Of a DNA stretch of 64,000 nt, positions 1-64,000 are shown in pieces. How positions within the stretch are numbered: the stretch's first letter is position 1; each line of letters begins with the position of its first letter. Position numbers and translations under genes: made by a program. The DNA is from Naegleria gruberi (lineage: Eukaryota). The notes under the pieces were generated by a model. The model searched no databases, was not told the origin of the DNA, and was given only the letters and a program-made list of their open reading frames with translations. The stretch is taken from assembly GCA_000004985.1 (NCBI GenBank), contig GG738852.1. One strand, given 5' to 3'.

Positions 1-59
1 AGCCACACCAGCAACAATATCATTTAAACACAACTGCAGGAAGTAGAAAATCAGAACAT

Positions 60-2306
60 TTGGATGATACGGAGAGGGATGCCTTGTCTGCTGATGAAGA
101 TGTCTTTCCAACATTTCGATCAGTAATTATGGGAATGGAGGAGGGGAATGATTTGGAGAGAGCTCCATCTTCCTCACAACATCATTATAGAGATGGATTT
201 GGAAGGAATGATGATGAGGATCATGATTTCAAACTGGGTCACAGTTGGGAAACTAATAAGTGGTTGAGGTGAGTTTACTTGTTTGGAATTTTTAGTTTAA
301 ATTGGTGAATTTACAGAATTGGAGTTGTTGTAACGTTTAGTTTGATGGCAATTCTTCTTTTTGCCTTTCTCATTGTAATAATTACATTAGCGAGTCGATC
401 TGTGCCAACTAATGGAAATAATGTTATCAATAATTCAACATCTTGGGAACCACCAGTTACAGAATCTGGTATTGTAAATTTGATTAGAGCAACAAATGGT
501 GCAACAGCTGCAGACAATGAAATTTGCTCAAATATTGGAGTGAAAATAATGAGAGATTATGGGGGAAATGCTGTGGATGCAGCAATTGCGACAAGTTTTT
601 GTATTGGAATTATGAATCCTTTCAGTGCAGGAATAGGAGGTATGTTTCTCAATTCATTTTCGAAAGTTGAAATATTTTCACATCAATAATACTTGGATGA
701 ATCAGGAGGAGGAATTATGGCAATTTCCAAACCAAGCACAAATGGAGAATCGATTGTGGAATATATTGACTATAGAGAAACAGCACCCTCTGGAGCATCT
801 TGGGATATGTTTTCAAATATGCAACCAGTTGACGGAGCACCTCCTTCTCAGAGAGGTGGAAAAAGTATTGCTGTTCTATCAGAAGTGAAAGGTCTTTATA
901 CTGCCTGGCAAAGGCATGGCTCTATTAGTTGGAATTTACTCGTTGAACCATCAATAGAGTTGGCTAGAAATGGAGTAAAGGCTAATGCAGTGATAGCTGG
1001 TCATTTACAAAAATACAAGAATTGGGTTGTCAGGGAATCATTTGGTTCAGGAATGAAACAAGTTTATGGAACAGCTGATGGAGATGTTAAAAAAGAGAAT
1101 GATTTATTGGTCTATCCTAAACTTGCCCAAACTTTGGAACAAATTGCTATTTATGGAGCTAATGCGTTGTATAGCTTGAATGGCTCTCTGATTCAAGATT
1201 TATTATCAGATTTACAACAAGCTGGAAGTATCGTTACAATGGACGATTTACTCAATTATCAAGTTAAAATTTATTCAACTCTTAACACCAACGAAGAGCA
1301 GCAACCTCTTTCAACCTACTTTATGGGCTACAAGGTATTTGGTCCACGACCAGTAATATCAGGCGGCTCTTGTATCATTTTCATGTTGAACATGTTGGAA
1401 AATTTTGTTGGAGAATTATACTCTTCTGCAATGAACAGTGAAAAGGGAGAATATGAGAGGGGAGAGGAATTTCATCTCTCACAGAAAAAGTATGCTCTCT
1501 TTGTGGAGGCACTCAAGTACGCATTTGCACATAGAGGTGACTTGGCAGATCCCGACTTTATTGACATTAAGGATGTTCTTGGAAAAATGACAAGCAAAGA
1601 TTATAGCTCAAAATTGAGAAATGAATTGGAAAAGGCTCTGAGCAATAATTTAACATTCTCTGATCCTCTTCATTACAAATATCAGAAAGATTCAGGATTT
1701 GTCAGAGATGATCACGGAACTTCTCATCTCAGTGTGTTGGATAAGAATGGAATGGCTGTCTCTGCTACCACAACAGTCAACCTGATTTTTGGAAGTTTTA
1801 TTATTGGTGAGAGGACTGGAATTATATTTAATGATCAAATGGATGACTTTTCCCTTCCAAACACCACCAATTATTTTGGACTGGCTCCTTCACCAAGTAA
1901 TTATATTGCAGCAGGTAAGAGGCCACTCAGCTCCATGTCTCCAATGATTATCCACAAGAATAATCAAATCTATCTTACCATTGGTGCCAGTGGTGGCTCC
2001 AGAATTATATCTTCAGTATTTCAAACTATTTGGAATCATATTGTTGGTGGTTTGGATATTGCCAAGGCGATTCAGTTCCCAAGAATTCACCATCAATGGA
2101 GCCCTGACTCACTCGCAATTGAGCAAGGTATTCCTGATGACCTAGTATCATTTTTGAAGAATTATGTTAATGGAGGATCCATTAGTAGAGTTCAAGGTAA
2201 TCCTGAATTCAGTGTTGGAATAGTTCAAGGAATAGTTAAAAAGGGAGCTAATGAAATTGAGGCGGCTTCAGATATTAGAAAAAAGAGTAAAGCTGCAGGG
2301 TATTAA
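60..2306 (+). CDS. GGT: Gamma-glutamyltranspeptidase (GGT). It is a three-exon gene. Exon 1 runs to 268, with the first in-frame ATG at 129 (the ORF is open from 48). Intron 269..316. Exon 2 is 317..639, encoding a signal-anchor TM and the start of the large subunit. Intron 640..705. Exon 3 is 706..2306.
   Basis: ORFs 60..272, 342..689 and 693..2306 join in frame through GTGAGT..TTTACAG and GTATGT..AATCAG introns. The joined protein has a TM segment (LMAILLFAFLIVIITL) and the GGT signature (GNAVDAAIA, the GIGGGG region, and the catalytic Thr region TSHLSVLDKNGMAVSATTTVN). The spliced reading gives AGIGGGGIMAIS, which matches the GGT consensus around the autoprocessing site. Confidence 0.88.
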
Positions 2307-2377
2307 TCATCTCAATTAACCAACATTGATCAATTAGATTTCTAATTTAATAAAAATCTAATTAGAAAATCAAAAAA

Positions 2378-5300
2378 ATGAAAAGAAATGTAAATAAACC
2401 ACCACTCAAATCATCTCGAGGAAGTTCATTAGATATTGCCATAAGGAAGGGATTATATGGAATGTAGGTGTTGTTCTTTGTGATGAAAGATTAATTTGGA
2501 TAATTTTATCAAATAATTAACTGCACGGAACGAATAATACTATTTTATATTTAAATGGAAGAACTTTGGAACAATTACAAGAGTTTAATGATAATCATGA
2601 TGTTTATAAATTACAAAACGAATATGGAGGAGCCCACGGGTTGGCACAAGCTCTCGGATCAAATATTAAAGAGGGAATTAGTAATTATGAAGTTCAGGAA
2701 AGAGGATTTCATTTCGGAAAACATTTTAGTTTGCAACGAGTGAGTCCAACACGATATAATTCATGGTTCCGATTATTTATTATTACATTTAAGGATTCTT
2801 TCATGAAAACCTTCTTAATTTTGGCAATAATTTCAATCATTCTGGGAGTTATTCTGCCCACAGAACAAAAAGAGAGAAGAAAGGGTTGGATAGAGGGTGT
2901 CTCGCTTCTGATTGGGTGTCTCTTTGTTTGTGTGGCGAATAGTTTTATTGGCTGGCAAAAAAAGAGAAAGTGGAATGAGATTCACACCTTACAAGATGCT
3001 CAATACAGAGTAAAGGTAACACGTGATGGAAAAATTACATCCATTCTTATGGAAAATTTAGTGGTTGGTGACATACTTCATGTAGAACCTGGTGATTTTG
3101 TTACATGTTCTGGAATAGTTGTTGATTCACATAATTTAATTTGTGATGAAAGCTTTTTTACTGCCAACGATACTAACTCACTCAAAGATAAGAATTTGAA
3201 TCCTTTTATTGATCCAGAAACGTTTATTGTAGAAGGTTATGGTAGCATTCTTGTCACTTCAGTAGGAGTTAAACAAATCCTTTTGGATGCTTTACTGAAT
3301 TCTAAAGATGAGGAGTCTTCCTCTCCTTTGGAAACTCGTCTTTTCTCCATAGCTAATAATATTTGGAAAATAGCTATTGGCTTTTCATTGAGTGTTTTTG
3401 CACTCTTGATGGTTGGGTGGACCATTTATAAGATTGGACTCATACAAAACTATCAGGAGGAATGGATTGTTACTGATCTATTGACAGTTCTCAAAATGAT
3501 ATGTTTATGTTTTTCTGTACTCTTTGTTTGTACTCCGAATGGAATTTACAAGATAATTACCACTTCAATGGCCTACTCTTCACGTAAAACTATAAGAGAC
3601 AATATCCTTCTGAGTGTGAACCAGAATATGGATGTGAGTGAAAGGTTGGGATATACTTCACAAGTGATTATTGGAAAGTCGGCCCTTACACAAAAATCAA
3701 TGGAAGTTGTCAAAGCGATCATTGCAGGTGAAAATATTGAAATTGGCACAGGAGATGTTCAAATTGATGAAACTCTTTTACAAATTTTATCGAGTGCCTT
3801 ATCTGTGAATTCGAGGGCTGATATTAGAAATGATGATAATATGCAAATAGAGGAGAGTATTGGGGATTCTTTAGACTGTTCCCTATTGATTTTTCTTCAA
3901 CAAATTGGAGTAGATTATGCACCTATAAGAAACTATTATTTTGAGAATAACAAAATTGTAAAAATGTTTACAAAGAAAAATGGAACCATGACAACTATTG
4001 TGAGGAATAATGGAAATTATATTCTATTTACCAAAGGATGTTATGAATCCATTCTTGAAAATTCATCTGGAGAATTGTTGAAAGAAGGAGTTGTTGCTTC
4101 ATTCACTGATAACAGAAAAGAAGAGCTCCGAGAAACTATGAGCAAACACATTCAAGAAGGATATACAATAATTGCAATAGCTTACAGAGAAATTGAAGAC
4201 ACAAACATTCTCTTTGAGAATAATTTAACCATTGATGACGACTGCTACAGTAATTTAGTATTAATATCATTCCTGATTATTCTTAACCCATTAACCACAG
4301 GAATTAAGGAATCCATATCTCAATTGAGAGACGCTGGTATTTTTGTGAGGTTGGTTACTGGAGAAAGTGTTTCATCCGCAAAGAGACTTGCAACTGAATG
4401 TGGAATTATGACTGAAGATGGTACATGTCTAGAAGGCCCTTCGTTTTTCAATCTGAACGAAGATGAGCTCATTAAAACTCTTCCTAATCTGCAAGTGGTT
4501 GCCAGAGCAAATAATGCACACAAGTACCATCTCATTTCTGAATTACAGAAACAGGGGGAGTTTGTCACCATCCTCTCTTCATCTCACAAAGATGTCCCCT
4601 CCATAAGAAAAGCAGATATTGGAGCTGTTTGTGGAATTAAAGGATCACATTGGAGCAAATACTACGCCGATTTGTTTATTACAGATGATAGACTGAGTTC
4701 TCTTGTGAGAGCCATCGCTTGGGGAAGAGCTTTGTTTTACAATATTCAAAAGTATCTAGTTTTTCACATGACTATCAATATTGTAGTCATGACATTGACT
4801 GCAGTTACCTCTATAACTGCCTATCTTTTGAGCCCAGTTCAGTTTCCACCCTTCAATCCAGTCCAATTGTTATTTGTACATATTATCATGGACATTTTTG
4901 CAGCTCTTTCTCTGGCTTCTGATCCTCCTCATAAGGAAACTATGAAACAAGATCCAATCAAACCCAAATCAAGTATTGTAAGAAAGAATATGAAATTTCA
5001 CATTGTTGGTCAAATTCTCTATCAGTTAGTGGTATTGATGATTTTGCACTATAGTGGAATTTATATTTGTATCAACAATAAGGATGGCGACAAGTTGTGT
5101 CTGAGTGATCCTGGAACCTCCTTCAAATCATCCAAATCATCCCAAGTTGTGGAAACAATGGTATTCAATACTTTCATATTTTGTCAAATATTTAATGAGA
5201 TTAATTGTAGAAGAATTGATAATGGGATGAATCTATTGAAGAATATTCACCATTCATTATTATTTGTGGCAATCTTCATTCTTAATATTGCATTTCAAGT

Positions 5301-5523
5301 ATTCTTAGTTCAGTTGAGTTTGGCAAGTTTAGTGCCATTGACTTGGTACCAGTGGTTAGTTTGTGTTGCCATTGGTTTTATTTGCGTACCTTTTGGTTAT
5401 GTGTTACGATTTTTATCTTCAAGAATAATTACATCAAACAAATTGAAAAAGGGAATGAACAAGATATTTAAAAGAATGGTTCGTAGTGTGCCTAGTCGAA
5501 ATCATAACCTTAACATCACATGA
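2378..5523 (+). CDS. PMCA-like P-type (type IIB-like) cation ATPase homologue with degenerate catalytic motifs; candidate pseudo-ATPase. Exon 1 is 2378..2463 (MKRNVNKPPLKSSRGSSLDIAIRKGLYG), intron 2464..2561 (GTAGGT..GGAAG), exon 2 is 2562..5523.
   Basis: There is a long ORF (985 aa from 2566). After adding the upstream exon, the N-terminus (GITLEQLQEF...YGGAHGLAQAL...) aligns with the PMCA N-terminal cytosolic segment. TM1-TM2, the A-domain region (VVGDILHVEPGDFVTCSGIVVDSHNLICDESFFTAND) and about 10 predicted TM helices are retained. The canonical motifs are all replaced: DKTGTLT becomes IGKSALT (no phospho-Asp), TGES becomes TAND, MVTGDN becomes LVTGES, and GDGxNDxP becomes SSSHKDVP. Confidence 0.8.
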
Positions 5524-5593
5524 TTCATAAAAACATTTGTTCATTTAAAACTGGAAAAGTAATTGGTAAAATCTAGTAAAAATTGGAAGTTAA

Positions 5594-8500
5594 ATGAAAA
5601 ACAAAAACAAAAAAATGCCAAAAAACAAGGAAGTAGCAACTTCGGAGGAAAATGATCAACAAGATGAAGTCATGGCCGATTCTATAGAGGAGGAAACATC
5701 CAACACTAGTCGTAAATCGGATCAATCTAGAAATTCTGATGAATTGATGAAAATTAGTAAAGGCTTGATAGATTTGTCTAACAAGACAAATAATTCAGCA
5801 AATGAACAATTACTAAAATACATACAAGAAAATAAGTTGGTCGATTCTCTAAAAGAAATCAAGTCAATCATGACGCAATATTTACTCAAATCAAATTTTG
5901 ATCACTTATATCAATTTATGAAAGCCTATTTTCAAAGTTGTAGACCAAATGTCATATCAGAGAGTGTTTTCAATACTGATGTGAATAGCACTAGTTCCGA
6001 TAAGAGTGAATCTACTAATCAATTTAAACTCTCACGTGAGAGGGCCTTCATGCTGAAATTACTCACATGTTGGATGTTTGAAGGAAGATTAGAAGGAAGA
6101 GTGGCTAAGAATGGTTTAGGTATCATATTCGAAGAATTGGATTATTTACCAGATGCAATGCTTGTCTCATTAATTCAAGCAATTTATACATTGTTCAAAG
6201 ATGGTGGACAAGCATCAGATGTAGTTTCACCCCTCTTTGGAAATAATTCAAATTTTGATAGCATGGAAAATAATGCAGGACTAGTATTGGATATTTGGAC
6301 ACAGTGTATTTCTGCAGTAATGGCCAAGGATGAAATTGAAATCAATTCCAAAACAAAAAAGAAGAAGAAATCGGAAGAATACAAGACTGGTATTATCAAG
6401 GACATGTGTAAATGTGATTGGTCCCAAAAAGTATTGGCATTTGCCAATGCTTTCAAGGATATGCCACTCAATGACAATGAATTAGAACTAGTGGTAGACA
6501 AATTTTTCAAATACTTGAACAAGATGAACTTGAACGATTGTGCTCCACTCATTTACCAACTATTGATTCTTTCTTCAAGAGGAAAGAGACAGAAAATCTT
6601 ACTAGGAATTATTGCATATTTTGATAACTTGGAAAAAGAAAAGAGGCGAAACTCACTAACATCTACTGAAGATTCAGTTAACCAATTAGAAGGAACAGTT
6701 TTACACTTTATCGATTATGCGACCAAACAGAACCAAGAATTAGCCACAGAAATGTTAAAAATAATGAAGAATGAATCAAGTGGAGGACTAAATACCTTTA
6801 AAGCTTCCTTCTTACTAATCATTTCAGGTTTGATGAATTTTGAGGAAAAGGCGTTCAAGGTTTTAAAAACTTTTGTAGATGACGATTACAAAAATTCCAC
6901 CAAAATTCACCTCTATCTCTCTGAGGAAGAAGACCAGTTATTATCCTTCAGATACAAATCTAGTAACGTAATTTTAGATACAGTGAAAAAATGTGGAAGA
7001 GGAAGAGATTTCATGATCAAGTCTGTTGTTGACTTTGCATGCTATCTTTTAGATGCTAAAAAGGTTAAAGCCTCTAGTGATGACAATTTTGTTTTAACTA
7101 AGGTGGCAATGCACTCACATGACTTGGGATTGGAAATATTAGGCAAAATGTTCGAATTGAGTCAATTTGTTAGATCCGATATTCTCTCCAGAATTTTTAA
7201 TCGTGTGGTGACAAATTATGGAAACACTGAAAAATATATTGACCTCTTGAGAAATATATCAAAAAATCAAACCAATTGCCTTCTTGACCATATTTCCAAA
7301 CTCAAAGAAACCATTGAATACCTATCAACTATGCCTACAGATATATCAAATGCACTTCTCACTGCCGTGCAACCACTTTATAAGAATAGCCAAGAATTCC
7401 AAGATCAAGTAGTATTGGTTTTGCGTAAGTCAATGTATAGCAGAGAATTGGATTCAAGACTTGTTGCCTTGAACGGATTTTTACAAATTTTATTAGCTTC
7501 TGGAGAATTGGAAGAATCAAATGTTGGATCAAGTAGTGCTAGCAGCTCTTCCAGTAGTATTGCACAACACAGAGCAAGCACAATAGATTTGGAAATTATT
7601 GGATTTTTAAGAAGATGTCTCGGTCAGCAAATGATCGTTAGAAAGACGCTCTATGGTGGATTGTGTGACCTTGTCACAAAGAAGCCAGAATTGAGAAAGG
7701 AAATTACTCCAATCATGATTGACCATCTTAAAAAGTACATGTCCATGGAAGATGAAGACAAGCCAGAGGTATTTTTCGATAGTTGTATTGGTACCAAAAC
7801 AATGACAATTGCTGAACCTCTTCCTTCTCTCTTTTATTATTTAGTCCATGTAGCAGATGATGAAAGGGATAAGGACGCCTACAACATGTTGATTGGTATT
7901 ATGAATTATTTATTTTCCAAATCATTGAGTGAGCTCTCCATTGATAAACCTTTCGATGATACTAATGAAGGAAAAAAGAATAGACTTGTTGCCACCATAT
8001 ATGCTGGATGTATTGAGGCATTATTTGAGTTTACATTGTTAATTCTCTCCAAAGATGAGGACAATGGTAGTCAAGCAATGGAAGTATTGAATACTTTTTG
8101 GGCTAACTATTCCAAAGTAATAGAAAATCTTAATAAGAAACCAGCTTCAACAAGCAAGAAAAAGACATCCACCACTGAAAAGTTTGATCCAACTTCTTTC
8201 CTACCAGAATTATCCATTCAATTTTGCACATCAGCTATTAGCGCTGCTTCTGAATCTGTGAAAGATGTAGAAGTATCAGAGAATGCTATTGCTGATAGTA
8301 AATTCCATGCCTACCTACTCAAGTTAATTGCAAAGAAAACAAAGGCTGCCAAGAAGATAAATCAAAAACTTCCAGATGATGGCTTGCTAGGTATTGTAAA
8401 GGGTCTCTATATTTTCTTGGTAAGACTGACCAATAAGGGCTCATCAGCCTCTACTGACGACCCGAAAAAGAAGGATAAGACCACAACACAAACTTCAGAA

Positions 8501-9724
8501 GTGTTTGAAGAATTAATACGTATGAAAACTCAAAATAGTTCTCCAGCTGAAATAATCGATTTTTATGAGGGCTTTATTCGATTGTCTAAAAGTCAAACCT
8601 CCTCTAACAATGATAGTAGAATTAGTGACATTATGCAAACTCTTCAGAAAAATATTAGTAGTATTCTCAAACAAAAATCATTTGAGACAGCCACTTCATT
8701 TGTTAGAATTCTCACCAGCTTGGTTCATTTTATTGAGGGCAAGTGTGAAATTTTAGAAAATTCTGGACACTACTCTTGGATAATTGATATTTGTAAAGGA
8801 AATGAGTTTGGTCATAATGATTTAGGCCATGCTCTTATCAATCACCTTGTAACATTAGCTTGTATTTTTATGGATGTTCCAAAGCTCCAAGAACTTGCCT
8901 CAGACGTGTTGGGTAAAGTTGGCCATATTGAAGATGCTGGTGAAAGAACTGTTACCAACATGTTAGCCATCAATTGTCCATCAGAAACTGCAGATGTATT
9001 AATTTCTAGAATTGGATTAATCTTAGATGATCTGGATTGGAAATATCAACGATTAGAAACACTCAAGGACACATTAAGTGATAATTATGAGGACACAAAG
9101 AAGAATATTTTCCATCAAACTACTCTCTTTATTGATACTTTGGAGCATTTAATTTGTGCCAAATTGGAAATGGAAATATCTGAAAAGCTCTTTTCTCCAC
9201 TTATCAAATTCTATACAATGTTAGCTAAGTTTACAGATACCTATCTTTCCCTTCCTAAAGATTCTGGAATTGAGTTATGTGAAGAATATTGTGAATTGGT
9301 GGATAGATCTGGTGATTTTACCACCACTTGTTACTCATTCATCAATTATCATAATGAGGAAGAAAAGTCCACCTCAATGAAAATTGTTAGAGAGGCAAGA
9401 AATATTCCAGAACTCATCTTTAGAATGGAAACCTCAGAGCAAAAACTCATTCTCCTCTCCAAACATATCAAACAAAACTTGCTCAAGAACTATAAGAGAT
9501 CCCAAGTTAGAGCTTTTACCATTGACAATCAAAAGGTTATGGAAGCAGCCGAAGAAAAGAAGAAGCGTAAAAAGAAAGATGATGAAGAGGAAGAGCAAAT
9601 TAAGGAAGAATCAGAGAATGAACAAGAGGAAGAAGAAAAGAGCAGTAAAAAGAAAAAGAAAGCTTCCAAAAAGAGAAAATCACCAACCAGTGAAAAGTCA
9701 ACCACAAAGAAAAAGAAGAAATAA
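5594..9724 (+). CDS. FANCI: Fanconi anaemia group I protein (FANCI) orthologue. It is 1376 aa with an alpha-solenoid body, an acidic/EDGE-like region and a lysine-rich NLS tail.
   Basis: Single ORF. Ours: NDNELELVVDKFFKYLNKMNLNDCAPLIYQLLILSSRGKRQKILLGIIAYF. Human FANCI: [51 protein letters not shown]. The C-terminal blocks TTCYSFINYHN and IPELIF, plus an acidic stretch followed by KKKRK, also match FANCI. The human sequence is recalled from memory. Confidence 0.72.
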   Translation: MKNKNKKMPKNKEVATSEENDQQDEVMADSIEEETSNTSRKSDQSRNSDELMKISKGLIDLSNKTNNSANEQLLKYIQENKLVDSLKEIKSIMTQYLLKSNFDHLYQFMKAYFQSCRPNVISESVFNTDVNSTSSDKSESTNQFKLSRERAFMLKLLTCWMFEGRLEGRVAKNGLGIIFEELDYLPDAMLVSLIQAIYTLFKDGGQASDVVSPLFGNNSNFDSMENNAGLVLDIWTQCISAVMAKDEIEINSKTKKKKKSEEYKTGIIKDMCKCDWSQKVLAFANAFKDMPLNDNELELVVDKFFKYLNKMNLNDCAPLIYQLLILSSRGKRQKILLGIIAYFDNLEKEKRRNSLTSTEDSVNQLEGTVLHFIDYATKQNQELATEMLKIMKNESSGGLNTFKASFLLIISGLMNFEEKAFKVLKTFVDDDYKNSTKIHLYLSEEEDQLLSFRYKSSNVILDTVKKCGRGRDFMIKSVVDFACYLLDAKKVKASSDDNFVLTKVAMHSHDLGLEILGKMFELSQFVRSDILSRIFNRVVTNYGNTEKYIDLLRNISKNQTNCLLDHISKLKETIEYLSTMPTDISNALLTAVQPLYKNSQEFQDQVVLVLRKSMYSRELDSRLVALNGFLQILLASGELEESNVGSSSASSSSSSIAQHRASTIDLEIIGFLRRCLGQQMIVRKTLYGGLCDLVTKKPELRKEITPIMIDHLKKYMSMEDEDKPEVFFDSCIGTKTMTIAEPLPSLFYYLVHVADDERDKDAYNMLIGIMNYLFSKSLSELSIDKPFDDTNEGKKNRLVATIYAGCIEALFEFTLLILSKDEDNGSQAMEVLNTFWANYSKVIENLNKKPASTSKKKTSTTEKFDPTSFLPELSIQFCTSAISAASESVKDVEVSENAIADSKFHAYLLKLIAKKTKAAKKINQKLPDDGLLGIVKGLYIFLVRLTNKGSSASTDDPKKKDKTTTQTSEVFEELIRMKTQNSSPAEIIDFYEGFIRLSKSQTSSNNDSRISDIMQTLQKNISSILKQKSFETATSFVRILTSLVHFIEGKCEILENSGHYSWIIDICKGNEFGHNDLGHALINHLVTLACIFMDVPKLQELASDVLGKVGHIEDAGERTVTNMLAINCPSETADVLISRIGLILDDLDWKYQRLETLKDTLSDNYEDTKKNIFHQTTLFIDTLEHLICAKLEMEISEKLFSPLIKFYTMLAKFTDTYLSLPKDSGIELCEEYCELVDRSGDFTTTCYSFINYHNEEEKSTSMKIVREARNIPELIFRMETSEQKLILLSKHIKQNLLKNYKRSQVRAFTIDNQKVMEAAEEKKKRKKKDDEEEEQIKEESENEQEEEEKSSKKKKKASKKRKSPTSEKSTTKKKKK

Positions 9725-9760
9725 ACATACATTTGAATAATAAAAAAGTTATTAAATAAT

Positions 9761-10492
9761 TTATTGAGATTTATCTTTTGGTGGAGCCAAAACCTTCTTA
9801 CGTTGGGCAAACATGTACATGTACAATTGAGGGAAACCTGGCAAGTATGAGAACATGACAATCCAGACAAAAATGTAAGAATCAAATGACATATTGTAAG
9901 CATTTGGCATGGTCAAACTCATTGGACGATGTTCCTTCAAATAATTCAATCTAAAGTAAGTCAAAGCCAATTCACTTGAAACACCCAATGGATACAAGAC
10001 AATGAAAGTAGTATAACGCAACCACACAATAAAGTGAGGACAGATATCATAAAGCTTGAAAGCATAGAAACTGTAACGAATAACTTCAGTAACACACCAA
10101 GCAATCAAGAGAGTAGTGATGAAGAGAGCTTCAAATTCAGTATATTTAACACTGTGTTCAAGATAGAGGGAAACCCAGACAACAAAAATACGAGAGAAAA
10201 CTTGCATAAGAGTTGTCATGATTGGAGAACTGACCAATCCGAGAATAGAGTGAAGAATTTCTAACAAGGCCAATGATTGGAAAAATTGCAAAGGACGTTC
10301 GATAGTATCATATAAATCAACATTCTTCTTTCCTTCAACGTGGTGCATTCCGACCAAGTAGAGAACATATCCCCAGCCAAGACAGAGTACAATATTGTAC
10401 AAGAACAAGTAGGCCTTGCCGATTGGTCCTGGACCTCTTGCACGCTTTGGTGCAGCTGTGGTTGTTGCAGCGGTAGCGGTTGTGCTTGACAT
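9761..10492 (-). CDS. Very-long-chain 3-hydroxyacyl-CoA dehydratase (PTPLA/HACD/PHS1 family); multi-pass membrane protein.
   Basis: 243-aa ORF with an ATG at 10492..10490, four predicted TM helices, and the conserved Tyr/Glu-containing PTPLA-type motif context (LLEILHSILGLV, the YSFY region). Confidence 0.8.
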   Translation of the reverse strand: MSSTTATAATTTAAPKRARGPGPIGKAYLFLYNIVLCLGWGYVLYLVGMHHVEGKKNVDLYDTIERPLQFFQSLALLEILHSILGLVSSPIMTTLMQVFSRIFVVWVSLYLEHSVKYTEFEALFITTLLIAWCVTEVIRYSFYAFKLYDICPHFIVWLRYTTFIVLYPLGVSSELALTYFRLNYLKEHRPMSLTMPNAYNMSFDSYIFVWIVMFSYLPGFPQLYMYMFAQRKKVLAPPKDKSQ

Positions 10493-10732
10493 TTTTTCCT
10501 TTAATTTTTTGAGCGCTAAAAATTTGAAGCATCATCACTCTTTGATCATCTTCATGTGTTGATGATAATAATAATCATGAGAACAGAGAGGAATTTTTAG
10601 TAAAACTAAAGAAAATCGGAGGAGAATAATGTTGATATTAAATTTTTTTATTTAATAATTTTACAATGAATTTAAGGTAAATTGTAAAATTGAAATTCAA
10701 AAGTTTTTGGTAATATCAACCATTGAAAAAAA

Positions 10733-13134
10733 ATGACTCTTTCAGATGGTGTGATTGGTCCACTCGGAGATGATGAGGTTAGAGTGATGGATAAAGCTAG
10801 TGATGGTGAATTATTACCAGTGGAAGAGGAGGAGAAAACTAATAACGAGTGTGGAAATGGTAAACATTGGAGTTTGGCACAATTTTTCAATAATCAATTG
10901 ACTATTGATAAACTTCAGACAGATTACATGCTCGAATATTATACTAATTGCCACAAGATTCATTTGGAGAAAAAGCTGCAACGAAAAGGTTTAGAATTTT
11001 CACCAAGTTTTTCCAGAGACGATTTCAACACATTGTTGGACGCTGTTGAAACATTTACAATATCTCAAAGTGATTTTCCAAGAGATCCATCTGAAGAGGA
11101 TCCACTTTGTATTGGAGAGGAGGGATGGCATATATTGTGTCATTGGATGCAACCTCTTTTTAAAAAACAGGGAAAGAATGCATCTTCACTTGAAGTGGAG
11201 CCACAATGTGAAATATGCCAAAAACATGAGAATATTAGGCAAGCTTTTGAGAAATTTAACAATACGAGAGTTCAATTATTTGAAGGAACTTGTCATACTC
11301 CACTGAGTGTATTTGAAAAGTTTGTTGATTTGTGGAATCAACAAAAATATTTACAATATTCTCGATTTGAATTGAGTGATCATGGATGTGCCAATATATT
11401 TGCAAGTGGACTATTGAATTGTACACTTACTCATTTTGTTTTTGTAAGTATAATGAGATTTTTTAAAAATCAAACAAATTCATGAAGGGAAGAGATTCAC
11501 AAGGTGAAAATCCACAAGATCCTCATCAATGTGTTTGTATACTGAACGCTCTCGAGCATAACACATCAATTGTTTCAATTGATTTAACTGATCTAATCAT
11601 TGTTCATGACTCTGTTGCAAAAGCAATTGCTAGCATGCTTAGAAATAAGAAGAGTCTCAAAAGATTGGTCATTTCAAAATTGAGTTTATCCAAGACAATT
11701 TACAACACCAGTATTATTGATGCTATAGTAGATTCATCAATAACCCAAATAGAGATTTACACCTATGATGGTAAATTGAATAGCAATTTCAGATTTTTAG
11801 AAAATTCGAGTAGAAATGATTTGAAAAAGTTGGCATCCAAACCATTCACCAGTTTTATGTTTATCAGTTATAATTTTACTTTCCCAATTGATTATTGCTA
11901 TTTATTTGCGGAAATGCTAAACAACAAATCCATAGATTATTTGCATTATAGTATTGACGATATTGATGGAGTTGTCAGATCTGAAGATGATCCAGTTAAT
12001 GAATATCAGCAATTTATTGACAATCTCTATAGTGTCATTGAGAAAACTGAAGAATTTTATTTCAAAGGTCATTATCTACTCAATTCCACTCCTAAACAGG
12101 AGCATCATATTGTTAAACATGGAAAGCGAATAACATCCTATTCACCCTATTTGAAATTCCTACAAGTAGCCACAAATTCAGAAGAAGATGTGAAACTTTC
12201 CCAAATAGGATTTTTACGTGTAAAATATTTTATCAATGTTGGATTCCCTCGAATAATTCCATTCTTTAGTAGGGTCGTAAAGACTACACTCAAATTGAGT
12301 AAAATGAACGATGAGCGGATGCAAATATTTTCAAAGGCAATTTTGAGTGCTCCACTCTTGGAAAAGCTAATTCTGATTAGAGTTGATAAATTAGGTGTGG
12401 AAACCCCATTCTCACAATATTTCAAAGTTCAAAACAATAGCAAGTTGAGAAAGATAATTTTCTCAGGAACAAACAATAATACTCTTATGGATGCATTCTC
12501 CACATTTTTGGATTTGAATTATTTCCCTCACCTTACTGCTTTTTATGTACGAGGAAAAGAAGGAGAGATAAGCTTTGAGGCTATTGAAGTATTGATTAAT
12601 TCGATACAGAGACAAGACCCATTCTATCCTAAAGGTTTAAGAAAGTTAGAACTTTTGGAGGGATCCATTAAAGACGCTCAAAGCACAGAATATATACTGA
12701 AATCCCTTACTAGCAATAGACTTTTAGAAACATTGGGTATAACCAAAGCACCTCTCGAAAATATAGATATATTTGTAGATTTCATCATTAATAACAAGTC
12801 AGTGACCGAACTCAAACTTAATTACTCAGATTGTGTCACCATACCTGCGGATTTAATGTGTACAGAAGAACAGGTTACACCTCTATTTTTGAAAGTTTTT
12901 GGAGCTTTTCAAATCAATTGGACCCTACTTGCAATAGATTGGTACGTTGAATACTATTGGAATACCTTTGAGTTTGGTACAGTGAATTATGTTGGAGAGC
13001 GTTTCCTTGTAGAAAGAATAATGAGTAGAAATAAGGCTCAAAAACATATCAACTCTCTCATGCAACCAATCCTTACACAAGTTGACAAGTTTAATCAATT
13101 GTCTGATATTACTTTAATTTGCAACAACCAATAA
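10733..13134 (+). CDS. Leucine-rich-repeat (ribonuclease-inhibitor-like) protein. Two exons: 10733..11443 and 11488..13134. Intron 11444..11487 (44 nt, GTAAGT..GAAG).
   Basis: ORFs 10733..11485 and 11482..13134 overlap by ATGA in different frames. A GTAAGTAT donor at 11444 and an AG at 11486-87 join them in phase 0. The downstream part carries RNI-type LRRs (SIVSIDLTDL..AKAIASML..KSLKRLVIS...). The N-terminal 237 aa is Cys/His-containing and of unknown function. Confidence 0.5.
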
Positions 13135-13248
13135 ACAATGTGTGTTTACAAATTTTAATCAATAATAAAAAATGAATCCACATATTCGTAGGCAGTCCAT
13201 CGAGTTGTAGGTATTTTCCGAAATCACCAATAAGTAAACTCTACTCAT

Positions 13249-13557
13249 TTGGATTTACAATTTTTTGTGACAATAAATAGATACAAAAGATTTATTACTA
13301 TTTTACCACTGTATCCAGGAGAGCAAAGTGTTTCTCTTCTCAAGGAAAGAGTAAAACGAGCATTTAAAGCCAATATTGGAAAAAGTGATTCGGAAATTGA
13401 ACAAGCATTGGCTAGAGGAAATTATGTTTACAAAGAGGTGGAGGCACTAATTCAATTGAAAAAGTATAGAACATTGGATAAAAGATATTCTAGTCACAGG
13501 CAGGAAATGTCTGCTGAACTCTTACAATATTTACAATCAAATGAAAATATCAATTGA
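13249..13557 (+). CDS. Possible small LYR-motif-like (Complex1_LYR-like) protein; the 5' end may be supplied by an unresolved micro-exon.
   Basis: A 102-aa ORF fills the spacer between two genes. Its central segment VKRAFKANIGKSDSEIEQALARGNYVYKEVEALIQLKKY resembles the conserved core of LYRM proteins (the RxAF+xN and helical LL..A...L..L pattern). The N-terminal LYR tripeptide is not intact in the ORF as given. Confidence 0.3.
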   Translation: MDLQFFVTINRYKRFITILPLYPGEQSVSLLKERVKRAFKANIGKSDSEIEQALARGNYVYKEVEALIQLKKYRTLDKRYSSHRQEMSAELLQYLQSNENIN

Positions 13558-13559
13558 AC

Positions 13560-14844
13560 CTAATGTTCATAATCCTGAACTTCTAACCATGCAATTCTTG
13601 CTTCAACAAGGTGTCTACCTTTGTATTCAACAAGAGTTTGGAGTTCCTTTCCACCAATCTTCATTAGCAAAATGTTATCCTCCTTTTGAGTCCAAATATT
13701 TCTCTTATCATCCTCTGACAAGATTACATTATCATCTAATAAACGAGCAGCCAGTTTGGCATTACCACTACAAGCATAGAGTGAATGAGTGACATATTCG
13801 GTTGGCTTAGAAGAAATATATTTAAGGTCTGTAACTAATTTTTGAGCTTTTGTAGTTTCTTCATCATCTGGTGTAGCTGATGAAGAGCCTTCATTGCCTG
13901 GTGTTGATTTCTTAGGTGTTGATGACTTTTTTGGTGTCGAACCTTTCTTAGGGGTGGCAGCTTTTGGTGGTTCAGGTTCTTCGATTCTCTCCAATTCTCC
14001 TAGTTGTTTTGATCTCCTTTTTGATTCTGCTTCCTCCACTTCCTTGGCAATCTTTTCTTTCAATTCAAAGATAAAATCTTGGTATGGTCTAAAGAAGTCA
14101 TTATCCTCCTCGTCATGATCCTCAATATCTTTTGGTGTAAATTCAAATTTAGCAGTTCTGTAGAAACGTCTACTGATTCCAGAACTTTGTCCTTGTCTTT
14201 CCTGTAAAATATTTGACAACATTGTAAATACTGCCTTGTCGACTACTGATGGAATTTGGCCATCGTAAATATCATTCACAAGACGGAAAATTCTTCGATC
14301 CTCCTCTTCAGTGAAATTTTTGGCTCTCTTTCTATCACTTGGTGGTGTTACAATCCTCTCCGAAGTTTCATCACCTTCTCTTGATGGAATTCTGTAGGAA
14401 GATGGAGTTGAAATGTAGGTTTTTTTCTTCTTTGGAGTGCCTTGATTATCATCTGCAGAATCTTCTTCTTCTTCTTCCATCATCGTCAATCTGTTGTTTT
14501 GCTGTACGTGGTCTCTTGAGATATTCTCTTGCTTCTTCATCCTCAGAGTCCGGAACGATTTGTTGATCATCATCAGCAGCTTGTGTTTGTAATGTTGTTT
14601 CTGTACGTGGTGATTTCTTTGGTGTATTACTATTCTTACTTGGAGTATTGTTGCTCTTGCTTGGTGTGTTACTTTTCGAAGAAGAAACAACAGGTTGTGA
14701 GTCGACAGGACTCATTTCCTCTTCCAATCGGTCATTTTTATCCCTTTGAAATAATGGTTGACTAAGCTCTGGTGTACTGCCGTTACTGCTAGCAGTAGCA
14801 CGTGATGGTGAAGATGGTCTTTTTGGTTTCCTTCCTCTAGGCAT
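13560..14844 (-). CDS. Myb/SANT-like DNA-binding protein with a basic AT-hook-like N-terminus (MPRGRKPKRPS), S/T/P/K-rich linker, and one Myb-like repeat in the middle plus one near the C-terminus. The reading frame shifts by +1 inside a (GAA)5/(TCT)5 tract near 14461..14477.
   Basis: ORFs 14449..14844 and 13560..14690 are collinear and overlapping on the minus strand, with the same composition. The Myb-like segments are FTEEEDRRIFRLVNDIYDG... and NIWTQKEDNILLMKIGGKELQTLVEYKGRHLVEARIAWL. No plausible GT..AG intron bridges the frames. Confidence 0.5.
14461..14477. repeat. (TCT)5/(GAA)5 trinucleotide microsatellite inside the Myb-like gene, at the site of the apparent frameshift.
   Basis: Sequence tcttcttcttcttcttc at 14461..14477, read directly. 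Confidence 0.8.
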
Positions 14845-15050
14845 TTTTTTTAATTTTATTTTTGGAGGGAAAATCTTATCACTATCATTTCCATGGATTC
14901 ATCAAACCACCAAACTCTACATTGCCCATAAGAGTATTAATAAAATAGACCATTCATAAACCAGTTACAATATTGGGTATTATATTTATTTTGTTTACAG
15001 TTATTAATTTTACTTGTATTGCTTTTTATTTATATTTAATAATTAAAAAA

Positions 15051-17318
15051 ATGCCAACCTACTTTCTATTTATTACGGCTGTGCAGGCGTCATCGTCCTT
15101 GTGGCTTCAGAATACTTCGGACACATTGAAGAGTTGTAGGTTTTAATAGTTTTTATTCATGTGATTAAAATACAAAAATTTATTCTTGTTTGACAATATT
15201 GGATCGGATCTAGATGCAAATAAAATTGCTCACAAAATTCAACAAAATCACAAATTGGAGGAAATTGGAGTTGTTTCATATTGTCAAGATCTTGTGGAGG
15301 AATGTTATCCTTCTAAGGATACTAATGAAATTTGTACAAAAATTGAAGAATTAACATTTAGGAATTTTGATTATTCTCCAGATATCATGTCTGGATTAGT
15401 ATCATGTTTTAAAAAGATTGAAGAAACTCAAGGAATGCACACTCATATACAAATTATAATATTTACCGATTATAATGAATTGAATGAAATGTTCTTCAAA
15501 ATCAGACCACCATTCCCTGTAAAATTACATGTATTTTCTATGGCCAAATCACACCACGTTTTGAAACATATTCCTATAACAAGTACAATTGAATCAAGCA
15601 CTGCAACACCATCAGAATCAACAAAGTCATCAGATATTTCTACTAATACCAATAACTTGAAACAATTGACCAAACTTTATACAGGTCATTGTTATTTCTT
15701 GATACCTACCACTAAGAATAATATTGACGAATCAATATTGAGTGAATTTATCAAGAAGTGTTATGACAAGTATAGTGGATATTTGGTGTTTGGTCACTTG
15801 GTTTCACCAATTGAATTGCATCCTGATCCAAACCTTGTCATGTGGCTTTTGGATAGACAACATGATGGAATCCATCCAAGTGCCTCCATGTTGGAATCTT
15901 CTTCATGTTCTGCCAATGAAAGACAATGCCATGTACCACCAATTTTGAATATTGTAGGATTTATTCCAGGTACTGAATTGTCCTCACCAAAATGTATATC
16001 AAAACATACCATTCTTCCTCTCAATGCTGATGACAATGAAGTACCTTATGGTGTCAGAATGTCCAGAAGAGATAAGGAAATTCAATTTGGCAAGTTTAAA
16101 AAAATTGTCAAGGCAGATGCATGCAAGGCTGATGAAGCACCAGCCAGTTTTTACCAACTTTTACACATGACACTTTCAAAATCTAGATCTTTGGATATTC
16201 CACCACCACCTGTAAATAGTGAAATCGAAGAGACTCAAAATCAAAATGAAGCAAAGAGAATTTGTGCCATTGTAAGTCTAGGAGGAATCCCAGAGAGATT
16301 TGCCTATGTGACAGCATGTAATGATGGCGAATTGTCCTCTCTTGTCTTGGGTATTTTCAATGAGGAGCTTGAGTTTTCTGTCAGTGAAGAGTATTGTAGA
16401 AATATTCCAAAAACTCAACTAGCTCACAACAATTTGGCCTATCCTTGGTTAGAGACCGGTGTCGGTCAAATGGTAGAAGAAATGTCAATAGCCAATGCAA
16501 AAGATATAGAAAAGACTGGTGAGCAATTTGATCTCTTTTCCAAGTGTACAAATTTAAAAACCTACAATTATGATCTCAAGCAAACCAAGAATGTAATTGT
16601 ACCTTTCCAAAAAGTTGAAACATTATCAAATGATTTTGGTAAAATCATTAGAAATATCAAGAACCTTCCAAAGAAGACTGATTTGGTCACTAACGAATGC
16701 GAAAAACTGAGATATATCTCCCAAGTCTTTCACAATAGCTCCATTATTGATACTCTCAAGCAATTGTTGGAAGAATCAATTGAGAAGAATAAGGAGAAGG
16801 TAAAGACTGAACAATCCACAGAAGCACAAGAACAATTACTCAGATCGAATAGAATTTTGAGAATTATCATTGAGCAATTAGAAAAGAATCCAAAAGCCAA
16901 ATTGAAACCACCAAAAGGAGAACACTTGTTCGAATCAGTGAGTCAAGAGCTTGCCACTATTAAGCATCAACACTATGAACAAATGCAACACCAAGTTCAT
17001 CCTCAACAGCAAATGCCAATACATACTGCCCACCATGTTGTTCCTCAACACCATTATATGGTACCAATGCCAGCAGATTCATCCCCACACGTCATGCCAC
17101 AATATCCATACGCAGCTCAACCATTGCCTTACGAATCAGGTTACCCACTCCCAATCCAACAAGCACCTCAAGTACCTTATCCTTATCATTCACACGCTCA
17201 TCCTCCACCAACAGCTCACTATGCTCAGTACGATCAACACTACATGGGTCAAGCCAATCAAATACCAATGGATCCTCATCAACAACATGCACCGCCTCAC
17301 AAGAAGCAAAAACAATAA
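15051..17318 (+). CDS. Integrator complex subunit 14-like (VWA9/INTS14 family) protein with a C-terminal Q/H/P/Y-rich low-complexity tail. Model: exon 1 is 15051..15135 (MPTYFLFITAVQASSSLWLQNTSDTLKS), intron 15136..15213 (GTAGGT..TCTAG), exon 2 is 15214..17318.
   Basis: Ours NIVGFIPGTELSSPKCISKHTILPL matches human INTS14 LEIVGFIDIADISSPPVLSRHLVLPI. Ours PFPVKLHVFSMAK matches PFPSKLYIMCMAN, and KNLPKKTDLVTNECEKLR matches RKLPEKTQTFYKELNRLR. The upstream micro-exon begins MPT plus a hydrophobic run plus S.S, like human MPTVVVMDVSLSM. Donor and acceptor phases are compatible (1+2). Confidence 0.58.
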
Positions 17319-17488
17319 AGTTTATTTTCAAGTTTTGTGTGAATAAATTCTTGTTTGAGATCTTTTTTGTAACTGGCTCCATCTTTCAAAAATCATCCAA
17401 CATATTACATGTAAAAGGGATGCTTGGCAACTTAATGAGAGAATCAGTATTTTGTGAGTGATTGCTACAAAATTTCAATTTGAAAAAA

Positions 17489-19270
17489 TTAGTTTTCATA
17501 GAATGGAAACATGTTCTGATTGCTTTGGTCTTGATTAGTTTCTTGTCCATTAAATAAAAAATCTTCTAGAGACGAATTGAAAAACAAGTAATTGTCTTCG
17601 GAGAAATTACCAGCAGCAAAGGAGGAAAATGATGCAGAACTAGTGAGCCCAGATGAACCTTGAGGAACAACATTGTGATTCATTGTGGAGGCTGTCATGT
17701 TTGAATCTTGGGGAGGTTGTGAAGGTGGTTGTTTTTGTCTCATAAATTCTGACATGAGTTGGTTTTGAATCTGGAATGGAACATCCAACTGTCCATACTT
17801 TAGGGCTTGCTCATAGAGTGGTAAAAGTTGACCAAAAGGATTATCGCTACCAATGGCATTCACCAATTGATGATTATTTCGTTGTCTTTCTAATATTGTA
17901 CCGAGGATATCTTGAAGTTTGTCCTCTTCCTTCTTCTTTGATGACATGACCTTGTTGGTGATAACAAAATTACCAGTCAGTGAGGATGAGGATGAAGGAT
18001 TTGGCATTCCATTATTTCCCATCATTAAATTATTTTGATAATAGCCATTCATAGCTATTCCATTCATATACCCTCCATTATTATTGCTAGGTGATTGATT
18101 ATTTGATGATGAATTATTTGATGACGATGAAGAGTTTGTACTATTGGGCGTTTGCAAACTTGATCCCAAATGTTGCCCCGATAAAGATGTATTTGTTGAT
18201 GATGAAACACCACCAAGCATTAGACCATTCTGTCCACCACCACCAACACTACCATTATTACCCACCACCATATGAAGTTGATGATGTAACTGTTGTTGTT
18301 GTTGTTGAGCAACGGAGGAGGGAACTTGTTTCATTTTTTCACTCTCTGTTACGAGTAATTGTCTGAGGAGGTAGAGTTGTTCCAATTCTTTTGGAGTGAG
18401 AGAAGTATTCGAGTTGCTATTGGTGGAGGTGGTAGTATTGGAGGAGGTTTGGGAGATTGGTGTTGTTGTTGGTGTTGTATTGTTGTTGCAGCTGCTGCTA
18501 TTATTGTTAGAGGAGTTATTGTTGTTATTATTATTGGAGGAGGTTGGTTGAAAGTGAACAGAGCAATTGGCACCATTGTTATTATTGTTCTGGGGTGAGA
18601 GTGTATTGAGGAGGGAAGTAAAGAGCATGGAGGAGGGAACTTGATTAGGTTGTTGTTGGAGAGACATTTGTATGAGTTGATTAATCATTTGTTGATTATT
18701 ATTAGTATTGGAACCACCACTATTAGCACTGATTGGTGTCAAATTGGAGGATGAATTGTTATTGTTGTTGGGTGTTGTTGTGGTACTCATTTGTTGATTA
18801 TTATGATTCGGAGGAGAGGATGAATTGTTGTTGGCAGCTCCCATGAGCATCTTCATCATGGTTTGTTGTTGTTGGGGAGTCAAATTAATATTATTATTAG
18901 TAGAGGAGGAATTGGATGAGCCTGTTGAGGAGACTGGTGATTGTTGCTGCTGTTGATTCACTACATGGGAAAGAGCCTGTTGAATCCAATGATTGGGTTG
19001 TTGATGATGATTCGGAGAGTTTGTTGCATTCGATAGTAACATGCTTGTCAATTGTTGCTGTTGGAGTGCACTCAATGTTGGAGGGTTGTTGTTAGCATTG
19101 CTCGGAGAAGAGGAGGATATATTGTTGTTATTGTTATTACTCGACAGCATTGAATTATTATTGGGAGTAGTATTACTTCCTGATTGTTGTTGTTGTTGTT
19201 GTTGATTCATCATTAATTGAATCATGGATCCTAGCAATTGTAAGGATGGATTGTTATTATTATTGTTCAT
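17489..19270 (-). CDS. Asn/Gln/Ser-rich low-complexity (prion-like composition) nuclear protein of unknown function, 593 aa. A short structured region sits near the C-terminus (LERQRNNHQLVNAIGSDNPFGQLLPLYEQALKYGQLDVPF).
   Basis: Long ORF with poly-N, poly-Q and poly-S tracts encoded by AAT/AAC/CAA/TTG-type repeats. The ATG at 19270 is preceded by an AT-rich spacer. Confidence 0.5.
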   Translation of the reverse strand: MNNNNNNPSLQLLGSMIQLMMNQQQQQQQSGSNTTPNNNSMLSSNNNNNNISSSSPSNANNNPPTLSALQQQQLTSMLLSNATNSPNHHQQPNHWIQQALSHVVNQQQQQSPVSSTGSSNSSSTNNNINLTPQQQQTMMKMLMGAANNNSSSPPNHNNQQMSTTTTPNNNNNSSSNLTPISANSGGSNTNNNQQMINQLIQMSLQQQPNQVPSSMLFTSLLNTLSPQNNNNNGANCSVHFQPTSSNNNNNNNSSNNNSSSCNNNTTPTTTPISQTSSNTTTSTNSNSNTSLTPKELEQLYLLRQLLVTESEKMKQVPSSVAQQQQQQLHHQLHMVVGNNGSVGGGGQNGLMLGGVSSSTNTSLSGQHLGSSLQTPNSTNSSSSSNNSSSNNQSPSNNNGGYMNGIAMNGYYQNNLMMGNNGMPNPSSSSSLTGNFVITNKVMSSKKKEEDKLQDILGTILERQRNNHQLVNAIGSDNPFGQLLPLYEQALKYGQLDVPFQIQNQLMSEFMRQKQPPSQPPQDSNMTASTMNHNVVPQGSSGLTSSASFSSFAAGNFSEDNYLFFNSSLEDFLFNGQETNQDQSNQNMFPFYEN

Positions 19271-20228
19271 CTCTTTTCTACAGAAAACTTGTTAAGAAGA
19301 AGGAGGATGAAAATGTAAATACTGATATTAATGTAATGGACAATTGATGATATCTTGTCTCTCTCAAAATTACGAAAAATGTGTTGACTGATTCTTTTTA
19401 CTTTGGGATATTCTGCCCAATTATGCAATATCTTTGACAATTGACGTTTATGCAAGACAATTCACAGTAATAAATAAACCTATTTTCCACAATCTTGCTC
19501 TATTACTCCTCTATTGATTCTTATGTGTTTTGAGGCAATCGAAGAAATGAATGAACAAGCAAATAAGAGGGCAATGAAGTGTTGTGTTTTTTTTGTTCTC
19601 CGTAGTTGCGTGGGATTCTCAAACATTTGGATCATACGTTGCATGCAACTTGTTTAACAAGTTCTGAAAAATTCAGATTTTCATATGTGGAAGGATGAGC
19701 TGTCTAAGACATGTATGGAGTGATCTTTTTATTGTGATAAGGAAGGAAGATGATGACGTTGTTTCAAATTGAAACATTCATTGTAAAATCAAATAACAAA
19801 GAAGAAATGTATTGCAAAGAAGGATAATTATGATGAACTAGCTCTTTTAAAGATGTGAAAATACACCAAACACAAGAGTTGGCAGATAGCAATTAGAGCT
19901 TACTAAAATTGTCACACCGAATTGTAACAACCCGTTTCAACGAAAATTTCACTAATCGAATTTTCCAATCAAATATTAACAATTAGTCCTCAAACTCTAC
20001 TAATCCATCTTCTCACATTATTGACCTCAATCATGACAAAACCATACCTTCCACCAGCTGGCATAAAAATCACTATAAAAGGTCATGATCATAAATTAAC
20101 CACAAAATAAACATCCACATCGCTCCACTCGTTTAAACAACACAAAAAAAATTGACAACACAACTATTGCACACAGTATCTGTTTACTGCATTCAACATT
20201 GTTATCATCGATCATCTTTTTTGAAAAT

Positions 20229-20945
20229 ATGATCTTTAGACAACTCTTCTCTGCTGATACATGCACTTATACATTCATTTTGGGATGTGAAGAGACTGGA
20301 CAGGCTGCTCTCATTGATTCAGTCTATGAAGAATTGGCCAGAGATGCCAAATTGGTTAAGGAATTGGGACTCACTGTTACTCATTTACTTGAAACTCATG
20401 TTCATGCTGATCATGTAACTGGTGGTTTGGAGATGAGGAAACAACACTTTCCACAAGCTACTCAAGTATATAGCATTCATTCGGGAGTTAATTTCAGTGA
20501 AGGATTGACTTTGGTCAAGGAGGGAGACGTTATTCAAGTTGGTTCCTCTGTAAAGCTTCGTGTGTTGGAAACTCCTGGACACACCAATGGTTGTCTCACT
20601 TTTTTCACTGAAGATAAGACAAGGGTCTTTACTGGAGATGCCTTATTCATTAGAGGATGTGGAAGATGTGATTTCCAACAAGGAAGTGCCTCCAAATTGT
20701 ACGATTCCATCATGAAGATTTATTCAACCTTACCTGATGAGTGTATTGTCTATCCTGGACATGATTATAAGGGAATGATTTCATCAACTATTGGTGATGA
20801 GAAGAAGAATAATCCGAGAATATTTGCCACTCAAACTCGTGAGGGATTTAGTGAAATTATGAATAATTTGAAATTGCCAAATCCTAAATATATTGATATT
20901 GCCTTACCTGCTAACTTGTTGGGTGGTGTCAAGAAGACTAACTAG
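20229..20945 (+). CDS. ETHE1: Persulfide dioxygenase ETHE1 (metallo-beta-lactamase fold).
   Basis: The region from MIFRQLFSADTCTYTFILG through ETHVHADHVTGG, GHTNGCLTF, FTGDALFIRGCGRCDFQQGSA and YPGHDY is near-collinear with ETHE1, including the HxHxDH metal site. The first ATG is at 20229; the ORF track starts earlier, at a TTG. Confidence 0.88.
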   Translation: MIFRQLFSADTCTYTFILGCEETGQAALIDSVYEELARDAKLVKELGLTVTHLLETHVHADHVTGGLEMRKQHFPQATQVYSIHSGVNFSEGLTLVKEGDVIQVGSSVKLRVLETPGHTNGCLTFFTEDKTRVFTGDALFIRGCGRCDFQQGSASKLYDSIMKIYSTLPDECIVYPGHDYKGMISSTIGDEKKNNPRIFATQTREGFSEIMNNLKLPNPKYIDIALPANLLGGVKKTN

Positions 20946-21048
20946 ATTTGAAAATTTATTCTTTGTATATTTTAGTAAAAAAAGTATTGTAATAACTACA
21001 ACTGTATTAATTGAAAATTTGAAAAGTTATTCTGTGTAATCAATCCGT

Positions 21049-24000
21049 TTAATTAAAGTAAATACAATTATCACACATTTTCTTTTCTGGTTGATTCTTT
21101 GAAATTTCCTCATCCATACATTTTGTACATCTTTTGAGAACTGATCCAACCCGATTGACCTTTCTATCTTCATACAATTCTTCTAGACACAACTTGCAGG
21201 CATACATTTTCATTTGAGAATTACCTTTCAAGAAAACTTCCCTCAACTCAGATCTTGGTTGTAAACAATAATCACAAACCATTACTTTGGATTTGCTTGT
21301 TTCATGAAGTTGTGAATTATCTTTTTGATTACATTGAATGCACATGTATTTGGAACAACTCTTACACCAAAATCTTGCAATTCCACCACAATCACCACAT
21401 AATAGATATTTAGGACCTTGATTTTCTTTTTTAGGTTGTGGTTTTGGAAGAGGTTTCTTTCTTACTATGTTTCTATTCGAATGAGTAGGAGTCTCCTCTT
21501 CAATGATGTCACTATTTGAAACTCTTTCAGTTTTCATTTGATTATTTCTTGAAGATGATTCAGAGGATGATTGTGGAAGGGATGGAAGTGGTTTGTTGCC
21601 AATAACATTTCTTCCATTCAATCGATTTCTTGAGGCTCCAATATTTTGTAATTTCACATCAACTTGATTATTGAACGATTCTTCTTTGAATCTTGCTAAG
21701 GTTGGACGAGAAGGTAATGTTTTTTTTTCTGGAATATTTCTAACGGCGTTTTCAACAATGGTAATTCGTGCTTCTCTTTTTGGAACATTGGATTCATTTC
21801 TCTTTTTGGACAATGGCTTGGATTCAGAATCGGATGAGTCATTGTTACTGGAATCATCTTCATAGCTATCATCTTCCTCACTTCCACTTTCATCGCTTGT
21901 TTCCTCATTATTCGAATCACTTTCGTCTGTTTCACTTCCACTCCTTTCGCTACTATTGTTCTCACTATCCAACAACTCATCTGCATCATCAAATCCCTTC
22001 TCCCTCAATGGTGGTGGTAGGAATTGTTTCAAATACTCCTCCATATCTTTCTTCTCCTTCAAATATTGTTTTACCTTCTCCTTTCTCTTTCGATTAATTC
22101 TCCTTGCCACACAAAACCTAATCACCACCAACAAGACAACATATCCAATAGCCACAACACCTGAAACAATTGGAAACCACAAATAATTCGGATAGGTCAA
22201 AAACCATTCCACAAACGGATTGAAAACCTGATACAAAACAGATGCCTTCTTCTTTTCTTCATTTTCTTTCAGATTTTCTTGTTTCTTTGCAAGATTTTCA
22301 TTAAAAACTTTTTGTTTTTCAATAAAAGACAATTGAGCTTCAGAATAGGTCCTTTCATAATAGTAGGAAATAATTGGACCAGGTAATCTTTGAAAATTTG
22401 GACCATAGGAGAAGGTTTTCACATGGAGTGGAGGTCCAAATATGTATAATTGCTTTTCATCGTATTCGAGACAGGTCATGTTGGATTCTTCTCTTCCATA
22501 ACAGAGAATGACAATACTTGTCTTGGTTTTGTAGGGTTGTAAAAGTCGAAGTTGGAAGGGAGAATCGAATTGGTGATCGGTTGGTTTGGGTTTGATGAGT
22601 GGTTGTAAATCTCTTTCTCTAATGTGAAATGTTATTTTTGAGAGAAGTCCAGCTCTGTGTCCATCACAATCGGTGGACATGGACAAATCATAGTCACCGG
22701 TAATATTGGCTTGATAGGTAAATTGTTTCAATTCTTCCAGATTCATTGCATAACTCCACACAACTTTGGTCTGATTGAAAACTAGCTTAATATTGTAAAC
22801 ATAATCCATTGGACTTGTTTCATTATTATGAAATTCATCGAATTGAAATTCTATAGGACTAAATGAAATCTTCATCTCCCCGACTGGATAATACATTTGT
22901 GAGAGGATGGTCGATTCCAATTCCTTATAACTTCCCATCGAATTGAAAAAGTGAAATTCAGCACTTGGTGGCGAGAGTGAAGATTTCGCCAAGACACACG
23001 TTTCGTATTTGGTACTGTAAATATAATCAGGGAGGCATTGACAATCCTTGATGGATTTTCTTGGAAGGAGACTTCCTGTAGTTGTTTCCATTGGACATGC
23101 TTGACATTTACTTGTGTCCTTATTGAAGAATCGACCGAATGGACATAGACACGTGGATGTCGATGGCTCCTGAATCATTTTAGAATCTGGACATGATAAA
23201 GTCAAGCATTTGCCGTTTCCATAGAGAACTGAAGTTTCGAATGAGCAAGTTTGGGGTGTGAAATAGTTTTGATTGAGTATTTGATTTCCAAGTAGGGAAT
23301 TGTAGAGTTTGAAATTGGAAATCATTCCTGGGAAGAACATGGTTGGAGTTGGGCTGAGAAAGTTGACTAAACCTCCAATAACTAAAGAGCTAGATGAAGA
23401 TTGACTAAGGGAAAAGTAACAAGTACCAATTACTGAATTATCTCTGAAAAGAGTTAGTATCTTGTTTAGTTCATCATATTGTAAAGTAAATAAATGCCAA
23501 TCTGTATCGTGGGCGAAACTTGTCGAAATGAGAAATGTTTCTGTTGAATTAATCTTTTTAACTTGCATATAAACTGACTTGTAGGGAGATGCTGCTGAGA
23601 ATGAATCTAAATTCATTTGGAAAATCCAATCAGAGAATGAAACTATTCCATAGCCAATTTTGTAATTCTTCAAAATAAAATCAAATTGATTGAAATCGGC
23701 AAGTTTCAGATGCATTGAAATTGTGAAAGAAGATTCGAATGAATGTTTCGTATAGACATTTGGAATGGATAAGAGTTTTTTCAGGGCCACCTGACATGAA
23801 TTTTCTGAGCCTTGATTTCCACTTGAAATTATTGTTAAATGTTCTTGTTGTAAACTTTCGTCTAAAATACCAAATGAATTTCCTTTCAAGGTACATGGAG
23901 CCAACACTTCACCTCCAGAATCTTTCGAATAATATCCAATAGGAATAGGTTGACATGAATTTCCAACTCTATACCTTTTGCCATCTTTACATTTGAAAGC

Positions 24001-25668
24001 ACAATTTTCAGAACTTTCTCCCGATTGAGTATAAATCACCTGATTAATTGGTCCATTATTACAGACATACAATAATCCATCACCTGGCGAATAATTTCCA
24101 GGACTACATAATTTACAATTTGGTCCATATCTTCCCTTCTCACAGTTATAAGTTGTGGTTGTCCTTGAAGTTCTCAATTTACTTGTTTTACCATTGATTG
24201 TGAAAGAGTTTGTTGATGGTTGGTTAATGAGGATTGAATTGATGGATCTTGAAGAGGATTCTGTTGTTATCAAGCTGTTAAAGATGTTCTTGTAATCTCC
24301 TTCAATATTCGAATCTCTTGTCCATGAAAGTGAGTTAATTGCTTGTATGACATCAAATGTTGAAGTTTGTAATTGAGAATCAGAGTGAAAGATTGAGCCG
24401 GGTTTGTTTTTCAATGTGGGATCATAGATTTGAACTTCAATTGCATCTGGAGTGAGTACAAGTGTTTTACTTGCGTTTTGTGAATTACTTGATAGGGAAT
24501 AGCCAAAAGAAATGGTCAATTGTGGATCAGGCATTGTGAAATAAGAAATTGTTTCTTGATAAAATTCATTCAAGAAATCAAATTCAGATTCTTGAATAAT
24601 TGCGTCACCCTGAATGAATAGAGTTGCTAATTGCTCTGTCACTTGTCCATTGAGTGTGAATTTGTTTTCAACAATTTCCATCAGTTGACTAACAATAGAG
24701 TTGTGTCTATCGATAAATTCAATGGATCCACAAAACGAAGCTACCAAATCAAATGTCTTTCCTCCAGCACCTTCACTAATCACATCATTTTTCAAAGTAT
24801 GAAAACATGACTTGGAATTATATGTGAAAGTTAATGTTGAATTGACCAGGTTATATCTTCCAGAATTGATAAATGTTTTCAACTTGGAGAATGCCAAACT
24901 CGTATCTTCATTCAAATTATAATAAATGTCAAATTGATTCACATATTGATTCAATGCATCTCTATATCTTTTTACAATTTCATTGAAAATTGTTTGTAAA
25001 CTTCTCAATTCCAATTTGAATGCAAGAACTTTATCAGCAAACATGTCAGCATCCATTCCAGCATCTCTTCCCCAAATTACAATAGTTTCTAAATGTTGAG
25101 ATAGGATGAATAATCTCTTTTCCTGAAGCAACATTTGTATCAAGTCTGATTTTAAAGTTGAGACAAGAGACAAGTGATAGAACATATTTCTTGTAGGGAG
25201 GAGAGTCAGCAAACTATTACTTGCGCAATTGGTAAAGAAAGTTCCCATTGGATATATACAAGAATCGGTATTCTGCAAATTGAGATAACATCTATAGGTG
25301 GATGACCAATGTCCAATTAAATTTCCATTGGCATCCCTTAGATAGCCAACTAAATGTTCGAGATTTGCCAATTTAATTCGATCATAGAATTGAGAGGGTG
25401 TTCCACAAACATAGGTTGCTCCAGATTGATAACTGGTCGATGAATAGGGAACAGTTGGGGTGATATTCTTCATAAGTTGTGGAATACTCAAATCAATAGA
25501 TCTGGCCTCAAGTTGTGAGAGGAGAAGATTTGTAATCTTGTTGATGATTTTATTTTCAACAGTGGAGAGGGAGTTACCATCGTCCTGGAATGAAAATGTA
25601 CAGAGAAGAAGTGTTACTAAGAGAAGGAGTGTGAGTGATGGTGTTGAAAGGTAAATTGTATTTTTCAT
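21049..25668 (-). CDS. Large type-I membrane protein. It has a signal peptide (MKNTIYLSTPSLTLLLLVTLLLCTFS), an ectodomain of about 1150 aa with Cys-rich EGF/laminin-EGF-like modules, a single TM (FPIVSGVVAIGYVVLLVVIRFCV), a highly acidic Ser/Asp/Glu cytoplasmic stretch and two C-terminal B-box-like zinc fingers.
   Basis: Uninterrupted 4.6-kb ORF. The Cys-rich modules are GRYGPNCKLCSPGNYSPGDGLLYVCNN...CAFKC and CLTLSCPDS...CLCPFGRFFNKDTSKCQACP. The C-terminal zinc fingers are CGDCGGIARFWCKSCSKYMCIQCNQKDNSQLH and CDYC...CKLC...CTKC...CDNC. The ATG at 25668..25666 starts the hydrophobic signal. Confidence 0.7.
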   Translation of the reverse strand: MKNTIYLSTPSLTLLLLVTLLLCTFSFQDDGNSLSTVENKIINKITNLLLSQLEARSIDLSIPQLMKNITPTVPYSSTSYQSGATYVCGTPSQFYDRIKLANLEHLVGYLRDANGNLIGHWSSTYRCYLNLQNTDSCIYPMGTFFTNCASNSLLTLLPTRNMFYHLSLVSTLKSDLIQMLLQEKRLFILSQHLETIVIWGRDAGMDADMFADKVLAFKLELRSLQTIFNEIVKRYRDALNQYVNQFDIYYNLNEDTSLAFSKLKTFINSGRYNLVNSTLTFTYNSKSCFHTLKNDVISEGAGGKTFDLVASFCGSIEFIDRHNSIVSQLMEIVENKFTLNGQVTEQLATLFIQGDAIIQESEFDFLNEFYQETISYFTMPDPQLTISFGYSLSSNSQNASKTLVLTPDAIEVQIYDPTLKNKPGSIFHSDSQLQTSTFDVIQAINSLSWTRDSNIEGDYKNIFNSLITTESSSRSINSILINQPSTNSFTINGKTSKLRTSRTTTTYNCEKGRYGPNCKLCSPGNYSPGDGLLYVCNNGPINQVIYTQSGESSENCAFKCKDGKRYRVGNSCQPIPIGYYSKDSGGEVLAPCTLKGNSFGILDESLQQEHLTIISSGNQGSENSCQVALKKLLSIPNVYTKHSFESSFTISMHLKLADFNQFDFILKNYKIGYGIVSFSDWIFQMNLDSFSAASPYKSVYMQVKKINSTETFLISTSFAHDTDWHLFTLQYDELNKILTLFRDNSVIGTCYFSLSQSSSSSLVIGGLVNFLSPTPTMFFPGMISNFKLYNSLLGNQILNQNYFTPQTCSFETSVLYGNGKCLTLSCPDSKMIQEPSTSTCLCPFGRFFNKDTSKCQACPMETTTGSLLPRKSIKDCQCLPDYIYSTKYETCVLAKSSLSPPSAEFHFFNSMGSYKELESTILSQMYYPVGEMKISFSPIEFQFDEFHNNETSPMDYVYNIKLVFNQTKVVWSYAMNLEELKQFTYQANITGDYDLSMSTDCDGHRAGLLSKITFHIRERDLQPLIKPKPTDHQFDSPFQLRLLQPYKTKTSIVILCYGREESNMTCLEYDEKQLYIFGPPLHVKTFSYGPNFQRLPGPIISYYYERTYSEAQLSFIEKQKVFNENLAKKQENLKENEEKKKASVLYQVFNPFVEWFLTYPNYLWFPIVSGVVAIGYVVLLVVIRFCVARRINRKRKEKVKQYLKEKKDMEEYLKQFLPPPLREKGFDDADELLDSENNSSERSGSETDESDSNNEETSDESGSEEDDSYEDDSSNNDSSDSESKPLSKKRNESNVPKREARITIVENAVRNIPEKKTLPSRPTLARFKEESFNNQVDVKLQNIGASRNRLNGRNVIGNKPLPSLPQSSSESSSRNNQMKTERVSNSDIIEEETPTHSNRNIVRKKPLPKPQPKKENQGPKYLLCGDCGGIARFWCKSCSKYMCIQCNQKDNSQLHETSKSKVMVCDYCLQPRSELREVFLKGNSQMKMYACKLCLEELYEDRKVNRVGSVLKRCTKCMDEEISKNQPEKKMCDNCIYFN

Positions 25669-25810
25669 TTTTTTTAATCTAAGCAATTAAGGTAAATTCC
25701 TAATTTGGATGAAGAGTTTGCATATAATTTTTGTTGGATTCTTAATAATATGGAAATATTCTAACGATAAAATTAATAATAGTGGTCTTAGTTTATTTAT
25801 ATACAAAGAA

Positions 25811-28052
25811 TTATTGCTGCTCTTGTTGTCCTTTAAGTGCAACATCCAGAATGGCTTGAAGCTTGTCAACTTCACATTGTGCAACAGTTTTGAGAGATCC
25901 GTTTTCTGTTTTTTTGCCAGCAGTGTTTCCACTGTCTTTATCCTTATTTTCTGGAGGTCGTCTAAGATTTGGAGAAAGCTTTAATGTCTGTACGAGACCC
26001 TTGTCATCACCAACCAAAAGACAGAAGCTCATCTTGTGTAAAGCTTCAACAGCTTTTTGTTGAGCTTGTGGGTTCTTACTGTCAAAGAAGGAACTGTCAT
26101 ACAGATAATCAGCTGAAGTAATCGGATTGAATTGAACGTGGGTAAGTTTGGCCTTTTTCACAATCAACGAACAAGCATCTGTAAGAGAGTCTCTCTTGTT
26201 AATACTTAAATCATAAACTTGAACTCTACCGTCATCAGTGACAGCTGCAAAAATAGTGGAAGAGTATGGAGCCCAATCGACACCGCCAACACCACTGCCT
26301 AGATCGAATGTCATTAATGGTTGAGCATGATTCATATCCCAGAGTTTGACATTCCAGTCAGCACTAGCTGAAAGGAAAACGTTAGAGTGGAAATGATTCC
26401 ACTTGACACTATACACATTCATGTGGTGACCTTCATATGTTCTGAGATATTGAGAGTTGTAAGCTTTGGAGCATAAGTGAATTTTACCTTCCTCAGTACC
26501 AACAACAAACAAGTGTGGATGTTTTGGATTAAAGTCAAAGCAGGTACCACCAGAATAGGCTACCAAAAAGTCTTCCGTAATCTTTGAAGGATTCATTTGT
26601 GTGAAAGACGCATTTGTTGAGAAGGATTTTTCTCCATCAAAAGTTGCTGACAGAGCTTCAACTTTCAAATGCATAATGTCGGTATATTGCAATTCATTCT
26701 TTGAAAGAGTCCAATTAGTAACTCTACCGTCACTACTGACAGAGAATACTGAAAGAGATGATGAAAGACTTTCAGTTTCCCACTTGAGTTGCCACACAAC
26801 ACCATTGTGTTTACCATTTTTAACTGTTGAATAGATGAGTGGCTTTGTATCCTTTTGTCTAATATCGAAAATCATACAAGTACCATCATATAAACCAACA
26901 GCAAGAAGAGATGGATGTTTAGGATGGAAATCCAAACACATTGCGCCTGATTCAGTATGGAAAGAATATTCTGGAACACCTGGATTTTTCAATGTATAGA
27001 TACAGACCAAACCACCTGCTTGTTTCAAAAAGTTGTAACTACCATAACTGACTGCAAATAGATCAGAATATTTAGGATTCCAACAAACACCAGTGACAGA
27101 CATTTTCTTCTTTTCTGGATAAGGGAATCTCCAAAGTGGCAAGAGAGAACCTTCAGTTCTTCTCTTTTTATCTTCCACAACATCATCCGAAGGATCATCC
27201 CAGTATTTGTAATCGTGAAGAATTTCTTCCATAGAATTTTGATTTAGCATTCTTTCCATAAGTTTTAAGGTTGAGCTCATTTCCTTTGTGTGAATAATTT
27301 CTTGAGGTGTCTTGGCTCTAAGAGGCTTCTTTGATTTTCCTGATGATTTTCCGCTTTGTTTCTTTAATTCTTCAAAGTGCTGTTGATAGAAATCATGAAT
27401 TTCCCATTGTGTAGCTGTAATTTCGAAAAGTTCTGCTGCTGGAGGTTCTGTCATGATTTCCATTTCCTTCATTGGATAGTTGAATGTTTGTACTTCTCTG
27501 TCGGAATAGTTGAATTGATTTCTCAAAACATCCTTCTTTTGTAAAATATCTTCAGCCCCCATACCGTCAGTTTCCACATCGGCTTGTTCTTTGAGCTTCT
27601 TTTTTAATAATTCTCTTCTTAGTTCATTTTCTTCCTTTTGAAGTTTTGCTTCGGTACCATCTTTCAAAATAAGGAAACTATTTAAATTTCAATAACAACA
27701 ATTTTCTTAAAAACACATACCCATCATCGGCAAAGTGGAAAGCTGCTTGTTCCACCGTGTGATCGAATTTAAATGTTCTATCTTCGTGGTTAAATCTTAC
27801 AATATTTTCTGGAGCATTAGGATTTGTTCCTTCCAAAATTCTATCAACTTCCTGATTTAATTCCTCTTCACTAAGAGCTATTTGATCATCAATTTTATGG
27901 ACTTTCTTACTTAATTGTCCTCCAAAATGAGATGAAGGTGGTTCATCAAAACTTCCTTGAGCCTCAGGTCTTCTTCCAACATTTGCATTAGCAGCTTTAT
28001 CATTGCTTGGAATGGTCTTTTTAGCTGCTTGTGGGGCTGTTGCTTTTTTCAT
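25811..28052 (-). CDS. Axonemal (outer-arm type) dynein intermediate chain, a WD40 protein. Exon 1 is 28052..27721, intron 27720..27678 (43 nt, GTATGT..AAATAG), exon 2 is 27677..25811.
   Basis: The N-terminal block ILEGTNPNAPENIVRFNHEDRTFKFDHT and the block FNYSDREVQTFNYPMKEMEIMTEPP match dynein intermediate-chain N-terminal regions. WD40 repeats follow. The exon join is phase-2 compatible (GG|T). Confidence 0.78.
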
Positions 28053-28785
28053 TTTTTTTGAATTGTATTTTAATGTAGATATTGCAGTCTGATTTTGGCG
28101 GGCTTTGTATTTCAACCTCCACTAACATTATTTATAATATCGTATCAGTTTTACTGAAAATACAAATTGCTATTATCGATTAACGAAAAAAGAGTAATTC
28201 AATCTCAAAGAACCATTTTTTGAAATATCTTACAATAAACAGTATCATGAACCAATTGGCTGTTTTTCATTATTGAACCCATGATTACAAACAGCTTCCT
28301 ATCCACAATTAGATATTTGAACAAAAGGAGTCTTGTGATGAAGAAAAATTAGCGAAAAAATTAACTTGAAGTTGATCTTTTGTTGCTCATCAACACAATC
28401 CTCCCTTACCCTGAAGGCGCTTCTTCATCAAGAGTCGAAATTCTCTCTCTATCATAATAGGAGGAACATCATAATTATCAATTTATTAAAAACCTAGTAC
28501 ATTCCCAATAGTATCACCGCCACCGATTTTTATCATCAACACAGACGAAAAATATACTTTGATTTTTTGAGCGTTGTCATCATCATATAATTGTATCATC
28601 ACACAAGAACCACCAATCTCTCTCCATTAATGAAAGAAAATTCCTATCAAGCCATCACCTTCTCCTTCTCTTCCTATTCAAACAACTTCTTTTTCAACAA
28701 TAACAATAATTTTCGATTTTTCAACAGATCCTCATCATCACAACAATATTAATCAACACATTTTCCGTACTCCTCCTTTGTCATT

Positions 28786-31398
28786 ATGAATTACTTTGGT
28801 AGTAGTAGAAATTCTGGAAATATTAAACTTAGTTCTAGCCAACAAAGTACTTCAAGCGTACTCAGCACTCAATCAAATCAAAGCGCAACAAGTAGCTTTT
28901 CAACAACTACATTTGCCAGTAGTATTAGTAGTTCAAGCACAGTAGGCTTACCAAACTATACTCAACCATCAAGAACATCACCAGAAGAAATGGAAGACAG
29001 AAATGAGATTCTCAATGCTGAGCCACATATTCTATGTTCCAATAGTATTAATATTAGTCCAAATCCACTTGAAAAGAAAGCTGGAGGTTCGGGACTTAAT
29101 GCACTCAGTGCCTCTCCAGATTCTAGATTAATTGCTGTTGGTGGTAGAAAATTGTTCAGAATTGTTAGAGCTTCTTTTCAGGAAGATGAGAAAAAGTTCA
29201 AACTTGATATTCCCATCACAATTTATTATTCTGGTAAGAAGAGTATGGATTTTGCTGTTGTAGATCTGAAATGGCATCCAACTTTACCTAATGTCATTGC
29301 GACTGCCCCTCCAAATGGTAAGGTAATTTTGTGGAATGTAAATAGTAGCTCAAAAAGTGGTAAAATCATTACCAGATTTAATGGTCACGAATGTACAGTC
29401 AACTCACTTTGTTGGCAACCACACCAAGAAAATCTTTTACTTAGTGCGAGTGTAGATCATACCTGTCGTTTGTGGGATAAGAGACAAGGTGGTGATTCAG
29501 TTCATACATTTAATTGTGGAAGTGTTGTAAGAAGTATCAAATTTAACACATTTTTCCCAAATGTATTTGCTGCAGCAACAGATGGAGGTGACTTCCAAGT
29601 TTGGGACATTCGTAAACCTAATCTGTATCAAAAGAAAATTCCTGCTCACAATGGTCTAATTTTATCACTAGATTGGCATCCAAAGAAGGGTGGGTTTATT
29701 GCAACAGGAGGTAGAGATCGTGTCATTAAGGTATGGGATTTGAATGACACAAAGAAACCAATCTCTACAGTTCAAACTATTGCTAGTATAGCCAAGATTG
29801 CCTGGAGACCTGGTAATTATAACTATCATTTGGCCAGTTGTGCTAAGAATGATGTTGGCTCAACTAGTAATATCAATTTGTGGGATATCAGTTCAAGATA
29901 TGTACCACTTTTGAGTTTTACTGGGCAACGTGCTGATGTCACAGATATTGCCTGGATGAATAATTATCCAAATTTAATGATGAGTTGCTCTAAGGATAAT
30001 ACTTTCATGATTCACAGTGTGTATGAAGCTGAATATGAAAAGGCTTCCCTTCCAACAAGTGCTCTCTCTTGGAATATTAATAATGAACTAGTGCACGCCA
30101 ATGACGAAATTGATAGACAACAACACGAACGATATCAAACCATCTTACAAACAGTTGCAACTAATCCACCATCAGTTATCAAGCAAATCAATAGAGAGAC
30201 TGAAATGTTTACTTTCAAAGAAGCACACATTGACAAATCAATCAATATCAGCAAGAATATTACTCAAGATAATGATTTATTTGCCGAATCAGATGTTTCC
30301 AATGTCAAGTACCTTGCTGAGAATTATGATCTCTTCAGTGATGACACCTACCAAGTTAAGTGTGACAGAAATGCCTTTGTTGCCTCTTCTATTAATAATT
30401 ACAAATTGGAAAAACTATGGAAATTGGTCAAGGATCTTCACACCCCTTCCACAACTAAGAATGAGGAACCAGAAATTTTGGAAGATAATATTGTTTCAGC
30501 CAGTGAAAACACTACCATCCATTCCAACATTTTTGAAGACTCTAATTCTCTCATTTTCCAATCTGAAGAAGGAGACGACACCTCTGAAGAAAAATACAGT
30601 CGCTCCAATTCATTCGACAATTACCCTTCTAACCATATGCTCTACTCACCTCTTAAAACTCCTAGCTCTTTCCACAATGATACCCTCAATTTATCAACTC
30701 CTCCTACAAACAACAGCATTCGAAAGAAGGCAAGAGATGCTATTTCTCAAGATTTCCCACAACCACCAAAACTAACTCTATTTACTACTGGCGAAGAAGA
30801 AAAACTCAAATCTAATATTCAATCATTTGATGATATGGAAAAACAACATGTATCCATTGCCAAAGAAGCCCACTCATCCAGTTTGTCCTTTGAAGATGAT
30901 GACGAACTGGAAAGTCTGTACGAGTCTTCTATTCAGGAAACAATTGAATATTATGCAGAGATGGGTGACATTCAAACTTGTGTATCACTTATTGAAGTAC
31001 TTGATAAGAAACAAAATATGAGTGGAGAAAGAGAGGCTCAATGGTATTTGAGTTATATTGAACTTTTGAATAGACACAAACTGTTTACATGTGCTAACGA
31101 GTTGATCAATGGGTGTACAAATTACGAGGTACACCACCTGAACAAGCAATCAACCTCTATTAGAACTAGCTGCGGAAAGTGTGACAGTCTTTTACAAAAT
31201 ACAGACACTACATGTAAGAAATGCTCAACCAGAACGAATATGTGTGTAATTTGTCACTTGCCAGTGGACGGTCTGTTTTACTGGTGTCAAAGATGTGGCA
31301 ATGGAGGACATCTCAATCATATGTGTGAATGGTTTGCCAAATACAAACACTGTCCAGTTTGTCTCAGTCACGTTAGCAAACTCCAAACTCTTACCTAA
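28786..31398 (+). CDS. WD40 protein with a C-terminal RING-like zinc finger; GATOR2 subunit WDR24/Sea2-like (WDR59 or MIOS not excluded).
   Basis: 870-aa ORF. N-terminal WD repeats (WHP..., VWD/LWD motifs). The C-terminal finger is CGKCDSLLQNTDTTCKKCSTRTNMCVICHLPVDGLFYWCQRCGNGGHLNHMCEWFAKYKHCPVCLSHV, as in SEA/GATOR2 components. Confidence 0.55.
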   Translation: MNYFGSSRNSGNIKLSSSQQSTSSVLSTQSNQSATSSFSTTTFASSISSSSTVGLPNYTQPSRTSPEEMEDRNEILNAEPHILCSNSINISPNPLEKKAGGSGLNALSASPDSRLIAVGGRKLFRIVRASFQEDEKKFKLDIPITIYYSGKKSMDFAVVDLKWHPTLPNVIATAPPNGKVILWNVNSSSKSGKIITRFNGHECTVNSLCWQPHQENLLLSASVDHTCRLWDKRQGGDSVHTFNCGSVVRSIKFNTFFPNVFAAATDGGDFQVWDIRKPNLYQKKIPAHNGLILSLDWHPKKGGFIATGGRDRVIKVWDLNDTKKPISTVQTIASIAKIAWRPGNYNYHLASCAKNDVGSTSNINLWDISSRYVPLLSFTGQRADVTDIAWMNNYPNLMMSCSKDNTFMIHSVYEAEYEKASLPTSALSWNINNELVHANDEIDRQQHERYQTILQTVATNPPSVIKQINRETEMFTFKEAHIDKSINISKNITQDNDLFAESDVSNVKYLAENYDLFSDDTYQVKCDRNAFVASSINNYKLEKLWKLVKDLHTPSTTKNEEPEILEDNIVSASENTTIHSNIFEDSNSLIFQSEEGDDTSEEKYSRSNSFDNYPSNHMLYSPLKTPSSFHNDTLNLSTPPTNNSIRKKARDAISQDFPQPPKLTLFTTGEEEKLKSNIQSFDDMEKQHVSIAKEAHSSSLSFEDDDELESLYESSIQETIEYYAEMGDIQTCVSLIEVLDKKQNMSGEREAQWYLSYIELLNRHKLFTCANELINGCTNYEVHHLNKQSTSIRTSCGKCDSLLQNTDTTCKKCSTRTNMCVICHLPVDGLFYWCQRCGNGGHLNHMCEWFAKYKHCPVCLSHVSKLQTLT

Positions 31399-31453
31399 AT
31401 TATTAAACTTTACCTTTTATTATCTTTTATTATTTCACAAATCTTACCCAAGT

Positions 31454-34392
31454 TTAAATATCTGGTGAGTAATAAATTGCATCAGATTTTGTGAGAGGAA
31501 TATGAAGCTCTGTTGGGGAGGATGACAATGGCACCTCTTCAACAGATTTTGGAATAATTGTGTGTGATTGCAAATCTTCTTGTTCTTGTTCTGTGAGGTT
31601 TGTTCCATCTTTGAATACCTTTTGTGTGAGTAAATGGAGAGCATACACATACACTTCATCTCTGGCTCTCTTTCCCCAAACAAAGTCATTATGCTTAAAA
31701 CCAATAATCTTTTTTGAATATACAAGTGAATATTGAAGCCCCTCCATTAAGAATTCCTCAATATCTGAAGGATTAGCCAAGTAATCAAGAGTGCCATAGA
31801 AAACAGCAATTGGTACATCAATTATCTTTTTAAGATCGTACTTTTCAACTTTTGGGGGTGTAGAATTCTTGGCAGAGCTTGCTGGATAAGTAAATGATTG
31901 GAATGATTCAGACTTGATCAATTGACCCCAGTGAATTAAATTTTGGAGAGAAGTTGGAGAAGGTTCATATTTTGATAGGATTGGTAAAATTGCATGATCA
32001 ATATCACAATCTGACAAAACTGTCCATGCTTCATTGAATAAACTCTGAGTAAGCTTTGGTAAAACAGATCTACTGACTGTTTTGTTTCAACAATGAATTA
32101 TTATGGAGCAATGTTAAAAATTACAATCTAAAAGAAAAACTTACGTTGTGTAGCACCAATTTCTCCAATACCTATTCCTTCCAGGGTTGAGAATAACATC
32201 TCCGTATTCATCTTGGTAACCATGGCTAACAATTTGCTTTGTTGATGCTTGAGACTACACACAGGTGCCAAAGCAATGAACATGTCCAATTTCTTTTGTA
32301 ACTCTGGGAATAATGTCAAGGCAACAAACGCTTGTGTAGTTCCTTGAGAATGGCCAACATAGGATAATTTCTCTACTTGAGTGAACTTGAGTACGTATTT
32401 AATTTGGGCTGGGAAATCAAATTTTGCCATTTCAGTAAATGAGAATTTCCAAAATTCCTTGTCTGTAAAGCTATTCCATGAAATGTGTTTTCTACTAAAT
32501 TGAACGCCTCTATTATTTCCAAGCCAAACATCAAAACCTGCATCTGCGAGCATGAATGCAAAGCTATATTTTTGGCCTCCAATAAGCCAAGCAGAGCTAG
32601 AATTGAAAACGCCATGTTGTAAGAATACTACAGGTCTCTTCTTTTTCTTTCTTCTTTCCAATTCGTCCTCTAATAAAATTTCATCCTTGAAAAGCATGAG
32701 GGAATTCAAATTTCCATGAGGAATTCTGTGAATTTGCAACACGTATCCATCACTGGTAACGGTTTCGTGTTTTTCAATTGGATATCCTTGTTGTCTTACA
32801 AAATCAAAAATTGATTCTTGCTCTTGGTCGTGAGACGTCAACTTAATTTTGTCTGATTTCTTATTTGGTTGTGACTCTTTAAATTTCTGTGGTGCACTCA
32901 TAAGAATATCATGTGCAAGTTTGGTACTGTTATTTGGTGCTTGAATCAGTTCCCAGTCACTAAGGTTGCTTCTTTCATCTTCCATAATTAAGAGAGAATC
33001 TCTCAATTCCATTCCACTCAATCCATTGGATACTTCGTTTAATAGGGTCTTTTCTCGTTCACCTTTTTTAATTCTATCATCAACCTCAAGTAGGAGTGCA
33101 GTTGGCATGTGTTGATGAATAAGTTTACAAAAGTCTTTGTTTGACTCTCCATACTCTTCTCTTGCAGTTTGGTAGGCTACTCTTCCACTACCATCTCTCA
33201 ACTTGAGAACACGATCCAAAATTTCCAAACTCTTGTACTGATCGATGAGCATTCTACAAATTTCCGTATTGCCTGTTTGGGCACAGAGATGGAATGGGGT
33301 TCTTCCCTCCTTATCTGCATGGAGGAGCATGTCTATCATTTTATCCTCATCAACTAGTAAGAGCAAATGCGGCAATAACTCAATCGAACCAGATTTGACA
33401 CAAATGTGAAAAACATTTTCATTGAAAATGGTTGTCAAATAGAGGTCACTTCCAAGATCCACCAAAGTTTGAATAGTTTCTTGGGATGATTTTGCCAATA
33501 TGGCACAAAATAGTGGGGTATACTTTTCATCATTCAATTCGTCAATATTAATCTTCATTTCCATTTCCTTCTCAGGTTCCTTCTTTTTAAAGAGAGAAAG
33601 GAAGGATACTTTCTCTGGACTAGAAGGAATTACTTTTTTAATTTCATCAGTCCATGTGGCCATCTTGTCATAATAATATGACAAGTATTCTGATGAAATT
33701 GATTTTTTTTGTACAGATTCTTCCTTCTTGACAAGTGCATCTGAAACAGTTTCAAGAGTTGAAGCAGAAACCACTTCGACAGGCATAGCCACTTGTTTAA
33801 ACTTGAGAATATGATACTCATCCTTCAAGAGTGTTAAAATACATTGTATAATTTGATAATTTCCAGTTTTACAAGCCAAATGCAAAATGGTATCATTATT
33901 CCTCGATGTTTTGATGAGTAACATTTTACGAATAACAGAATCAGGAATATAATTATTTCCCTCTGTCAAATAATTGATCATTTCCAAATCTTGTCTCATC
34001 ACTGAAACGTGAATAATAGAACATTTTCCAAGTATTGTATAATTAATTTTCTTATTCGTTAATAACAATTGTAAAATTGATTTAAACGATTCACTATTAG
34101 TAGTTTCCTCTTTCAATGACTGATGCAATTTCCTCGAGAGTAAATCATCAAGCAATTTAATATTTCCCTGTTTTACAGCATTATTCAGAGTCATACCAAA
34201 TCGATGATCATCCTTGATATACTCATCTAATGCTGTTCCGATATTATTTACATCTTCCTCTCCTCCCAATAGAAGAGTTTCATCAGTCATTCTATCATCC
34301 TCATCAACTACCAATTCATCAGTAGTATTTGTTGTATTGGTGGTATTGTTATTAGTTCTTCTCCAAGAAGGGATCATTCTCTTAAAAAACAA
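31454..34392 (-). CDS. Ankyrin-repeat domain fused to an acid (gastric/lysosomal-type) lipase alpha/beta-hydrolase domain. Exon 1 is 34392..32145, intron 32144..32077 (68 nt, GTAAGT..AACAG), exon 2 is 32076..31454.
   Basis: The N-terminal half has at least 6 ANK repeats (e.g. TILHLACKTGNYQIIQCIL, TPLFCAILAKSSQETIQTLVDLGSD, RTPFHLCAQTGNTEICRMLID). The C-terminal half has VVFLQHGVFNSSSAWL, the nucleophile elbow GHSQGTT, and in exon 2 the Asp/His region GTLDYLANPSD...HNDFVWG. The join is phase-1 compatible (c|tc = Leu). Confidence 0.8.
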
Positions 34393-34517
34393 CCGCCACT
34401 ATTGTGGTGAGCAAGCAGTGTAGAAAGTTTTTTTGTTTGATGGCATGTTCATCATTTGAATGTTCAACCCAAAATAATTTTCAGTGTTTGATGATGTAAT
34501 ACAAATGAAAAAGAGAG

Positions 34518-34577
34518 TGGAGATCCCCGTACCTCTTCCATGCTAAAGAAGCGCTCTACCATGTGAGCTACATCCCC
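34518..34577 (-). pseudogene. tRNA-Ala(AGC)-like element of 60 nt lacking a T-arm; likely a tRNA pseudogene or tRNA-derived fragment. It sits in the 0.8-kb divergent spacer.
   Basis: The minus-strand read is GGGGATGTAGCTCACATGGTAGAGCGCTTCTTTAGCATGGAAGAGGTACGGGGATCTCCA. The acceptor 5' half, D-arm and anticodon arm (loop TTAGCAT, anticodon AGC) match eukaryotic tRNA-Ala, including the G3:U70-type context. About 12 nt of T-stem and loop are absent before ATCTCCA. Confidence 0.45.
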
Positions 34578-35217
34578 TTACATTCATTATGAAAAAACGC
34601 TGTTAATGAATGTTTCAGAAAATTGTTAAATAAAGGTTCTATCCTTGCACATCTATGGTAATTTTAGTCTCAGAATTTTTGCATTTGAGCCGTAAAGCGT
34701 TTTAAGGGTTTTAAAATTTCCATTTCTAATAAATTCGGCGACCATCACCCAAACTCAATCAAGTTGTGTAATCCATAATATTTCGAATAGATTCACACTC
34801 TATAATACATACACCTTGCCTCATACTTCCTCATCTTATCATATTTTACACAGTACATTCAATTCCAACCAACATGAATTAATCCAAACTAATCTTCCAT
34901 CACACCACAATTCTTACCTCAAATATTAATATTTCATTCCTTCGTACATTTATCCCAACACTGGTCCAGAAATGGATTTTCCCTCCACAATAAAAATCAA
35001 CCAACATCAAAACCCAGCAGTGGAATATTCTGCGCTTCTTTTTGCATCTGAAAAAAAACAAACAACAACACTTTGCATCCCCTCCAGATTATACTTCTCC
35101 CACCAACACAGAAAGGAGTAGTTCTCAACTCTTACCACACACAACAACAACAAGATTGATCCCTAAATTAATAATTTTAAAGAGTTTGTGATACAAAAAA
35201 AGTTTAGCAAGAAAATA

Positions 35218-37047
35218 ATGGGAAGAAAGAAAAAGCAGGTTACTCTAATTGATTTGGAGTGTTATACGTTTTGTTATGAATTGATTTATTCCGATAAGGA
35301 TACTAGGGATTGTTTCTTTGATTATTTGATAACCACTCATAATGAAGGTAAATAGTTTCGAATAGTATAATATTTATTTATCATACGAATTTATTCATTA
35401 ATAGAGGCCATTTACTTTATTCAAAAAGTACAACAATTTAAAAAGAAGGATTTGACCAATAACAAGAAGGCCAAACTTGCAATTGAAATATTTAATTGTT
35501 ATTTGAAAGATGGTGGAAAATACGAATTGAATTTATCATCAAAAGATAGACAACACATCAAGGAAGAGTACGAAAAGGTTGGACAGTTGGATAATTGCGA
35601 AACCTGTCTTCTTTCCGATAATATATTTACTGCTCTGGAGCAGCAAATTCACTTGAGTTTGAAAGAAGCTAATTTTCCACATTTCATCAAATCTCCTAAA
35701 TTCAGAGAGCTTGCCATGAAGCAAACAACAGATTTCCTGGATAAGATTGGTTTTAGAATGAATGCTAAAAAGATTGATATTATTCAAAGATTACTGGGTT
35801 CTTCATCATCTATAATTGCATCACCTTCAACACAAAGTTTGGCAAGTCTTGATGGTTCAATGGACTCTTTTAGATTGAGTGAAAGTCTCACAGGTCCAAT
35901 TATTGATCCAAATGCCTTCCTCAGAGGAGAATCATCAAATGGTTGGAAATTATTGGACAAACATTCACATATTACTGTGGAAGATTTCAGATTTATGGCA
36001 TGCAAGGTTTTCGAAAAGGATTCCAAAGCTCAAGACATGAGCAAATTCTTCCAAAATTTGGTTGGTGATCCATCTGCAGATAGCACATCAAGAAGACAAT
36101 CAGCTCCAAACTTGGCAAGTAAATCTGCATCCTATTCAGAGAGATCAATGTCTCTCTCAGTCAACAACTCTCCAAGTCTCCAACGATACAATAGCGAAAA
36201 TAATAATGTGAGAAAAATTTCAATAGATTCATCTAGTAATGTGACGGAATATTTTGAGGATATGTGGACAAAGAGTGAGAAGAAGACATCCAATTACACA
36301 CTGTATAGTTATGATTTGAAAACTTCAATGTTCGACGAGGCAGATACTGATGTTATGGAATCACTGAAAAATATTCACATATTCAAGACTGAAGTGGAAT
36401 ATCCTTACAATGTAGATTTTGTTGTGGAAACATTCGCCAGATCACAGTATAGAATTGATTTTGACAATATGTTGAAAGAATCATTTTCTCTCGATTTTAT
36501 GCACGTTCATCAACCTCCAAGTGAGGGTGAGGTTAGACGTGAGGAAGTTTCGAGTAGCATGTTACAAGAGGTTTGGCGATTTTCCTACTCACTTCTCAAT
36601 CTCAAAGATAGAAGTTTCATTGTCGAGTCGAGTCTCATGTACGATGAGCAGAATAGAGCTTATTTACTATTGAAAAAATCAGTAGATAATGTCATTATTG
36701 ATGATAGTGATTGTGTCAGAGGTCGTCTCTTGCAATTAATGGTATTTGAGAGAAAGGAGAAGGAAAAGACAATCATGACAGATTTTGTAGTTTTGGATAT
36801 GAAGGACAGTGTAAATAATATAATTTTTGAGAATTGTGTTGCCAAGAGAGCAAAAGAGTTTTACGATAAGGGAATGTCTGCTCTAAAAGCAAACATGGAA
36901 CTCATCAAACATAACTTCCCAACACCAAGCGATAGCGACCGTATTTTGGAAACACTTGTCAATAATAACAAGTGTGGATATTGTAAACTAGGATTCAAAC
37001 TGAGGACGAATAATAATTCTGATCTAGATGACCTGGACGATTTGTAA
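35218..37047 (+). CDS. Regulator of G-protein signalling (RGS) domain protein. Exon 1 is 35218..35347, intron 35348..35404 (57 nt, GTAAAT..AATAG), exon 2 is 35405..37047.
   Basis: The spliced N-terminus LECYTFCYELIYSDKDTRDCFFDYLITTHNEEAIYFIQKVQQFKK...KLAIEIFNCYLKDGGKYELNL...FTALEQQIHLSLKEANFPHFIKSPKF has the RGS-box pattern. The join is phase-1 compatible. The C-terminal 350 aa is Ser-rich and of unknown function. Confidence 0.78.
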
Positions 37048-37055
37048 AATAATAA

Positions 37056-38672
37056 TTAAAATAATTTATGATTAAGTGTACCATGACCGGTTTGATTTTG
37101 ACTTGGATTGAATCCTCTCACAATAGCATTCAAAACATAGAGTTTAGATCTACGTACAGCATCTTCCAATGTGGAGCCAAGAGCAAGATTGGATGCAATG
37201 GCAGCAGCTAAAGAACAGCCAGTACCGTGAGTATTGTTTGATTGAATGAAATTGGCGTGAAGAGAAACAAATCTGTCAGCCTCACTTTCATATAAAATAT
37301 CAACTGCATATTCTGAATTAATCAAGTGGCCTCCCTTAACAAGGACATTTCTAATACCAAATGTTTCTGAAATTGTCTTGGCAGCCTTCTTGGAAAGTTC
37401 AACTGTGGTAATCTTGAATGGTGAGTCAGTAAGCTCTAGAATTCTCTCAGCTTCTGGAATGTTTGGAGTGATGAGTGTGGCCATAGGGAAGAACTCTCTA
37501 ACAAGCGCATCTACAGCTTCATCCTTCAATAAATTATGCCCACTAGTTGAGACCATCACTGGATCAACAACTACCTTAATATTTGGATTCAATTCTCTAT
37601 AGTGTTTGAGTTTTTCAATGACAACTCTAATTAATTCAGAACTGTACAGCATTCCAGTTTTAACTGACACAATATTGATATCGCTCATGACAGAGTCTAT
37701 TTGTTTTGCCAAAAATTCTGCAGAAACAGGGAATACTCCTTGCACTCCCAAAGTATTTTGAGCAGTGAGGGCAGTAATAGCACTTGTGCCAAACAAGTGA
37801 TGAGCATGGAAAGTATTCAAATCGGCTTGAATACCAGCACCACCTCCAGAATCAGAACCAGCAATGGTCAATGCGGATTTTGGAGCTACAGGATTGAGAT
37901 TTTTCACTTGTCTACGTTCAATTTCCTCAACTGGCCACTCTTCCAAATAATAAGCAGAATCCCAAAATAAATATTCCATTTGACTTGCCATTTTCACATT
38001 TTCAAAACACTTTTCCTTTTCACTTTCTGATGCTGTTGGTGCATATGTATTAATAAATGCTGAAAATTGTTCAACTCCCTTCTTGAATTCATCAGAAGAG
38101 TACGACTTGATCCAATCAGCATATGGATGCGAATCTGTCAATAATACTTCTCCACTTTCATTCATCATCTTGTTGGTAATATATTGAGCAACTCTGTAAT
38201 AAATATAATAGCAAGGCAAACATGAACACAAGGTTTGTAAAAAAGTATCGGAATTAGCACTTGCCAACAAGAATGATGTATAGAGGAGGCATGATTTTGA
38301 AGCCTTTGCATCCTTCACCGAATCAATATTCCACTTTTTAAAGTATTCGTGATGTAAATTGGCAGCCTCTTCAAGTGCTCCTTTCGATTGCTCCAACAAG
38401 AATAAATATTGTGCCTCTCCATTCACTTCCTTCAACAAGTCAATTTTAGTTGCAGCCAACACAAAAATCTTACTAAATGTTTGCAAATAAATTGTATCTT
38501 GAATAATATAGAATCGGAAAATGTTTTGATTCAATGTTCCTTCCATCATTTCCCTAATAAATGGTAATCCTAAAATTCCGTGCATGATTTGATCCTCCAT
38601 CATGGAAATTAAAGCACCAGCCAATCCTTCAAAACATGCCGGATGAGAGAGTTGATGAGTATTGTTGGTCAT
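37056..38672 (-). CDS. Bifunctional thiaminase-II (TenA) / hydroxymethylpyrimidine-phosphomethylpyrimidine kinase (ThiD); THI20-like but with the domain order TenA then ThiD.
   Basis: The N-terminal TenA_Thi-4-like region is QNIFRFYIIQDTIYLQTFSKIF..YIYYRVAQYI. The C-terminal ThiD region is TIAGSDSGGGAGIQADLNTF, GTSAITALTAQNTLGV, VDPVMVSTSGH and GTGCSLAAAIASNLALG. The ATG is at 38672. Confidence 0.82.
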   Translation of the reverse strand: MTNNTHQLSHPACFEGLAGALISMMEDQIMHGILGLPFIREMMEGTLNQNIFRFYIIQDTIYLQTFSKIFVLAATKIDLLKEVNGEAQYLFLLEQSKGALEEAANLHHEYFKKWNIDSVKDAKASKSCLLYTSFLLASANSDTFLQTLCSCLPCYYIYYRVAQYITNKMMNESGEVLLTDSHPYADWIKSYSSDEFKKGVEQFSAFINTYAPTASESEKEKCFENVKMASQMEYLFWDSAYYLEEWPVEEIERRQVKNLNPVAPKSALTIAGSDSGGGAGIQADLNTFHAHHLFGTSAITALTAQNTLGVQGVFPVSAEFLAKQIDSVMSDINIVSVKTGMLYSSELIRVVIEKLKHYRELNPNIKVVVDPVMVSTSGHNLLKDEAVDALVREFFPMATLITPNIPEAERILELTDSPFKITTVELSKKAAKTISETFGIRNVLVKGGHLINSEYAVDILYESEADRFVSLHANFIQSNNTHGTGCSLAAAIASNLALGSTLEDAVRRSKLYVLNAIVRGFNPSQNQTGHGTLNHKLF

Positions 38673-39851
38673 TTTTTTTTACTTATCTAATTCATTCTTT
38701 TTATTTCTTTCAAAGTGTTGTTGGAAATGGTGTTCACAACAAATCTGGGATGGCTCAAATAATAAAAAACACTAAAACACATATTGATTGAATGAAATTC
38801 AAGTGTTACAAGTTGAATGATTCAATTAGAATAGGTATTGCAAGTGTTACAGTATTGAATAAAAGTTACATTTAACAAATAATACTGTCATGTTTAGTCT
38901 AATCCATGTCAATATTGTTTGAGAAACAACGATATGAAGAGAATCACAGCACAGCCATGAGCTTGATGATTTACAGCATGATGTTTGGGAGCATGTATTG
39001 GATTGTTTCCATTAACAGTCAACTAATGTGGTGTATCAAGGGAATATATATAACTCTCAATCCAAATAGACTTGATATGCTTAATATTCTCAAATTTGAG
39101 AAATTGAATGTTAAATGCAATATATTCTTTACATAAAGTCCCTTTCATACCTCTGACATGTATTAATATGTTCCATTTTAAAAACTCTGCATTCATGTGT
39201 GAAAGTTGCTGATATTCACAAAAGTTAATGTGATCATCCAATTGTCACTCCACCATGGAAGATGTTTCTTGTTGATGTTGTTGATGAACCTCATCATGAT
39301 GGTGCTCTTCTGATGGCATTCGATGACCTCAACAAATATTACAGACATGCTGCAACATGTAATTCATCAATCGCATAACAAATTTATACCATTAATAGAT
39401 AGAGCTCCTCATGTACATTTATGAAAGCCTCTAATAAACTCCTCTTAAATCGCCAAATGATAATGGGCCGATTCATTAGTTCTCCTCCCTTAACGATTAT
39501 TATTAAATTATTAACAAATAATTCAACATGTGCGCATTGTATTATAACACGTGAATTCACATCACATGTGCTGATAAATGTTTATATATTTTTTCACTTG
39601 ATTCTAAAATCCATTAAGGCTTCAAGATGCAAATATTTTGTACGATTTTTACAAAAAATGATGTCCCTTATGGAAATATTGAAATAAATGGTCTTATTTG
39701 TGCTAAATAATGTGTCCTCTTATGGAAATATTGAAACCCAATTATCGGCAGGTCAAGGATTTATTAAGCAGTAAGGACAAAAGCCAGTTTTGGATATTAA
39801 ATTTCGTTCATACCGAACTCATTCATGATCTCAATAACCACACAATAGAAT

Positions 39852-41145
39852 TTATAGCAATTCGCTTATAGAAATTCTGGTCCTGTTCGTCTTCGCTCTT
39901 TTTTCTTCCTTATTCGTCGAATTTTGATTTAATAAGGACTTGTCGAGTTCTGTTGGTTGAAGACATCTGTTAGAGGGTTCCGTATCTTTAGGGAGGTGCT
40001 GTGCATTGTCTTGAAGAGGATAAGTATTCGCCTGAACTGAATAATTATATTCTCGTTCTTGGATTTGAGTATTGGGATTGTGTATCGAATTATTATTGAC
40101 CTTCTCAGATGCAATTCTGCTTGAATCTTGGTTTGTTGGGTGGTGTGGAACCTTAACCTGTTGGTGGTGCTCTGACATTTTAGGATATGTGGTATTTGTT
40201 TGAGGGTTTGAAGACAATAAAGGAAATTGATTGCTGTTGTTTGAGGGGTTAGAGTTGATAATTGGAGGTATAGTGGGGCTACCTGTTGACTTGGAAAGCG
40301 CAATATTTGCTTTAGAACTACTGTTGGAGGAAGATGATGATGAGAATAATTTGTGCTTTGTACCTTCCAGTGAAACATGCAGGATTGAGATGCACCATCC
40401 TGACTATTTAACTTTTTACTAGAGGACCTACTTGGAAGATAGGTACTGTCTATGAAAGAATGGCTTTGAATTGGTGTAATGTGGTGATGCTGCTTATTTT
40501 GTTTTTGGTAATGAATCTGAGGAACTGGATCAGTGGTTGTAATTTGCAAGATTTGTTGTCTCTGTGGAGTGGAAAATGAATCTTGACTTGTGTTCAATGA
40601 TGGTGAATGTGCCAAAACTGTTTGGAGAGAAGGTTTCAATGAAGTTGAATCATATTGAATGTTGTGAAAGAGGAGAGGTTTGTTCTTTCTAATGGTTGAA
40701 ATATTACTATGATTATTAAGTTGTTGTATTGAGGTGTTATGTGGATGCTGATTAATTGAAGAAATCGTTGATTGTGTAGGTGCATTGTTGGAGTAGATCC
40801 ATATTGTTGAGATGTTTTGGAGGGTTTCTTAATTTTGTGAGTACTATTAAGTGGAATGTGAAACATGTCGTATTGATGTAGATTAGCAGTTGATATCGAT
40901 GGTAGTTGTGTTGGTGGTGATGCTGCTCCATGATGATGGACACTATGATTGTAAGGTGGAGGTGATAATCCAGGTATTAAACTTCTTGTCGTAATAGAGT
41001 TAGATGGGTTAGGAATCACAATAGAATTCTCTTCCTGATGATGGTGATTGTAATGTCCAAGTTCTTGATAAAAGTGAGTATTGTTTAGCTCTTCTTGTTG
41101 ATTTTCCATTGAATGACCCTGCTTGTTAACCATCTTCGATTTCAC
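39852..41145 (-). other. Gln/His/Pro/Asn-rich low-complexity coding-like locus split across three minus-strand frames (ORFs 40636..41145, 39929..40639, 39852..40217). It is either a gene with unresolved small introns or frameshifts, or a decaying pseudogene.
   Basis: Three collinear overlapping ORFs share the same biased composition (HHH, QQQ, PP, TT runs). No domain was recognised. Confidence 0.25.
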
Positions 41146-41540
41146 TGGTCTTGTACAGCTGGTTGTGAAGTTTAATTGATTAAGGACTTGTTAAGCTCAG
41201 GTCTCAATGCGATGGTGTATTGTTTTTTTTGGTTGATATTGTTTGGAAAAACTTCATTGATTTGGAATTAAGATCCGTGAGAATGCCGGCGGCAAGTGCA
41301 ATAACTAATTTGTTAATTTGTTATTGTATTGAGTTAACCGGATGTCCAGTTTACCGAAAAAGACCTTATTAAGATCAAAAGGATAAGAAAGGGCTCACCA
41401 GCACGAATTGATGTTCTTTCGAGAGTTAAAACTGTTAAGAATCTAGATTAGTCAAAAAGTGTGACAATATTTAATGACGAAACTTATCACCCATGTCGCC
41501 TTAACGCAATTGTAAACAAATGGTAGTGCTTTGTATGAAC

Positions 41541-44500
41541 TCACAGCCCCTCTTCTTCCTTCTGTTTCATCTTTGCTTTGAGTTCCAGCAGCAACTTATT
41601 CTGTTTGATTGGAAGCTTGCCCAAAAAGCTAAACAAATCGTCATGTTTGATTGATAATTCAGCATTCAAAAATTGTATCACCTTAATTGTTTCTCTGTTG
41701 GAGAAGAACAAATCTATTGGAGCCTCATCTTGGTTCTTGTCATTCATATCTGACAGCACAATTGGACCCTCTATTGTATTTGAGTCTTCGATAACTTGCA
41801 GTATTAAACTGAAGAAGAGAGATTCTTTTGTGTGTTTTAGAGTTGGATTTTTGATGAGTTTGAATCTAAGGCGATTCAGAAAACCTATCAGGAGCTTGTT
41901 GGCCGATGAGGGTGCTTGGATAACCTCCAAAAACACTGTCAACCTCTTGTAAAAGAGTATTGTTTGATAAAATTTGGTTGTTTGCATATCCAATTTTCCT
42001 TTTGACTTGTCCCATAACGATTCTTGAGTTCTAGTCTTTTTGTGATTTCCAACCTTGTAGAGAGCTAATTTTTCCGAAGATTTCATCACCTTCTTGCTTA
42101 CTTTTGTCAGGTGTTCATTCGAACCTGCCACTACATTTCTATTCTCTGATCGATCATCTAGTTTTACCAGCAAATCATACTGAAGTTTTGTTTGAGTGGA
42201 AATAAAGTCCCTTCTCCATTGACCACTGCTTGTCTTTCTGAAGGTAACAGTTTTTGCTTCCTTCTTTTTTTTCAATGCATCCACCTTTCTTGGTGATAAA
42301 TCTTTGGTTTTGTAAAAAGTTTCCCCATTAATATCAACAGCTCCCTTTTTAATGAGGAAATTGGATCCATGTGGACCATCTCCATTTGGATCAAAACCAG
42401 GGGTTACACTGTGTGAAAACTTATTAACCTCTGACATTATGGATTTGAACTCTCCCTCAAATTGTTGTAACTTCTCGTCTAACATTTGCTCATGCTCTTC
42501 ATCAATCAACTGCTTGTTGAGGGCTGCACTATTGAGTTCGTCAACATTGATATTCGAAATATTCTTATATTGTATCCTAGATCTAATGCTATCTATAATA
42601 TGATCTACGTTAGAGGCAAACATATTTGTGTGTGACATTGATGTTGACACAAATGAGGCAGAATTATTTACAGAGATGGATTGATTATTAATAAGATTAT
42701 GGAGGGAGGCTGTACTTGAGTTGGATGAATTAGTTCCACTGCCTGGTGTGAGTGGAGTTAGGTTGTTAGATGATTTTTCTGGGACGTTGGCCACAAAAGT
42801 TGCAATCTTGATTGGAGGAAAAACACGTTCTAAATCTGCTGTTTGATAGTCAACTTCACAATCTTCAATATCAACAATTGTATGGTATCCATGATTGGAT
42901 TGAAGTGGAATTTCTTTAGCTTTCACTCGTTTCAATCTCTCCTCACTTTCTCCCAATTCTTCAGAAGGAAATTTAGCAACAATGCCACCAATACCGGATT
43001 GGGCTGCATGATTAACACCTGTAACGTAATCTCCCTTCTTTTTGTCTTGAGCTCCTGAAGCTCTTTTAATTGTGTCTATAAGTCCTAGTTTTGTTTTCTT
43101 ATTTCTCTCAGCAATGTCAACTTGTTCGTCTGTAATGAAAAGATCATACCCTCCTCCGCCACCACCACCAGGACCAATACTAGATGTTATGCTTCTTGCA
43201 CTGAGTGGAATTGCAATACTGATTACAGAGCTTTTGGTTGTGAGGGGTTTTTCATTGTTAGTTTGAACTTCAGTAATGAAAGTGCCTCCATTGTGTTCTT
43301 GAGTTAGAGAGTTACTCACTTGCTCTTGAACAAATTGTGAAATTGGTTTCAGTCGCTTTTTCTTTTTTCTCTCCCATAAATTGTTTTCCTTGGCATTCTC
43401 CTTGTTGAATGGCTGTTCCTCAGTCTGCCTTTTAAATACGACATGTTTTTCTGATTGATTTTCACTTTCAATTTTTGATTTCATTGGTGAACCTGTTGAT
43501 TTGGCTCTTTGTCTGATTTTTTTCATTGTTTGTTTCATGGTTTCAAAATCTTCATTCTTTTCAATAAGGTCCTTTTGATAGAGTAAATACTTGTTATAAA
43601 ATTCCTCAACTGGTTCTCCTCTGTTAAATAATTTGACATTATTTCCGTGAGTTACCATCATTGCCTTGTTTTTTCCTCTTGACACATGCTCAAATTTCCA
43701 TAATTCCTGTTCCAATTTTTGATAATAGTCACTTGTCACTTGACCTTCCAGACTTTCAGAATTAAGCAATTCTGTTGAGTGTCTCAAAATCAAATGTTCA
43801 GCATTCGCTTGTTTATCATTCTTGTAAGTTCCGTATGGAACAGCATCCTCACCTATTGGAGGATGAATAAAGCCAGGAATACCTAGTAAATTGATATTAT
43901 CAGCTGGATTTTCCTTCTTGTTTTTCTTATTTTTTGAGCTAGTTTTAGAAGGAACACCCGTGTCAACAATTAAATCTGCAGATGTAATATTAACACGAGC
44001 AGAATTGAGAACGTGTTCATCATCATCCTCGTCATGTACTGCAGGGTTGTTTCTCCTCGAGTAAGTTGCTCCTGCTGTTTGAGGTCTTGGTTTTGACTTT
44101 TTAGAATCATTGCCTGCATTGTTACCAATTACTCTATGATTCTTCTCTTGCATTGTCTTAATGTACAAATCATTGACTGTTTGAGGGTAGTGATTTTGAA
44201 GGGATGGAACAACATATTCCAGTTTGGGAGTTGAACTAGTGGGTGTCTTTTCTACACCTGCTGGATTGAAAACAGACTCTCTCCTTTTCAAAACAAATCC
44301 CCCATTTCCAACTAATGACCTGGCACTCTTTGGACTTTTTGTCAAGTCAATTCCTCTCATTGTTTCGTTTGTATCCACTGTAGGAGGTGTTGTTGTTACA
44401 GTATTAATAATTTCTGATAATCCCTGAGCTTTGGGTACCTCCTTTGCAATATCAATTTGAATACTCGGAATATCAAATGCAGTAATTTGCATATTACTAG

Positions 44501-44870
44501 TTGACACTCTTTTAAGTAAGGGTCCTCTCTTTTGTGATGGCAGGCCTTCCGATTGAATGAGAGGTGGTGGAGTGAATAACGAAGATCCAGTCGTGGCTGA
44601 TGAATTTTGTTTAGCATTATTAAAGTTTTCCATTGCATTCCGAAGAGCAGAGCTCCTGTGTGGTGCCGAAAATTGATCGTTTTTATGATGATTATCGGTA
44701 TCCAATAGTGATGGAGTACTACTATGACTGTTATTACCAATGAGGGGACTTTTCCTTCCAACTGATAAAGAACCTCCATTACTACCAGTCCTATGAAAAG
44801 GGCTCCTACCCATTGTGGCCCTCTGTTCCAGAGTAGCAGAAGTGATGGTTAGGCCAACAAAACCATCCAT
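41541..44870 (-). CDS. Hypothetical 1109-aa protein. It has a Ser/Thr/Asn-rich N-terminal half, a poly-Gly stretch (GPGGGGGGGY), and a conserved-looking helical C-terminal about 150 aa (LKHTKESLFFSLILQVIEDSNTIEGPIVLSD...).
   Basis: Single uninterrupted ORF with an ATG at 44870. No family was recognised from the sequence alone. Confidence 0.55.
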   Translation of the reverse strand: MDGFVGLTITSATLEQRATMGRSPFHRTGSNGGSLSVGRKSPLIGNNSHSSTPSLLDTDNHHKNDQFSAPHRSSALRNAMENFNNAKQNSSATTGSSLFTPPPLIQSEGLPSQKRGPLLKRVSTSNMQITAFDIPSIQIDIAKEVPKAQGLSEIINTVTTTPPTVDTNETMRGIDLTKSPKSARSLVGNGGFVLKRRESVFNPAGVEKTPTSSTPKLEYVVPSLQNHYPQTVNDLYIKTMQEKNHRVIGNNAGNDSKKSKPRPQTAGATYSRRNNPAVHDEDDDEHVLNSARVNITSADLIVDTGVPSKTSSKNKKNKKENPADNINLLGIPGFIHPPIGEDAVPYGTYKNDKQANAEHLILRHSTELLNSESLEGQVTSDYYQKLEQELWKFEHVSRGKNKAMMVTHGNNVKLFNRGEPVEEFYNKYLLYQKDLIEKNEDFETMKQTMKKIRQRAKSTGSPMKSKIESENQSEKHVVFKRQTEEQPFNKENAKENNLWERKKKKRLKPISQFVQEQVSNSLTQEHNGGTFITEVQTNNEKPLTTKSSVISIAIPLSARSITSSIGPGGGGGGGYDLFITDEQVDIAERNKKTKLGLIDTIKRASGAQDKKKGDYVTGVNHAAQSGIGGIVAKFPSEELGESEERLKRVKAKEIPLQSNHGYHTIVDIEDCEVDYQTADLERVFPPIKIATFVANVPEKSSNNLTPLTPGSGTNSSNSSTASLHNLINNQSISVNNSASFVSTSMSHTNMFASNVDHIIDSIRSRIQYKNISNINVDELNSAALNKQLIDEEHEQMLDEKLQQFEGEFKSIMSEVNKFSHSVTPGFDPNGDGPHGSNFLIKKGAVDINGETFYKTKDLSPRKVDALKKKKEAKTVTFRKTSSGQWRRDFISTQTKLQYDLLVKLDDRSENRNVVAGSNEHLTKVSKKVMKSSEKLALYKVGNHKKTRTQESLWDKSKGKLDMQTTKFYQTILFYKRLTVFLEVIQAPSSANKLLIGFLNRLRFKLIKNPTLKHTKESLFFSLILQVIEDSNTIEGPIVLSDMNDKNQDEAPIDLFFSNRETIKVIQFLNAELSIKHDDLFSFLGKLPIKQNKLLLELKAKMKQKEEEGL

Positions 44871-45046
44871 TTTATTTTAAAAGCCATTTAAATGGCGCCA
44901 AAACAATACAGATGTGTTTGGAGGGAGATGTTACAAAAATGAGTTAATTTGAAAACTCTGGCTTTGGAACTCGAACAGACAACATCAAGGATGTAGTGAC
45001 ATGATATTTATTTACACAAATTATTTTCAATTAATTAAAACACAAC

Positions 45047-45472
45047 TTAGATGCCCTTAAGACTTTCTAGATCTTTTAACAGATTACCAATTTCAGTTTC
45101 ATCAAACGCTTTCAAGCTAGGAATAAGGGTGGCAGCTTCTTCTGCATCACCTGGCATCAAGTTGGCCAATTGAGCAATTTGGAAAGGTTGGAGCTTTCTT
45201 CTTTCTTGTGAATCTTTAAGTGTCACTGTAGCTCTTCCGAGAGCAGATTTAATTGCCATTGTTGTTTCAACAGATAATCCACCTCCAAATCTTCTGGCAT
45301 AGGTTAAACTCTTATCGAAAACATCGTTAATATAATCTGTTTGTTCTTGTTCCACTTCTTCCTTTTTTTTAGAGAGCATTTGAGCAACTTCGGATATTGT
45401 TAAACATTGTCTATCTTTGAAATCACCCAACTCTAAACGTTCAGAAACTTCTTGTTCATCTACAATTGACAT
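45047..45472 (-). CDS. RPB4: DNA-directed RNA polymerase II subunit Rpb4.
   Basis: 141 aa. The blocks LTISEVAQML, DVFDKSLTYARRF, FQIAQLANLMPGDAEEAATLIPSL and the C-terminal acidic helix are collinear with Rpb4/POLR2D. Confidence 0.78.
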   Translation of the reverse strand: MSIVDEQEVSERLELGDFKDRQCLTISEVAQMLSKKKEEVEQEQTDYINDVFDKSLTYARRFGGGLSVETTMAIKSALGRATVTLKDSQERRKLQPFQIAQLANLMPGDAEEAATLIPSLKAFDETEIGNLLKDLESLKGI

Positions 45473-46016
45473 TATATTGTTGTTGTTCCTAGTTAATCCA
45501 ATAAATTATTAATATTCCTCGTTTTCCACTAATATGATGGAAGGTGTATGTTAATGATGAATATTTTTTTTTAAAGATGATCACTAGAATATTTTTAATT
45601 GTGATGGTTAGCGTAACGGTTGAAGTTCCGGATGAAGATGATGAAATTTACTTGTTATTTTCTCATGTATTGTATTTTGATTTTATCATACTTCTGCCAA
45701 CCACATGTAATAACTTGCAAGGGTATGAATGATTGTTAGGAGTTTTGATATTCCAGCTGAAGCAACTTCTTCAGTATTATAAAAAAAATACCCTCCAACA
45801 ACAATCGTCTTCTATTGAATATCTTTTACAGCTCTCCATCAAACACAAGAACGTTATTTGAACGGATTGTGTTTTAGAGTAGTAGTAGTAGTAACAATTA
45901 ATAGAATTTCAATTTCCAAAATAATCGGAAACAACAAGGGATTTTTAATCGGATTTATTTGATCATCACACAATTTAAATAATAATAACAATAATTTAAA
46001 TAATTTCGAAAATAGA

Positions 46017-48589
46017 ATGAGAAATATTAGGCAGAGGAAAATAGATCCCAACAAGCCAATGCCTGTTGTTATCTTTTATTCTCTACTCAACACATATTGT
46101 AATGCTTCCTCGAAATCATCAACAACGAGCACGGCTCAAGAATCGGCATCATCAACTTGTTTATCAACAACACCCACTTCCGAGCTATTGGAAACAATGA
46201 TGACCAAATTGAAGAAAACAAATGGGTATAAAAACATTGAGAATCACTATAGGAATATATCCCAACGATTATCAATGTCTGATTTAGATGAGATGAAATT
46301 AATTATGAAAGAATCTGGTCTTGACGAAGAAACATTGAAGGTATGTTCCATCTTATAACATTGATTATTGAGAATCCGTAAAAGTCTATTCGACATGCTC
46401 AAGAAATTGCTGATGATCAGGCAAATAATTATACCTATGACCATACACTTGATAGCGATGCTCATGAGGATGGCCATCACAGTAGTGGCAGTAGAGGAGG
46501 ATTAGGAAATTCGAGAAGAGGTGGAAGTGGAGCCATTAAACAATCATCTCATCAACAATCCGAACCACAACATGGTGCAACAGAAAGTGTAATTTTTACA
46601 CCATTTGTAAATATTATTGACATTGACAATATGGAATTATCAGATTTTGAAAATGGAATAACGCCCTCATCCTCAAATAGTTCTGTGAGGTCTCAATTTT
46701 TGGATACAAAAGAAAAGAAGAGACGACGAAATGCAGAACAAAGAACTAGTAGAAAAAAAGTTAAATATCAGCCACCACCTCAATACATACATTTCCATGA
46801 AAAAACAACACAGGTTGTTGAACCTGAAAAGATAATTTACGATATGGAAGATGACGATTTTGAGTGGCTTTCTAATTTTCAAACAAAATATTTGGAAGAA
46901 TATGAAATGTGCATTTGTAATAATTCAAATTTGGACCTACTTTTACAACGTTGGAAAGTCACCCAAAAGGATAATCTTCCTACTCCAAGTCAAGTATTGC
47001 ATTTATTTGATGAAGATTTTATTGAAGAATCAATAGATAGATTTGAAAAGACGACATCTTTTTCCAATGAGCTATGCTCATTCAAGAGTGCTATTAACAA
47101 GTTTCCTTCACTAGGTAGATTATTTTTTGATATTGAAATTTTTACTCAAGAGACTAAGAATGAAACAAAAGGCTCATCAAAGAAGAGTTCTGCAGAAAAA
47201 CTTTCACGAAATAATCGATTTCTCCACTCCTCTATACCCATTATTACCACTACACATCGAGTTGATGACTCTGACAGATACAAATTTAATCTGTTCAATC
47301 AATCAATTACTTGTAATAGTTTAATACCTCCTTCAAACTCACAAAATCCTTCACAACTAGAAAAGAGTACCAACTCTCTAGGAAATTCTAAGTCCCCAAG
47401 TAGTAGCACTAATGGCTACAACAATTTAACAACTTCCCTTTTTCCCTCCCAACCACAATGTACAAATAATATTATCAACAACAGAGAAAATAATTCTGAA
47501 AAAGTACTACCAACTCAATTCCTATACGAAATTTATTTATTTTGGAGATCAAAACGATTATCTAGAAGAGTAACCAACACTGACAAACAACTCTATCCTT
47601 ATTGTGGTAAACCACTGCTTGTAGATTTTGAAAAAGAGCCAGATATTAATGATCAAAGTCCTCATGCTGCTTTCAGACTTAGAGAATTACCAAAGAAACA
47701 AACAGAAGAAATACAAAATGATGAAGCCTCCCTGTACAAATTAAGAAAATTGAAAAAAGAACTTTCCATGTTGAAAGATATAATGACCAAAGTTAATGAA
47801 AGAGAATCTAAGAAATTGGACTATGTCAAATTGACCCGAGATATTTTGCTGTTTGAGCAAAATAAAATACCAGAGGCACCAATACCTGATCCTTCCAGTG
47901 CCACCAATGAGGATACATCCATTATAATAACACAACAAACGGAAAATGAACAACAACAGCAAGCCACCGAAACAATAGTAGAAAAGCCTTACTATGAACC
48001 AATATCAGAAGAGGCTTGGAGCGAGCAATTTAGTCAAGACGAATCTGGTTTTACAACAATGAATTTACTTCACTTTATGGAAATTTTAAAGAAAAATAAT
48101 AGACCATTCTTTCCATTCTTGCTACAATATGTTAAAAAGACAAGAAGTTTTGAAGGAGACGAAGTCATTCCAGAACAATTCAACACCATGCTTCCAAAAT
48201 ATGTGCCTGGTAGTGAATATAATGTGAGTTTATCAGCAAGAAAAAATTCAGTCCTTTTTGATACAGAATCTTTGAATCAGGATGAGTTGACAAGAAACGA
48301 AATGAGAATGGACTATACAATTGATAACTTGTTGAATGACGAGATCGAGACACAAAAAAAGTTGTTTGAGGCAGCTGAAAATAATAATGGAACTTGTTCA
48401 ACGGAAATGCTATTAAGCATGTTGGATGAGGATGAAAAGGAAGCTCCTCCTAAACAAGAGCCTATTGGTCCAATTGTTGAAGTTCAACTGAGCGAATTTG
48501 AAGAGAAATCGTCAAATCCCAATGAAAATATTACTTCCATTCAATTTCCAAAAACAAATGAGAATAGTTTTGTGTATGGTGAAGAATAA
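46017..48589 (+). CDS. Enhancer of Polycomb-like protein (EPC/Epl1, NuA4 subunit). Exon 1 is 46017..46340, intron 46341..46384 (44 nt, GTATGT..AAAAG), exon 2 is 46385..48589.
   Basis: Exon 1, RNIRQRKIDPNKPMPVVIF...ENHYRNISQRLS, matches the EPC N-terminus (RARALDASKPLPVF...EHHLQRAIS). Exon 2, KKVKYQPPPQYIHFHEK...IIYDMEDDDFEWLSNF...IDRFEK, matches the EPcA blocks (YDLDSEDEVFVNKL, DRLEK). The join is phase 0/0. Confidence 0.72.
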
Positions 48590-48719
48590 ATGATATTGTT
48601 TTTGCACACGAAAAGGTAAAATCAATTTCATTTATTATGACTTCGTTAGATTTGCTCCAACTAGACCCATAAAATTTTACACGTACGACTTTTTGGCTTG
48701 TTACCATACTAATAAATCT

Positions 48720-51055
48720 TTAAGGGTAGAATTTAACTGAATTTTTCTTTTCAAAGAACCAAGGAGAAACAAGTTCATTGTAAGTTTCACATCTTGATTC
48801 CTCTTCTTGTTTGTCGTCTTGTGTATAGAAGGAATTTGTTTGTGCATAAGCAGAAGGCTTAACAGGGTGTTTAGGGTTAAAGGTGGCTAGACGAGATCCC
48901 TGAGCGGTTAGCAAACAACAATCTCCTTTTGAAATGGAATGACCATATTCACTTGTCTTATAGAATCTAGCTCGACAGAATGAAAAGTAGATTCCTGCAG
49001 ATTTGAATTTTTCATTAAATAACGTTTGGTAAACTTGAAGTTCAGCAAGTTCTTGTTTTGAAATTCCTGAAATTGATAAACCCACATCATCTAAAAGTTG
49101 ACCAACTGGCATTGTTAATAATTTTTCCATTGTATGAATATTGAGAGTAGCACAACATCTCTTAAAACAAAAATTCTCAAAAAGACCTTCATGAAGAACA
49201 GCTGAACTACCTTTTGGTTTGGCAAGATTCATTTTTACAAAGAGTGATGCCAACTTGGTATCTTTGAGTGTTGAGTTTAGAGGATTACGGGTAGGAAGAG
49301 AAGTCATCGAAATTGATTTCATACCATTTGTATAGATATTCAGTATATTCTTGGAGCTATCAGATATTATCATGATAGCTAGAAGTCTGCTGAGCTCTCT
49401 TTCATCCCCCATAATATAGTGACGAAGATGAATAGATGCTTGCTTGTTAGTGGTAAAATCATTACGTTGAGTCCATCTATTTCTGGAGGGATCATTGCAT
49501 GATACTCTTCGTGTATAAAATATGTTTGTTGGTACAGCTAGATCCAAAACAAGTAAAGATAGTGGATTTGGCATAATCTTGGAATCAATACCATCAACTT
49601 TTTGGAAATGTATACCAGTAATTTGTTTGAAATTAATTTCCATCGCTAAAACAATACTATTTTTAAGTCTTTCAAACTCTCTAAACATTAAACCTTTCAA
49701 TCCAGCCTCAGTCAAGGCAGATTTCAATACAGGGAAATATGTTAATCTTTCTTGTTCAGATTGGAAGTTGTTTTGGTAAAGTGGTGAATAAGTATAGAAT
49801 GTGTATATGAGGGCATGTCTATATGGATTAACCTTGATACGGAATTGACCATCATACGAAGGATCAGGAGACCAATTTCCAACTATTGAAATTCAGTAAT
49901 AATCAACAAGTAGTACTTACTGGTTATTCTCTTAATTCTAGCACCATCTGTCTTGTACTCTCTCATTCTTTCTAATTCTGTTTCGTCAGTGATGCCCCTA
50001 GTTTCAGGGTCTGTTGGATCAACATCAAATTCACGATCTTCAGAGAAATTATTTGTATCGAAATATAAACTATCAAGTGGCTTTCCAGATTTTTCCAAAT
50101 GTTCCTTTTTTTGCTTTTTTGATATTATTGTTGCCTTGGCACTATTAAGCACATCTGCACGTTTTGTGACCCATTCAGAAGTTGGTTGTTGACTCTTAGG
50201 AATAAACTTTTTCTCAACAAATTGTTGTAGAAATTCATTACTTGGATGAATTTCATAAGCACTGAGATACTTCAAATATCCAGGAGTGGAGGGTCTAATA
50301 TTAAATTTTGGATTATTAGCGGTTCTTCTCAGTTCCTGAAGCAACATCATCTTCCTCACATCGGTAAGGAGTGGTCTCAATGCATTGAGTAAGGTACGAT
50401 AGTAAATTGAATCTTCATTCGAACAAGGATCACATGATAAGATTACACATACTGTTTTCAAAACTGACTCCATAGCTTCTTCTTGCATCGTTTCAAAGAA
50501 GCCCTCAACTACATCAGTTTGTAAAAACTCTTTGGCCTTTTTTTCTTCTGATTCAGTAATGTCCTCAATTACCACTCCACGGTTTTTGATTTGTTTGGCA
50601 TCTTTAGCTTGCTTTTTTGCTTTGAGCTTTTTCTCCTTCAATTCTTTGGATACAAGACCAAAAACTCTGCCAAATGGTGACTTGTCACCAGTATAAATTT
50701 CAACATCCTCCTCATTGTCTTCTTCTTCATCCTCATCCTCATCTTCCTCATCTTCATCATCATGCACTTCCTCTCCACAACATGGACAAACTCTGCCACC
50801 ACTTGAAGGAGGAATCACCCCCATGTCCATTAACATTTGTTGAAGGAGCATCTTTTTCATTAGATCTTCATCATCCTCATCATAATATTCGTCATCATCC
50901 TCATCAGTGTAGTATTCATCATCATCATCATCCTCATAATCATCATCGTCGTATTCATCATCATCATCGTCTTCATCCGATTGGAATTTTGGAACAATTC
51001 TTGAACCTTCACCACCTGTAAAATTAAAACTTGGTGTAATATTTGCATTATTCAA
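48720..51055 (-). CDS. Hypothetical protein of about 775 aa with an extremely acidic DE/Y-rich N-terminal region and a CPCCGEEV motif. Exon A is 51055..49911, intron 49910..49873 (38 nt, GTAAGT..CAATAG), exon B is 49872..48720. The true start is uncertain; an upstream frame MGKNKKTHNSSGGGKKAANSS... at 51276 may join through a small intron.
   Basis: ORFs 49883..51055 and 48720..49727 join in phase 1 across a 38-nt GTAAGTAC...CAATAG intron, giving ...ARIKRIT|IGNWSPDPSYDGQFRIKVNPY.... No domain was recognised. Confidence 0.55.
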
Positions 51056-51349
51056 ATTTCCTAATGAGAAATCAAAGAGTGGTTTCTTTCCGTTGTTGTT
51101 ATTATTGTTATTTGCTCCAAATACAAAACTTGCACTCTTTTGTTGATTATTATTGGTGGATGTAGTTGATGATGGTGTGGTTGTTGTGTTACTACTGTAT
51201 TACTTGCAGGCTTAGAACTGTTAGCAGCCTTTTTTCCTCCACCCGATGAATTGTGAGTCTTTTTGTTCTTGCCCATTTTTTTAAGTTTTCCATTACCAGC
51301 AAGAACAAAATATCATGATGGAAATTGGCCAAACATTTTCTGAAAGAAT

Positions 51350-54300
51350 TTATTGTTGGGAAGTGGAGGATGTTGTTTTTGTTTGTTGTTTTTGTTGTTG
51401 TTCAGATGTAGCCTCATCCATAGAGTCAACCATGACATCAACCAGATCACGAGTAACCTTGTCTCTTGAGATAACTTGGAATTGATTCTTCTTGAAATAT
51501 TCCTTACCTCCAATAATGACACGTTTGAGACCTTGGAGACTAGGATCAAGTGGTTCTTCATTTCTCACATTATTTCTCTTAAAGGTCACATATTCGAAAG
51601 CTCTTGGTGCATTTTCCTTTAACAAACCAACAGATTTGATCTTTTTGTTTTCTTCAGTTTGATTGAGAAGAGATTCGGTCAATTCAGTCATGAGTACTTC
51701 TCTTGCTTGTTCGGCTGCTTCCTTATCAAATCTTAATGGATATCTATTGGCTAACCACAGGTAGAGATCAATCATTCTATGGTAAAATTCAATATTCTTC
51801 AATGCTTCTTGTAAATAAACACTGACACTATTGACAAATCCTTGTTCGGTGACTTTAGCCTTTTCCCTAATCTTGTCAAGAATTCTCAAAATATTTTCCA
51901 TATCAATATTTAAAGGAACGGCGGCAATGTTTGGATTTGAAAAGTCTTCAACATAGCGAATGTGCATTTCTTTAGCTCTGTCAAATCCTGGAACTGGAGC
52001 ATTGACAAAGTCAAACTTTTGTTTCAATGTCAATTTTGGACCAGCATCATCGATGGAAGTGGCCAAGTCCAAAACCTGTTGAACATCACAGAAGAAAAAG
52101 TCCTTATGAATTCTACTGAGAGCAAAGAATTTTTCTAAAACTTCATAGAGAGAAATTCCACTTCCTTCTGGGTTGTTGGCGAGTTCCTTAGCCTTATAGA
52201 CCTTGGAGAATGATTCAACTTGGTCCCATTCTGGGAACAAACCAGCTTTGGTGATTTCTTCATTTGGAATATTCATACATTGATGAAGATATTGTAAGTC
52301 ATTTTCATAGAAGGTAGTTACTTGACCAATTTCATGGAATCCTCTTCTACCAGCTCTACCTGCAATTTGTTTGACAAGCGAAACGTCAAGTGGAGCAACA
52401 CCTCCCTTTGAATAGTCATACTTGGTCATTCTATAGAAGACCACTCGCTTAATATTCAAGTTAAGACCCATACCAACAGCATCACTTGCTACAAGAACAG
52501 TGAAATCTCTTTGACCTCCGTTCTCTTCAGGATCTTGATTGCCACTGTCATTGAAAAGTTCAGCTTGCTCTGTTCTTACTTCTGGTGGGAGTGCTCCATA
52601 AATTACACAACATCTAATACCAGTATTAATTTCAATCATCTTTTTGATTTCATAAATTTCATTTCTAGAAAAGGTTACGATACAATCAAAATCTTTGATA
52701 TTTTGTACACTTCCTTGAAGAGATTCTGAGCTAATTTCTAGTGGTTTCATTCTTGTGTATGGAATAACATCGATGCTATCAGCAATTCCAGACTTGGTAT
52801 ATTGTAATAACTTGTTTGCAGCAACAGGTTGATGGTAGTGATAGAGATTTTGATTTGAATCTACATTATCACTCTCACTTGTTGGGTCATAGTTTGGATT
52901 TTCACTTTCTACAACTTCAATTTCAGCATCTAATTTGTTATCGCCACCGAAAATCAAATTCTTTACAATAGTCAATGCACTACCATCACCACAAATGTGA
53001 ATTTCTCTAGCTTGCAAGCCAAGTAATGCTCTGGTCCAAGCAGCTCCTCTCTGATTATCAGAAATCATTTGAATTTCATCCACAACAGCCACATCATAGA
53101 CTTCATTCAAATCTGCCATTTCAATAGTACAAGCCACATGATTTGCGCCTGGTATGATTCTTCTTTCTTGGCCGGTCATTAAATTACACTTGCAACCATA
53201 TTGAGTATTCATTTTAGTAAAGACCTCTTGAGCCAAAAGTCTCAATGGACCACAATAGACACCATTCTCTGATTGGGACAATCTTGTTAACGCAGCATGG
53301 GTTTTACCTGAATTGGTTGGACCCATGTGATAGATAATCTTTCTTCCAAATGGAATTGACTTTTTGTAATAATTGAAAGGATTGGTCATATCACAAGTTT
53401 TCAAAGCTTCTGTATATAAATGATAATCCTCTGGATACCTCTGTTGAACAAAAGTATTAAACCATACTGAAACTTCATTTGAAAAGTTGGAGTGTGAAAG
53501 GGCCATGTCTGTTATTGCTGAAAAGTCATAGAATAAAAAGTCGCTCACATTGGAAAAGAGAGATTCGTCCTTCTTATCCGAAACATTGGATTGAATGATA
53601 TTTTCTGGATGGAATGCCAAAATATCTTCGACAAGAGCTGCAAAATCTGGATCATTATTAGATCTTACAACAATTTCACTACAGAAAATTTCAAAAATCA
53701 ATTCATAGTGAATAGATTTACACTTGGATTTGAAATTCAAATTATTCTTAACATGATTAAGCATGAAAGATTTAAACCTTTCAACTGTTTCTGCATTAAT
53801 AACAGTTGTTACAAGAGTTTGTTCAGTATTTTTCTTGAAATCTAAATTTTCTGGACATTTAGCGGAAACTGTAGGATAGCTCCAATCCTTATACTTGTTC
53901 TCTGAGAAATTATTTTGTTGATTATTCTTATTGTGAACGGAAGGCCTAGATTTTGATAAAAGTCTATTAACCATAGAATTGACTTCATTCTCTACAGAAT
54001 TGTCAACAGGTCGGGAAATGTCAAAATTATTTCTTCTTTGATTAAATTGTTTAGAGTTGTTAAATCTATCATTTCTATTACTATTGTTGTTATTGTTGTA
54101 ATTATTATCATTTCTATTATTGCTATTATAGTTATTACGTTGTCTTCTATTATTGTTATCATTTCTTCTCTTTGTGGTTGAAGAATCTTCATCAAAATAT
54201 TTGAAATTATCATTGGTGTCCCTCTTTTTGTAAGAATCATTGTTGTGAGGATTGTGGGAATAGTGATGTTGATTCTTATTGTTGTTAAAGGATTTTTTAT

Positions 54301-54472
54301 GTGGAGGTCTATTGTCCTCCGAATTTGAATTGTTATTATTATTGGTGATGAAGGTACTTGTTGAGAAATGTCTGATAGAATTCAAGAATGCAAGTCGGGT
54401 GTTGAGTAAAAGTAATTGGTTCTTTATGCATCCCTTGTGGAAGGTTGATGAAGAGGCAATCAATTTTCTCAT
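51350..54472 (-). CDS. SUV3: ATP-dependent RNA helicase SUV3 (mitochondrial degradosome helicase, SUPV3L1 family) with an Asn-rich N-terminal extension.
   Basis: GPTNSGKTHAAL (Walker A), VVDEIQMISDNQRGAAWTRALLG (DEIQ box), motifs III-VI and the SUV3 C-terminal domain. The ORF is 1040 aa. Small downstream ORFs at 51061..51561 on the same strand are not part of it. Confidence 0.88.
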   Translation of the reverse strand: MRKLIASSSTFHKGCIKNQLLLLNTRLAFLNSIRHFSTSTFITNNNNNSNSEDNRPPHKKSFNNNKNQHHYSHNPHNNDSYKKRDTNDNFKYFDEDSSTTKRRNDNNNRRQRNNYNSNNRNDNNYNNNNNSNRNDRFNNSKQFNQRRNNFDISRPVDNSVENEVNSMVNRLLSKSRPSVHNKNNQQNNFSENKYKDWSYPTVSAKCPENLDFKKNTEQTLVTTVINAETVERFKSFMLNHVKNNLNFKSKCKSIHYELIFEIFCSEIVVRSNNDPDFAALVEDILAFHPENIIQSNVSDKKDESLFSNVSDFLFYDFSAITDMALSHSNFSNEVSVWFNTFVQQRYPEDYHLYTEALKTCDMTNPFNYYKKSIPFGRKIIYHMGPTNSGKTHAALTRLSQSENGVYCGPLRLLAQEVFTKMNTQYGCKCNLMTGQERRIIPGANHVACTIEMADLNEVYDVAVVDEIQMISDNQRGAAWTRALLGLQAREIHICGDGSALTIVKNLIFGGDNKLDAEIEVVESENPNYDPTSESDNVDSNQNLYHYHQPVAANKLLQYTKSGIADSIDVIPYTRMKPLEISSESLQGSVQNIKDFDCIVTFSRNEIYEIKKMIEINTGIRCCVIYGALPPEVRTEQAELFNDSGNQDPEENGGQRDFTVLVASDAVGMGLNLNIKRVVFYRMTKYDYSKGGVAPLDVSLVKQIAGRAGRRGFHEIGQVTTFYENDLQYLHQCMNIPNEEITKAGLFPEWDQVESFSKVYKAKELANNPEGSGISLYEVLEKFFALSRIHKDFFFCDVQQVLDLATSIDDAGPKLTLKQKFDFVNAPVPGFDRAKEMHIRYVEDFSNPNIAAVPLNIDMENILRILDKIREKAKVTEQGFVNSVSVYLQEALKNIEFYHRMIDLYLWLANRYPLRFDKEAAEQAREVLMTELTESLLNQTEENKKIKSVGLLKENAPRAFEYVTFKRNNVRNEEPLDPSLQGLKRVIIGGKEYFKKNQFQVISRDKVTRDLVDVMVDSMDEATSEQQQKQQTKTTSSTSQQ

Positions 54473-54567
54473 TTTTTTGATTGAATTATTTTCTGTTACT
54501 CTCGACTTTTAGATATTCTAGTTAATATCATAATAGAATAATTTATTTACAAAATAGAATTGGAAAC

Positions 54568-56032
54568 CTAGAATGATTCGTCTAAAACATTTTCAACATC
54601 ATCAAAATTCTCAGAATGGGCAGTGTGGTCGCTGAAATCATTAAGTGAATGATTACTGGCATTATCCTTAAAATCATCAGAATAGTTATCATTAAAGTCA
54701 CTACCACCTGAGAATTCAGAAATAGCTTCTCCTTGATCCCAATTTTCTTCACCAAAATCAACATCTTCCTCAAAATTGTCAGCAAACTCATCAATATCAT
54801 GGCCATGATGGTTATCAAAATGGTCATCCAATTGTTCATGGTCATGATCACCAAAGTGATCACTGTGTTGACTGTGAATCGAATGATTGCTGTGCTGACT
54901 CGTGTTACTATGATTACTAAGTTTTCCTGCACTATGATTTGAATGTTGACTATGATTACTCTTTTGACTTTGTGAACTCTTTTGACTTGTTGGAGAATCA
55001 ATGTCTGAAATGTCCAAGTCTGAATCCTCTTCAAATACACTTGTCAGGAAGGCAGACTTTGGTTTTGGTTTTTCCTCAATAATAGGTGGCGACTTGTTGG
55101 CTGGTTGGGTTATTGGTTTGAGGGGTGGTAATTTTTGTGAAATAGTTGGAGCATCTGACAAACTAGATTCCTTTGGGCTTGATTCTGGAGATGTCTCATT
55201 TGGTTTCTTTTTGGTTCTCTTCTTCATGGTTGAACTCAATTGTTCTTCTTCGAATGAGTCCTCTAGAAGAGTTGCTTGGCTTATCATTGGTGAGTTATTT
55301 TGTGATGATGAACCAGTCATGTTGGTGAGAATTGGAGATGGTTCAACATTAACAGGAGAGCTACTTGTGATGTTCGAAATGATTGGAGATGAAGTCTTAG
55401 TTTCCATAACTTTAGGTGATGAAGTGGAGAATGATGTTTGTTTTGTTAGGGTTGGTGATTGAGAAACAGTTTGTTGAATATTACTAGTTGTTGTGGAATA
55501 GTTAGCAGAATTTGAGAGTCTGGAAAATAATTGAAGCAAAAGAGGTTTGTCTGCACTCAAAGATGAGGTGTCAATATTTTGTTTTGCTAGCATTTCTCTA
55601 ACTTGGCTTCTATCATTTGATTCCTATTATTATTTGGATGATTTTGATTTCAATATTAGATATGATATCAATTACTTACCAAGTTTGCTTCTGGTAAAAG
55701 TACACTCTTTGAAAATTTAAGGTCATAAAAATCAAAGTATTCCAGAATTAATTGAGCCAGTAAAGAATCTGTTGCGTGGTCAGGAAATAAATTCTATTGT
55801 ACTTACTTTCTTGATTTCCTTTAATAGACTCCGATTTGTGATTTTGATAATAAACATCACCTCTTGGTCTTCCGTGCAAAACATCATAAACGCTTGCTCT
55901 CATCTGAGCCTTATATCTACCTAAAACACCGGTACAAGTTAGTGTTTGAGCAACCATATCCTTTAATTCTAAGACCTGTCTATTATCTGCCATGTTCATT
56001 GCTGTTGTTGAGGTGAAAAGACTTGTTGCCAT
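54568..56032 (-). CDS. FOP/FGFR1OP (TON1-like) centrosomal protein, about 456 aa. It has an N-terminal FOP-dimerisation plus LisH-like region and a long Ser/His/acidic tail. Exon 1 is 56032..55807, intron 55806..55769 (38 nt), exon 2 is 55768..55680, intron 55679..55624 (56 nt), exon 3 is 55623..54568.
   Basis: Exon 1 MADNRQVLELKDMVAQTLTCTGVLGRYKAQMRASVYDVLHG matches the FOP N-terminus (ELRDLLVQTLENSGVLNRIKAELRAAVF). Exon 2 LAQLILEYFDFYDLKFSKSVLLPEANL matches the second FOP block. Both introns are GTAAGTA..(C/T)AG with compatible phases. The C-terminal acidic DFxD repeats resemble the FOP tail. Confidence 0.72.
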
Positions 56033-56249
56033 TTTTTCTTCTTTGTTGTTGACGATACAATTCTTGGCGCAACAAATGTAATCAAATTGGCGGGAAAGTT
56101 TTTTGGTCAATAAGTCTTACATCGAATAGGCTCCCACTTACTTGTTAGCAATTAATTGATACTATGTTCTATTAAGTGTTATTAAGAATATTAACATTGA
56201 TTAAAAGAAAAGAAAGTTGATTATCATCAATTAAATTGATTGAAAAAAA

Positions 56250-58175
56250 ATGAAAAGATTGAACAACTCTTTGCGTGTGGTGAATAATTATTGTCTTGCT
56301 CATTCTTCATTAAAGTCTTCGAGTCAACAACAATTTTATCAAGGAGCCATTGCTTGTTTATGCACCACCAACAACAATATTTCCATCAGACAAGGAACAA
56401 CAACATTATCCATCAATTCCCTTTTAAATTCTCATCAAACATTTAATTTCCACACTAGAAATATAAATCTTTCCGAACACAAATCATCCACTACAACTGT
56501 TCAATCAAATAATACTATTCAACATGTTTCCGACTATATGAAACGAAAATTGACATCATGTGTAAAACCAGATTATATTCCACAAATTGATGAAGCTGTC
56601 AAACATTTCGAAAAACTAGATTTTTCATCATCACTTAAATCCTTACAACAATTGAACGAATCAGTTTTCAATGAGGAAAAGAACTTTTTCACTGAAGCAA
56701 TGCAAAATATTAGAATGATTTATCAATATGTTAATTTTATGGAACAAACTTATTCTCAAGTTGATGGTGTCCATCAAATTCCACTCTTTTCTTCTATATT
56801 AACAGAGGATGCTGTTAACAATGACTATGTCAAGTATGAAGAGGCCACAAAAGAACTCGAAAATTTAATCAAATCATCTCCACAAAATACTGCTGAAATG
56901 GTCACAACAAGAAGAAAACTTGCCTGGATTAAATTCCATCAAAACTATCTCTTGAATGGTATTAATGATTTGAAGGAAGCTCTCTCAATTGCTAGAAATA
57001 TTCATGGTAAGACATCTGTTGAGGCATGTTATTGCTATGCAGATTTGGCAACTTTCTATGTGTGTAGTGACAATGTTTCAGCTGCTGAAAAGTGTGCCAA
57101 GATTGTCATTTCATTACTTTCAAACAAGCATGATAAGACTCCATATATGGAAGAAAAGATTGCCATGTCCATGTGTGCTCTCTCAGAATCTCTCAGAGAA
57201 ACCAATCAAGAAGAATCTATCAAGATTAACACAAGTGCTATCAAAATCATTGAAAAAATCTATGGTAGAAGAAATAAGAAATGGATTGATTGTATCTATA
57301 CTTTGATTACTAATTATGATTCCATTGCAGCAGACATGAAAGATAAGAATTCTAATAATAATGAATTTATTCAAAAAGGAAATACTCTATTCCAATTAGT
57401 TGGTGACTTGTTGGATAAGAATGCCTTTACAAATACCCTCCTTCTTCCACTCAGACAAAGTACTGTCGATGAAGACAGCTATGAGGACGATTTATTATTG
57501 AAAATGTACAGAAGAAGAAAGTATCCACTCCCTCTTGCAACTCATGCCCTTTTTGGAGCTGCTAGAGTTGTTCTCAGTGGAGAGGAACCAGAAAAATCAA
57601 TTGACCTCTATGAAAAGGCTCTCTTCTATCTCTCAAAGGAATATGCTGAAGATGAATTTTTAATTGAAAAGGAATTTGCATGCTCACAACTTGCCTGTAT
57701 TTATGCCTTAATGAATAAGAATGAAAAAGGTGAAGCTCTCTTGACTGCCTGTATTGGCAGAATTGGAAAGGCTTTGGGTACTGACAATAGATTCTATCAA
57801 GATATTGCCAGTTATGAAGCTCTTATGGGAGTAAATCCAAATAATGTTGGTGAAGGATTGGGTATTCCAGGATTGGATGCTCTCATGGGTCAAAATGGAG
57901 GTAAATCAACAGACGATATAAGGAAAGAATTGGAAAAGTTTGGATTTGATGTAGATAGTCTCACCTCAATGATGGAACAAACTTTAAAGAGTGGCGGTGG
58001 AAAGAATATGAATGAAAAGGATATGTTTGCTGCTTTGGCCAGTCAAATGGCTCAACAAGCAAAGGCTGCACAATCTAAACCTCCTCAATCAAAGGCTTCT
58101 CCTCAACCAACAACTCCAAAACCATCCACAACTAGTCAATCTAAACCAACTCCAAAAAAGTCAAATAAAAAATAA
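56250..58175 (+). CDS. Hypothetical 641-aa helical (TPR-like) protein with an N-terminal mitochondrial-presequence-like region and a C-terminal Pro/Ser/Lys-rich tail.
   Basis: Single ORF with an ATG at 56250. The basic/hydroxylated N-terminus is MKRLNNSLRVVNNYCLAHSSLKSS. There are repeated amphipathic helices. No confident family assignment. Confidence 0.5.
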   Translation: MKRLNNSLRVVNNYCLAHSSLKSSSQQQFYQGAIACLCTTNNNISIRQGTTTLSINSLLNSHQTFNFHTRNINLSEHKSSTTTVQSNNTIQHVSDYMKRKLTSCVKPDYIPQIDEAVKHFEKLDFSSSLKSLQQLNESVFNEEKNFFTEAMQNIRMIYQYVNFMEQTYSQVDGVHQIPLFSSILTEDAVNNDYVKYEEATKELENLIKSSPQNTAEMVTTRRKLAWIKFHQNYLLNGINDLKEALSIARNIHGKTSVEACYCYADLATFYVCSDNVSAAEKCAKIVISLLSNKHDKTPYMEEKIAMSMCALSESLRETNQEESIKINTSAIKIIEKIYGRRNKKWIDCIYTLITNYDSIAADMKDKNSNNNEFIQKGNTLFQLVGDLLDKNAFTNTLLLPLRQSTVDEDSYEDDLLLKMYRRRKYPLPLATHALFGAARVVLSGEEPEKSIDLYEKALFYLSKEYAEDEFLIEKEFACSQLACIYALMNKNEKGEALLTACIGRIGKALGTDNRFYQDIASYEALMGVNPNNVGEGLGIPGLDALMGQNGGKSTDDIRKELEKFGFDVDSLTSMMEQTLKSGGGKNMNEKDMFAALASQMAQQAKAAQSKPPQSKASPQPTTPKPSTTSQSKPTPKKSNKK

Positions 58176-58319
58176 ATTTTCAATTTTATTTAACAATTTT
58201 AATTCTATGTAATAACACACAATCGGCTGTGAAATGCCATTCAAAAGAATAAATAATCAACTAGTACTGCTTTCATCAATTTTCCATTTGTACAAGATTT
58301 GAACAATTTCCAAGATAAT

Positions 58320-58634
58320 TTAGTTTTGTGATTTTGGAGTGAGAGAAACACCAGCAATTGTAGCTGATTTCTTCAATAAATCGTTCAATGTTGGTTCGTA
58401 TTTTCCGACCTTGTACATTTGAATCAATTCCGAATAATCCTTTAGTGTTGTTACATATCCTTCATAGAGTTTGGCCTTTTTAAACATTTCTGGATTTTGT
58501 TTGTTAGCACGGAATTGTGATTGAACATATTTGAGGGCTTCCGTACTTCCGGTTAATTCTCTTGTGGTTCTCAAGATGCGATAAATATTTCTATACGATA
58601 AAAGAACAGCTTCTCTTGTTGGTGTTATGCTCAT
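58320..58634 (-). CDS. LYR-motif (Complex1_LYR family) small mitochondrial protein.
   Basis: 104 aa. AVLLSYRNIYRILRTTREL...LKYVQSQFRANKQ contains the canonical L-x-x-Y-R...R...F LYR signature, with the spacing seen in ISD11/LYRM proteins. Confidence 0.6.
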   Translation of the reverse strand: MSITPTREAVLLSYRNIYRILRTTRELTGSTEALKYVQSQFRANKQNPEMFKKAKLYEGYVTTLKDYSELIQMYKVGKYEPTLNDLLKKSATIAGVSLTPKSQN

Positions 58635-58753
58635 TTTTTGTGTGATAATTAAATTTTTATTATTAATAATTATTTATTATTTATATAATAATTGAAGTAT
58701 TAGCTCAAAACAAGATTTTAATTGAATTACAATAAATTAATTAATATTTATAA

Positions 58754-59495
58754 TTATATCAATTCCTTCTTTAAACAAACTTTTTCTTTTGGAACAACTT
58801 GACCAGCTTGTCTTTCAATTTCTTGTTTAACAAATTCAATGACTTGTTCTGGAGTTTCGGCAACTTTGAACAATTTTCTCGAATCTCCCTTTCCAACAAA
58901 TCCATCCTGTTCAGCCCTATCCAATAACATGATCAAATGTGCATAATATTGATTGGTATTCAAAATAATAATTTCACCATCAAAAAGTCCCAATTGTTTC
59001 CAAGTAATTGATTCCAAAACTTCCTCCAATGTACCAACACCTCCAGGTAAAGCAATACAAGCACACACATTCTGAATCATTAATTGTTTTCTCTCATGCA
59101 TTGACTCGGTAATTATCAATTCGGAAATGAAATTCTTATCAACGTGCCAATTACGATCCACCATGAATTGAGGTAAGATACCAGTAACATAACCACCCTC
59201 ATCCATACATCCTTCCCTTGTTGTTAATATAATACTGTGGAAATTTCTTCAACAAACACATACCTTTAGCAACTCGGAACATTAACCCACAATTACCTGC
59301 ACCATACTTGAGAGAAATTGAGGAGCGAGCCAGGAGCTTTCCCACCTCTGTGGAGGCTTGTTTGTATTCGTCTGGTAAATTTTCAGAGGCTGCACAATAC
59401 ACTGCAACGGAATATTGATTTGGATTGATGATGGTAGTAGTACTCAACTTGAGAGTTTCATCAACTAATGAAGATTGATTTTCATTGTTTAACAT
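58754..59495 (-). CDS. LOG-family protein (cytokinin riboside 5'-monophosphate phosphoribohydrolase / lysine-decarboxylase-like fold). Exon 1 is 59495..59264, intron 59263..59212 (52 nt, GTATGT..GGGAAG), exon 2 is 59211..58754.
   Basis: Exon 1 has VAVYCAAS...LKYGAGNCGLMFRVAK. Exon 2 has (G)CMDEGGYVTGILPQF...ALPGGVGTLEEVLESITWKQLGLFDGEIIILNTNQYYAHLIMLLDRAEQDGFV. The splice restores the GGGxxGLM-(8 aa)-DGG-x-V-x-GIIP spacing and the PGGxGTxxE motif of LOG proteins. The join is phase-1 compatible. Confidence 0.72.
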
Positions 59496-59638
59496 TTTTT
59501 TTAATTGATTTTCATTATCTTTGATTCTACATTATTATTATCATGCTTTATTTAAACATTGTTACTACACATTATATAGTTTGCAAAATGACATTCTTAG
59601 GTTTACAATATATTTACAAAAATCAAGATAATGCACCT

Positions 59639-60037
59639 TTAAATTGCAAACCATAAACTAAGGAAAATTGTCAATCCAATAATTAAACCTATCGTGAAAA
59701 ACAATCCACATCTCAAACAAAAATGTGAAAGAATGGCATCTTTCCAATTAACTTTCTTATAAGTGTCATACGAAATTTCATCGTCATGAGTATTGTCTTC
59801 CTCTCTTCTCGTCACTATCGCACTCACTTCGGAATGTGTAGAAGAAAAAACACTATCATTTCGTTTCTGAAGGGAATCGAATATTTCTCTATTCGAAGGT
59901 TGGTTATTGTTTATAAGTGGAACAACCTCATCATCCGAATGTGAATCATAATCGTTCATGATTTTATTGAGAAGAGTTTGATCATCTTCTTGTTTTTTTG
60001 TTTTATTCGATGTCCTCGATAATTGTTGTTGTGACAT
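59639..60037 (-). CDS. Small tail-anchored membrane protein (132 aa). It has an acidic/Ser-rich cytosolic region and one C-terminal TM (LFFTIGLIIGLTIFLSLWFAI).
   Basis: ORF with an ATG at 60037 and a single strongly hydrophobic C-terminal helix. No family recognised. Confidence 0.4.
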   Translation of the reverse strand: MSQQQLSRTSNKTKKQEDDQTLLNKIMNDYDSHSDDEVVPLINNNQPSNREIFDSLQKRNDSVFSSTHSEVSAIVTRREEDNTHDDEISYDTYKKVNWKDAILSHFCLRCGLFFTIGLIIGLTIFLSLWFAI

Positions 60038-60329
60038 TTTTTATTTGATTTTTGACAAATAATTATAATCTTGCCTGATATTTATCAATGTCCTTATAAA
60101 AATGATCATATCTATTGGATTTTAAATGATTTAAATGTTTAAGGTTAAACAATATAGGTGAAACGAGTTGAACATCTTGAATGATAAACCGAAAGATATT
60201 ATTTACTTTCCTTGTATGAAGAAATCAACTTTTTCATTCGAAAAATTTAAATAATTCTACTGAGATAGTCTCAACACAAATTCCACATAAAATAATAATT
60301 ACCACCAATTAAAAATTGTTCAACAAAAT

Positions 60330-60737
60330 TTAATGGATATCAGCATTCATAATACGATACATGGTCCAAGACAATGTGCCTCCAGCAAAGAAGAACATTG
60401 GAGCAGCATTAACAAAAGTCATAGTCTTGAAATGTCCAAATTCCAAAAGAGCGTGACCAAGAGCAATAGCAAAAGCAGATGCATTCATATAGTGCATTGG
60501 AAGTGATTGTGGGAACATGGCCAAAATCAAACAAGCAGAAATACTACCACCAGTCCAATTAGCAAACATTCTTCCGAAGAGTGGATCAAAAGGTTCCTTC
60601 TTCTTACTGTATACATTCTTGGTCAAAATAGATGGTTTAACATAACCAGTAATAATTGAAAATCCTCTAAACAAGGCAACAAATGCCAACCAGTATGAAA
60701 AATAGGTATTGTTTTGCATAAAGGCAACGTGATCCAT
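60330..60737 (-). CDS. ERG28: Erg28-like ergosterol/sterol biosynthesis scaffold protein (4-TM ER membrane protein).
   Basis: 135 aa. LTKNVYSKKKEP...FGRMFANWTGGSISACLI is collinear with the Erg28 LTRKVYERKP...RTFGTWTF region. Four hydrophobic helices. Recalled from memory. Confidence 0.55.
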   Translation of the reverse strand: MDHVAFMQNNTYFSYWLAFVALFRGFSIITGYVKPSILTKNVYSKKKEPFDPLFGRMFANWTGGSISACLILAMFPQSLPMHYMNASAFAIALGHALLEFGHFKTMTFVNAAPMFFFAGGTLSWTMYRIMNADIH

Positions 60738-61031
60738 TTTTTTTTAATTTTAAAAATTTTATTTAACGAAATTGGCGCACAAGTCGCTCTAGTTTTTCTT
60801 AATTACTACTACAGAAAATATATAATGTGAGTATTATTCTTAACAATATTAAGGTGAATAAGATTTTCTGTATAGCATATTGAGGGTGTTTCTCATGATA
60901 TCTCTCCATTTAATATTAGCCTCCATTTTGTTGATATACTGCTTATTTAGTGCCCTTTCCAAAGTAGTTCTGTTTTCTTACATCTTTCCACGTATCTTCT
61001 TATTGGTGTTTAGAATCAAGTAGTAAAAAAA

Positions 61032-61736
61032 ATGTACCCACACCTTACTAATAACAATATGACCTTGCCTTATCAACAAGAAGAGGAACCATACGGGAAG
61101 AGTTCTGCTCCACTTCTAGAACCACCTGTAATTTATGCTGCTGCTTCTTCTACTGTGGGTCAACAAGCTTCAATTAACCATTTTGACAATAATGCCAGTT
61201 ACAATGCAAATGAAGAAAATCCCTATTCAACCAAAATCATTAGAGTTGGCTCTATTCTTTTGTTTGTTGGAACTGCAATTGTAACCATGTTTCTTCTTGC
61301 AGATTTTGTTGCTGGCACAATTTATTATACATCAACAAGGTATCCGAATGGAAGTCCACGCAATGCACCTGCTGTCAGCTTTGTGAAATTCCCATTATTG
61401 GCATTGAATGCCATCTTGTTGATCCTGAGTGGAGTGTTTGGAGTTTTATCCACCAAAAATGATTCAACCAGAACTGCTAGATTTTCATTGTTGCATGTTG
61501 TTTTTCTAAGTTTAGGAATGTTAGTTTTCGTATGGGAGTTTATATTCATTTATGTTTCATTCTTCACAACTGGATATGAATTTAACACATATTCACATGG
61601 TTATCACTTTATTCCATTCTTGGTCATATTTTCTCTGTTTTCGTTCATTGGAGTTTTATGTTGTGGAATTTGTTGTGTTTCTGGTGTTGTCAGATTGAGA
61701 AATATTGATTTAAACATAAAGGAAACAAGCATTTAA
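61032..61736 (+). CDS. Hypothetical four-TM membrane protein (234 aa) with a Cys-rich last helix (GVLCCGICCVSGV).
   Basis: ORF with an ATG at 61032, four hydrophobic segments and a tetraspan-like topology. No family recognised. Confidence 0.45.
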   Translation: MYPHLTNNNMTLPYQQEEEPYGKSSAPLLEPPVIYAAASSTVGQQASINHFDNNASYNANEENPYSTKIIRVGSILLFVGTAIVTMFLLADFVAGTIYYTSTRYPNGSPRNAPAVSFVKFPLLALNAILLILSGVFGVLSTKNDSTRTARFSLLHVVFLSLGMLVFVWEFIFIYVSFFTTGYEFNTYSHGYHFIPFLVIFSLFSFIGVLCCGICCVSGVVRLRNIDLNIKETSI

Positions 61737-61825
61737 TCTGTATTGTTTATAATAAATTCATTCACATATATCTTTAAGGTTGTAAATAAGTTTAATCATC
61801 AAGTTTCAACTGAAAATATTGAGTT

Positions 61826-62626
61826 GTGCAGTCCTTTGGATTCTCAAGTAAAAAAATGTTAAAAAATACCATCAATTCATTATTCATAATCAAACCTTCA
61901 AGAGATTTAAGAGTTTCCTTGATTTTTAATTCTAATAATTTATTCAACAACACGTGTACTTTTTCAAATAATTATAGCAATAATTTTTCATTTGTTAACC
62001 ATCATAACAATCAATCGAGAGGAATGAAAATTTATACAAAAACTGGAGACAAGGGAACAACATCACTCTACTCGGGAGAACGTAGAACAAAGGATGATTT
62101 GGTATTTGATGCTTTGGGATCAGTCGATGAACTGAATGCTAATCTTGGACTTGCCTATGAACATTTATTGCAAATTAAATTGTGTGATGAATTGGGAGAA
62201 ACTGATATGAACAATATTGAATTGTTAAAATCGAGTTTGACATCTGTTCAGAGTAGATTGTTGGATTTAGGATCTTGCATTGCCACTCCTATTGAAACAA
62301 CTACTTCCGAAGATAAGATTAATCGAGTCAAGTTTGATAATTCGAATATTGAAAAGGTAGAAAATTGGATTGACACACTGGATGGATCTTTACCACCTTT
62401 GAAAAATTTCATATTGCCTGGTGGTGGATTGACTGCTTCTCAATTGCATGTAGCTCGTACTGTTTGTAGAAGATCCGAGAGAGATGTTGTTTCACTTGTA
62501 AATAGAGGTCAACAAGGTTTGGAAGATGTACAGAAATATTTGAATCGTTTGAGTGACTTTTTGTTTGTTGCTGCTCGTTATGCTTCAAAGATTGAGGGTA
62601 AGGAAGAAGTTGTATATAAAAAATAG
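61826..62626 (+). CDS. MMAB: Cob(I)yrinic acid a,c-diamide / cob(I)alamin adenosyltransferase, PduO-type (MMAB), with an N-terminal mitochondrial presequence.
   Basis: IYTKTGDKGTTSLYSGERRTKDDLVFDALGSVDELNANLGLA, then LQSRLLDLGSCIATP and FILPGGGLTASQLHVARTVCRRSER, are the hallmark PduO/MMAB blocks. Confidence 0.85.
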   Translation: MQSFGFSSKKMLKNTINSLFIIKPSRDLRVSLIFNSNNLFNNTCTFSNNYSNNFSFVNHHNNQSRGMKIYTKTGDKGTTSLYSGERRTKDDLVFDALGSVDELNANLGLAYEHLLQIKLCDELGETDMNNIELLKSSLTSVQSRLLDLGSCIATPIETTTSEDKINRVKFDNSNIEKVENWIDTLDGSLPPLKNFILPGGGLTASQLHVARTVCRRSERDVVSLVNRGQQGLEDVQKYLNRLSDFLFVAARYASKIEGKEEVVYKK

Positions 62627-62654
62627 ATTATTATCAATCATTCAATCATTTAAA

Positions 62655-64000
62655 TTAGTTGTGAGAGGTGAATAATTTAATGAGTGGTTTTTTGGCAACC
62701 TTTCCCATAGCATTCTTTGGAATTTCCTCTCCCTCTGGTAAGACAATGAGACGAGTTGGTATCTTGTATTTGGCTAGGTCACGAGAGCAAAAATCTTGCA
62801 ATTCTTTCAATGTGAGTGTTTGACCTTTGTGAAGCGAGATGAGAGCACCAACTCTCTCACCATACTCCTCATCTGGTACTCCCAAAACAGCACATTCCTT
62901 AATCTTGCTCATATCGAGAATTACTCTTTCAATATCGAGAGCTGATATTTTGTATCCACCAGATTTAATAATATCAGAACTGAGTCTTCCACAAATTTTG
63001 TAATAACCCTCCTCATCGATTAATACTGAATCTCCTGTAATGAAATAGCCATCCTCTGTAAAAGCTTTTCTGGTTGCATCTGGTCTACCTAAATATTCTT
63101 TAAAAATACTTGGACCTTTGACTAATAATTCACCTGGCTCATTCGGTTTTGTAATTTCCTCCCTTGTGTCAAAGTCAACAATTTTAACTTGAACTGTGGG
63201 AAGTGGAAAGCCAACACAGCCCATCTTTCTCTTTTCCTTATCCATTGGGTTTGAAATAGCCATTAGAATTTCAGACATGCCAAATCTTTCCAATAAATTA
63301 TGATGCGATATTTTTTTCCATTTTGAATAGACTGAAGTTGGTAAGGCAGCACTTCCAGATACCATCAATCTCAATTTCTCAACTTGCTCAGTGTAGTGTT
63401 TTTGAGTTTTATGAGAAAGCTCATCATAGTAATGAATAAGTTTGACATAAATGGTTGGAACTGCCATGAACACATTAATATGTTTTTCGTCTGGTTTCTT
63501 GTCTGAATTGGTCAATTTCTTCCATACTTGTTCGGGATTGAACTTCAAAAACTCAATGGTAGCTGCACAATAGAGTGGGCAAGTAAGAGCATTGATTAAC
63601 CCATGAACGTGATGAAGCGGAAGTAAATGAAGGATCATATCCTTCTCAGTCCACTCCCATTCAGAACAGAGAATATTGGCTTGTGCCAATATATTTGAAA
63701 ATGTGAGTACAACAGCTTTTGGGTTTCCTGTTGTGCCTGATGTGTACACAATTAACTTGTATTCATTCGAATATTAATATTTTCCTTAAATAAATATTGA
63801 GCTACCTACAGATCCATTTTCCCTATCGTTTTGTTTCAAATCAATCACTTGAAGCTTTGAATTATCAATTGATTTGGTCAAGGAGTTATCATATTCTATA
63901 AATTTGATATGTTTCATTTCTTGAAATAAAGGTTCCAATGAACTCTTCTTTTCCTTTTGATAAATGACAACCTTACATTGGGAATCATCAATATAATATT
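62655..64000 (-). CDS. AMP-dependent synthetase/ligase (acyl-CoA synthetase family; ACSF3/malonyl-CoA-synthetase-like not excluded). It is 5'-partial: exon 1 runs from beyond the window end to 63810, intron 63809..63756 (54 nt, GTAGGT..ACAAG), and the final exon is 63755..62655.
   Basis: The exon join gives ...NDRENGS|LIVYTSGTTGNPKAV (AMP-binding motif I). Downstream are YGMSE, TGD and the hinge ...GRLSSDIIKSGGYKISALDIE, then a Lys-containing C-terminal domain. The upstream frame stays open to position 64000. Confidence 0.78.

What the first reader, a model, noticed from the sequence alone, without database searches (positions are those of the whole stretch)
269..63809. Uniform class of very short introns (38-98 nt), including two 38-nt introns, with strict GTAAGT/GTATGT/GTAGGT donors
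Eleven gene models are interrupted by short introns. The hand-derived ones are:
- 269..316 (48 nt)
- 640..705 (66)
- 2464..2561 (98)
- 11444..11487 (44)
- 15136..15213 (78)
- 27678..27720 (43)
- 32077..32144 (68)
- 35348..35404 (57)
- 46341..46384 (44)
- 49873..49910 (38)
- 55769..55806 (38)
- 55624..55679 (56)
- 59212..59263 (52)
- 63756..63809 (54)
All start GTA(A/T/G)GT and end (C/T/A)AG, and all phases are compatible with the flanking conserved protein blocks. The 38-nt introns are near the lower limit for spliceosomal introns. Many ORF-track fragments that look like separate or overlapping genes are really exons.
Basis: seen in the sequence. Interest (0 to 1): 0.5.

Follow-up and report, generated by a model that had tools for sequence, protein, structure and literature searches.

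The report
Ordinary short introns in Naegleria gruberi
The window is a gene-dense piece of the already sequenced amoeba Naegleria gruberi, and the 14 listed interruptions are real but ordinary short spliceosomal introns of a kind already annotated for this organism.

Summary
The window is Naegleria gruberi NEG-M nuclear DNA: four spliced models are letter-for-letter identical to RefSeq proteins.

All 14 proposed introns hold up, with corrections:
- 49873..49910 is mis-registered by 10 nt. The real 38-nt intron is 49883..49920 on the minus strand.
- Two donors are not GTA(A/T/G)GT: 269 is GTGAGT and 35348 is GTAAAT.
- The 14 introns lie in 12 genes, not 11.

After correction, every intron has GT..AG ends. 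Each has one phase that joins two open frames, and the unspliced frame stops within 21 codons.

Six junctions are present in RefSeq proteins. Ten are crossed by alignments to solved structures, Pfam domains or uninterrupted homologues. Only 11444..11487 rests on annotation and frame logic alone.

The set is 38-98 nt long (median 53) and 25% GC against 35% for the window. Acceptors are AAG (5), TAG (5) and CAG (4). There is no polypyrimidine tract.

The donor hexamer itself is not enriched (44 observed, 58.6 expected). What exceeds chance is its coincidence with frame-joining positions (27% against 3-7% for decoys).

38 nt is short, but not near the known lower limit: Stentor introns are 15-16 nt. 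Transcript evidence could not be obtained here.

Verdict: real, correctly interpreted, already known, low interest.

The parts
269..316 (+). 48-nt intron, phase 2, GTGAGT..CAG, in a gamma-glutamyl transpeptidase gene (its 5' end runs off the window)
   Evidence: The junction peptide NKWL|RIGVV is present in the RefSeq N. gruberi GGT protein P0008. Frame logic agrees. No independent homology covers this junction.
640..705 (+). 66-nt intron, phase 1, GTATGT..CAG, same GGT gene
   Evidence: The junction GIG|GGG is in P0008. The alignment to human GGT1 (4gdx) is gapless across it.
2464..2561 (+). 98-nt intron, phase 2, GTAGGT..AAG, after a 29-codon first exon (ATG at 2378) of a plasma-membrane-type Ca-ATPase
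   Evidence: LYG|ITLEQL aligns without a gap to human PMCA1 (6a69, FGITLAEL) and Arabidopsis ACA8 (8qmp, FGITPEQL). The RefSeq model P0010 is 5'-partial and starts 3 residues after this junction.
11444..11487 (+). 44-nt intron, phase 0, GTAAGT..AAG, in a protein with no recognised domain (785 aa)
   Evidence: The spliced product is identical to XP_002680792. It joins 239 and 548 open codons. There is no homology evidence.
15136..15213 (+). 78-nt intron, phase 1, GTAGGT..TAG, after a 28-codon first exon (ATG at 15051) of an Integrator subunit 14-like gene
   Evidence: The exon 1 to exon 2 product aligns from residue 1 with orthologue P0012 (MPTVVLFVSA...LKQYSTKI), E 3e-40. That orthologue is encoded without an intron in L002.
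27678..27720 (-). 43-nt intron, phase 2, GTATGT..TAG, in an outer-arm dynein intermediate chain gene
   Evidence: The spliced product is identical to XP_002680959. HFADD|GFLILK aligns without a gap to Chlamydomonas IC78 (7kzm_D).
32077..32144 (-). 68-nt intron, phase 1, GTAAGT..CAG, in an ankyrin-repeat / acid-lipase-like gene
   Evidence: Gastric and lysosomal acid lipase alignments (1k8q, 1hlg) run through the junction region with only small gaps. In-frame acceptors further downstream would delete 16-22 more residues. The region is variable, so the exact acceptor is the least certain of the set.
35348..35404 (+). 57-nt intron, phase 1, GTAAAT..TAG, in an RGS-domain gene
   Evidence: The spliced product is identical to XP_002680796. 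The Pfam RGS domain matches residues 23-146 as one stretch across the junction at residue 43.
46341..46384 (+). 44-nt intron, phase 0, GTATGT..AAG, in an enhancer-of-polycomb-like gene
   Evidence: The spliced product is identical to XP_002680797. The intron sequence is identical in the 99.4%-identical metagenome contig L001.
49883..49920 (-). 38-nt intron, phase 1, GTAAGT..TAG.
   Evidence: It joins 426 and 387 open codons. The distant homologue P0011 aligns continuously across KRIT|IGN (..ADLQRLQIGS..), E 3e-13. The only AG that could serve as an acceptor is the terminal one.
55769..55806 (-). 38-nt intron, phase 1, GTAAGT..CAG, first intron of a FOP/LisH-domain gene
   Evidence: The Pfam FOP_dimer domain matches residues 64-139 as a single stretch spanning the junction at residue 75 (E 4.8e-11). 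The FOP structure 2d68 aligns over 71-139. This junction lies near the domain edge.
55624..55679 (-). 56-nt intron, phase 0, GTAAGT..TAG, second intron of the same gene. The 89-nt exon between the two introns encodes the LisH motif
   Evidence: The FOP_dimer and LisH_2 matches are continuous across residue 105. The 2d68 alignment agrees.
59212..59263 (-). 52-nt intron, phase 1, GTATGT..AAG, in a LOG (cytokinin riboside 5'-monophosphate phosphoribohydrolase-like) gene
   Evidence: RVAK|GCMD aligns without a gap to the Arabidopsis LOG structures 2a33 and 1ydh.
63756..63809 (-). 54-nt intron, phase 0, GTAGGT..AAG, in a malonyl/oxalyl-CoA-synthetase-like gene (its 5' end runs off the window)
   Evidence: ENGS|LIVYTSGTTG aligns with 3nyq and 4fuq across the junction, directly before the AMP-binding motif.

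Best explanation
The 14 intervals are ordinary U2-type (GT-AG) spliceosomal introns in 12 nuclear protein-coding genes of Naegleria gruberi strain NEG-M. Shown here: each is removed in one phase to give a continuous reading frame, and that frame matches either the deposited protein or homologues from other organisms. Inferred: the 5' end is recognised by pairing of the GTRAGT-type donor with U1 and U6 snRNA. Also inferred: because the introns are short (38-98 nt), AT-rich and lack a polypyrimidine tract, the two ends are most likely paired across the intron (intron definition). A branch adenosine probably lies about 8-20 nt upstream of an HAG acceptor. In all 14, retention would end translation almost at once, because the unspliced frame meets a stop within 1-21 codons; most of these stops lie inside the intron.
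For: Organism: the spliced models of four genes are identical to RefSeq N. gruberi proteins on a 938,756-bp scaffold.

Annotation: six junctions (269, 640, 11444, 27678, 35348, 46341) are present in RefSeq proteins.

Homology across the junction:
- 640: human GGT1.
- 2464: PMCA1 and ACA8.
- 15136: an intronless orthologue.
- 27678: Chlamydomonas IC78.
- 32077: gastric lipase.
- 35348: Pfam RGS domain.
- 49883: homologue P0011.
- 55769 and 55624: Pfam FOP_dimer.
- 59212: LOG structures.
- 63756: malonyl-CoA synthetase structures.

Anatomy: GT..AG in 14 of 14, G at position +5 in 13 of 14, T at +6 in 14 of 14, and 24.9% GC against 34.7% for the window.

Frame logic holds for all 14.

Strict donor hexamers sit at frame-joining positions 4-23 times more often than decoy hexamers.

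Annotated genes of a related heterolobosean locus carry 42-, 45- and 57-nt introns with GTAAGT or GTAAGA donors and AAG or TAG acceptors.

Literature: N. gruberi has 1.7 exons per gene (PMC8296547), and splicing and intron retention have been seen in its RNA-seq (PMC6142364).
Against: No transcript data could be examined here, so excision is inferred rather than seen.

Eight of the 14 junctions lie in loci where the spliced model is not identical to any deposited protein. For the ATPase, the RefSeq model is 5'-partial and lacks the intron. What the deposited models look like at the other loci is unknown.

The canonical YTRAY branch motif is no commoner than in shuffled introns, and there is no polypyrimidine tract, so the 3' recognition step remains a guess.

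The published mean intron length for the genome is 203 bp (PMC8296547), well above the 56-nt mean here. The 'uniform class' may therefore not describe the whole genome, or the annotation may have a long tail.
Confidence: 0.95

Rival explanations
1. The interruptions are sequencing or assembly frameshifts, or mutations in decaying pseudogenes, and not introns.
For: The window does contain at least one such case outside the list. A 2-nt difference at 51195-51196, relative to a 99.4%-identical metagenome contig, breaks the 5' reading frame of the gene at 48.7-51.2 kb. A frame change inside a GAA/GAT repeat in the gene at 13560-14844 has no convincing intron.
Against: All 14 intervals are bounded by GT..AG with a strong donor. 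They are 38-98 nt long rather than 1-2 nt, and they are 10 points poorer in GC than the window. Five have lengths divisible by three, so those do not shift the frame at all. Homologues lack the corresponding residues. The two listed introns covered by the second strain's contig are identical in it.
Confidence: 0.02
2. The flanking ORFs are separate, independently translated small genes rather than exons of one gene.
For: Prokaryote-style gene callers run on metagenome copies of this DNA report them as separate ORFs. One example is P0009, which reads through the 38-nt intron to a stop, and another is the 335-aa ORF that follows it.
Against: Single protein domains (GGT, LOG, RGS, FOP_dimer/LisH, AMP-binding, lipase, dynein IC, PMCA N-terminus) are split between the ORFs and become continuous only after removal of the interval. 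Several downstream ORFs have no in-frame ATG until well inside a conserved domain.
Confidence: 0.01
3. The intervals are introns, but at least one of the 14 junctions is placed at the wrong donor or acceptor, or is alternatively spliced or often retained.
For: Other in-frame acceptors exist for the donors at 640, 27720, 32144 and 46341. The lipase junction lies in a variable region where the alignment has small gaps. The 55769 junction is at the edge of the domain match. Junctions 269 and 11444 rest on annotation and frame logic only. Intron retention is reported as the dominant alternative-splicing mode across eukaryotes including N. gruberi (PMC6142364).
Against: The two 38-nt introns have no alternative usable AG.
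Confidence: 0.12

Closest known systems
Annotated spliceosomal introns of the Naegleria gruberi NEG-M genome (Fritz-Laylin et al. 2010, cited in PMC3488318; genome statistics in PMC8296547)
   Same: It is the same organism and the same scaffold. Six of the 14 junctions are in RefSeq proteins. Intron density here (14 introns in about 29 genes, 12 genes interrupted) is close to the published 1.7 exons per gene.
   Different: Eight junctions lie in loci where the spliced model is not identical to a deposited protein. For the Ca-ATPase, the deposited model is 5'-partial and lacks the 98-nt intron. The mean length here is 56 nt, against a published genome mean of 203 bp.
Short-intron classes of other compact eukaryote genomes, such as the related heterolobosean assembly GCA_041937235.1. 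From general knowledge, fission yeast and many fungi are similar.
   Same: Lengths are 40-100 nt, donors are GTAAGT-like, acceptors are HAG, and the introns are AT-rich. Annotated neighbours of the INTS14 orthologue in L002 have introns of 42, 45 and 57 nt with GTAAGT or GTAAGA donors and AAG or TAG acceptors.
   Different: The INTS14 orthologue itself has no intron at the position of 15136..15213, so individual introns are not all shared between the two genomes.
Ultra-short ('tiny') introns: Stentor 15-16 nt and myxozoan medians of 22-27 nt (PMC13644364)
   Same: They are canonical spliceosomal introns at the short end of the length range.
   Different: The shortest intron here is 38 nt, above the roughly 30-nt boundary that defines that group. 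The donor consensus here is full strength rather than reduced.

Membership tests
U2-type (major, GT-AG) spliceosomal introns | GT at the 5' end and AG at the 3' end | tested here: met
   Met in 14 of 14 after moving 49873..49910 to 49883..49920.
U2-type (major, GT-AG) spliceosomal introns | Extended donor able to pair with U1/U6 snRNA (GTRAGT-like) | tested here: met
   Donors are GTAAGT 5, GTATGT 4, GTAGGT 3, GTGAGT 1 and GTAAAT 1. G is at +5 in 13 of 14 and T at +6 in 14 of 14. The snRNAs themselves were not examined.
U2-type (major, GT-AG) spliceosomal introns | Branch-point motif (YTRAY-like) upstream of the acceptor | tested here: inconclusive
   YTRAY is present in 6 of 14 against 5.6 in shuffles. 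NTRAN is present in nearly all, but also in shuffles. A motif chosen after the fact, TGA[AC], with its A 6-30 nt from the 3' end, occurs in 8 of 14 against 2.8 expected (P 0.0035, not corrected for motif choice).
U2-type (major, GT-AG) spliceosomal introns | Removal restores one continuous reading frame collinear with homologous proteins | tested here: met
   The frame criterion is met for all 14. Collinearity with homologues or domains is shown for 10. Identity to deposited proteins covers 6 junctions.
U2-type (major, GT-AG) spliceosomal introns | Excision from the mature mRNA | not testable with these tools
   No transcript data are reachable. N. gruberi RNA-seq exists (PRJEB23822, PMC6142364).
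U12-type (minor) introns | Donor [AG]TATCCTT and a TCCTTAAC branch site | tested here: not met
   None of the 14 donors contains TATCC.
Ultra-short introns (<30 nt; ciliates, myxozoans) | Length below about 30 nt | tested here: not met
   The minimum here is 38 nt and the median is 53. The comparison values come from PMC13644364.
Existing RefSeq/JGI gene models of N. gruberi | The spliced product is identical to a deposited protein | tested here: inconclusive
   Four genes are identical (XP_002680792, XP_002680959, XP_002680796, XP_002680797) and both GGT junction peptides match. Six other complete models are not identical. The ATPase model is 5'-partial and lacks the intron. The terminal gene at 62.6-64 kb is cut by the window and could not be looked up.

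The most novel reading that the evidence does not exclude
The short introns of Naegleria may be recognised through an unusual 3' architecture. There is no polypyrimidine tract, about a third of the acceptors are AAG, and a TGA(A/C)-type branch element lies roughly 8-13 nt from the acceptor instead of a YTRAY motif. A floor near 38 nt may be set by this spacing. As a side product, several deposited gene models at these loci (the Ca-ATPase 5' exon for certain, and up to five others) would need correction.
Probability: 0.2. Interest if true: 0.3.

Novelty: already known. Interest (0 to 1): 0.1.

Why it matters
It matters little beyond housekeeping. The finding confirms that a tool-free reader can recover correct exon-intron structures in a compact protist genome. 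It also gives hand-checked junctions for loci where the deposited N. gruberi models appear incomplete. The clearest case is the 5'-partial Ca-ATPase, which gains its start codon and a 98-nt intron. Short GT-AG introns in Naegleria are part of the published genome description, so no open question is touched.

Tried and rejected
- Exact-sequence look-up of the spliced models. Four of ten complete models were found. Guessed alternative starts for three others were not found. I ran no further search on further guesses.
- The look-up of encoding contigs for the RefSeq proteins found nothing on record, so the annotated exon tables could not be read.
- A chimeric query of junction-spanning segments returned only three proteins.
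- The full-length query for the gene at 48.7-51.2 kb returned only an unspliced metagenome ORF and one distant homologue.
- The N-terminal INTS14 query returned nothing.
I therefore queried with the contiguous second exon, and that worked.
- PDB searches of the INTS14 N-terminus gave no usable alignment.
- tRNA and Rfam scans of the window were empty.
- A permissive GT..AG scan was too noisy to reveal further introns.
- Comparing intron and exon divergence against the 99.4%-identical contig L001 was uninformative, because there are only 38 differing alignment columns (16 mismatches plus indels) and none fall in the two introns covered.
- I considered a spliced-junction search of metagenome contigs and dropped it as very unlikely to hit.
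- An upstream exon or 5'-UTR intron for the FOP/LisH gene at the GTAAGT at 56141 was examined and rejected.
Full report
**What the window is.** The sequence is 34.7% GC and densely packed with long ORFs on both strands. It has no tRNA or Rfam matches. Four are letter-for-letter identical to RefSeq proteins of Naegleria gruberi, all on one 938,756-bp scaffold: XP_002680792, XP_002680959 and XP_002680796 and XP_002680797. The window is therefore nuclear DNA of N. gruberi NEG-M. Its published genome is 41 Mb, 33% GC, 1.7 exons per gene and has a mean intron length of 203 bp (table in PMC8296547). By my count the window holds about 29 genes. Twelve of them carry the 14 listed introns.

**Checking the observation.** Thirteen of the 14 coordinate pairs are exact GT..AG intervals. 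The pair 49873..49910 is not, because it begins CTTGTT. Shifting it by 10 nt to 49883..49920 on the minus strand gives GTAAGT..TAG, also 38 nt, and only that interval joins the two frames.
- The donors are GTAAGT (5), GTATGT (4), GTAGGT (3), GTGAGT (1, at 269) and GTAAAT (1, at 35348). 'Strict GTA(A/T/G)GT' therefore fails twice.
- The acceptors are AAG (5), TAG (5) and CAG (4).
- For each interval exactly one phase has open frames on both sides, from 32+987 up to 751+207 codons.
- The unspliced frame stops within 1-21 codons.
- Lengths are 38-98 nt with a median of 53.
- Pooled GC is 24.9%, against 34.7% for the window.
- Phases 0/1/2 occur 4/7/3 times.
- Five introns have lengths divisible by three, and in each the unspliced frame still meets a stop.

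**Is it more than chance?** The donor hexamer alone is not enriched. GTADGT occurs 44 times on both strands, against 58.6 +/- 6.4 in dinucleotide-preserving shuffles. What is non-random is where the hexamers sit. Twelve of the 44 lie where an HAG 35-100 nt downstream joins two open frames. For 207 composition-matched decoy hexamers the rate is 3-7% (Fisher p 7e-5 to 5e-7). At the strictest threshold the figures are 8 of 44 against 0.8% (p 3e-9).

**Independent support, junction by junction.** Two GGT junctions, and four more in other genes, are present in RefSeq proteins.
- 269 and 640: the RefSeq GGT protein P0008 contains both junction peptides. The second junction is also gapless against human GGT1.
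- 2464: the deposited ATPase model is 5'-partial and begins three residues after the junction. The spliced N-terminus LYG|ITLEQL nevertheless aligns without a gap to FGITLAEL of human PMCA1 and FGITPEQL of Arabidopsis ACA8. The downstream exon has no in-frame ATG before the first membrane helix.
- 11444: supported by an exact RefSeq match and frame logic only.
- 15136: an exhaustive search with the second exon found a 728-aa orthologue with 56% identity. Its N-terminus, MPTVVLFVSA...LKQYSTKI, aligns from residue 1 with exon 1 plus exon 2 (MPTYFLFITA...LKS|YANKI), E 3e-40. That orthologue is encoded by an uninterrupted 2,187-nt ORF in a related 24%-GC genome. More distant INTS14 homologues also begin MPT/MAT followed by a hydrophobic strand.
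- 27678: an exact RefSeq match, plus a gapless alignment to Chlamydomonas IC78.
- 32077: gastric and lysosomal lipase alignments pass through the junction with only small gaps. Alternative acceptors would delete 16-22 further residues.
- 35348: an exact RefSeq match, and the RGS domain is continuous across the junction.
- 46341: an exact RefSeq match.
- 49883: the distant homologue P0011 aligns continuously across KRIT|IGN.
- 55769 and 55624: Pfam FOP_dimer matches residues 64-139 as one stretch over both junctions, which lie at residues 75 and 105. The 89-nt middle exon encodes the LisH motif.
- 59212: a gapless alignment to Arabidopsis LOG structures.
- 63756: malonyl-CoA synthetase structures align across the junction, which lies directly before the YTSGTTG motif.

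**How it most likely works.** These are U2-type GT-AG introns.
- The donors carry G at +5 in 13 of 14 and T at +6 in 14 of 14, as expected for pairing with U1 and U6. This mechanism is inferred, and the snRNAs were not examined.
- The last 15 nt before the acceptor are only 33-60% pyrimidine, so there is no polypyrimidine tract.
- The canonical YTRAY motif is no commoner than in shuffled introns.
- A motif I chose after seeing the data, TGA(A/C) with its A 6-30 nt from the 3' end, is present in 8 of 14 introns against 2.8 expected (P 0.0035, uncorrected). It is only a lead.
- Short, AT-rich introns flanked by long exons fit recognition across the intron. That is general knowledge and was not tested here.
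- None of the donors is of the U12 type.

**Comparison with what is known.**
- Short introns in Naegleria are already documented. The genome paper's annotation contains six of these junctions.
- N. gruberi RNA-seq has been used to study splicing and intron retention (PMC6142364).
- N. fowleri RNA-seq was mapped with a minimum intron length of 30 bp, 'based on an assessment of predicted genes' (PMC8296547).
- In the related locus L002, annotated genes carry introns of 42, 45 and 57 nt with GTAAGT or GTAAGA donors and AAG or TAG acceptors.
- The statement that 38 nt is near the lower limit is overstated. All Stentor introns are 15-16 nt, and some myxozoans have medians of 22-27 nt (PMC13644364).
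- The mean length here (56 nt) is far below the published genome mean (203 bp). This may mean the window is not representative, or that the annotation has a tail of long introns. I could not test either possibility.

**What remains open.**
- No transcript data could be reached, so excision is inferred.
- Six complete spliced models are not identical to any deposited protein. Except for the ATPase, I could not see what the deposited models look like.
- At one locus the difference is explained by a 2-nt difference upstream of the intron.
- The exact acceptor of 32077 and the 55769 junction, which lies at the edge of its domain match, are the least firmly fixed by homology. Junctions 269 and 11444 have annotation and frame support only.

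Noticed in passing
window 51195-51196 (minus-strand gene at 48720-51300): The window carries two extra bases (CT) relative to L001, a 99.4%-identical 6,061-nt metagenome contig. In L001 the reading frame runs 140 codons further upstream to an ATG (MGKNKKTHNSS...). In the window that frame is broken. This is either an assembly error in the reference or a strain difference, and it explains why my model of this gene does not match a deposited protein.
   Followed up: partly
window 5099-5146 (+): The RefSeq Ca-ATPase model removes an in-frame, stop-free 48-nt 'intron' (GTCTGA..AAG, encoding about 16 residues, CLSDPGTSFKSSKSSQ). Its weak donor is unlike the 14 introns verified here. It is probably a prediction artefact rather than a real intron.
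   Followed up: partly
window 13560-14844 (-): A gene with a Rap1 C-terminal domain changes reading frame inside a GAT/GAA repeat. The ATG-containing ORF 14449-14844 and the ORF 13560-14690 overlap by about 240 nt in different frames. The only intron candidate is 166 nt, has a GTAAGA donor and is open inside, so it is unconvincing. A frameshift error or an atypical intron are both possible.
   Followed up: partly
window 39800-41200 (-): This is low-complexity N/Q/S/T/P-rich sequence that is open for long stretches in all three minus-strand frames (ORFs 39852-40217, 39929-40639 and 40636-41145). Its gene structure is unresolved, it has no Pfam match, and it contains a single GTAGGT at 40431.
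   Followed up: no
L002 3001-5187 and neighbouring genes (assembly GCA_041937235.1, 23.8% GC): The INTS14 orthologue of a related heterolobosean has no intron where N. gruberi has the 78-nt one. The neighbouring phytochelatin-synthase and aminotransferase genes have 57-, 42- and 45-nt introns. There is no synteny with the window.
   Followed up: partly
whole window, both strands: GTADGT hexamers are somewhat rarer than in dinucleotide-preserving shuffles: 44 against 58.6 +/- 6.4. Only 32 remain once the 12 real donors are removed. This could reflect avoidance of cryptic donor sites, or simply codon usage.
   Followed up: no
window 2371-2380, 15044-15053, 56030-56041: The start codons of three genes with short first exons or confirmed N-termini sit in an A-run (AAAAAAATG, AAAAAAATG and GAAAAAATG). 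This suggests a strongly A-rich initiation context in this genome.
   Followed up: no
window 5594-9724, 9761-10492, 37056-38672, 45047-45472, 51350-54472, 60330-60737, 61826-62626, 20199-20945: The apparently intronless neighbours include FANCI, a PTPLA/HACD dehydratase, a TenA-ThiD fusion, RPB4, a SUV3 helicase, Erg28, a cob(I)alamin adenosyltransferase and a metallo-beta-lactamase-fold protein.
   Followed up: no

What the first reader, a model, noticed from the sequence alone, without database searches (positions are those of the whole stretch)
2378..5523. PMCA-type P-type ATPase homologue with every catalytic motif mutated but an intact 1013-aa reading frame (candidate pseudo-pump)
The protein aligns end to end with plasma-membrane Ca2+-ATPases; the N-terminus, including the GITLxEL block supplied by a small 5' exon, the A-domain and the roughly 10 TM helices are retained. 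All four canonical motifs are substituted: the phospho-aspartate DKTGTLT is IGKSALT (near 3670-3690), the A-domain TGES is TAND (near 3150-3170), MVTGDN is LVTGES, and GDGxNDxP is SSSHKDVP. Loss of the phosphorylated Asp and the dephosphorylation loop makes E1-E2 cycling impossible. The ORF is nonetheless uninterrupted and spliced correctly, which argues for a retained non-catalytic role (channel-like, regulatory or scaffold) rather than a dead pseudogene. Non-catalytic P-type ATPase homologues are rare and poorly described.
Basis: partly seen in the sequence, partly recalled or inferred. Interest (0 to 1): 0.8.

Follow-up and report, generated by a model that had tools for sequence, protein, structure and literature searches.

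The report
Dead calcium-pump homologue conserved in Naegleria
This Naegleria gruberi gene encodes a full-length copy of a plasma-membrane calcium pump that has lost the residues needed to use ATP, yet natural selection has kept it intact in at least four Naegleria-type amoebae, including the brain-eating N. fowleri, so it must do some job other than pumping.

Summary
Window 2378-5523 (+) is a two-exon gene encoding 1015 aa, not 1013. It aligns end to end with PMCA-type (P2B) Ca2+-ATPases. TGES is TAND, DKTGTLT is GKS-ALT (Asp to Gly plus a one-residue deletion), TGDN is TGES and GDGTND is SSSHKD. The N-domain ATP-binding Lys and Arg and the M4/M6 Ca2+ ligands are also changed.

The window is Naegleria gruberi. 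Orthologues exist in N. lovaniensis, N. fowleri and one uncultured relative. All four have intact frames and the same intron position and phase. All four lack TGES, the Mg2+-binding Asp of GDGxND and the ATP-binding Lys. Three still keep the phospho-Asp.

dN/dS is 0.077 overall and 0.008 in M5-M6, so this is not a pseudogene. N. gruberi also has at least three canonical PMCAs. The family nests inside heterolobosean PMCAs on a long stem, which points to duplication followed by a change of function.

AlphaFold gives a confident full PMCA fold. Function is untested. My best guess is a non-cycling membrane protein that acts through a rebuilt M4-M5-M6 core. It is unnamed in databases and I found no paper on it. 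Degenerate PMCA-like sequences also occur sporadically in other lineages.

The parts
2378..2463 (+). Exon 1. It runs from the ATG through Gly28 plus two bases of the Ile29 codon and encodes MKRNVNKPPLKSSRGSSLDIAIRKGLYG.
   Evidence: Splicing restores the frame. N. lovaniensis, N. fowleri and L003 have a homologous exon with SLDIA(I/V)xKGxYG.
2464..2561 (+). Intron 1, 98 nt, GTAGGT...AG, phase 2.
   Evidence: The same position and phase occur in N. lovaniensis (94 nt), N. fowleri (95 nt) and L003 (39 nt).
2562..5523 (+). Exon 2, running to the TGA stop. It encodes residues 29-1015: ten TM helices plus the A, N and P domains.
   Evidence: ORF 2566-5523; Pfam domains; end-to-end alignment to ACA8 and PMCA1; AlphaFold pLDDT 83 and pTM 0.77; TM-score 0.80-0.84 to mouse PMCA E1 states.
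3160..3171 (+). The A-domain dephosphorylation loop. T229-A-N-D232 replaces TGE(S/T).
   Evidence: The orthologues have VGQQ, FGQQ and YSET, so the loop is lost in all four and is now free to vary.
3535..3552 (+). The M4 ion-site segment. P354-N-G-I-Y-K359 replaces PEGLPL. The Ca2+-ligand Glu position is Asn, the second Pro is Tyr, and a Lys is new.
   Evidence: Y358 and K359 are invariant in the family. Position 355 is N, E, E or K.
3670..3690 (+). The phosphorylation motif. I399-G400-K-S-A-L-T405 replaces DKTGTLT, with Asp changed to Gly and a one-residue deletion.
   Evidence: The orthologues have DKS-VLT (two of them) and DTD-ALC. The deletion is shared by all four.
3973..3984 (+). The N-domain FxxxRK(S/T)M segment. 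K500-K-N-G503, where Gly503 replaces the ATP-binding Lys (SERCA K492).
   Evidence: The position is Gly in all four orthologues.
4165..4167 (+). Thr564 at the position of the ATP beta-phosphate-binding Arg (SERCA R560).
   Evidence: The orthologues have Y, I and K.
4357..4368 (+). P-domain motif II. T628-G-E-S631 replaces TGDN.
   Evidence: The orthologues have TSDN (two of them) and TGEN.
4576..4599 (+). P-domain motif IV. S701-S-S-H-K-D-V-P708 replaces GDGTNDAP. The Mg2+-ligand Asp (SERCA D703) is Ser702.
   Evidence: Ser702 is present in all four orthologues.
4711..4920 (+). M5-M6 (residues 746-815), the most constrained part of the protein. It carries the family-specific H764 and H802 next to the retained N768 and D806.
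   Evidence: 71% of columns are invariant across four species and dN/dS is 0.008. Q764H, N802H and T807I are fixed in all four.
5099..5146 (+). A 48-nt stretch that the public N. gruberi gene model removes as an in-frame intron. I treat it as coding.
   Evidence: P0001 reads GDKLFVETM where the ORF reads GDKLCLSDPGTSFKSSKSSQVVETM. The K(L/I)CLxDP part is conserved in the orthologues.

Best explanation
The gene encodes a lineage-specific pseudo-pump.

Origin (inferred from a tree, pairwise scores and shared sequence signatures): a PMCA-type (P2B) Ca2+-ATPase of the heterolobosean lineage duplicated. Its closest catalytic relatives are N. gruberi P0279 and Willaertia P0260.

Loss of chemistry (shown by alignment): on a long stem branch one copy lost the phosphoryl-transfer machinery. 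The TGES loop, the Mg2+-binding Asp of GDGxND, one residue of DKTGT and two ATP-binding side chains of the N domain are gone in all four orthologues. The N. gruberi protein has also lost the phospho-Asp itself. The canonical Ca2+ site was rebuilt: the M4 Glu is no longer conserved, M6 Asn became His, and a Lys and a Tyr are new in M4.

Maintenance (shown): since then the whole ten-helix, three-domain protein has been under purifying selection, strongest in M5-M6.

Consequence (inferred from established P-type ATPase and HAD enzymology): the N. gruberi protein cannot run the ATP-driven E1-E2 cycle.

Mechanism I commit to (inference, about 0.35): it works without ATP turnover through its remodelled membrane core. 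That core would bind, sense or passively pass a cation or proton at a new Cys/Tyr/Lys/His/His/Asn/Asp site, with the folded cytoplasmic headpiece kept as a platform or gate. The general claim, that this is a selection-maintained and non-catalytic PMCA paralogue, I rate at about 0.8. The confidence value given for this explanation refers to that general claim.
For: - Motif losses appear in register against solved PMCAs and against 41 canonical PMCAs. PF00702 scores below its cutoff.
- Orthologues exist in N. lovaniensis, N. fowleri (my model is identical to XP_044565637) and a metagenomic relative. Frames are intact and the intron is conserved.
- dN/dS between N. lovaniensis and N. fowleri is 0.077 at dS 0.67. 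By domain it ranges from 0.008 to 0.15.
- Of 231 columns that are at least 90% conserved in canonical PMCAs, 96 are kept in all four members and 80 are changed in all four. Of those 80, 42 are fixed to the same new residue.
- N. gruberi has three canonical PMCAs with intact motifs.
- In an NJ tree the family has 100% bootstrap support. It nests in heterolobosean PMCAs as sister to the P0260+P0279 pair at 82%. That pair also gives the best non-family phmmer scores, and heterolobosean signatures such as NWYQW and NNEWN are shared.
- AlphaFold gives pLDDT 83 and ten TM helices with the M4 break retained. The TM-score to PMCA is 0.80-0.84.
Against: - There is no expression, localisation or biochemical data. 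I found no paper that names these accessions.
- Three of the four orthologues keep the phospho-Asp, the TGD Thr, the D707 equivalent and the KGxxE Lys, and two of those three (N. lovaniensis and N. fowleri) also keep the K684 equivalent, which is Leu in L003. Residual phosphorylation in those species is therefore not excluded.
- The membrane-core mechanism rests only on conservation patterns. No coordinates were available to test a K359-D806 contact.
- The M4 Glu position varies (N, E, E, K), which argues against a conserved ion ligand at that position.
- The cytoplasmic domains are also well constrained (omega 0.06-0.11). A headpiece-based scaffold role fits the data about equally well.
- The protein evolves faster than its catalytic paralogue: 57% against 81% identity between N. 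gruberi and N. lovaniensis.
Confidence: 0.78

Rival explanations
1. It is a scaffold or regulatory pseudoenzyme that acts through the cytoplasmic headpiece. The dead pump would bind other proteins, for example canonical PMCAs or signalling or cytoskeletal partners at the plasma membrane or contractile vacuole, and tune their activity or placement. The membrane domain would serve only as an anchor.
For: The A, N and P domains remain under purifying selection (omega 0.06-0.11) and are predicted with confidence. A basic C-terminal tail, SNK(F/L)K(K/R)GM, is conserved. Many pseudoenzymes work this way (general knowledge).
Against: A mere anchor would not need near-invariant M5-M6 (omega 0.008) or family-invariant new polar residues in the helix core. 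No partner is known. Genomic context says nothing, because the neighbours differ between N. gruberi and N. lovaniensis or N. fowleri.
Confidence: 0.3
2. It is still an ATP-driven pump, or a phosphorylation-driven switch, with unconventional chemistry. This would apply at least in the species that keep the Asp.
For: N. lovaniensis, N. fowleri and L003 keep Asp at the phosphorylation position, together with the TGD Thr and the D707 equivalent. N. lovaniensis and N. fowleri also keep the K684 equivalent. The TMEM94/ERMA dispute shows that catalytic status inferred from motifs alone can be contested.
Against: All four members lack the TGES Glu, the D703-equivalent Mg2+ ligand, the K492-equivalent and R560-equivalent ATP ligands, and one residue of the DKTGT loop. 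N. gruberi has Gly at the nucleophile position. The former catalytic positions differ freely among the orthologues, as expected for sites no longer in use.
Confidence: 0.07
3. It is a recently inactivated pseudogene that happens still to have an open frame.
For: The catalytic motifs are destroyed. The public N. gruberi model is partial and unnamed.
Against: Frames are intact in four lineages with synonymous sites saturated between most pairs. dN/dS is 0.077 overall and 0.008 in M5-M6. The splice sites are conserved, and 42 substitutions are fixed in the whole family.
Confidence: 0.02

Closest known systems
Plasma-membrane Ca2+-ATPases (P2B: animal PMCA1-4, plant ACA8; closest of all the heterolobosean PMCAs, N. 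gruberi P0279 and Willaertia magna P0260)
   Same: Homology runs end to end (E 3.8e-112 to ACA8). The domain order and ten TM helices are the same, the predicted fold has TM-score 0.80-0.84 to mouse PMCA, and the family nests phylogenetically inside heterolobosean PMCAs.
   Different: All four signature motifs, two ATP-binding residues and two of the three Ca2+ site-II ligands are replaced. Identity to the nearest catalytic paralogue is 35-36%.
TMEM94/ERMA, a human protein with a P-type-ATPase-like fold whose ATPase status is disputed
   Same: It has a P-type-like architecture with A-, P- and N-like domains but no TGES. A structural study saw no nucleotide at the proposed phosphorylation site and no phosphorylation cycle (PMC12134183).
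   Different: TMEM94 is only remotely related to classical pumps and keeps a candidate Asp. A 2026 paper argues that it is a real Mg2+-ATPase (PMC13322241). The Naegleria protein is an unmistakable and recent PMCA derivative whose N. gruberi copy lacks the Asp.
P4-ATPase-like domains fused to guanylate cyclases in alveolates (Toxoplasma GC, Plasmodium GC-alpha and GC-beta, ciliate P4GC)
   Same: A P-type ATPase module has been co-opted for something other than classical ion pumping, in a protist (PMC6592433, PMC7858053, PMC13466520).
   Different: Those belong to the P4 (flippase) class and are fused to a cyclase. In PfGC-alpha the ATPase activity is reported to be essential. The Naegleria protein is a stand-alone P2B derivative with no added domain.
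Other degenerate PMCA-like sequences found here (Acrasis kona 'PAT1' KAL0488204.1, Cyclocybe aegerita CAA7263095.1, plant ACA13-like models, metagenome clusters P0080 and P0203)
   Same: They have PMCA homology with one or more signature motifs broken, including the phospho-Asp in several.
   Different: They are not related to the Naegleria family: Acrasis PAT1 is 27% identical and falls elsewhere in the tree. Most keep TGDN and PEGLP. I did not check whether they are conserved, expressed or simply gene-model errors.

Membership tests
P-type ATPase (catalytic definition) | Phosphorylatable Asp in DKTGT(L/I)T | tested here: not met
   N. gruberi has I-G400-K-S-A-L-T, with Gly (GGA) at the Asp position and a one-residue deletion. 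The orthologues have DKS-VLT or DTD-ALC: the Asp is kept, but the motif is shortened in all.
P-type ATPase (catalytic definition) | A-domain TGE(S/T) dephosphorylation loop | tested here: not met
   It is TAND in N. gruberi and VGQQ, FGQQ and YSET in the orthologues.
P-type ATPase (catalytic definition) | P-domain motifs TGD(N) and GDGxNDxP, which hold the Mg2+ and phosphate ligands | tested here: not met
   TGDN is TGES and GDGTNDAP is SSSHKDVP. The D703 equivalent is Ser in all four members. The D707 equivalent is kept in all four, and the K684 equivalent in N. gruberi, N. lovaniensis and N. fowleri but not L003. PF00702 scores 16.9 bits against a cutoff of 26.4.
P-type ATPase (catalytic definition) | N-domain ATP-binding residues (SERCA F487, K492, K515, R560) | tested here: not met
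   The K492 equivalent is Gly in all four. The R560 equivalent is T, Y, I or K. The F487 equivalent is kept in three of four, and the KGxxE Lys is kept.
P-type ATPase (catalytic definition) | Formation of an acyl-phosphate intermediate and vanadate-sensitive ATP hydrolysis | not testable with these tools
   This needs biochemistry on purified protein.
P-type ATPase superfamily (by fold and descent) | Ten-helix membrane domain with A, P and N domains in canonical order | tested here: met
   There are four Pfam domains above cutoff. The alignment to ACA8 runs end to end. The AlphaFold model has pLDDT 83 and ten TM helices. Foldseek gives TM-score 0.80-0.84 to PMCA E1 structures.
P2B / PMCA subfamily | Closest relatives are PMCAs, with phylogenetic placement inside the PMCA clade | tested here: met
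   The best PDB hits are ACA8, PMCA1 and PMCA2. The NJ tree nests the family in heterolobosean PMCAs with 82-90% bootstrap. The best non-family phmmer hits are P0260 and P0279. The tree is NJ only; no ML tree was possible.
P2B / PMCA subfamily | Single Ca2+ site: Glu in M4 (PEGLP), Asn and Asp in M6 (NxxxD) | tested here: not met
   The M4 Glu position is N, E, E or K. PEGLP is P-x-G-I-Y. The M6 Asn is His in all four, and the M6 Asp is kept.
P2B / PMCA subfamily | Calmodulin-binding autoinhibitory tail | tested here: inconclusive
   A short conserved basic C-tail, SNK(F/L)K(K/R)GM, exists. However, heterolobosean canonical PMCAs show no clear counterpart to the amoebozoan W...VxxAFR motif, so no homology could be argued.
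Pseudoenzyme (conserved, catalytically inactive homologue of an enzyme) | Catalytic residues lost while the gene stays under purifying selection in several species | tested here: met
   The motif losses are listed above. dN/dS is 0.077, and 0.008-0.15 by domain. There are four intact orthologues.
Pseudoenzyme (conserved, catalytically inactive homologue of an enzyme) | Expressed as a stable protein | not testable with these tools
   No transcript or proteome data were reachable, and no paper names the accessions.
Pseudogene | Frame disruptions, lost splice sites or neutral evolution (dN/dS near 1) | tested here: not met
   The frame is uninterrupted, GT-AG is conserved in four taxa, and dN/dS is far below 1.

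The most novel reading that the evidence does not exclude
A P-type ATPase has been converted in nature into an ATP-independent membrane device. It would be a cation or proton channel, uniporter or 'transceptor' built around a new His/His/Asp/Lys/Tyr/Cys site in M4-M6, with the dead A, N and P headpiece acting as a gate or signalling platform. Naegleria, including the pathogen N. fowleri, needs it.
Probability: 0.2. Interest if true: 0.85.

Novelty: new variant of a known kind. Interest (0 to 1): 0.6.

Why it matters
P-type ATPases are among the best understood membrane enzymes, yet almost nothing is written about members that have given up catalysis and are still kept by selection. This case is clean for four reasons:
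- Its origin from a PMCA is obvious and fairly recent.
- The active paralogues sit in the same genome for comparison.
- Four orthologues show which positions became free and which new residues became fixed.
- One lineage has lost even the phospho-Asp.

It gives a natural experiment on what the P-type fold can do without ATP. That bears on arguments such as the one over TMEM94/ERMA and on pump-to-channel conversion.

The protein is present in N. fowleri and has no close counterpart outside Naegleria-like amoebae. It could therefore also be a lineage-specific marker or target, if it proves important.

Tried and rejected
I used the 985-aa exon-2 ORF instead.
- Searches for 'pseudoenzyme' plus P-type ATPase, for catalytically inactive pumps, for degenerate DKTGT, for Naegleria plus PMCA or P-type ATPase, and for the protein accessions found nothing on this family.
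- I considered a retained C-terminal calmodulin-binding domain and dropped it. Heterolobosean catalytic PMCAs have short tails without the amoebozoan W...AFR motif, so no homology can be argued.
- I considered an analogy between the M4 C352-T-P354 and the CPC metal site of P1B pumps and rejected it. The Cys sits two residues before the Pro, not next to it.
- I looked for a shared intron with the catalytic paralogue. P0279 has no contig on record and the Willaertia P0260 gene is intronless, so this was uninformative.
- Synteny was uninformative. The neighbours are GGT and FANCI in N. gruberi, but Ank, Cupin and WD40 genes in N. lovaniensis and N. fowleri.
- I checked whether the nearest catalytic relatives are intermediates. 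All 114 proteins have intact DKTGT, TGD, GDGxND and PEGLP.
- The predicted E1-like state of the model was not used as evidence, because AlphaFold's choice of state is not informative.
Full report
**What is there.** The window is AT-rich eukaryotic DNA (34.7% GC). The finding covers a two-exon gene on the + strand. Exon 1 is 2378-2463, a 98-nt GTAGGT...AG intron is 2464-2561, and exon 2 is 2562-5523. The splice falls inside the Ile codon of G-I-T-L, so exon 1 supplies the first 28 residues and not the whole GITLxEL block.

Pfam finds Cation_ATPase_N, E1-E2_ATPase, Cation_ATPase and Cation_ATPase_C. The HAD hydrolase model PF00702, which covers the catalytic P domain, scores 16.9 bits against a cutoff of 26.4.

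**Motif check.** phmmer against all PDB chains aligns residues 23-991 to Arabidopsis ACA8 (8qmp, E 3.8e-112). PMCA1 and PMCA2 are next best.

| Canonical motif | N. gruberi sequence | Window coordinates |
|---|---|---|
| TGES | T229-A-N-D | 3160-3171 |
| DKTGTLT | G400-K-S-(gap)-A-L-T | 3670-3690 |
| TGDN | T628-G-E-S | 4357-4368 |
| GDGTNDAP | S701-S-S-H-K-D-V-P | 4576-4599 |

Gly400 is GGA, two base changes from the GAC or GAT of the orthologues, so it is not a single-base error.

I found further losses:
- The ATP-binding Lys (SERCA K492) is Gly503.
- The Arg that binds the ATP beta-phosphate (SERCA R560) is Thr564.
- PEGLP in M4 is PNGIY followed by a new Lys359.
- The M6 Asn of the Ca2+ site is His802, while Asp806 is kept.

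Assigning roles to these residues rests on established SERCA, PMCA and HAD-fold enzymology, not on anything measured here.

**Organism and orthologues.** The closest database protein is N. gruberi XP_002680790.1, 'predicted protein, partial'. It is identical to the window's protein apart from gene-model differences. Orthologues are:
- N. lovaniensis XP_044554831.1, 56-57% identical.
- N. fowleri XP_044565637.1. My spliced model from a Logan contig matches it with 0 mismatches.
- One protein on a JGI metagenome contig (L003), 52% identical.

All four have uninterrupted frames. All have the first intron at the same codon position and phase, with lengths of 98, 94, 95 and 39 nt.

All four lack TGES, the D703-equivalent Asp, the K492-equivalent Lys and one residue of the DKTGT loop. 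N. lovaniensis, N. fowleri and L003 still have Asp at the phosphorylation position (DKS-VLT, DKS-VLT, DTD-ALC). The former catalytic positions differ freely among the species: TAND, VGQQ, FGQQ and YSET at one site, and SSSHKD, ASSYKD and ASRPGD at another. That is what one expects of sites no longer in use.

**Selection.** Nei-Gojobori estimates on codon alignments give dN/dS 0.077 for N. lovaniensis against N. fowleri (dS 0.67, not saturated). The more distant pairs give 0.14-0.18 where an estimate could be computed; there synonymous sites are saturated, and for the two pairs of L003 with N. lovaniensis and N. fowleri dS could not be estimated at all.

Every domain is constrained. M5-M6 gives 0.008 with 71% of columns invariant across the four species. 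M8-M10 gives 0.047 and M1-M2 gives 0.050. The A, N and P domains give 0.07-0.11, and the M7-M8 loop gives 0.15.

The protein does evolve faster than a catalytic PMCA over the same species pair, at 57% against 81% identity.

Of 231 alignment columns that are at least 90% conserved in 41 canonical PMCAs, 96 are kept in all four members and 80 are changed in all four. Of those 80, 42 are fixed to the same new residue. Examples are A352C, P358Y and L359K in M4, Q764H in M5, and N802H and T807I in M6. This is the pattern of a change of function followed by conservation, not of decay.

**Origin.** N. gruberi has at least three catalytic PMCAs (P0268, P0277, P0279) with DKTGTLT, GDGTND and PEGLP intact. 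Willaertia, Acrasis, Percolomonas and N. lovaniensis have them too.

An NJ tree with 200 bootstraps gives the dead-pump clade 100% support. It places the clade inside the heterolobosean PMCAs, sister to Willaertia P0260 plus N. gruberi P0279 (82%), within a clade that includes an Acrasis PMCA (90%), and on a long stem. The same two proteins and their metagenomic relatives are the best non-family phmmer hits, at 704 and 592 bits against at least 1077 bits inside the family. Heterolobosean signatures such as NWYQW, NNEWN and IHKS are shared.

An exhaustive HMMER pass over 1.84 billion cluster representatives found only one representative of the family, and everything else scored 438 bits or less. 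None of the 114 nearest catalytic relatives has a broken motif. The family is therefore sharply bounded and, as far as public data show, confined to Naegleria-like amoebae. The tree is distance-based; no ML program was available.

**Structure.** AlphaFold2 with a 45-sequence alignment gives mean pLDDT 83 and pTM 0.77. It predicts ten long membrane helices, including the break in M4 at C352-T353 next to Pro354. Foldseek matches mouse PMCA E1-state structures at TM-score 0.80-0.84. The whole pump architecture is therefore retained. I had no coordinates, so side-chain contacts could not be examined.

**How it most likely works.**
- Shown: the chemistry-bearing residues are gone, the fold and frame are kept, and selection is strong and strongest in the membrane core.
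- Inferred from P-type ATPase enzymology: the N. gruberi protein cannot be phosphorylated at the canonical site. No family member can catalyse TGES-dependent dephosphorylation or bind Mg-ATP in the normal way.
- My best mechanistic guess (about 0.35): the selected function sits in the rebuilt M4-M5-M6 core. There, family-invariant Cys352, Tyr358, Lys359, His764 and His802 join the retained Asn768 and Asp806. The protein would bind, sense or passively pass a cation or proton without ATP turnover.
- Main rival (about 0.3): a scaffold or regulatory role through the still-constrained headpiece.
- Residual unconventional phosphorylation in the Asp-bearing species is possible but unlikely (about 0.07).
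- A pseudogene is excluded for practical purposes.

**Comparison with what is known.** By descent and fold this is a P2B (PMCA) family member. By the catalytic definition of a P-type ATPase it fails every motif test.

The nearest precedents for P-type folds used without classical pumping are TMEM94/ERMA and the P4-ATPase modules of alveolate guanylate cyclases. The status of TMEM94/ERMA is disputed (PMC12134183 against PMC13322241). The guanylate cyclase modules are described in PMC6592433, PMC7858053 and PMC13466520. Neither is a PMCA derivative.

I found no paper on a conserved dead PMCA, and none naming these accessions. Degenerate PMCA-like sequences do turn up independently elsewhere: Acrasis kona PAT1, Cyclocybe aegerita, plant ACA13-like models and two metagenome clusters. 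The phenomenon may therefore be less rare than the literature suggests, but I did not test whether those are conserved or are artefacts.

**Verdict.** This is a new variant of a known kind: a selection-maintained, lineage-specific pseudo-pump. It is interesting to transporter and pseudoenzyme specialists, and it comes with a ready set of comparisons and mutants to test. Its function is unknown and no expression evidence was obtainable here. I score interest at 0.6.

Noticed in passing
window 2378-2463 and 5099-5146: The public N. gruberi model of this gene (XP_002680790.1, 'partial') lacks exon 1. It also removes a 48-nt in-frame 'intron' (GTCTGA...AG). The sequence removed (CLSDPGTSFKSSKSSQ) includes a K(L/I)CLxDP segment that is conserved as coding in three orthologues, so the annotated intron is probably wrong.
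   Followed up: partly
proteins P0187, P0220, P0080, P0203, P0029, P0035, P0037 (not in the window): Independent PMCA-like proteins with broken signature motifs exist elsewhere. Examples are Acrasis kona 'PAT1' (TGTD, DKTGV, GDDARD), Cyclocybe aegerita (SNKATF, GKNAND), two metagenome clusters (TMKTGT; CGKSGT) and plant ACA13-like models (TIKTGT, TNKTGT, CHKTGI). I did not determine whether they are conserved pseudo-pumps, pseudogenes or model errors.
   Followed up: partly
window 3676-3678 compared with L001, L002 and L003: The phospho-Asp codon is kept in N. lovaniensis, N. fowleri and L003 but is Gly in N. gruberi, although the rest of the catalytic site was lost in their common ancestor. 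Why the Asp persisted so long is unexplained.
   Followed up: partly
window 693-2306 (+): This is a gamma-glutamyltranspeptidase gene (PF01019, E 3.8e-122) directly upstream. The listed ORF starts at a TTG, so the true start is probably upstream or in another exon.
   Followed up: no
window 5594-9724 (+): A single 1376-aa ORF carries all the FANCI solenoid and helical domains. It is a Fanconi-anaemia FANCI homologue 70 bases downstream of the pseudo-pump's stop codon.
   Followed up: no
window 21049-25686 (-), 41541-44870 (-), 46631-48589 (+), 56250-58175 (+): These are long ORFs (641-1545 aa) with no Pfam match at E 1e-5 or better.
   Followed up: no
window 37056-38672 (-), 51350-54472 (-), 32128-34392 (-): These are a TenA/ThiD (HMP-P kinase) fusion, a SUV3-type RNA helicase, and an ankyrin-repeat protein fused to an alpha/beta-hydrolase lipase domain. 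All look like ordinary eukaryotic genes.
   Followed up: no
L004 (Willaertia magna JBEGDK010000031.1) 1501-4512: The closest catalytic relative, Willaertia PMCA P0260, is intronless. No Willaertia member of the pseudo-pump family appeared in any search, although the tree places the duplication before the Naegleria-Willaertia split. This points to loss in Willaertia, a missed annotation, or slight misplacement in the tree.
   Followed up: partly

What the first reader, a model, noticed from the sequence alone, without database searches (positions are those of the whole stretch)
31454..34392. Ankyrin-repeat array fused N-terminally to an acid lipase catalytic domain
Gastric/lysosomal acid lipases (GHSQG nucleophile, Asp/His in the C-terminal exon) are normally secreted or lysosomal single-domain enzymes with a signal peptide. 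Here the catalytic domain follows about 500 aa of cytosolic-type ANK repeats with no signal peptide, implying a cytosolic lipase targeted through protein-protein interactions. The 68-nt intron splits the catalytic triad (Ser in exon 1, Asp/His in exon 2).
Basis: seen in the sequence. Interest (0 to 1): 0.55.

Follow-up and report, generated by a model that had tools for sequence, protein, structure and literature searches.

The report
Ankyrin-fused, non-secreted acid lipase in Naegleria
This Naegleria gruberi gene really does encode one 951-residue protein in which an ankyrin-repeat scaffold is joined to a gastric/lysosomal-type lipase that has lost every sequence hallmark of secretion, so it most likely works in the cytosol of an amoeba that lives mainly on fat.

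Summary
A minus-strand gene (ATG 34377, stop 31454-31456, one 68-nt GTAAGT..CAG intron at 32077-32144) encodes 951 aa. The N-terminal ~475 aa hold an ankyrin solenoid in two blocks, and aa 511-905 are a full acid-lipase domain (E 1e-64 to dog gastric lipase). Ser677 lies in exon 1; Asp842 and His873 lie in exon 2.

The fusion is not a gene-model artefact. The ankyrin part and the nucleophile share one 754-codon ORF. Willaertia magna and two unassigned contigs (one metagenomic, one assembled from a public sequencing run) carry the whole fusion as single intronless ORFs.

The lipase domain falls in a 14-member protist clade (NJ bootstrap 99/100). All members keep the triad. All lack a signal peptide, the lid disulfide Cys227-Cys236 and the Asn252 glycosylation sequon. 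Nine of the 14 carry ankyrin repeats. The most likely function is a cytosolic neutral-lipid or steryl-ester hydrolase positioned or regulated through its ankyrin module. Localisation, substrate and partners are inferred, not shown.

The public N. gruberi model (XP_002680960.1) is a 375-aa lipase-only fragment with a 4-nt mis-splice. I rate this a new variant of a known kind, of moderate interest.

The parts
32145..34377 (-). Coding exon 1 (aa 1-744 plus the first base of codon 745). It holds the whole ankyrin region and the first two thirds of the lipase domain, including the nucleophile.
   Evidence: Single open frame. ATG at 34377 with an in-frame stop a few codons upstream. Pfam and PDB hits.
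32077..32144 (-). 68-nt phase-1 spliceosomal intron (GTAAGT...ACAG) inside the lipase cap region
   Evidence: Frame-restoring GT..AG search. The junction GATQ|LSR matches N. fowleri, N. lovaniensis, Willaertia and P0005. N. lovaniensis has a 145-nt intron at the same position and phase.
31454..32076 (-). Coding exon 2 (aa 745-951 plus stop codon 31454-31456). It holds the rest of the cap, catalytic Asp842 and His873, and an acidic C-terminal tail.
33808..34200 (-). Ankyrin-type solenoid block 1 (aa ~60-190), including the invariant NAVKQ and LG.C motifs
   Evidence: Pfam Ank_5 at aa 160-181. AF2 pLDDT mostly 60-96. Foldseek matches to ANK proteins. Invariant columns in A2.
33556..33807 (-). 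Insert between the ANK blocks (aa 191-274). It is largely disordered, with a conserved aromatic amphipathic helix (aa 227-250, 33628-33699: ISSEYLSYYYDKMATWTDEIKKVI) and an SFLSLF motif.
   Evidence: Low pLDDT except for the helix at 227-249. Conserved in Naegleria, more loosely in Willaertia. Highest hydrophobic moment in the protein, muH 0.53.
33103..33555 (-). Ankyrin solenoid block 2 (aa ~275-425), about four repeats
   Evidence: Pfam Ank_2/Ank_4/Ank/Ank_3 at aa 291-381. pLDDT 88-95. Foldseek.
32950..33102 (-). Two long helices after the ANK stack (aa 426-476), including the conserved KLIHQHMPTALLLEVD.RIK junction
   Evidence: AF2 H426-454 and H458-476. Conservation.
32944..32961 (-). SDWELI (aa 473-478). 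A conserved W-x-x-[LIV] motif preceded by acidic/Ser residues, at the start of the disordered linker. It is a candidate Atg8/LC3-interacting motif (hypothesis only).
   Evidence: Conserved as GEWEVI (N. fowleri, N. lovaniensis) and SEWEVV (Willaertia); absent in P0005 and P0153. Regex hit.
31595..32847 (-). Acid-lipase catalytic domain (aa 511-905; the span includes the intron). PF04083 region aa 525-600, GHSQG aa 675-679 (32341-32355), Ser677 32347-32349, Asp842 31784-31786, His873 31691-31693.

Best explanation
The locus is one Naegleria gruberi gene. It encodes a 951-aa, non-secreted, catalytically competent member of the gastric/lysosomal acid-lipase family (PF04083 plus alpha/beta hydrolase; Ser677-Asp842-His873). 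A ~475-aa ankyrin-repeat scaffold is fused to its N-terminus.

It belongs to a protist clade of this family that has left the secretory pathway: no signal peptide, no lid disulfide, no conserved N-glycosylation sequon. That clade has repeatedly carried N-terminal ankyrin modules.

The most likely mechanism is as follows. The enzyme hydrolyses neutral-lipid esters (triacylglycerol and/or steryl esters) from the cytosolic side. The ankyrin solenoid, its aromatic amphipathic insert and the two following helices would place it on a partner protein or organelle surface such as a lipid droplet or phagolysosome, and/or gate its activity. This is analogous in logic to the ankyrin domain of iPLA2-beta.

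Shown: gene structure, single-polypeptide fusion, conservation, intact catalytic machinery, loss of secretory hallmarks. Inferred: cytosolic location, substrate, and the role of the ankyrin module.
For: One ORF spans the ANK region and the nucleophile.

The full fusion is conserved in N. fowleri and N. lovaniensis (60-61% identity), Willaertia magna and two JGI metagenome proteins, P0005 and P0153. Short-ANK forms are P0158, P0161, P0024 and P0265. Willaertia L004 6001-9042, L002 6189-8684 and L003 1692-3311 are uninterrupted ORFs that translate to the whole fusion. Each has an in-frame stop 2-8 codons upstream of the ATG.

The lipase domain matches solved gastric lipases and LAL at 1e-60 to 1e-64.

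In a 126-sequence NJ tree the 14 signal-peptide-less sequences form a clade with bootstrap 99/100. In that clade Ser153, Asp324, His353 and Gln154 are 14/14 conserved. Cys227 and Cys236 are 0/14, against 98 and 97 of 112 elsewhere. Asn252 is 0/14, against 82/112 elsewhere. The N-terminal hydrophobicity maximum is <=1.5, against about 3 or more in the canonical members examined. Across the family, absence of a signal peptide associates with absence of the disulfide (Fisher p = 1e-7).

The AF2 model of aa 1-519 (pLDDT 70, >90 in both ANK blocks) superposes on ANK proteins over 360-400 columns (FEM1B rmsd 3.9 A).

Context: N. gruberi prefers lipids as fuel (PMC6205838). The lipase inhibitor orlistat slows its growth, IC50 75 uM (PMC7526813).
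Against: There is no transcript, proteomic, localisation or activity data for this protein. 'Cytosolic' rests on the absence of secretory features. Unconventional delivery to a lysosome is not excluded.

The signal-peptide test was a hydropathy scan, not a trained predictor. The NJ tree is simple (Kimura distances), and internal nodes of the clade are weak (46-54%). So it is unresolved whether ANK was gained once or twice.

The family is named for an acidic pH optimum. If that is retained, it would fit a lysosomal site better than the cytosol.

The full-length AF2 model was poor (pLDDT 38.6), so nothing can be said about ANK-lipase contacts.
Confidence: 0.7

Rival explanations
1. The enzyme is a lysosomal (acid) lipase that reaches the lysosome without a signal peptide. 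It would be made in the cytosol, attach to lipid droplets or to Atg8 through the conserved SDWELI motif and the amphipathic helix, be taken up with its substrate by lipophagy or microautophagy, and act after acidification.
For: The catalytic domain is closest to acid lipases. A W-x-x-[LIV] motif with upstream acidic/Ser residues is conserved in four vahlkampfiid species, as an island at the start of a poorly conserved, low-confidence linker. There is a precedent: yeast Tgl1, a steryl-ester hydrolase described as acting both in the cytoplasm and inside the vacuole, is transported into the vacuole by an ESCRT-dependent route and is the major steryl-ester hydrolase there (PMC12793711).
Against: By my rough estimate, about one such short motif is expected by chance in a protein of this length. 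It is absent from P0005 and P0153. It sits at the end of a predicted helix rather than clearly in disorder. Loss of the stabilising disulfide and glycan argues against adaptation to a lysosomal lumen. No experimental data exist.
Confidence: 0.15
2. The fusion is an annotation or reading artefact. The ankyrin region and the lipase would be separate genes or transcripts, as the lipase-only public N. gruberi model (XP_002680960.1, 375 aa) might suggest.
For: The reference N. gruberi protein is lipase-only and flagged partial. No RNA-seq was available here.
Against: No stop codon separates the ANK region from the lipase region in a 754-codon ORF. The linker contains conserved blocks. The same architecture appears in seven other sequences, three of them verified as single intronless ORFs on their contigs. 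The public model starts exactly at the Pfam domain edge (SIFDFV) and is mis-spliced by 4 nt relative to all orthologues. That pattern is typical of a homology-seeded partial model.
Confidence: 0.03
3. It is a secreted or lysosomal lipase whose signal peptide lies in an unrecognised upstream exon.
For: The N-terminal ~55 aa are not conserved between species. There are 1,059 nt of intergenic DNA upstream.
Against: No ATG-started open stretch of 15 codons or more on the minus strand of 34378-35451 has a signal-peptide-like hydrophobic core (max KD10 1.75). Four other loci have in-frame stops just upstream of a hydrophilic start. A complete transcript-derived ORF of a clade member from Percolomonas also lacks a signal peptide. 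The disulfide and the glycosylation sequon are lost across the clade.
Confidence: 0.04
4. It is a scaffold or pseudo-enzyme. The lipase fold would serve as a lipid- or protein-binding module and the ankyrin part would carry the main function.
For: None specific. ANK fusions to inactive hydrolase folds exist in general (my own knowledge).
Against: Ser, Asp, His and the oxyanion Gln are conserved 14/14 across a divergent clade. The lipase domain is the most conserved part of the protein.
Confidence: 0.05

Closest known systems
Mammalian acid lipases: gastric lipase LIPF (PDB 1HLG, 1K8Q) and lysosomal acid lipase LIPA (6V7N)
   Same: Same catalytic domain family: PF04083 plus alpha/beta hydrolase with cap. 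About 37-40% identity over ~370 aa. GHSQG elbow, Ser-Asp-His triad and oxyanion Gln are all conserved.
   Different: No signal peptide, no Cys227-Cys236 lid disulfide, no Asn252 sequon. It adds a 510-aa N-terminal ankyrin region and a 46-aa acidic tail. The location is presumably cytosolic rather than secreted or lysosomal.
[quoted passage not shown]
   Same: Lipases that are not secreted and that act on stored neutral lipid. They show that steryl-ester hydrolases of this kind can work outside the classical secretory route (title of Koffel 2005 as cited in PMC3890349; PMC12793711). That they belong to the PF04083 acid-lipase family is my own knowledge and was not tested here.
   Different: The yeast enzymes are described as membrane-anchored. 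The Naegleria protein has no hydrophobic segment and carries ankyrin repeats instead. No yeast sequence was compared, so their relationship to the protist clade was not determined.
iPLA2-beta / PNPLA9 (PLA2G6)
   Same: Same design logic: an N-terminal stack of ankyrin repeats followed by a C-terminal serine lipase domain in a cytosolic enzyme. The ankyrin domain takes part in regulation and localisation (PMC5823874) and binds the allosteric regulators ATP and calmodulin (PMC11621833).
   Different: The catalytic fold is unrelated. iPLA2-beta has a patatin domain, which uses a Ser-Asp dyad (my own knowledge); this protein has an alpha/beta hydrolase with a Ser-Asp-His triad. No patatin family appeared in the Pfam scan. 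This is analogy, not homology.
Uncharacterised orthologues in public databases: N. fowleri 'unnamed protein product' (P0002), N. lovaniensis C9374_009803 (P0003), Willaertia magna ABK040_014711 / KAL9643254.1 (P0004)
   Same: Same architecture along the full length. 60-61% identity for the Naegleria species. All conserved blocks are shared.
   Different: They are annotated only as hypothetical or unnamed proteins. The N. gruberi reference entry XP_002680960.1 lacks the ankyrin part entirely. Willaertia has no intron.

Membership tests
Acid lipase family (gastric/lysosomal lipases; Pfam PF04083 + PF00561) | N-terminal 'Abhydro_lipase' region (PF04083) followed by an alpha/beta-hydrolase core | tested here: met
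   PF04083 71.8 bits (cut-off 27) at aa 525-600. PF00561 54.1 bits (cut-off 25.8). 1K8Q, 1HLG and 6V7N at E 1e-60 to 1e-64 over aa 512-894.
Acid lipase family (gastric/lysosomal lipases; Pfam PF04083 + PF00561) | Catalytic triad Ser153-Asp324-His353 in a GxSxG elbow, plus the oxyanion Gln154 (gastric lipase numbering) | tested here: met
   Ser677 (GHSQG), Asp842, His873 and Gln678 align to these positions. They are conserved in 14/14 clade members.
Acid lipase family (gastric/lysosomal lipases; Pfam PF04083 + PF00561) | Cleavable signal peptide and entry into the secretory/lysosomal route | tested here: not met
   N-terminal KD9 maximum is -0.04, against about 3 or more in the canonical members examined. 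No TM segment. No signal-peptide-like upstream ORF. This was a hydropathy scan only, not a trained predictor.
Acid lipase family (gastric/lysosomal lipases; Pfam PF04083 + PF00561) | Cap/lid disulfide Cys227-Cys236 and the conserved N-glycosylation sequon at Asn252 | tested here: not met
   Thr and Phe replace the cysteines and Asp replaces Asn252. The cysteines are present in 98 and 97 of 112 other family members and Asn252 in 82 of 112.
Acid lipase family (gastric/lysosomal lipases; Pfam PF04083 + PF00561) | Triacylglycerol or cholesteryl-ester hydrolase activity with an acidic pH optimum | not testable with these tools
   Needs a recombinant enzyme assay.
Ankyrin-repeat proteins | Tandem 33-residue helix-turn-helix repeats that form a solenoid | tested here: met
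   Five Pfam Ank families above their cut-offs. The AF2 model has pLDDT >90 in both blocks. Foldseek top hits are all ANK proteins, E 1e-8 to 1e-7, over 360-400 columns. There are roughly 7-8 helix pairs; only 4-5 are recognisable by sequence.
iPLA2-beta / patatin-like phospholipases with ankyrin repeats | Patatin catalytic domain (Ser-Asp dyad, by my own knowledge) | tested here: not met
   No patatin family appeared in the Pfam scan at E <= 1. The catalytic domain is an alpha/beta hydrolase with a triad. The resemblance is architectural only.
Yeast Tgl1/Yeh1/Yeh2 membrane-anchored steryl-ester hydrolases | Hydrophobic membrane anchor | tested here: not met
   No segment reaches KD19 of 1.6 or more; the maximum is 1.33, inside an ANK helix.
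Yeast Tgl1/Yeh1/Yeh2 membrane-anchored steryl-ester hydrolases | Lipid-droplet or plasma-membrane localisation and steryl-ester specificity | not testable with these tools
   Needs localisation and substrate assays. No yeast sequences were placed in the tree.

The most novel reading that the evidence does not exclude
Heterolobosean amoebae and some unidentified protists may have turned the 'lysosomal' acid-lipase fold into their principal cytosolic lipid-droplet lipase. It would then be a functional counterpart of ATGL/HSL. The enzyme would be recruited by an ankyrin scaffold with an aromatic amphipathic helix, and coupled to autophagy through a conserved Atg8-interacting motif. In that case this protein would be a key entry point of the fat-based energy metabolism of Naegleria and a plausible target of orlistat-like inhibitors in the N. 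fowleri lineage.
Probability: 0.2. Interest if true: 0.65.

Novelty: new variant of a known kind. Interest (0 to 1): 0.45.

Why it matters
Three reasons.

1. **Reach of the family.** Acid lipases are textbook secretory or lysosomal enzymes. A well-supported protist clade that keeps the chemistry but has shed the signal peptide, disulfide and glycan shows the fold being redeployed on the cytosolic side. Members carry ankyrin modules, and neighbouring signal-peptide-less sequences carry FYVE or other N-terminal modules.

2. **Relevance to Naegleria.** N. gruberi burns lipids in preference to glucose. Inhibitors of fatty-acid oxidation, and in N. gruberi the lipase inhibitor orlistat, slow growth (PMC6205838, PMC7526813). 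The lipases that feed this pathway are uncharacterised. This conserved enzyme has an orthologue in the brain-eating N. fowleri and is a concrete candidate.

3. **Annotation.** The N. gruberi reference model is truncated to the lipase domain and mis-spliced by 4 nt. Proteome-wide domain surveys of this model organism therefore miss the fusion.

Tried and rejected
- **Full-length homologue search.** It returned only three hits because the candidate list was saturated. I repeated it with the lipase domain alone.
- **Homologue search with ANK block 2 plus linker.** It returned nothing, not even the protein itself. This is a tool limitation. I therefore could not find out whether this particular ankyrin module is attached to other catalytic domains elsewhere.
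- **Spliced window protein.** It could not be handed to the representative search or to structure prediction. I used alignments of exon translations and orthologues instead (A1, A2).
- **Full-length AF2 model of the N. fowleri orthologue.** It was too poor to use (pLDDT 38.6), so there is no information on ANK-lipase packing.
- **Other long 'fusion-like' hits.** Most of the long hits in the top 150 of the profile search are tandem lipase duplications or merged gene models, not ANK fusions.
- **tRNA-like stretch just upstream of the gene.** It is a degenerate fragment, below the Rfam cut-off and not called by ARAGORN.
- **Public N. gruberi locus.** A look-up for the contig of XP_002680960.1 found nothing on record. 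I could not see whether a separate ANK model is annotated next to it.
- **Literature.** Searches for the accessions, for Naegleria + lipase + ankyrin, and for acid lipase + ankyrin repeat found no description of this architecture.
- **Bexkens et al. Table S1.** The supplement is not held, so I could not check whether this gene is on their lipase list.
- **Short-ANK versus long-ANK forms.** The ankyrin parts align colinearly but weakly (E 0.01). Whether they share an origin is left open.
Full report
**1. What is in the sequence**

The window is AT-rich eukaryotic DNA (about 35% G+C). On the minus strand a 754-codon open frame runs from 34392 to 32128, and a 187-codon frame follows at 32017-31454. 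A search for GT..AG introns that restore one frame gave two 68-nt options.

The option with the canonical donor is 32144..32077 (GTAAGT...ACAG, phase 1). It gives the junction ...GEIGATQ|LSRSVLPK. N. fowleri, N. lovaniensis, Willaertia, P0005 and the other relatives all read (L/I)SR at this point. The other option (32140/32073) gives ...GATQRNRS. That is the one used in the public N. gruberi model and is therefore probably a 4-nt mis-splice.

The first ATG is at 34377, and a TAG lies in frame just upstream. The product is 951 aa. N. lovaniensis has a 145-nt intron at exactly the same position and phase. The Willaertia magna orthologue is intronless.

**2. Domains**

Pfam places Abhydro_lipase (PF04083, 3.4e-20) at aa 525-600 and Abhydrolase_1 at aa 582-708. 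Five ankyrin families score above their cut-offs, around aa 150-185 and 291-381.

Against solved structures, aa 512-894 match dog gastric lipase (3.8e-64), human gastric lipase (1.6e-62) and human lysosomal acid lipase (1.6e-60). The N-terminal half matches ankyrin proteins and DARPins.

GHSQG is at aa 675-679. The triad is Ser677, Asp842 and His873.

An AlphaFold model of aa 1-519, built on an alignment of six orthologues, has mean pLDDT 70. It resolves the N-terminal half as follows:
- a disordered N-terminus (aa 1-46);
- a helical-repeat block at about aa 60-190;
- a low-confidence insert at aa 191-274 that contains one conserved helix;
- a second repeat block at about aa 275-425, with pLDDT 88-95;
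- two long helices at aa 426-476;
- a disordered linker up to the lipase domain.

Foldseek against the PDB returns only ankyrin-repeat proteins at the top. The alignments cover 360-400 columns, for example FEM1B at rmsd 3.9 A. The N-terminal half is therefore an ankyrin solenoid of roughly seven to eight helix pairs, interrupted by an insert. It is not 500 aa of uninterrupted repeats.

**3. Is the fusion real?**

Yes.
- The ankyrin region, the linker and two thirds of the lipase domain, including the nucleophile, lie in one exon with no stop codon.
- Full-length orthologues with the same architecture exist in N. fowleri and N. lovaniensis at 60-61% identity.
- A profile search of 1.84 billion cluster representatives added Willaertia magna KAL9643254.1 and the metagenome proteins P0005 and P0153.
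- The lipase-domain search added shorter ANK-lipase proteins P0158, P0161, P0024 and P0265.
- On their contigs the Willaertia gene (L004 6001-9042), P0005 (L002 6189-8684) and P0158 (L003 1692-3311) are single uninterrupted ORFs that translate to the complete fusion.
- Each has an in-frame stop two to eight codons upstream of its ATG.
- Contig L002 keeps the window's local gene order. A convergent WD40/RING gene there is 42% identical to window 28786-31398, separated from the lipase gene by one extra lectin-like gene in L002.

The window itself is N. gruberi. The reference protein XP_002680960.1 / EFC48216.1 ('predicted protein, partial', 375 aa) is 99% identical to the lipase domain but begins at the Pfam domain edge and lacks the ankyrin part.

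**4. Is it cytosolic?**

I tested it in three ways.

(a) Hydropathy. No window of 19 residues exceeds KD 1.33, and the N-terminus is strongly hydrophilic. The canonical family members I examined have an N-terminal hydrophobic maximum of about 3 or more.

(b) A hidden upstream exon. None of the ATG-started open stretches of 15 codons or more on the minus strand of the 1,074-nt upstream region has a signal-peptide-like core. A complete transcript-derived ORF of a related Percolomonas protein also lacks one.

(c) Secretory hallmarks inside the catalytic domain. I aligned 126 lipase domains and built an NJ tree. The window protein falls in a 14-member clade with bootstrap 99/100. The clade holds three Naegleria species, two Willaertia paralogues, Percolomonas and eight sequences of unassigned origin (from metagenomes, sequencing-run assemblies or EukProt). 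Every member lacks a hydrophobic N-terminus.

Within the clade:
- Ser153, Asp324, His353 and the oxyanion Gln154 (gastric-lipase numbering) are conserved 14/14.
- The lid disulfide cysteines Cys227 and Cys236 are absent 14/14. They are present in 98 and 97 of the 112 other sequences.
- The Asn252 sequon is replaced, mostly by Asp. Asn is present in 82 of the 112 others.

Across the whole set, absence of a signal-peptide-like N-terminus associates with absence of the disulfide (Fisher p = 1e-7).

An enzyme that keeps its chemistry but drops the disulfide and the glycan is what one expects after leaving the oxidising, glycosylating secretory pathway. This is good indirect support for a cytosolic life. 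It is not proof.

**5. Wider pattern**

Nine of the 14 clade members carry ankyrin repeats. Six are the long form and three are the short form, which has about 170 aa ahead of the lipase domain. The short form aligns weakly but colinearly with ANK block 2 of the window protein (E 0.01). Internal nodes of the clade have only 46-54% support. One gain with losses and two separate gains are both possible.

Just outside the clade there are two more signal-peptide-less, disulfide-less members. One carries an N-terminal FYVE finger (P0077). The other is a Balamuthia protein with a 520-aa N-terminal extension that has no Pfam match (P0046).

Attaching cytosolic targeting modules to this catalytic domain is therefore a recurring theme in protists. 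Yeast Tgl1, Yeh1 and Yeh2 are also non-secreted steryl-ester hydrolases (title of Koffel et al. 2005 as cited in PMC3890349; PMC12793711).

**6. Mechanism**

Best explanation (confidence about 0.7 for the statement as a whole): a cytosolic serine lipase or steryl-esterase whose N-terminal ankyrin scaffold provides localisation and/or regulation.

The closest design analogue is iPLA2-beta. There, N-terminal ankyrin repeats flank a patatin lipase domain, take part in regulation and localisation (PMC5823874), and bind the allosteric regulators ATP and calmodulin (PMC11621833). The catalytic folds are unrelated, so this is analogy only.

Two conserved non-ankyrin elements are candidate targeting devices:
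- The helix at aa 227-250 (ISSEYLSYYYDKMATWTDEIKKVI) overlaps the window with the highest hydrophobic moment in the protein (aa 233-250) and is rich in aromatic residues. That is typical of lipid-droplet or membrane-binding amphipathic helices (my own knowledge).
- SDWELI at aa 473-478 is conserved as GEWEVI and SEWEVV in the other vahlkampfiids. It fits the Atg8/LC3-interaction pattern, as I recall it.

The second element feeds the main rival (about 0.15). In that reading the enzyme is delivered with its substrate into the lysosome by autophagy and works there at acid pH. This echoes the recent finding that yeast Tgl1 is carried into the vacuole and is the main steryl-ester hydrolase there (PMC12793711). 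By my rough estimate, however, about one such short motif is expected by chance per protein of this size, and it is missing from the two metagenomic long-form relatives.

The other rivals are each unlikely on the evidence above: an artefactual fusion, a hidden signal peptide, or a pseudo-enzyme.

**7. Novelty and significance**

I found no paper that describes this architecture or these accessions. The orthologues are in public databases only as hypothetical or unnamed proteins. The N. gruberi entry is a truncated, mis-spliced fragment.

The catalytic family and ankyrin fusions are both ordinary in themselves, and Naegleria is rich in multi-domain proteins (my own knowledge). I therefore rate this as a new variant of a known kind with moderate interest (0.45).

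It gains some weight from Naegleria biology. Lipids are the preferred fuel of N. gruberi (PMC6205838). Orlistat, a covalent lipase inhibitor, inhibits its growth with an IC50 of 75 uM (PMC7526813). The responsible lipases are not defined.

**8. Limits**

No expression, localisation or activity data were available. The signal-peptide test was a hydropathy scan. The tree is a simple distance tree. The full-length structure model failed, so nothing can be said about contacts between the ankyrin stack and the lipase lid. I could not find out whether this ankyrin module occurs with other catalytic domains.

Noticed in passing
window 34506-34577 (-): A degenerate tRNA-Ala(AGC)-like fragment lies about 130 nt upstream of the lipase gene's ATG. 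The 5' half is a good tRNA; the T-arm and acceptor 3' half are decayed. Rfam tRNA scores 25.6 bits, below the gathering score of 29. ARAGORN calls no tRNA anywhere in the 64-kb window.
   Followed up: partly
window 31454-32847 (-), compared with XP_002680960.1 / EFC48216.1: The public N. gruberi protein for this locus is a 375-aa 'partial' lipase-only model. It uses a splice shifted by 4 nt (GATQ|RNRS instead of GATQ|LSRS) and omits the whole ankyrin half.
   Followed up: yes
window 28786-31398 (+): The convergent neighbour encodes an 870-aa WD40 protein with a Cys/His-rich RING-like C-terminus. Its Pfam hits include MIOS_WD40, so it resembles a GATOR2-type subunit. Its orthologue (42% identity) sits in the same convergent arrangement near the ANK-lipase gene on metagenome contig L002. 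That suggests a heterolobosean origin for the contig.
   Followed up: partly
window 35452-37047 (+): The divergent upstream neighbour is a 531-aa protein with an N-terminal RGS domain (PF00615, 2.5e-8). The rest has no Pfam match.
   Followed up: no
P0077 (661 aa) and P0046 (Balamuthia mandrillaris KAL6067301.1, 990 aa): These are other acid-lipase domains with no signal peptide and no lid disulfide, each fused to a different N-terminal module. P0077 has a FYVE zinc finger. P0046 has a 520-aa region with no Pfam hit that by eye resembles a split PH domain.
   Followed up: partly
L004 6001-9042 (Willaertia magna) and L001 10001-13367 (N. lovaniensis): The intron in the lipase cap is present at the same position and phase in N. 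gruberi (68 nt) and N. lovaniensis (145 nt) but absent in Willaertia. Willaertia and N. lovaniensis share downstream neighbours (eIF-5A, DHHC) that do not adjoin the gene in the N. gruberi window.
   Followed up: partly
window 34378-34400 and the N-terminal codons, compared with P0001: An ENA-derived ORF call (P0001) comes from another assembly of the same or a very close strain. It differs from the window by the length of a T-run just upstream of the ATG and by a 3-aa indel in the Asn/Thr-rich N-terminus. This fits a UTR followed by a low-complexity, fast-evolving start.
   Followed up: no
window protein aa 906-951 (31457-31594) and the orthologue tails: The acidic C-terminal tails are poorly conserved, except for an EQEQ stretch just after the lipase domain in the three Naegleria proteins and a YY(S/T) motif a few residues from the C-terminus in Naegleria and Willaertia. 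The function is unknown. No -SKL-like peroxisomal ending is present, judged by eye.
   Followed up: no
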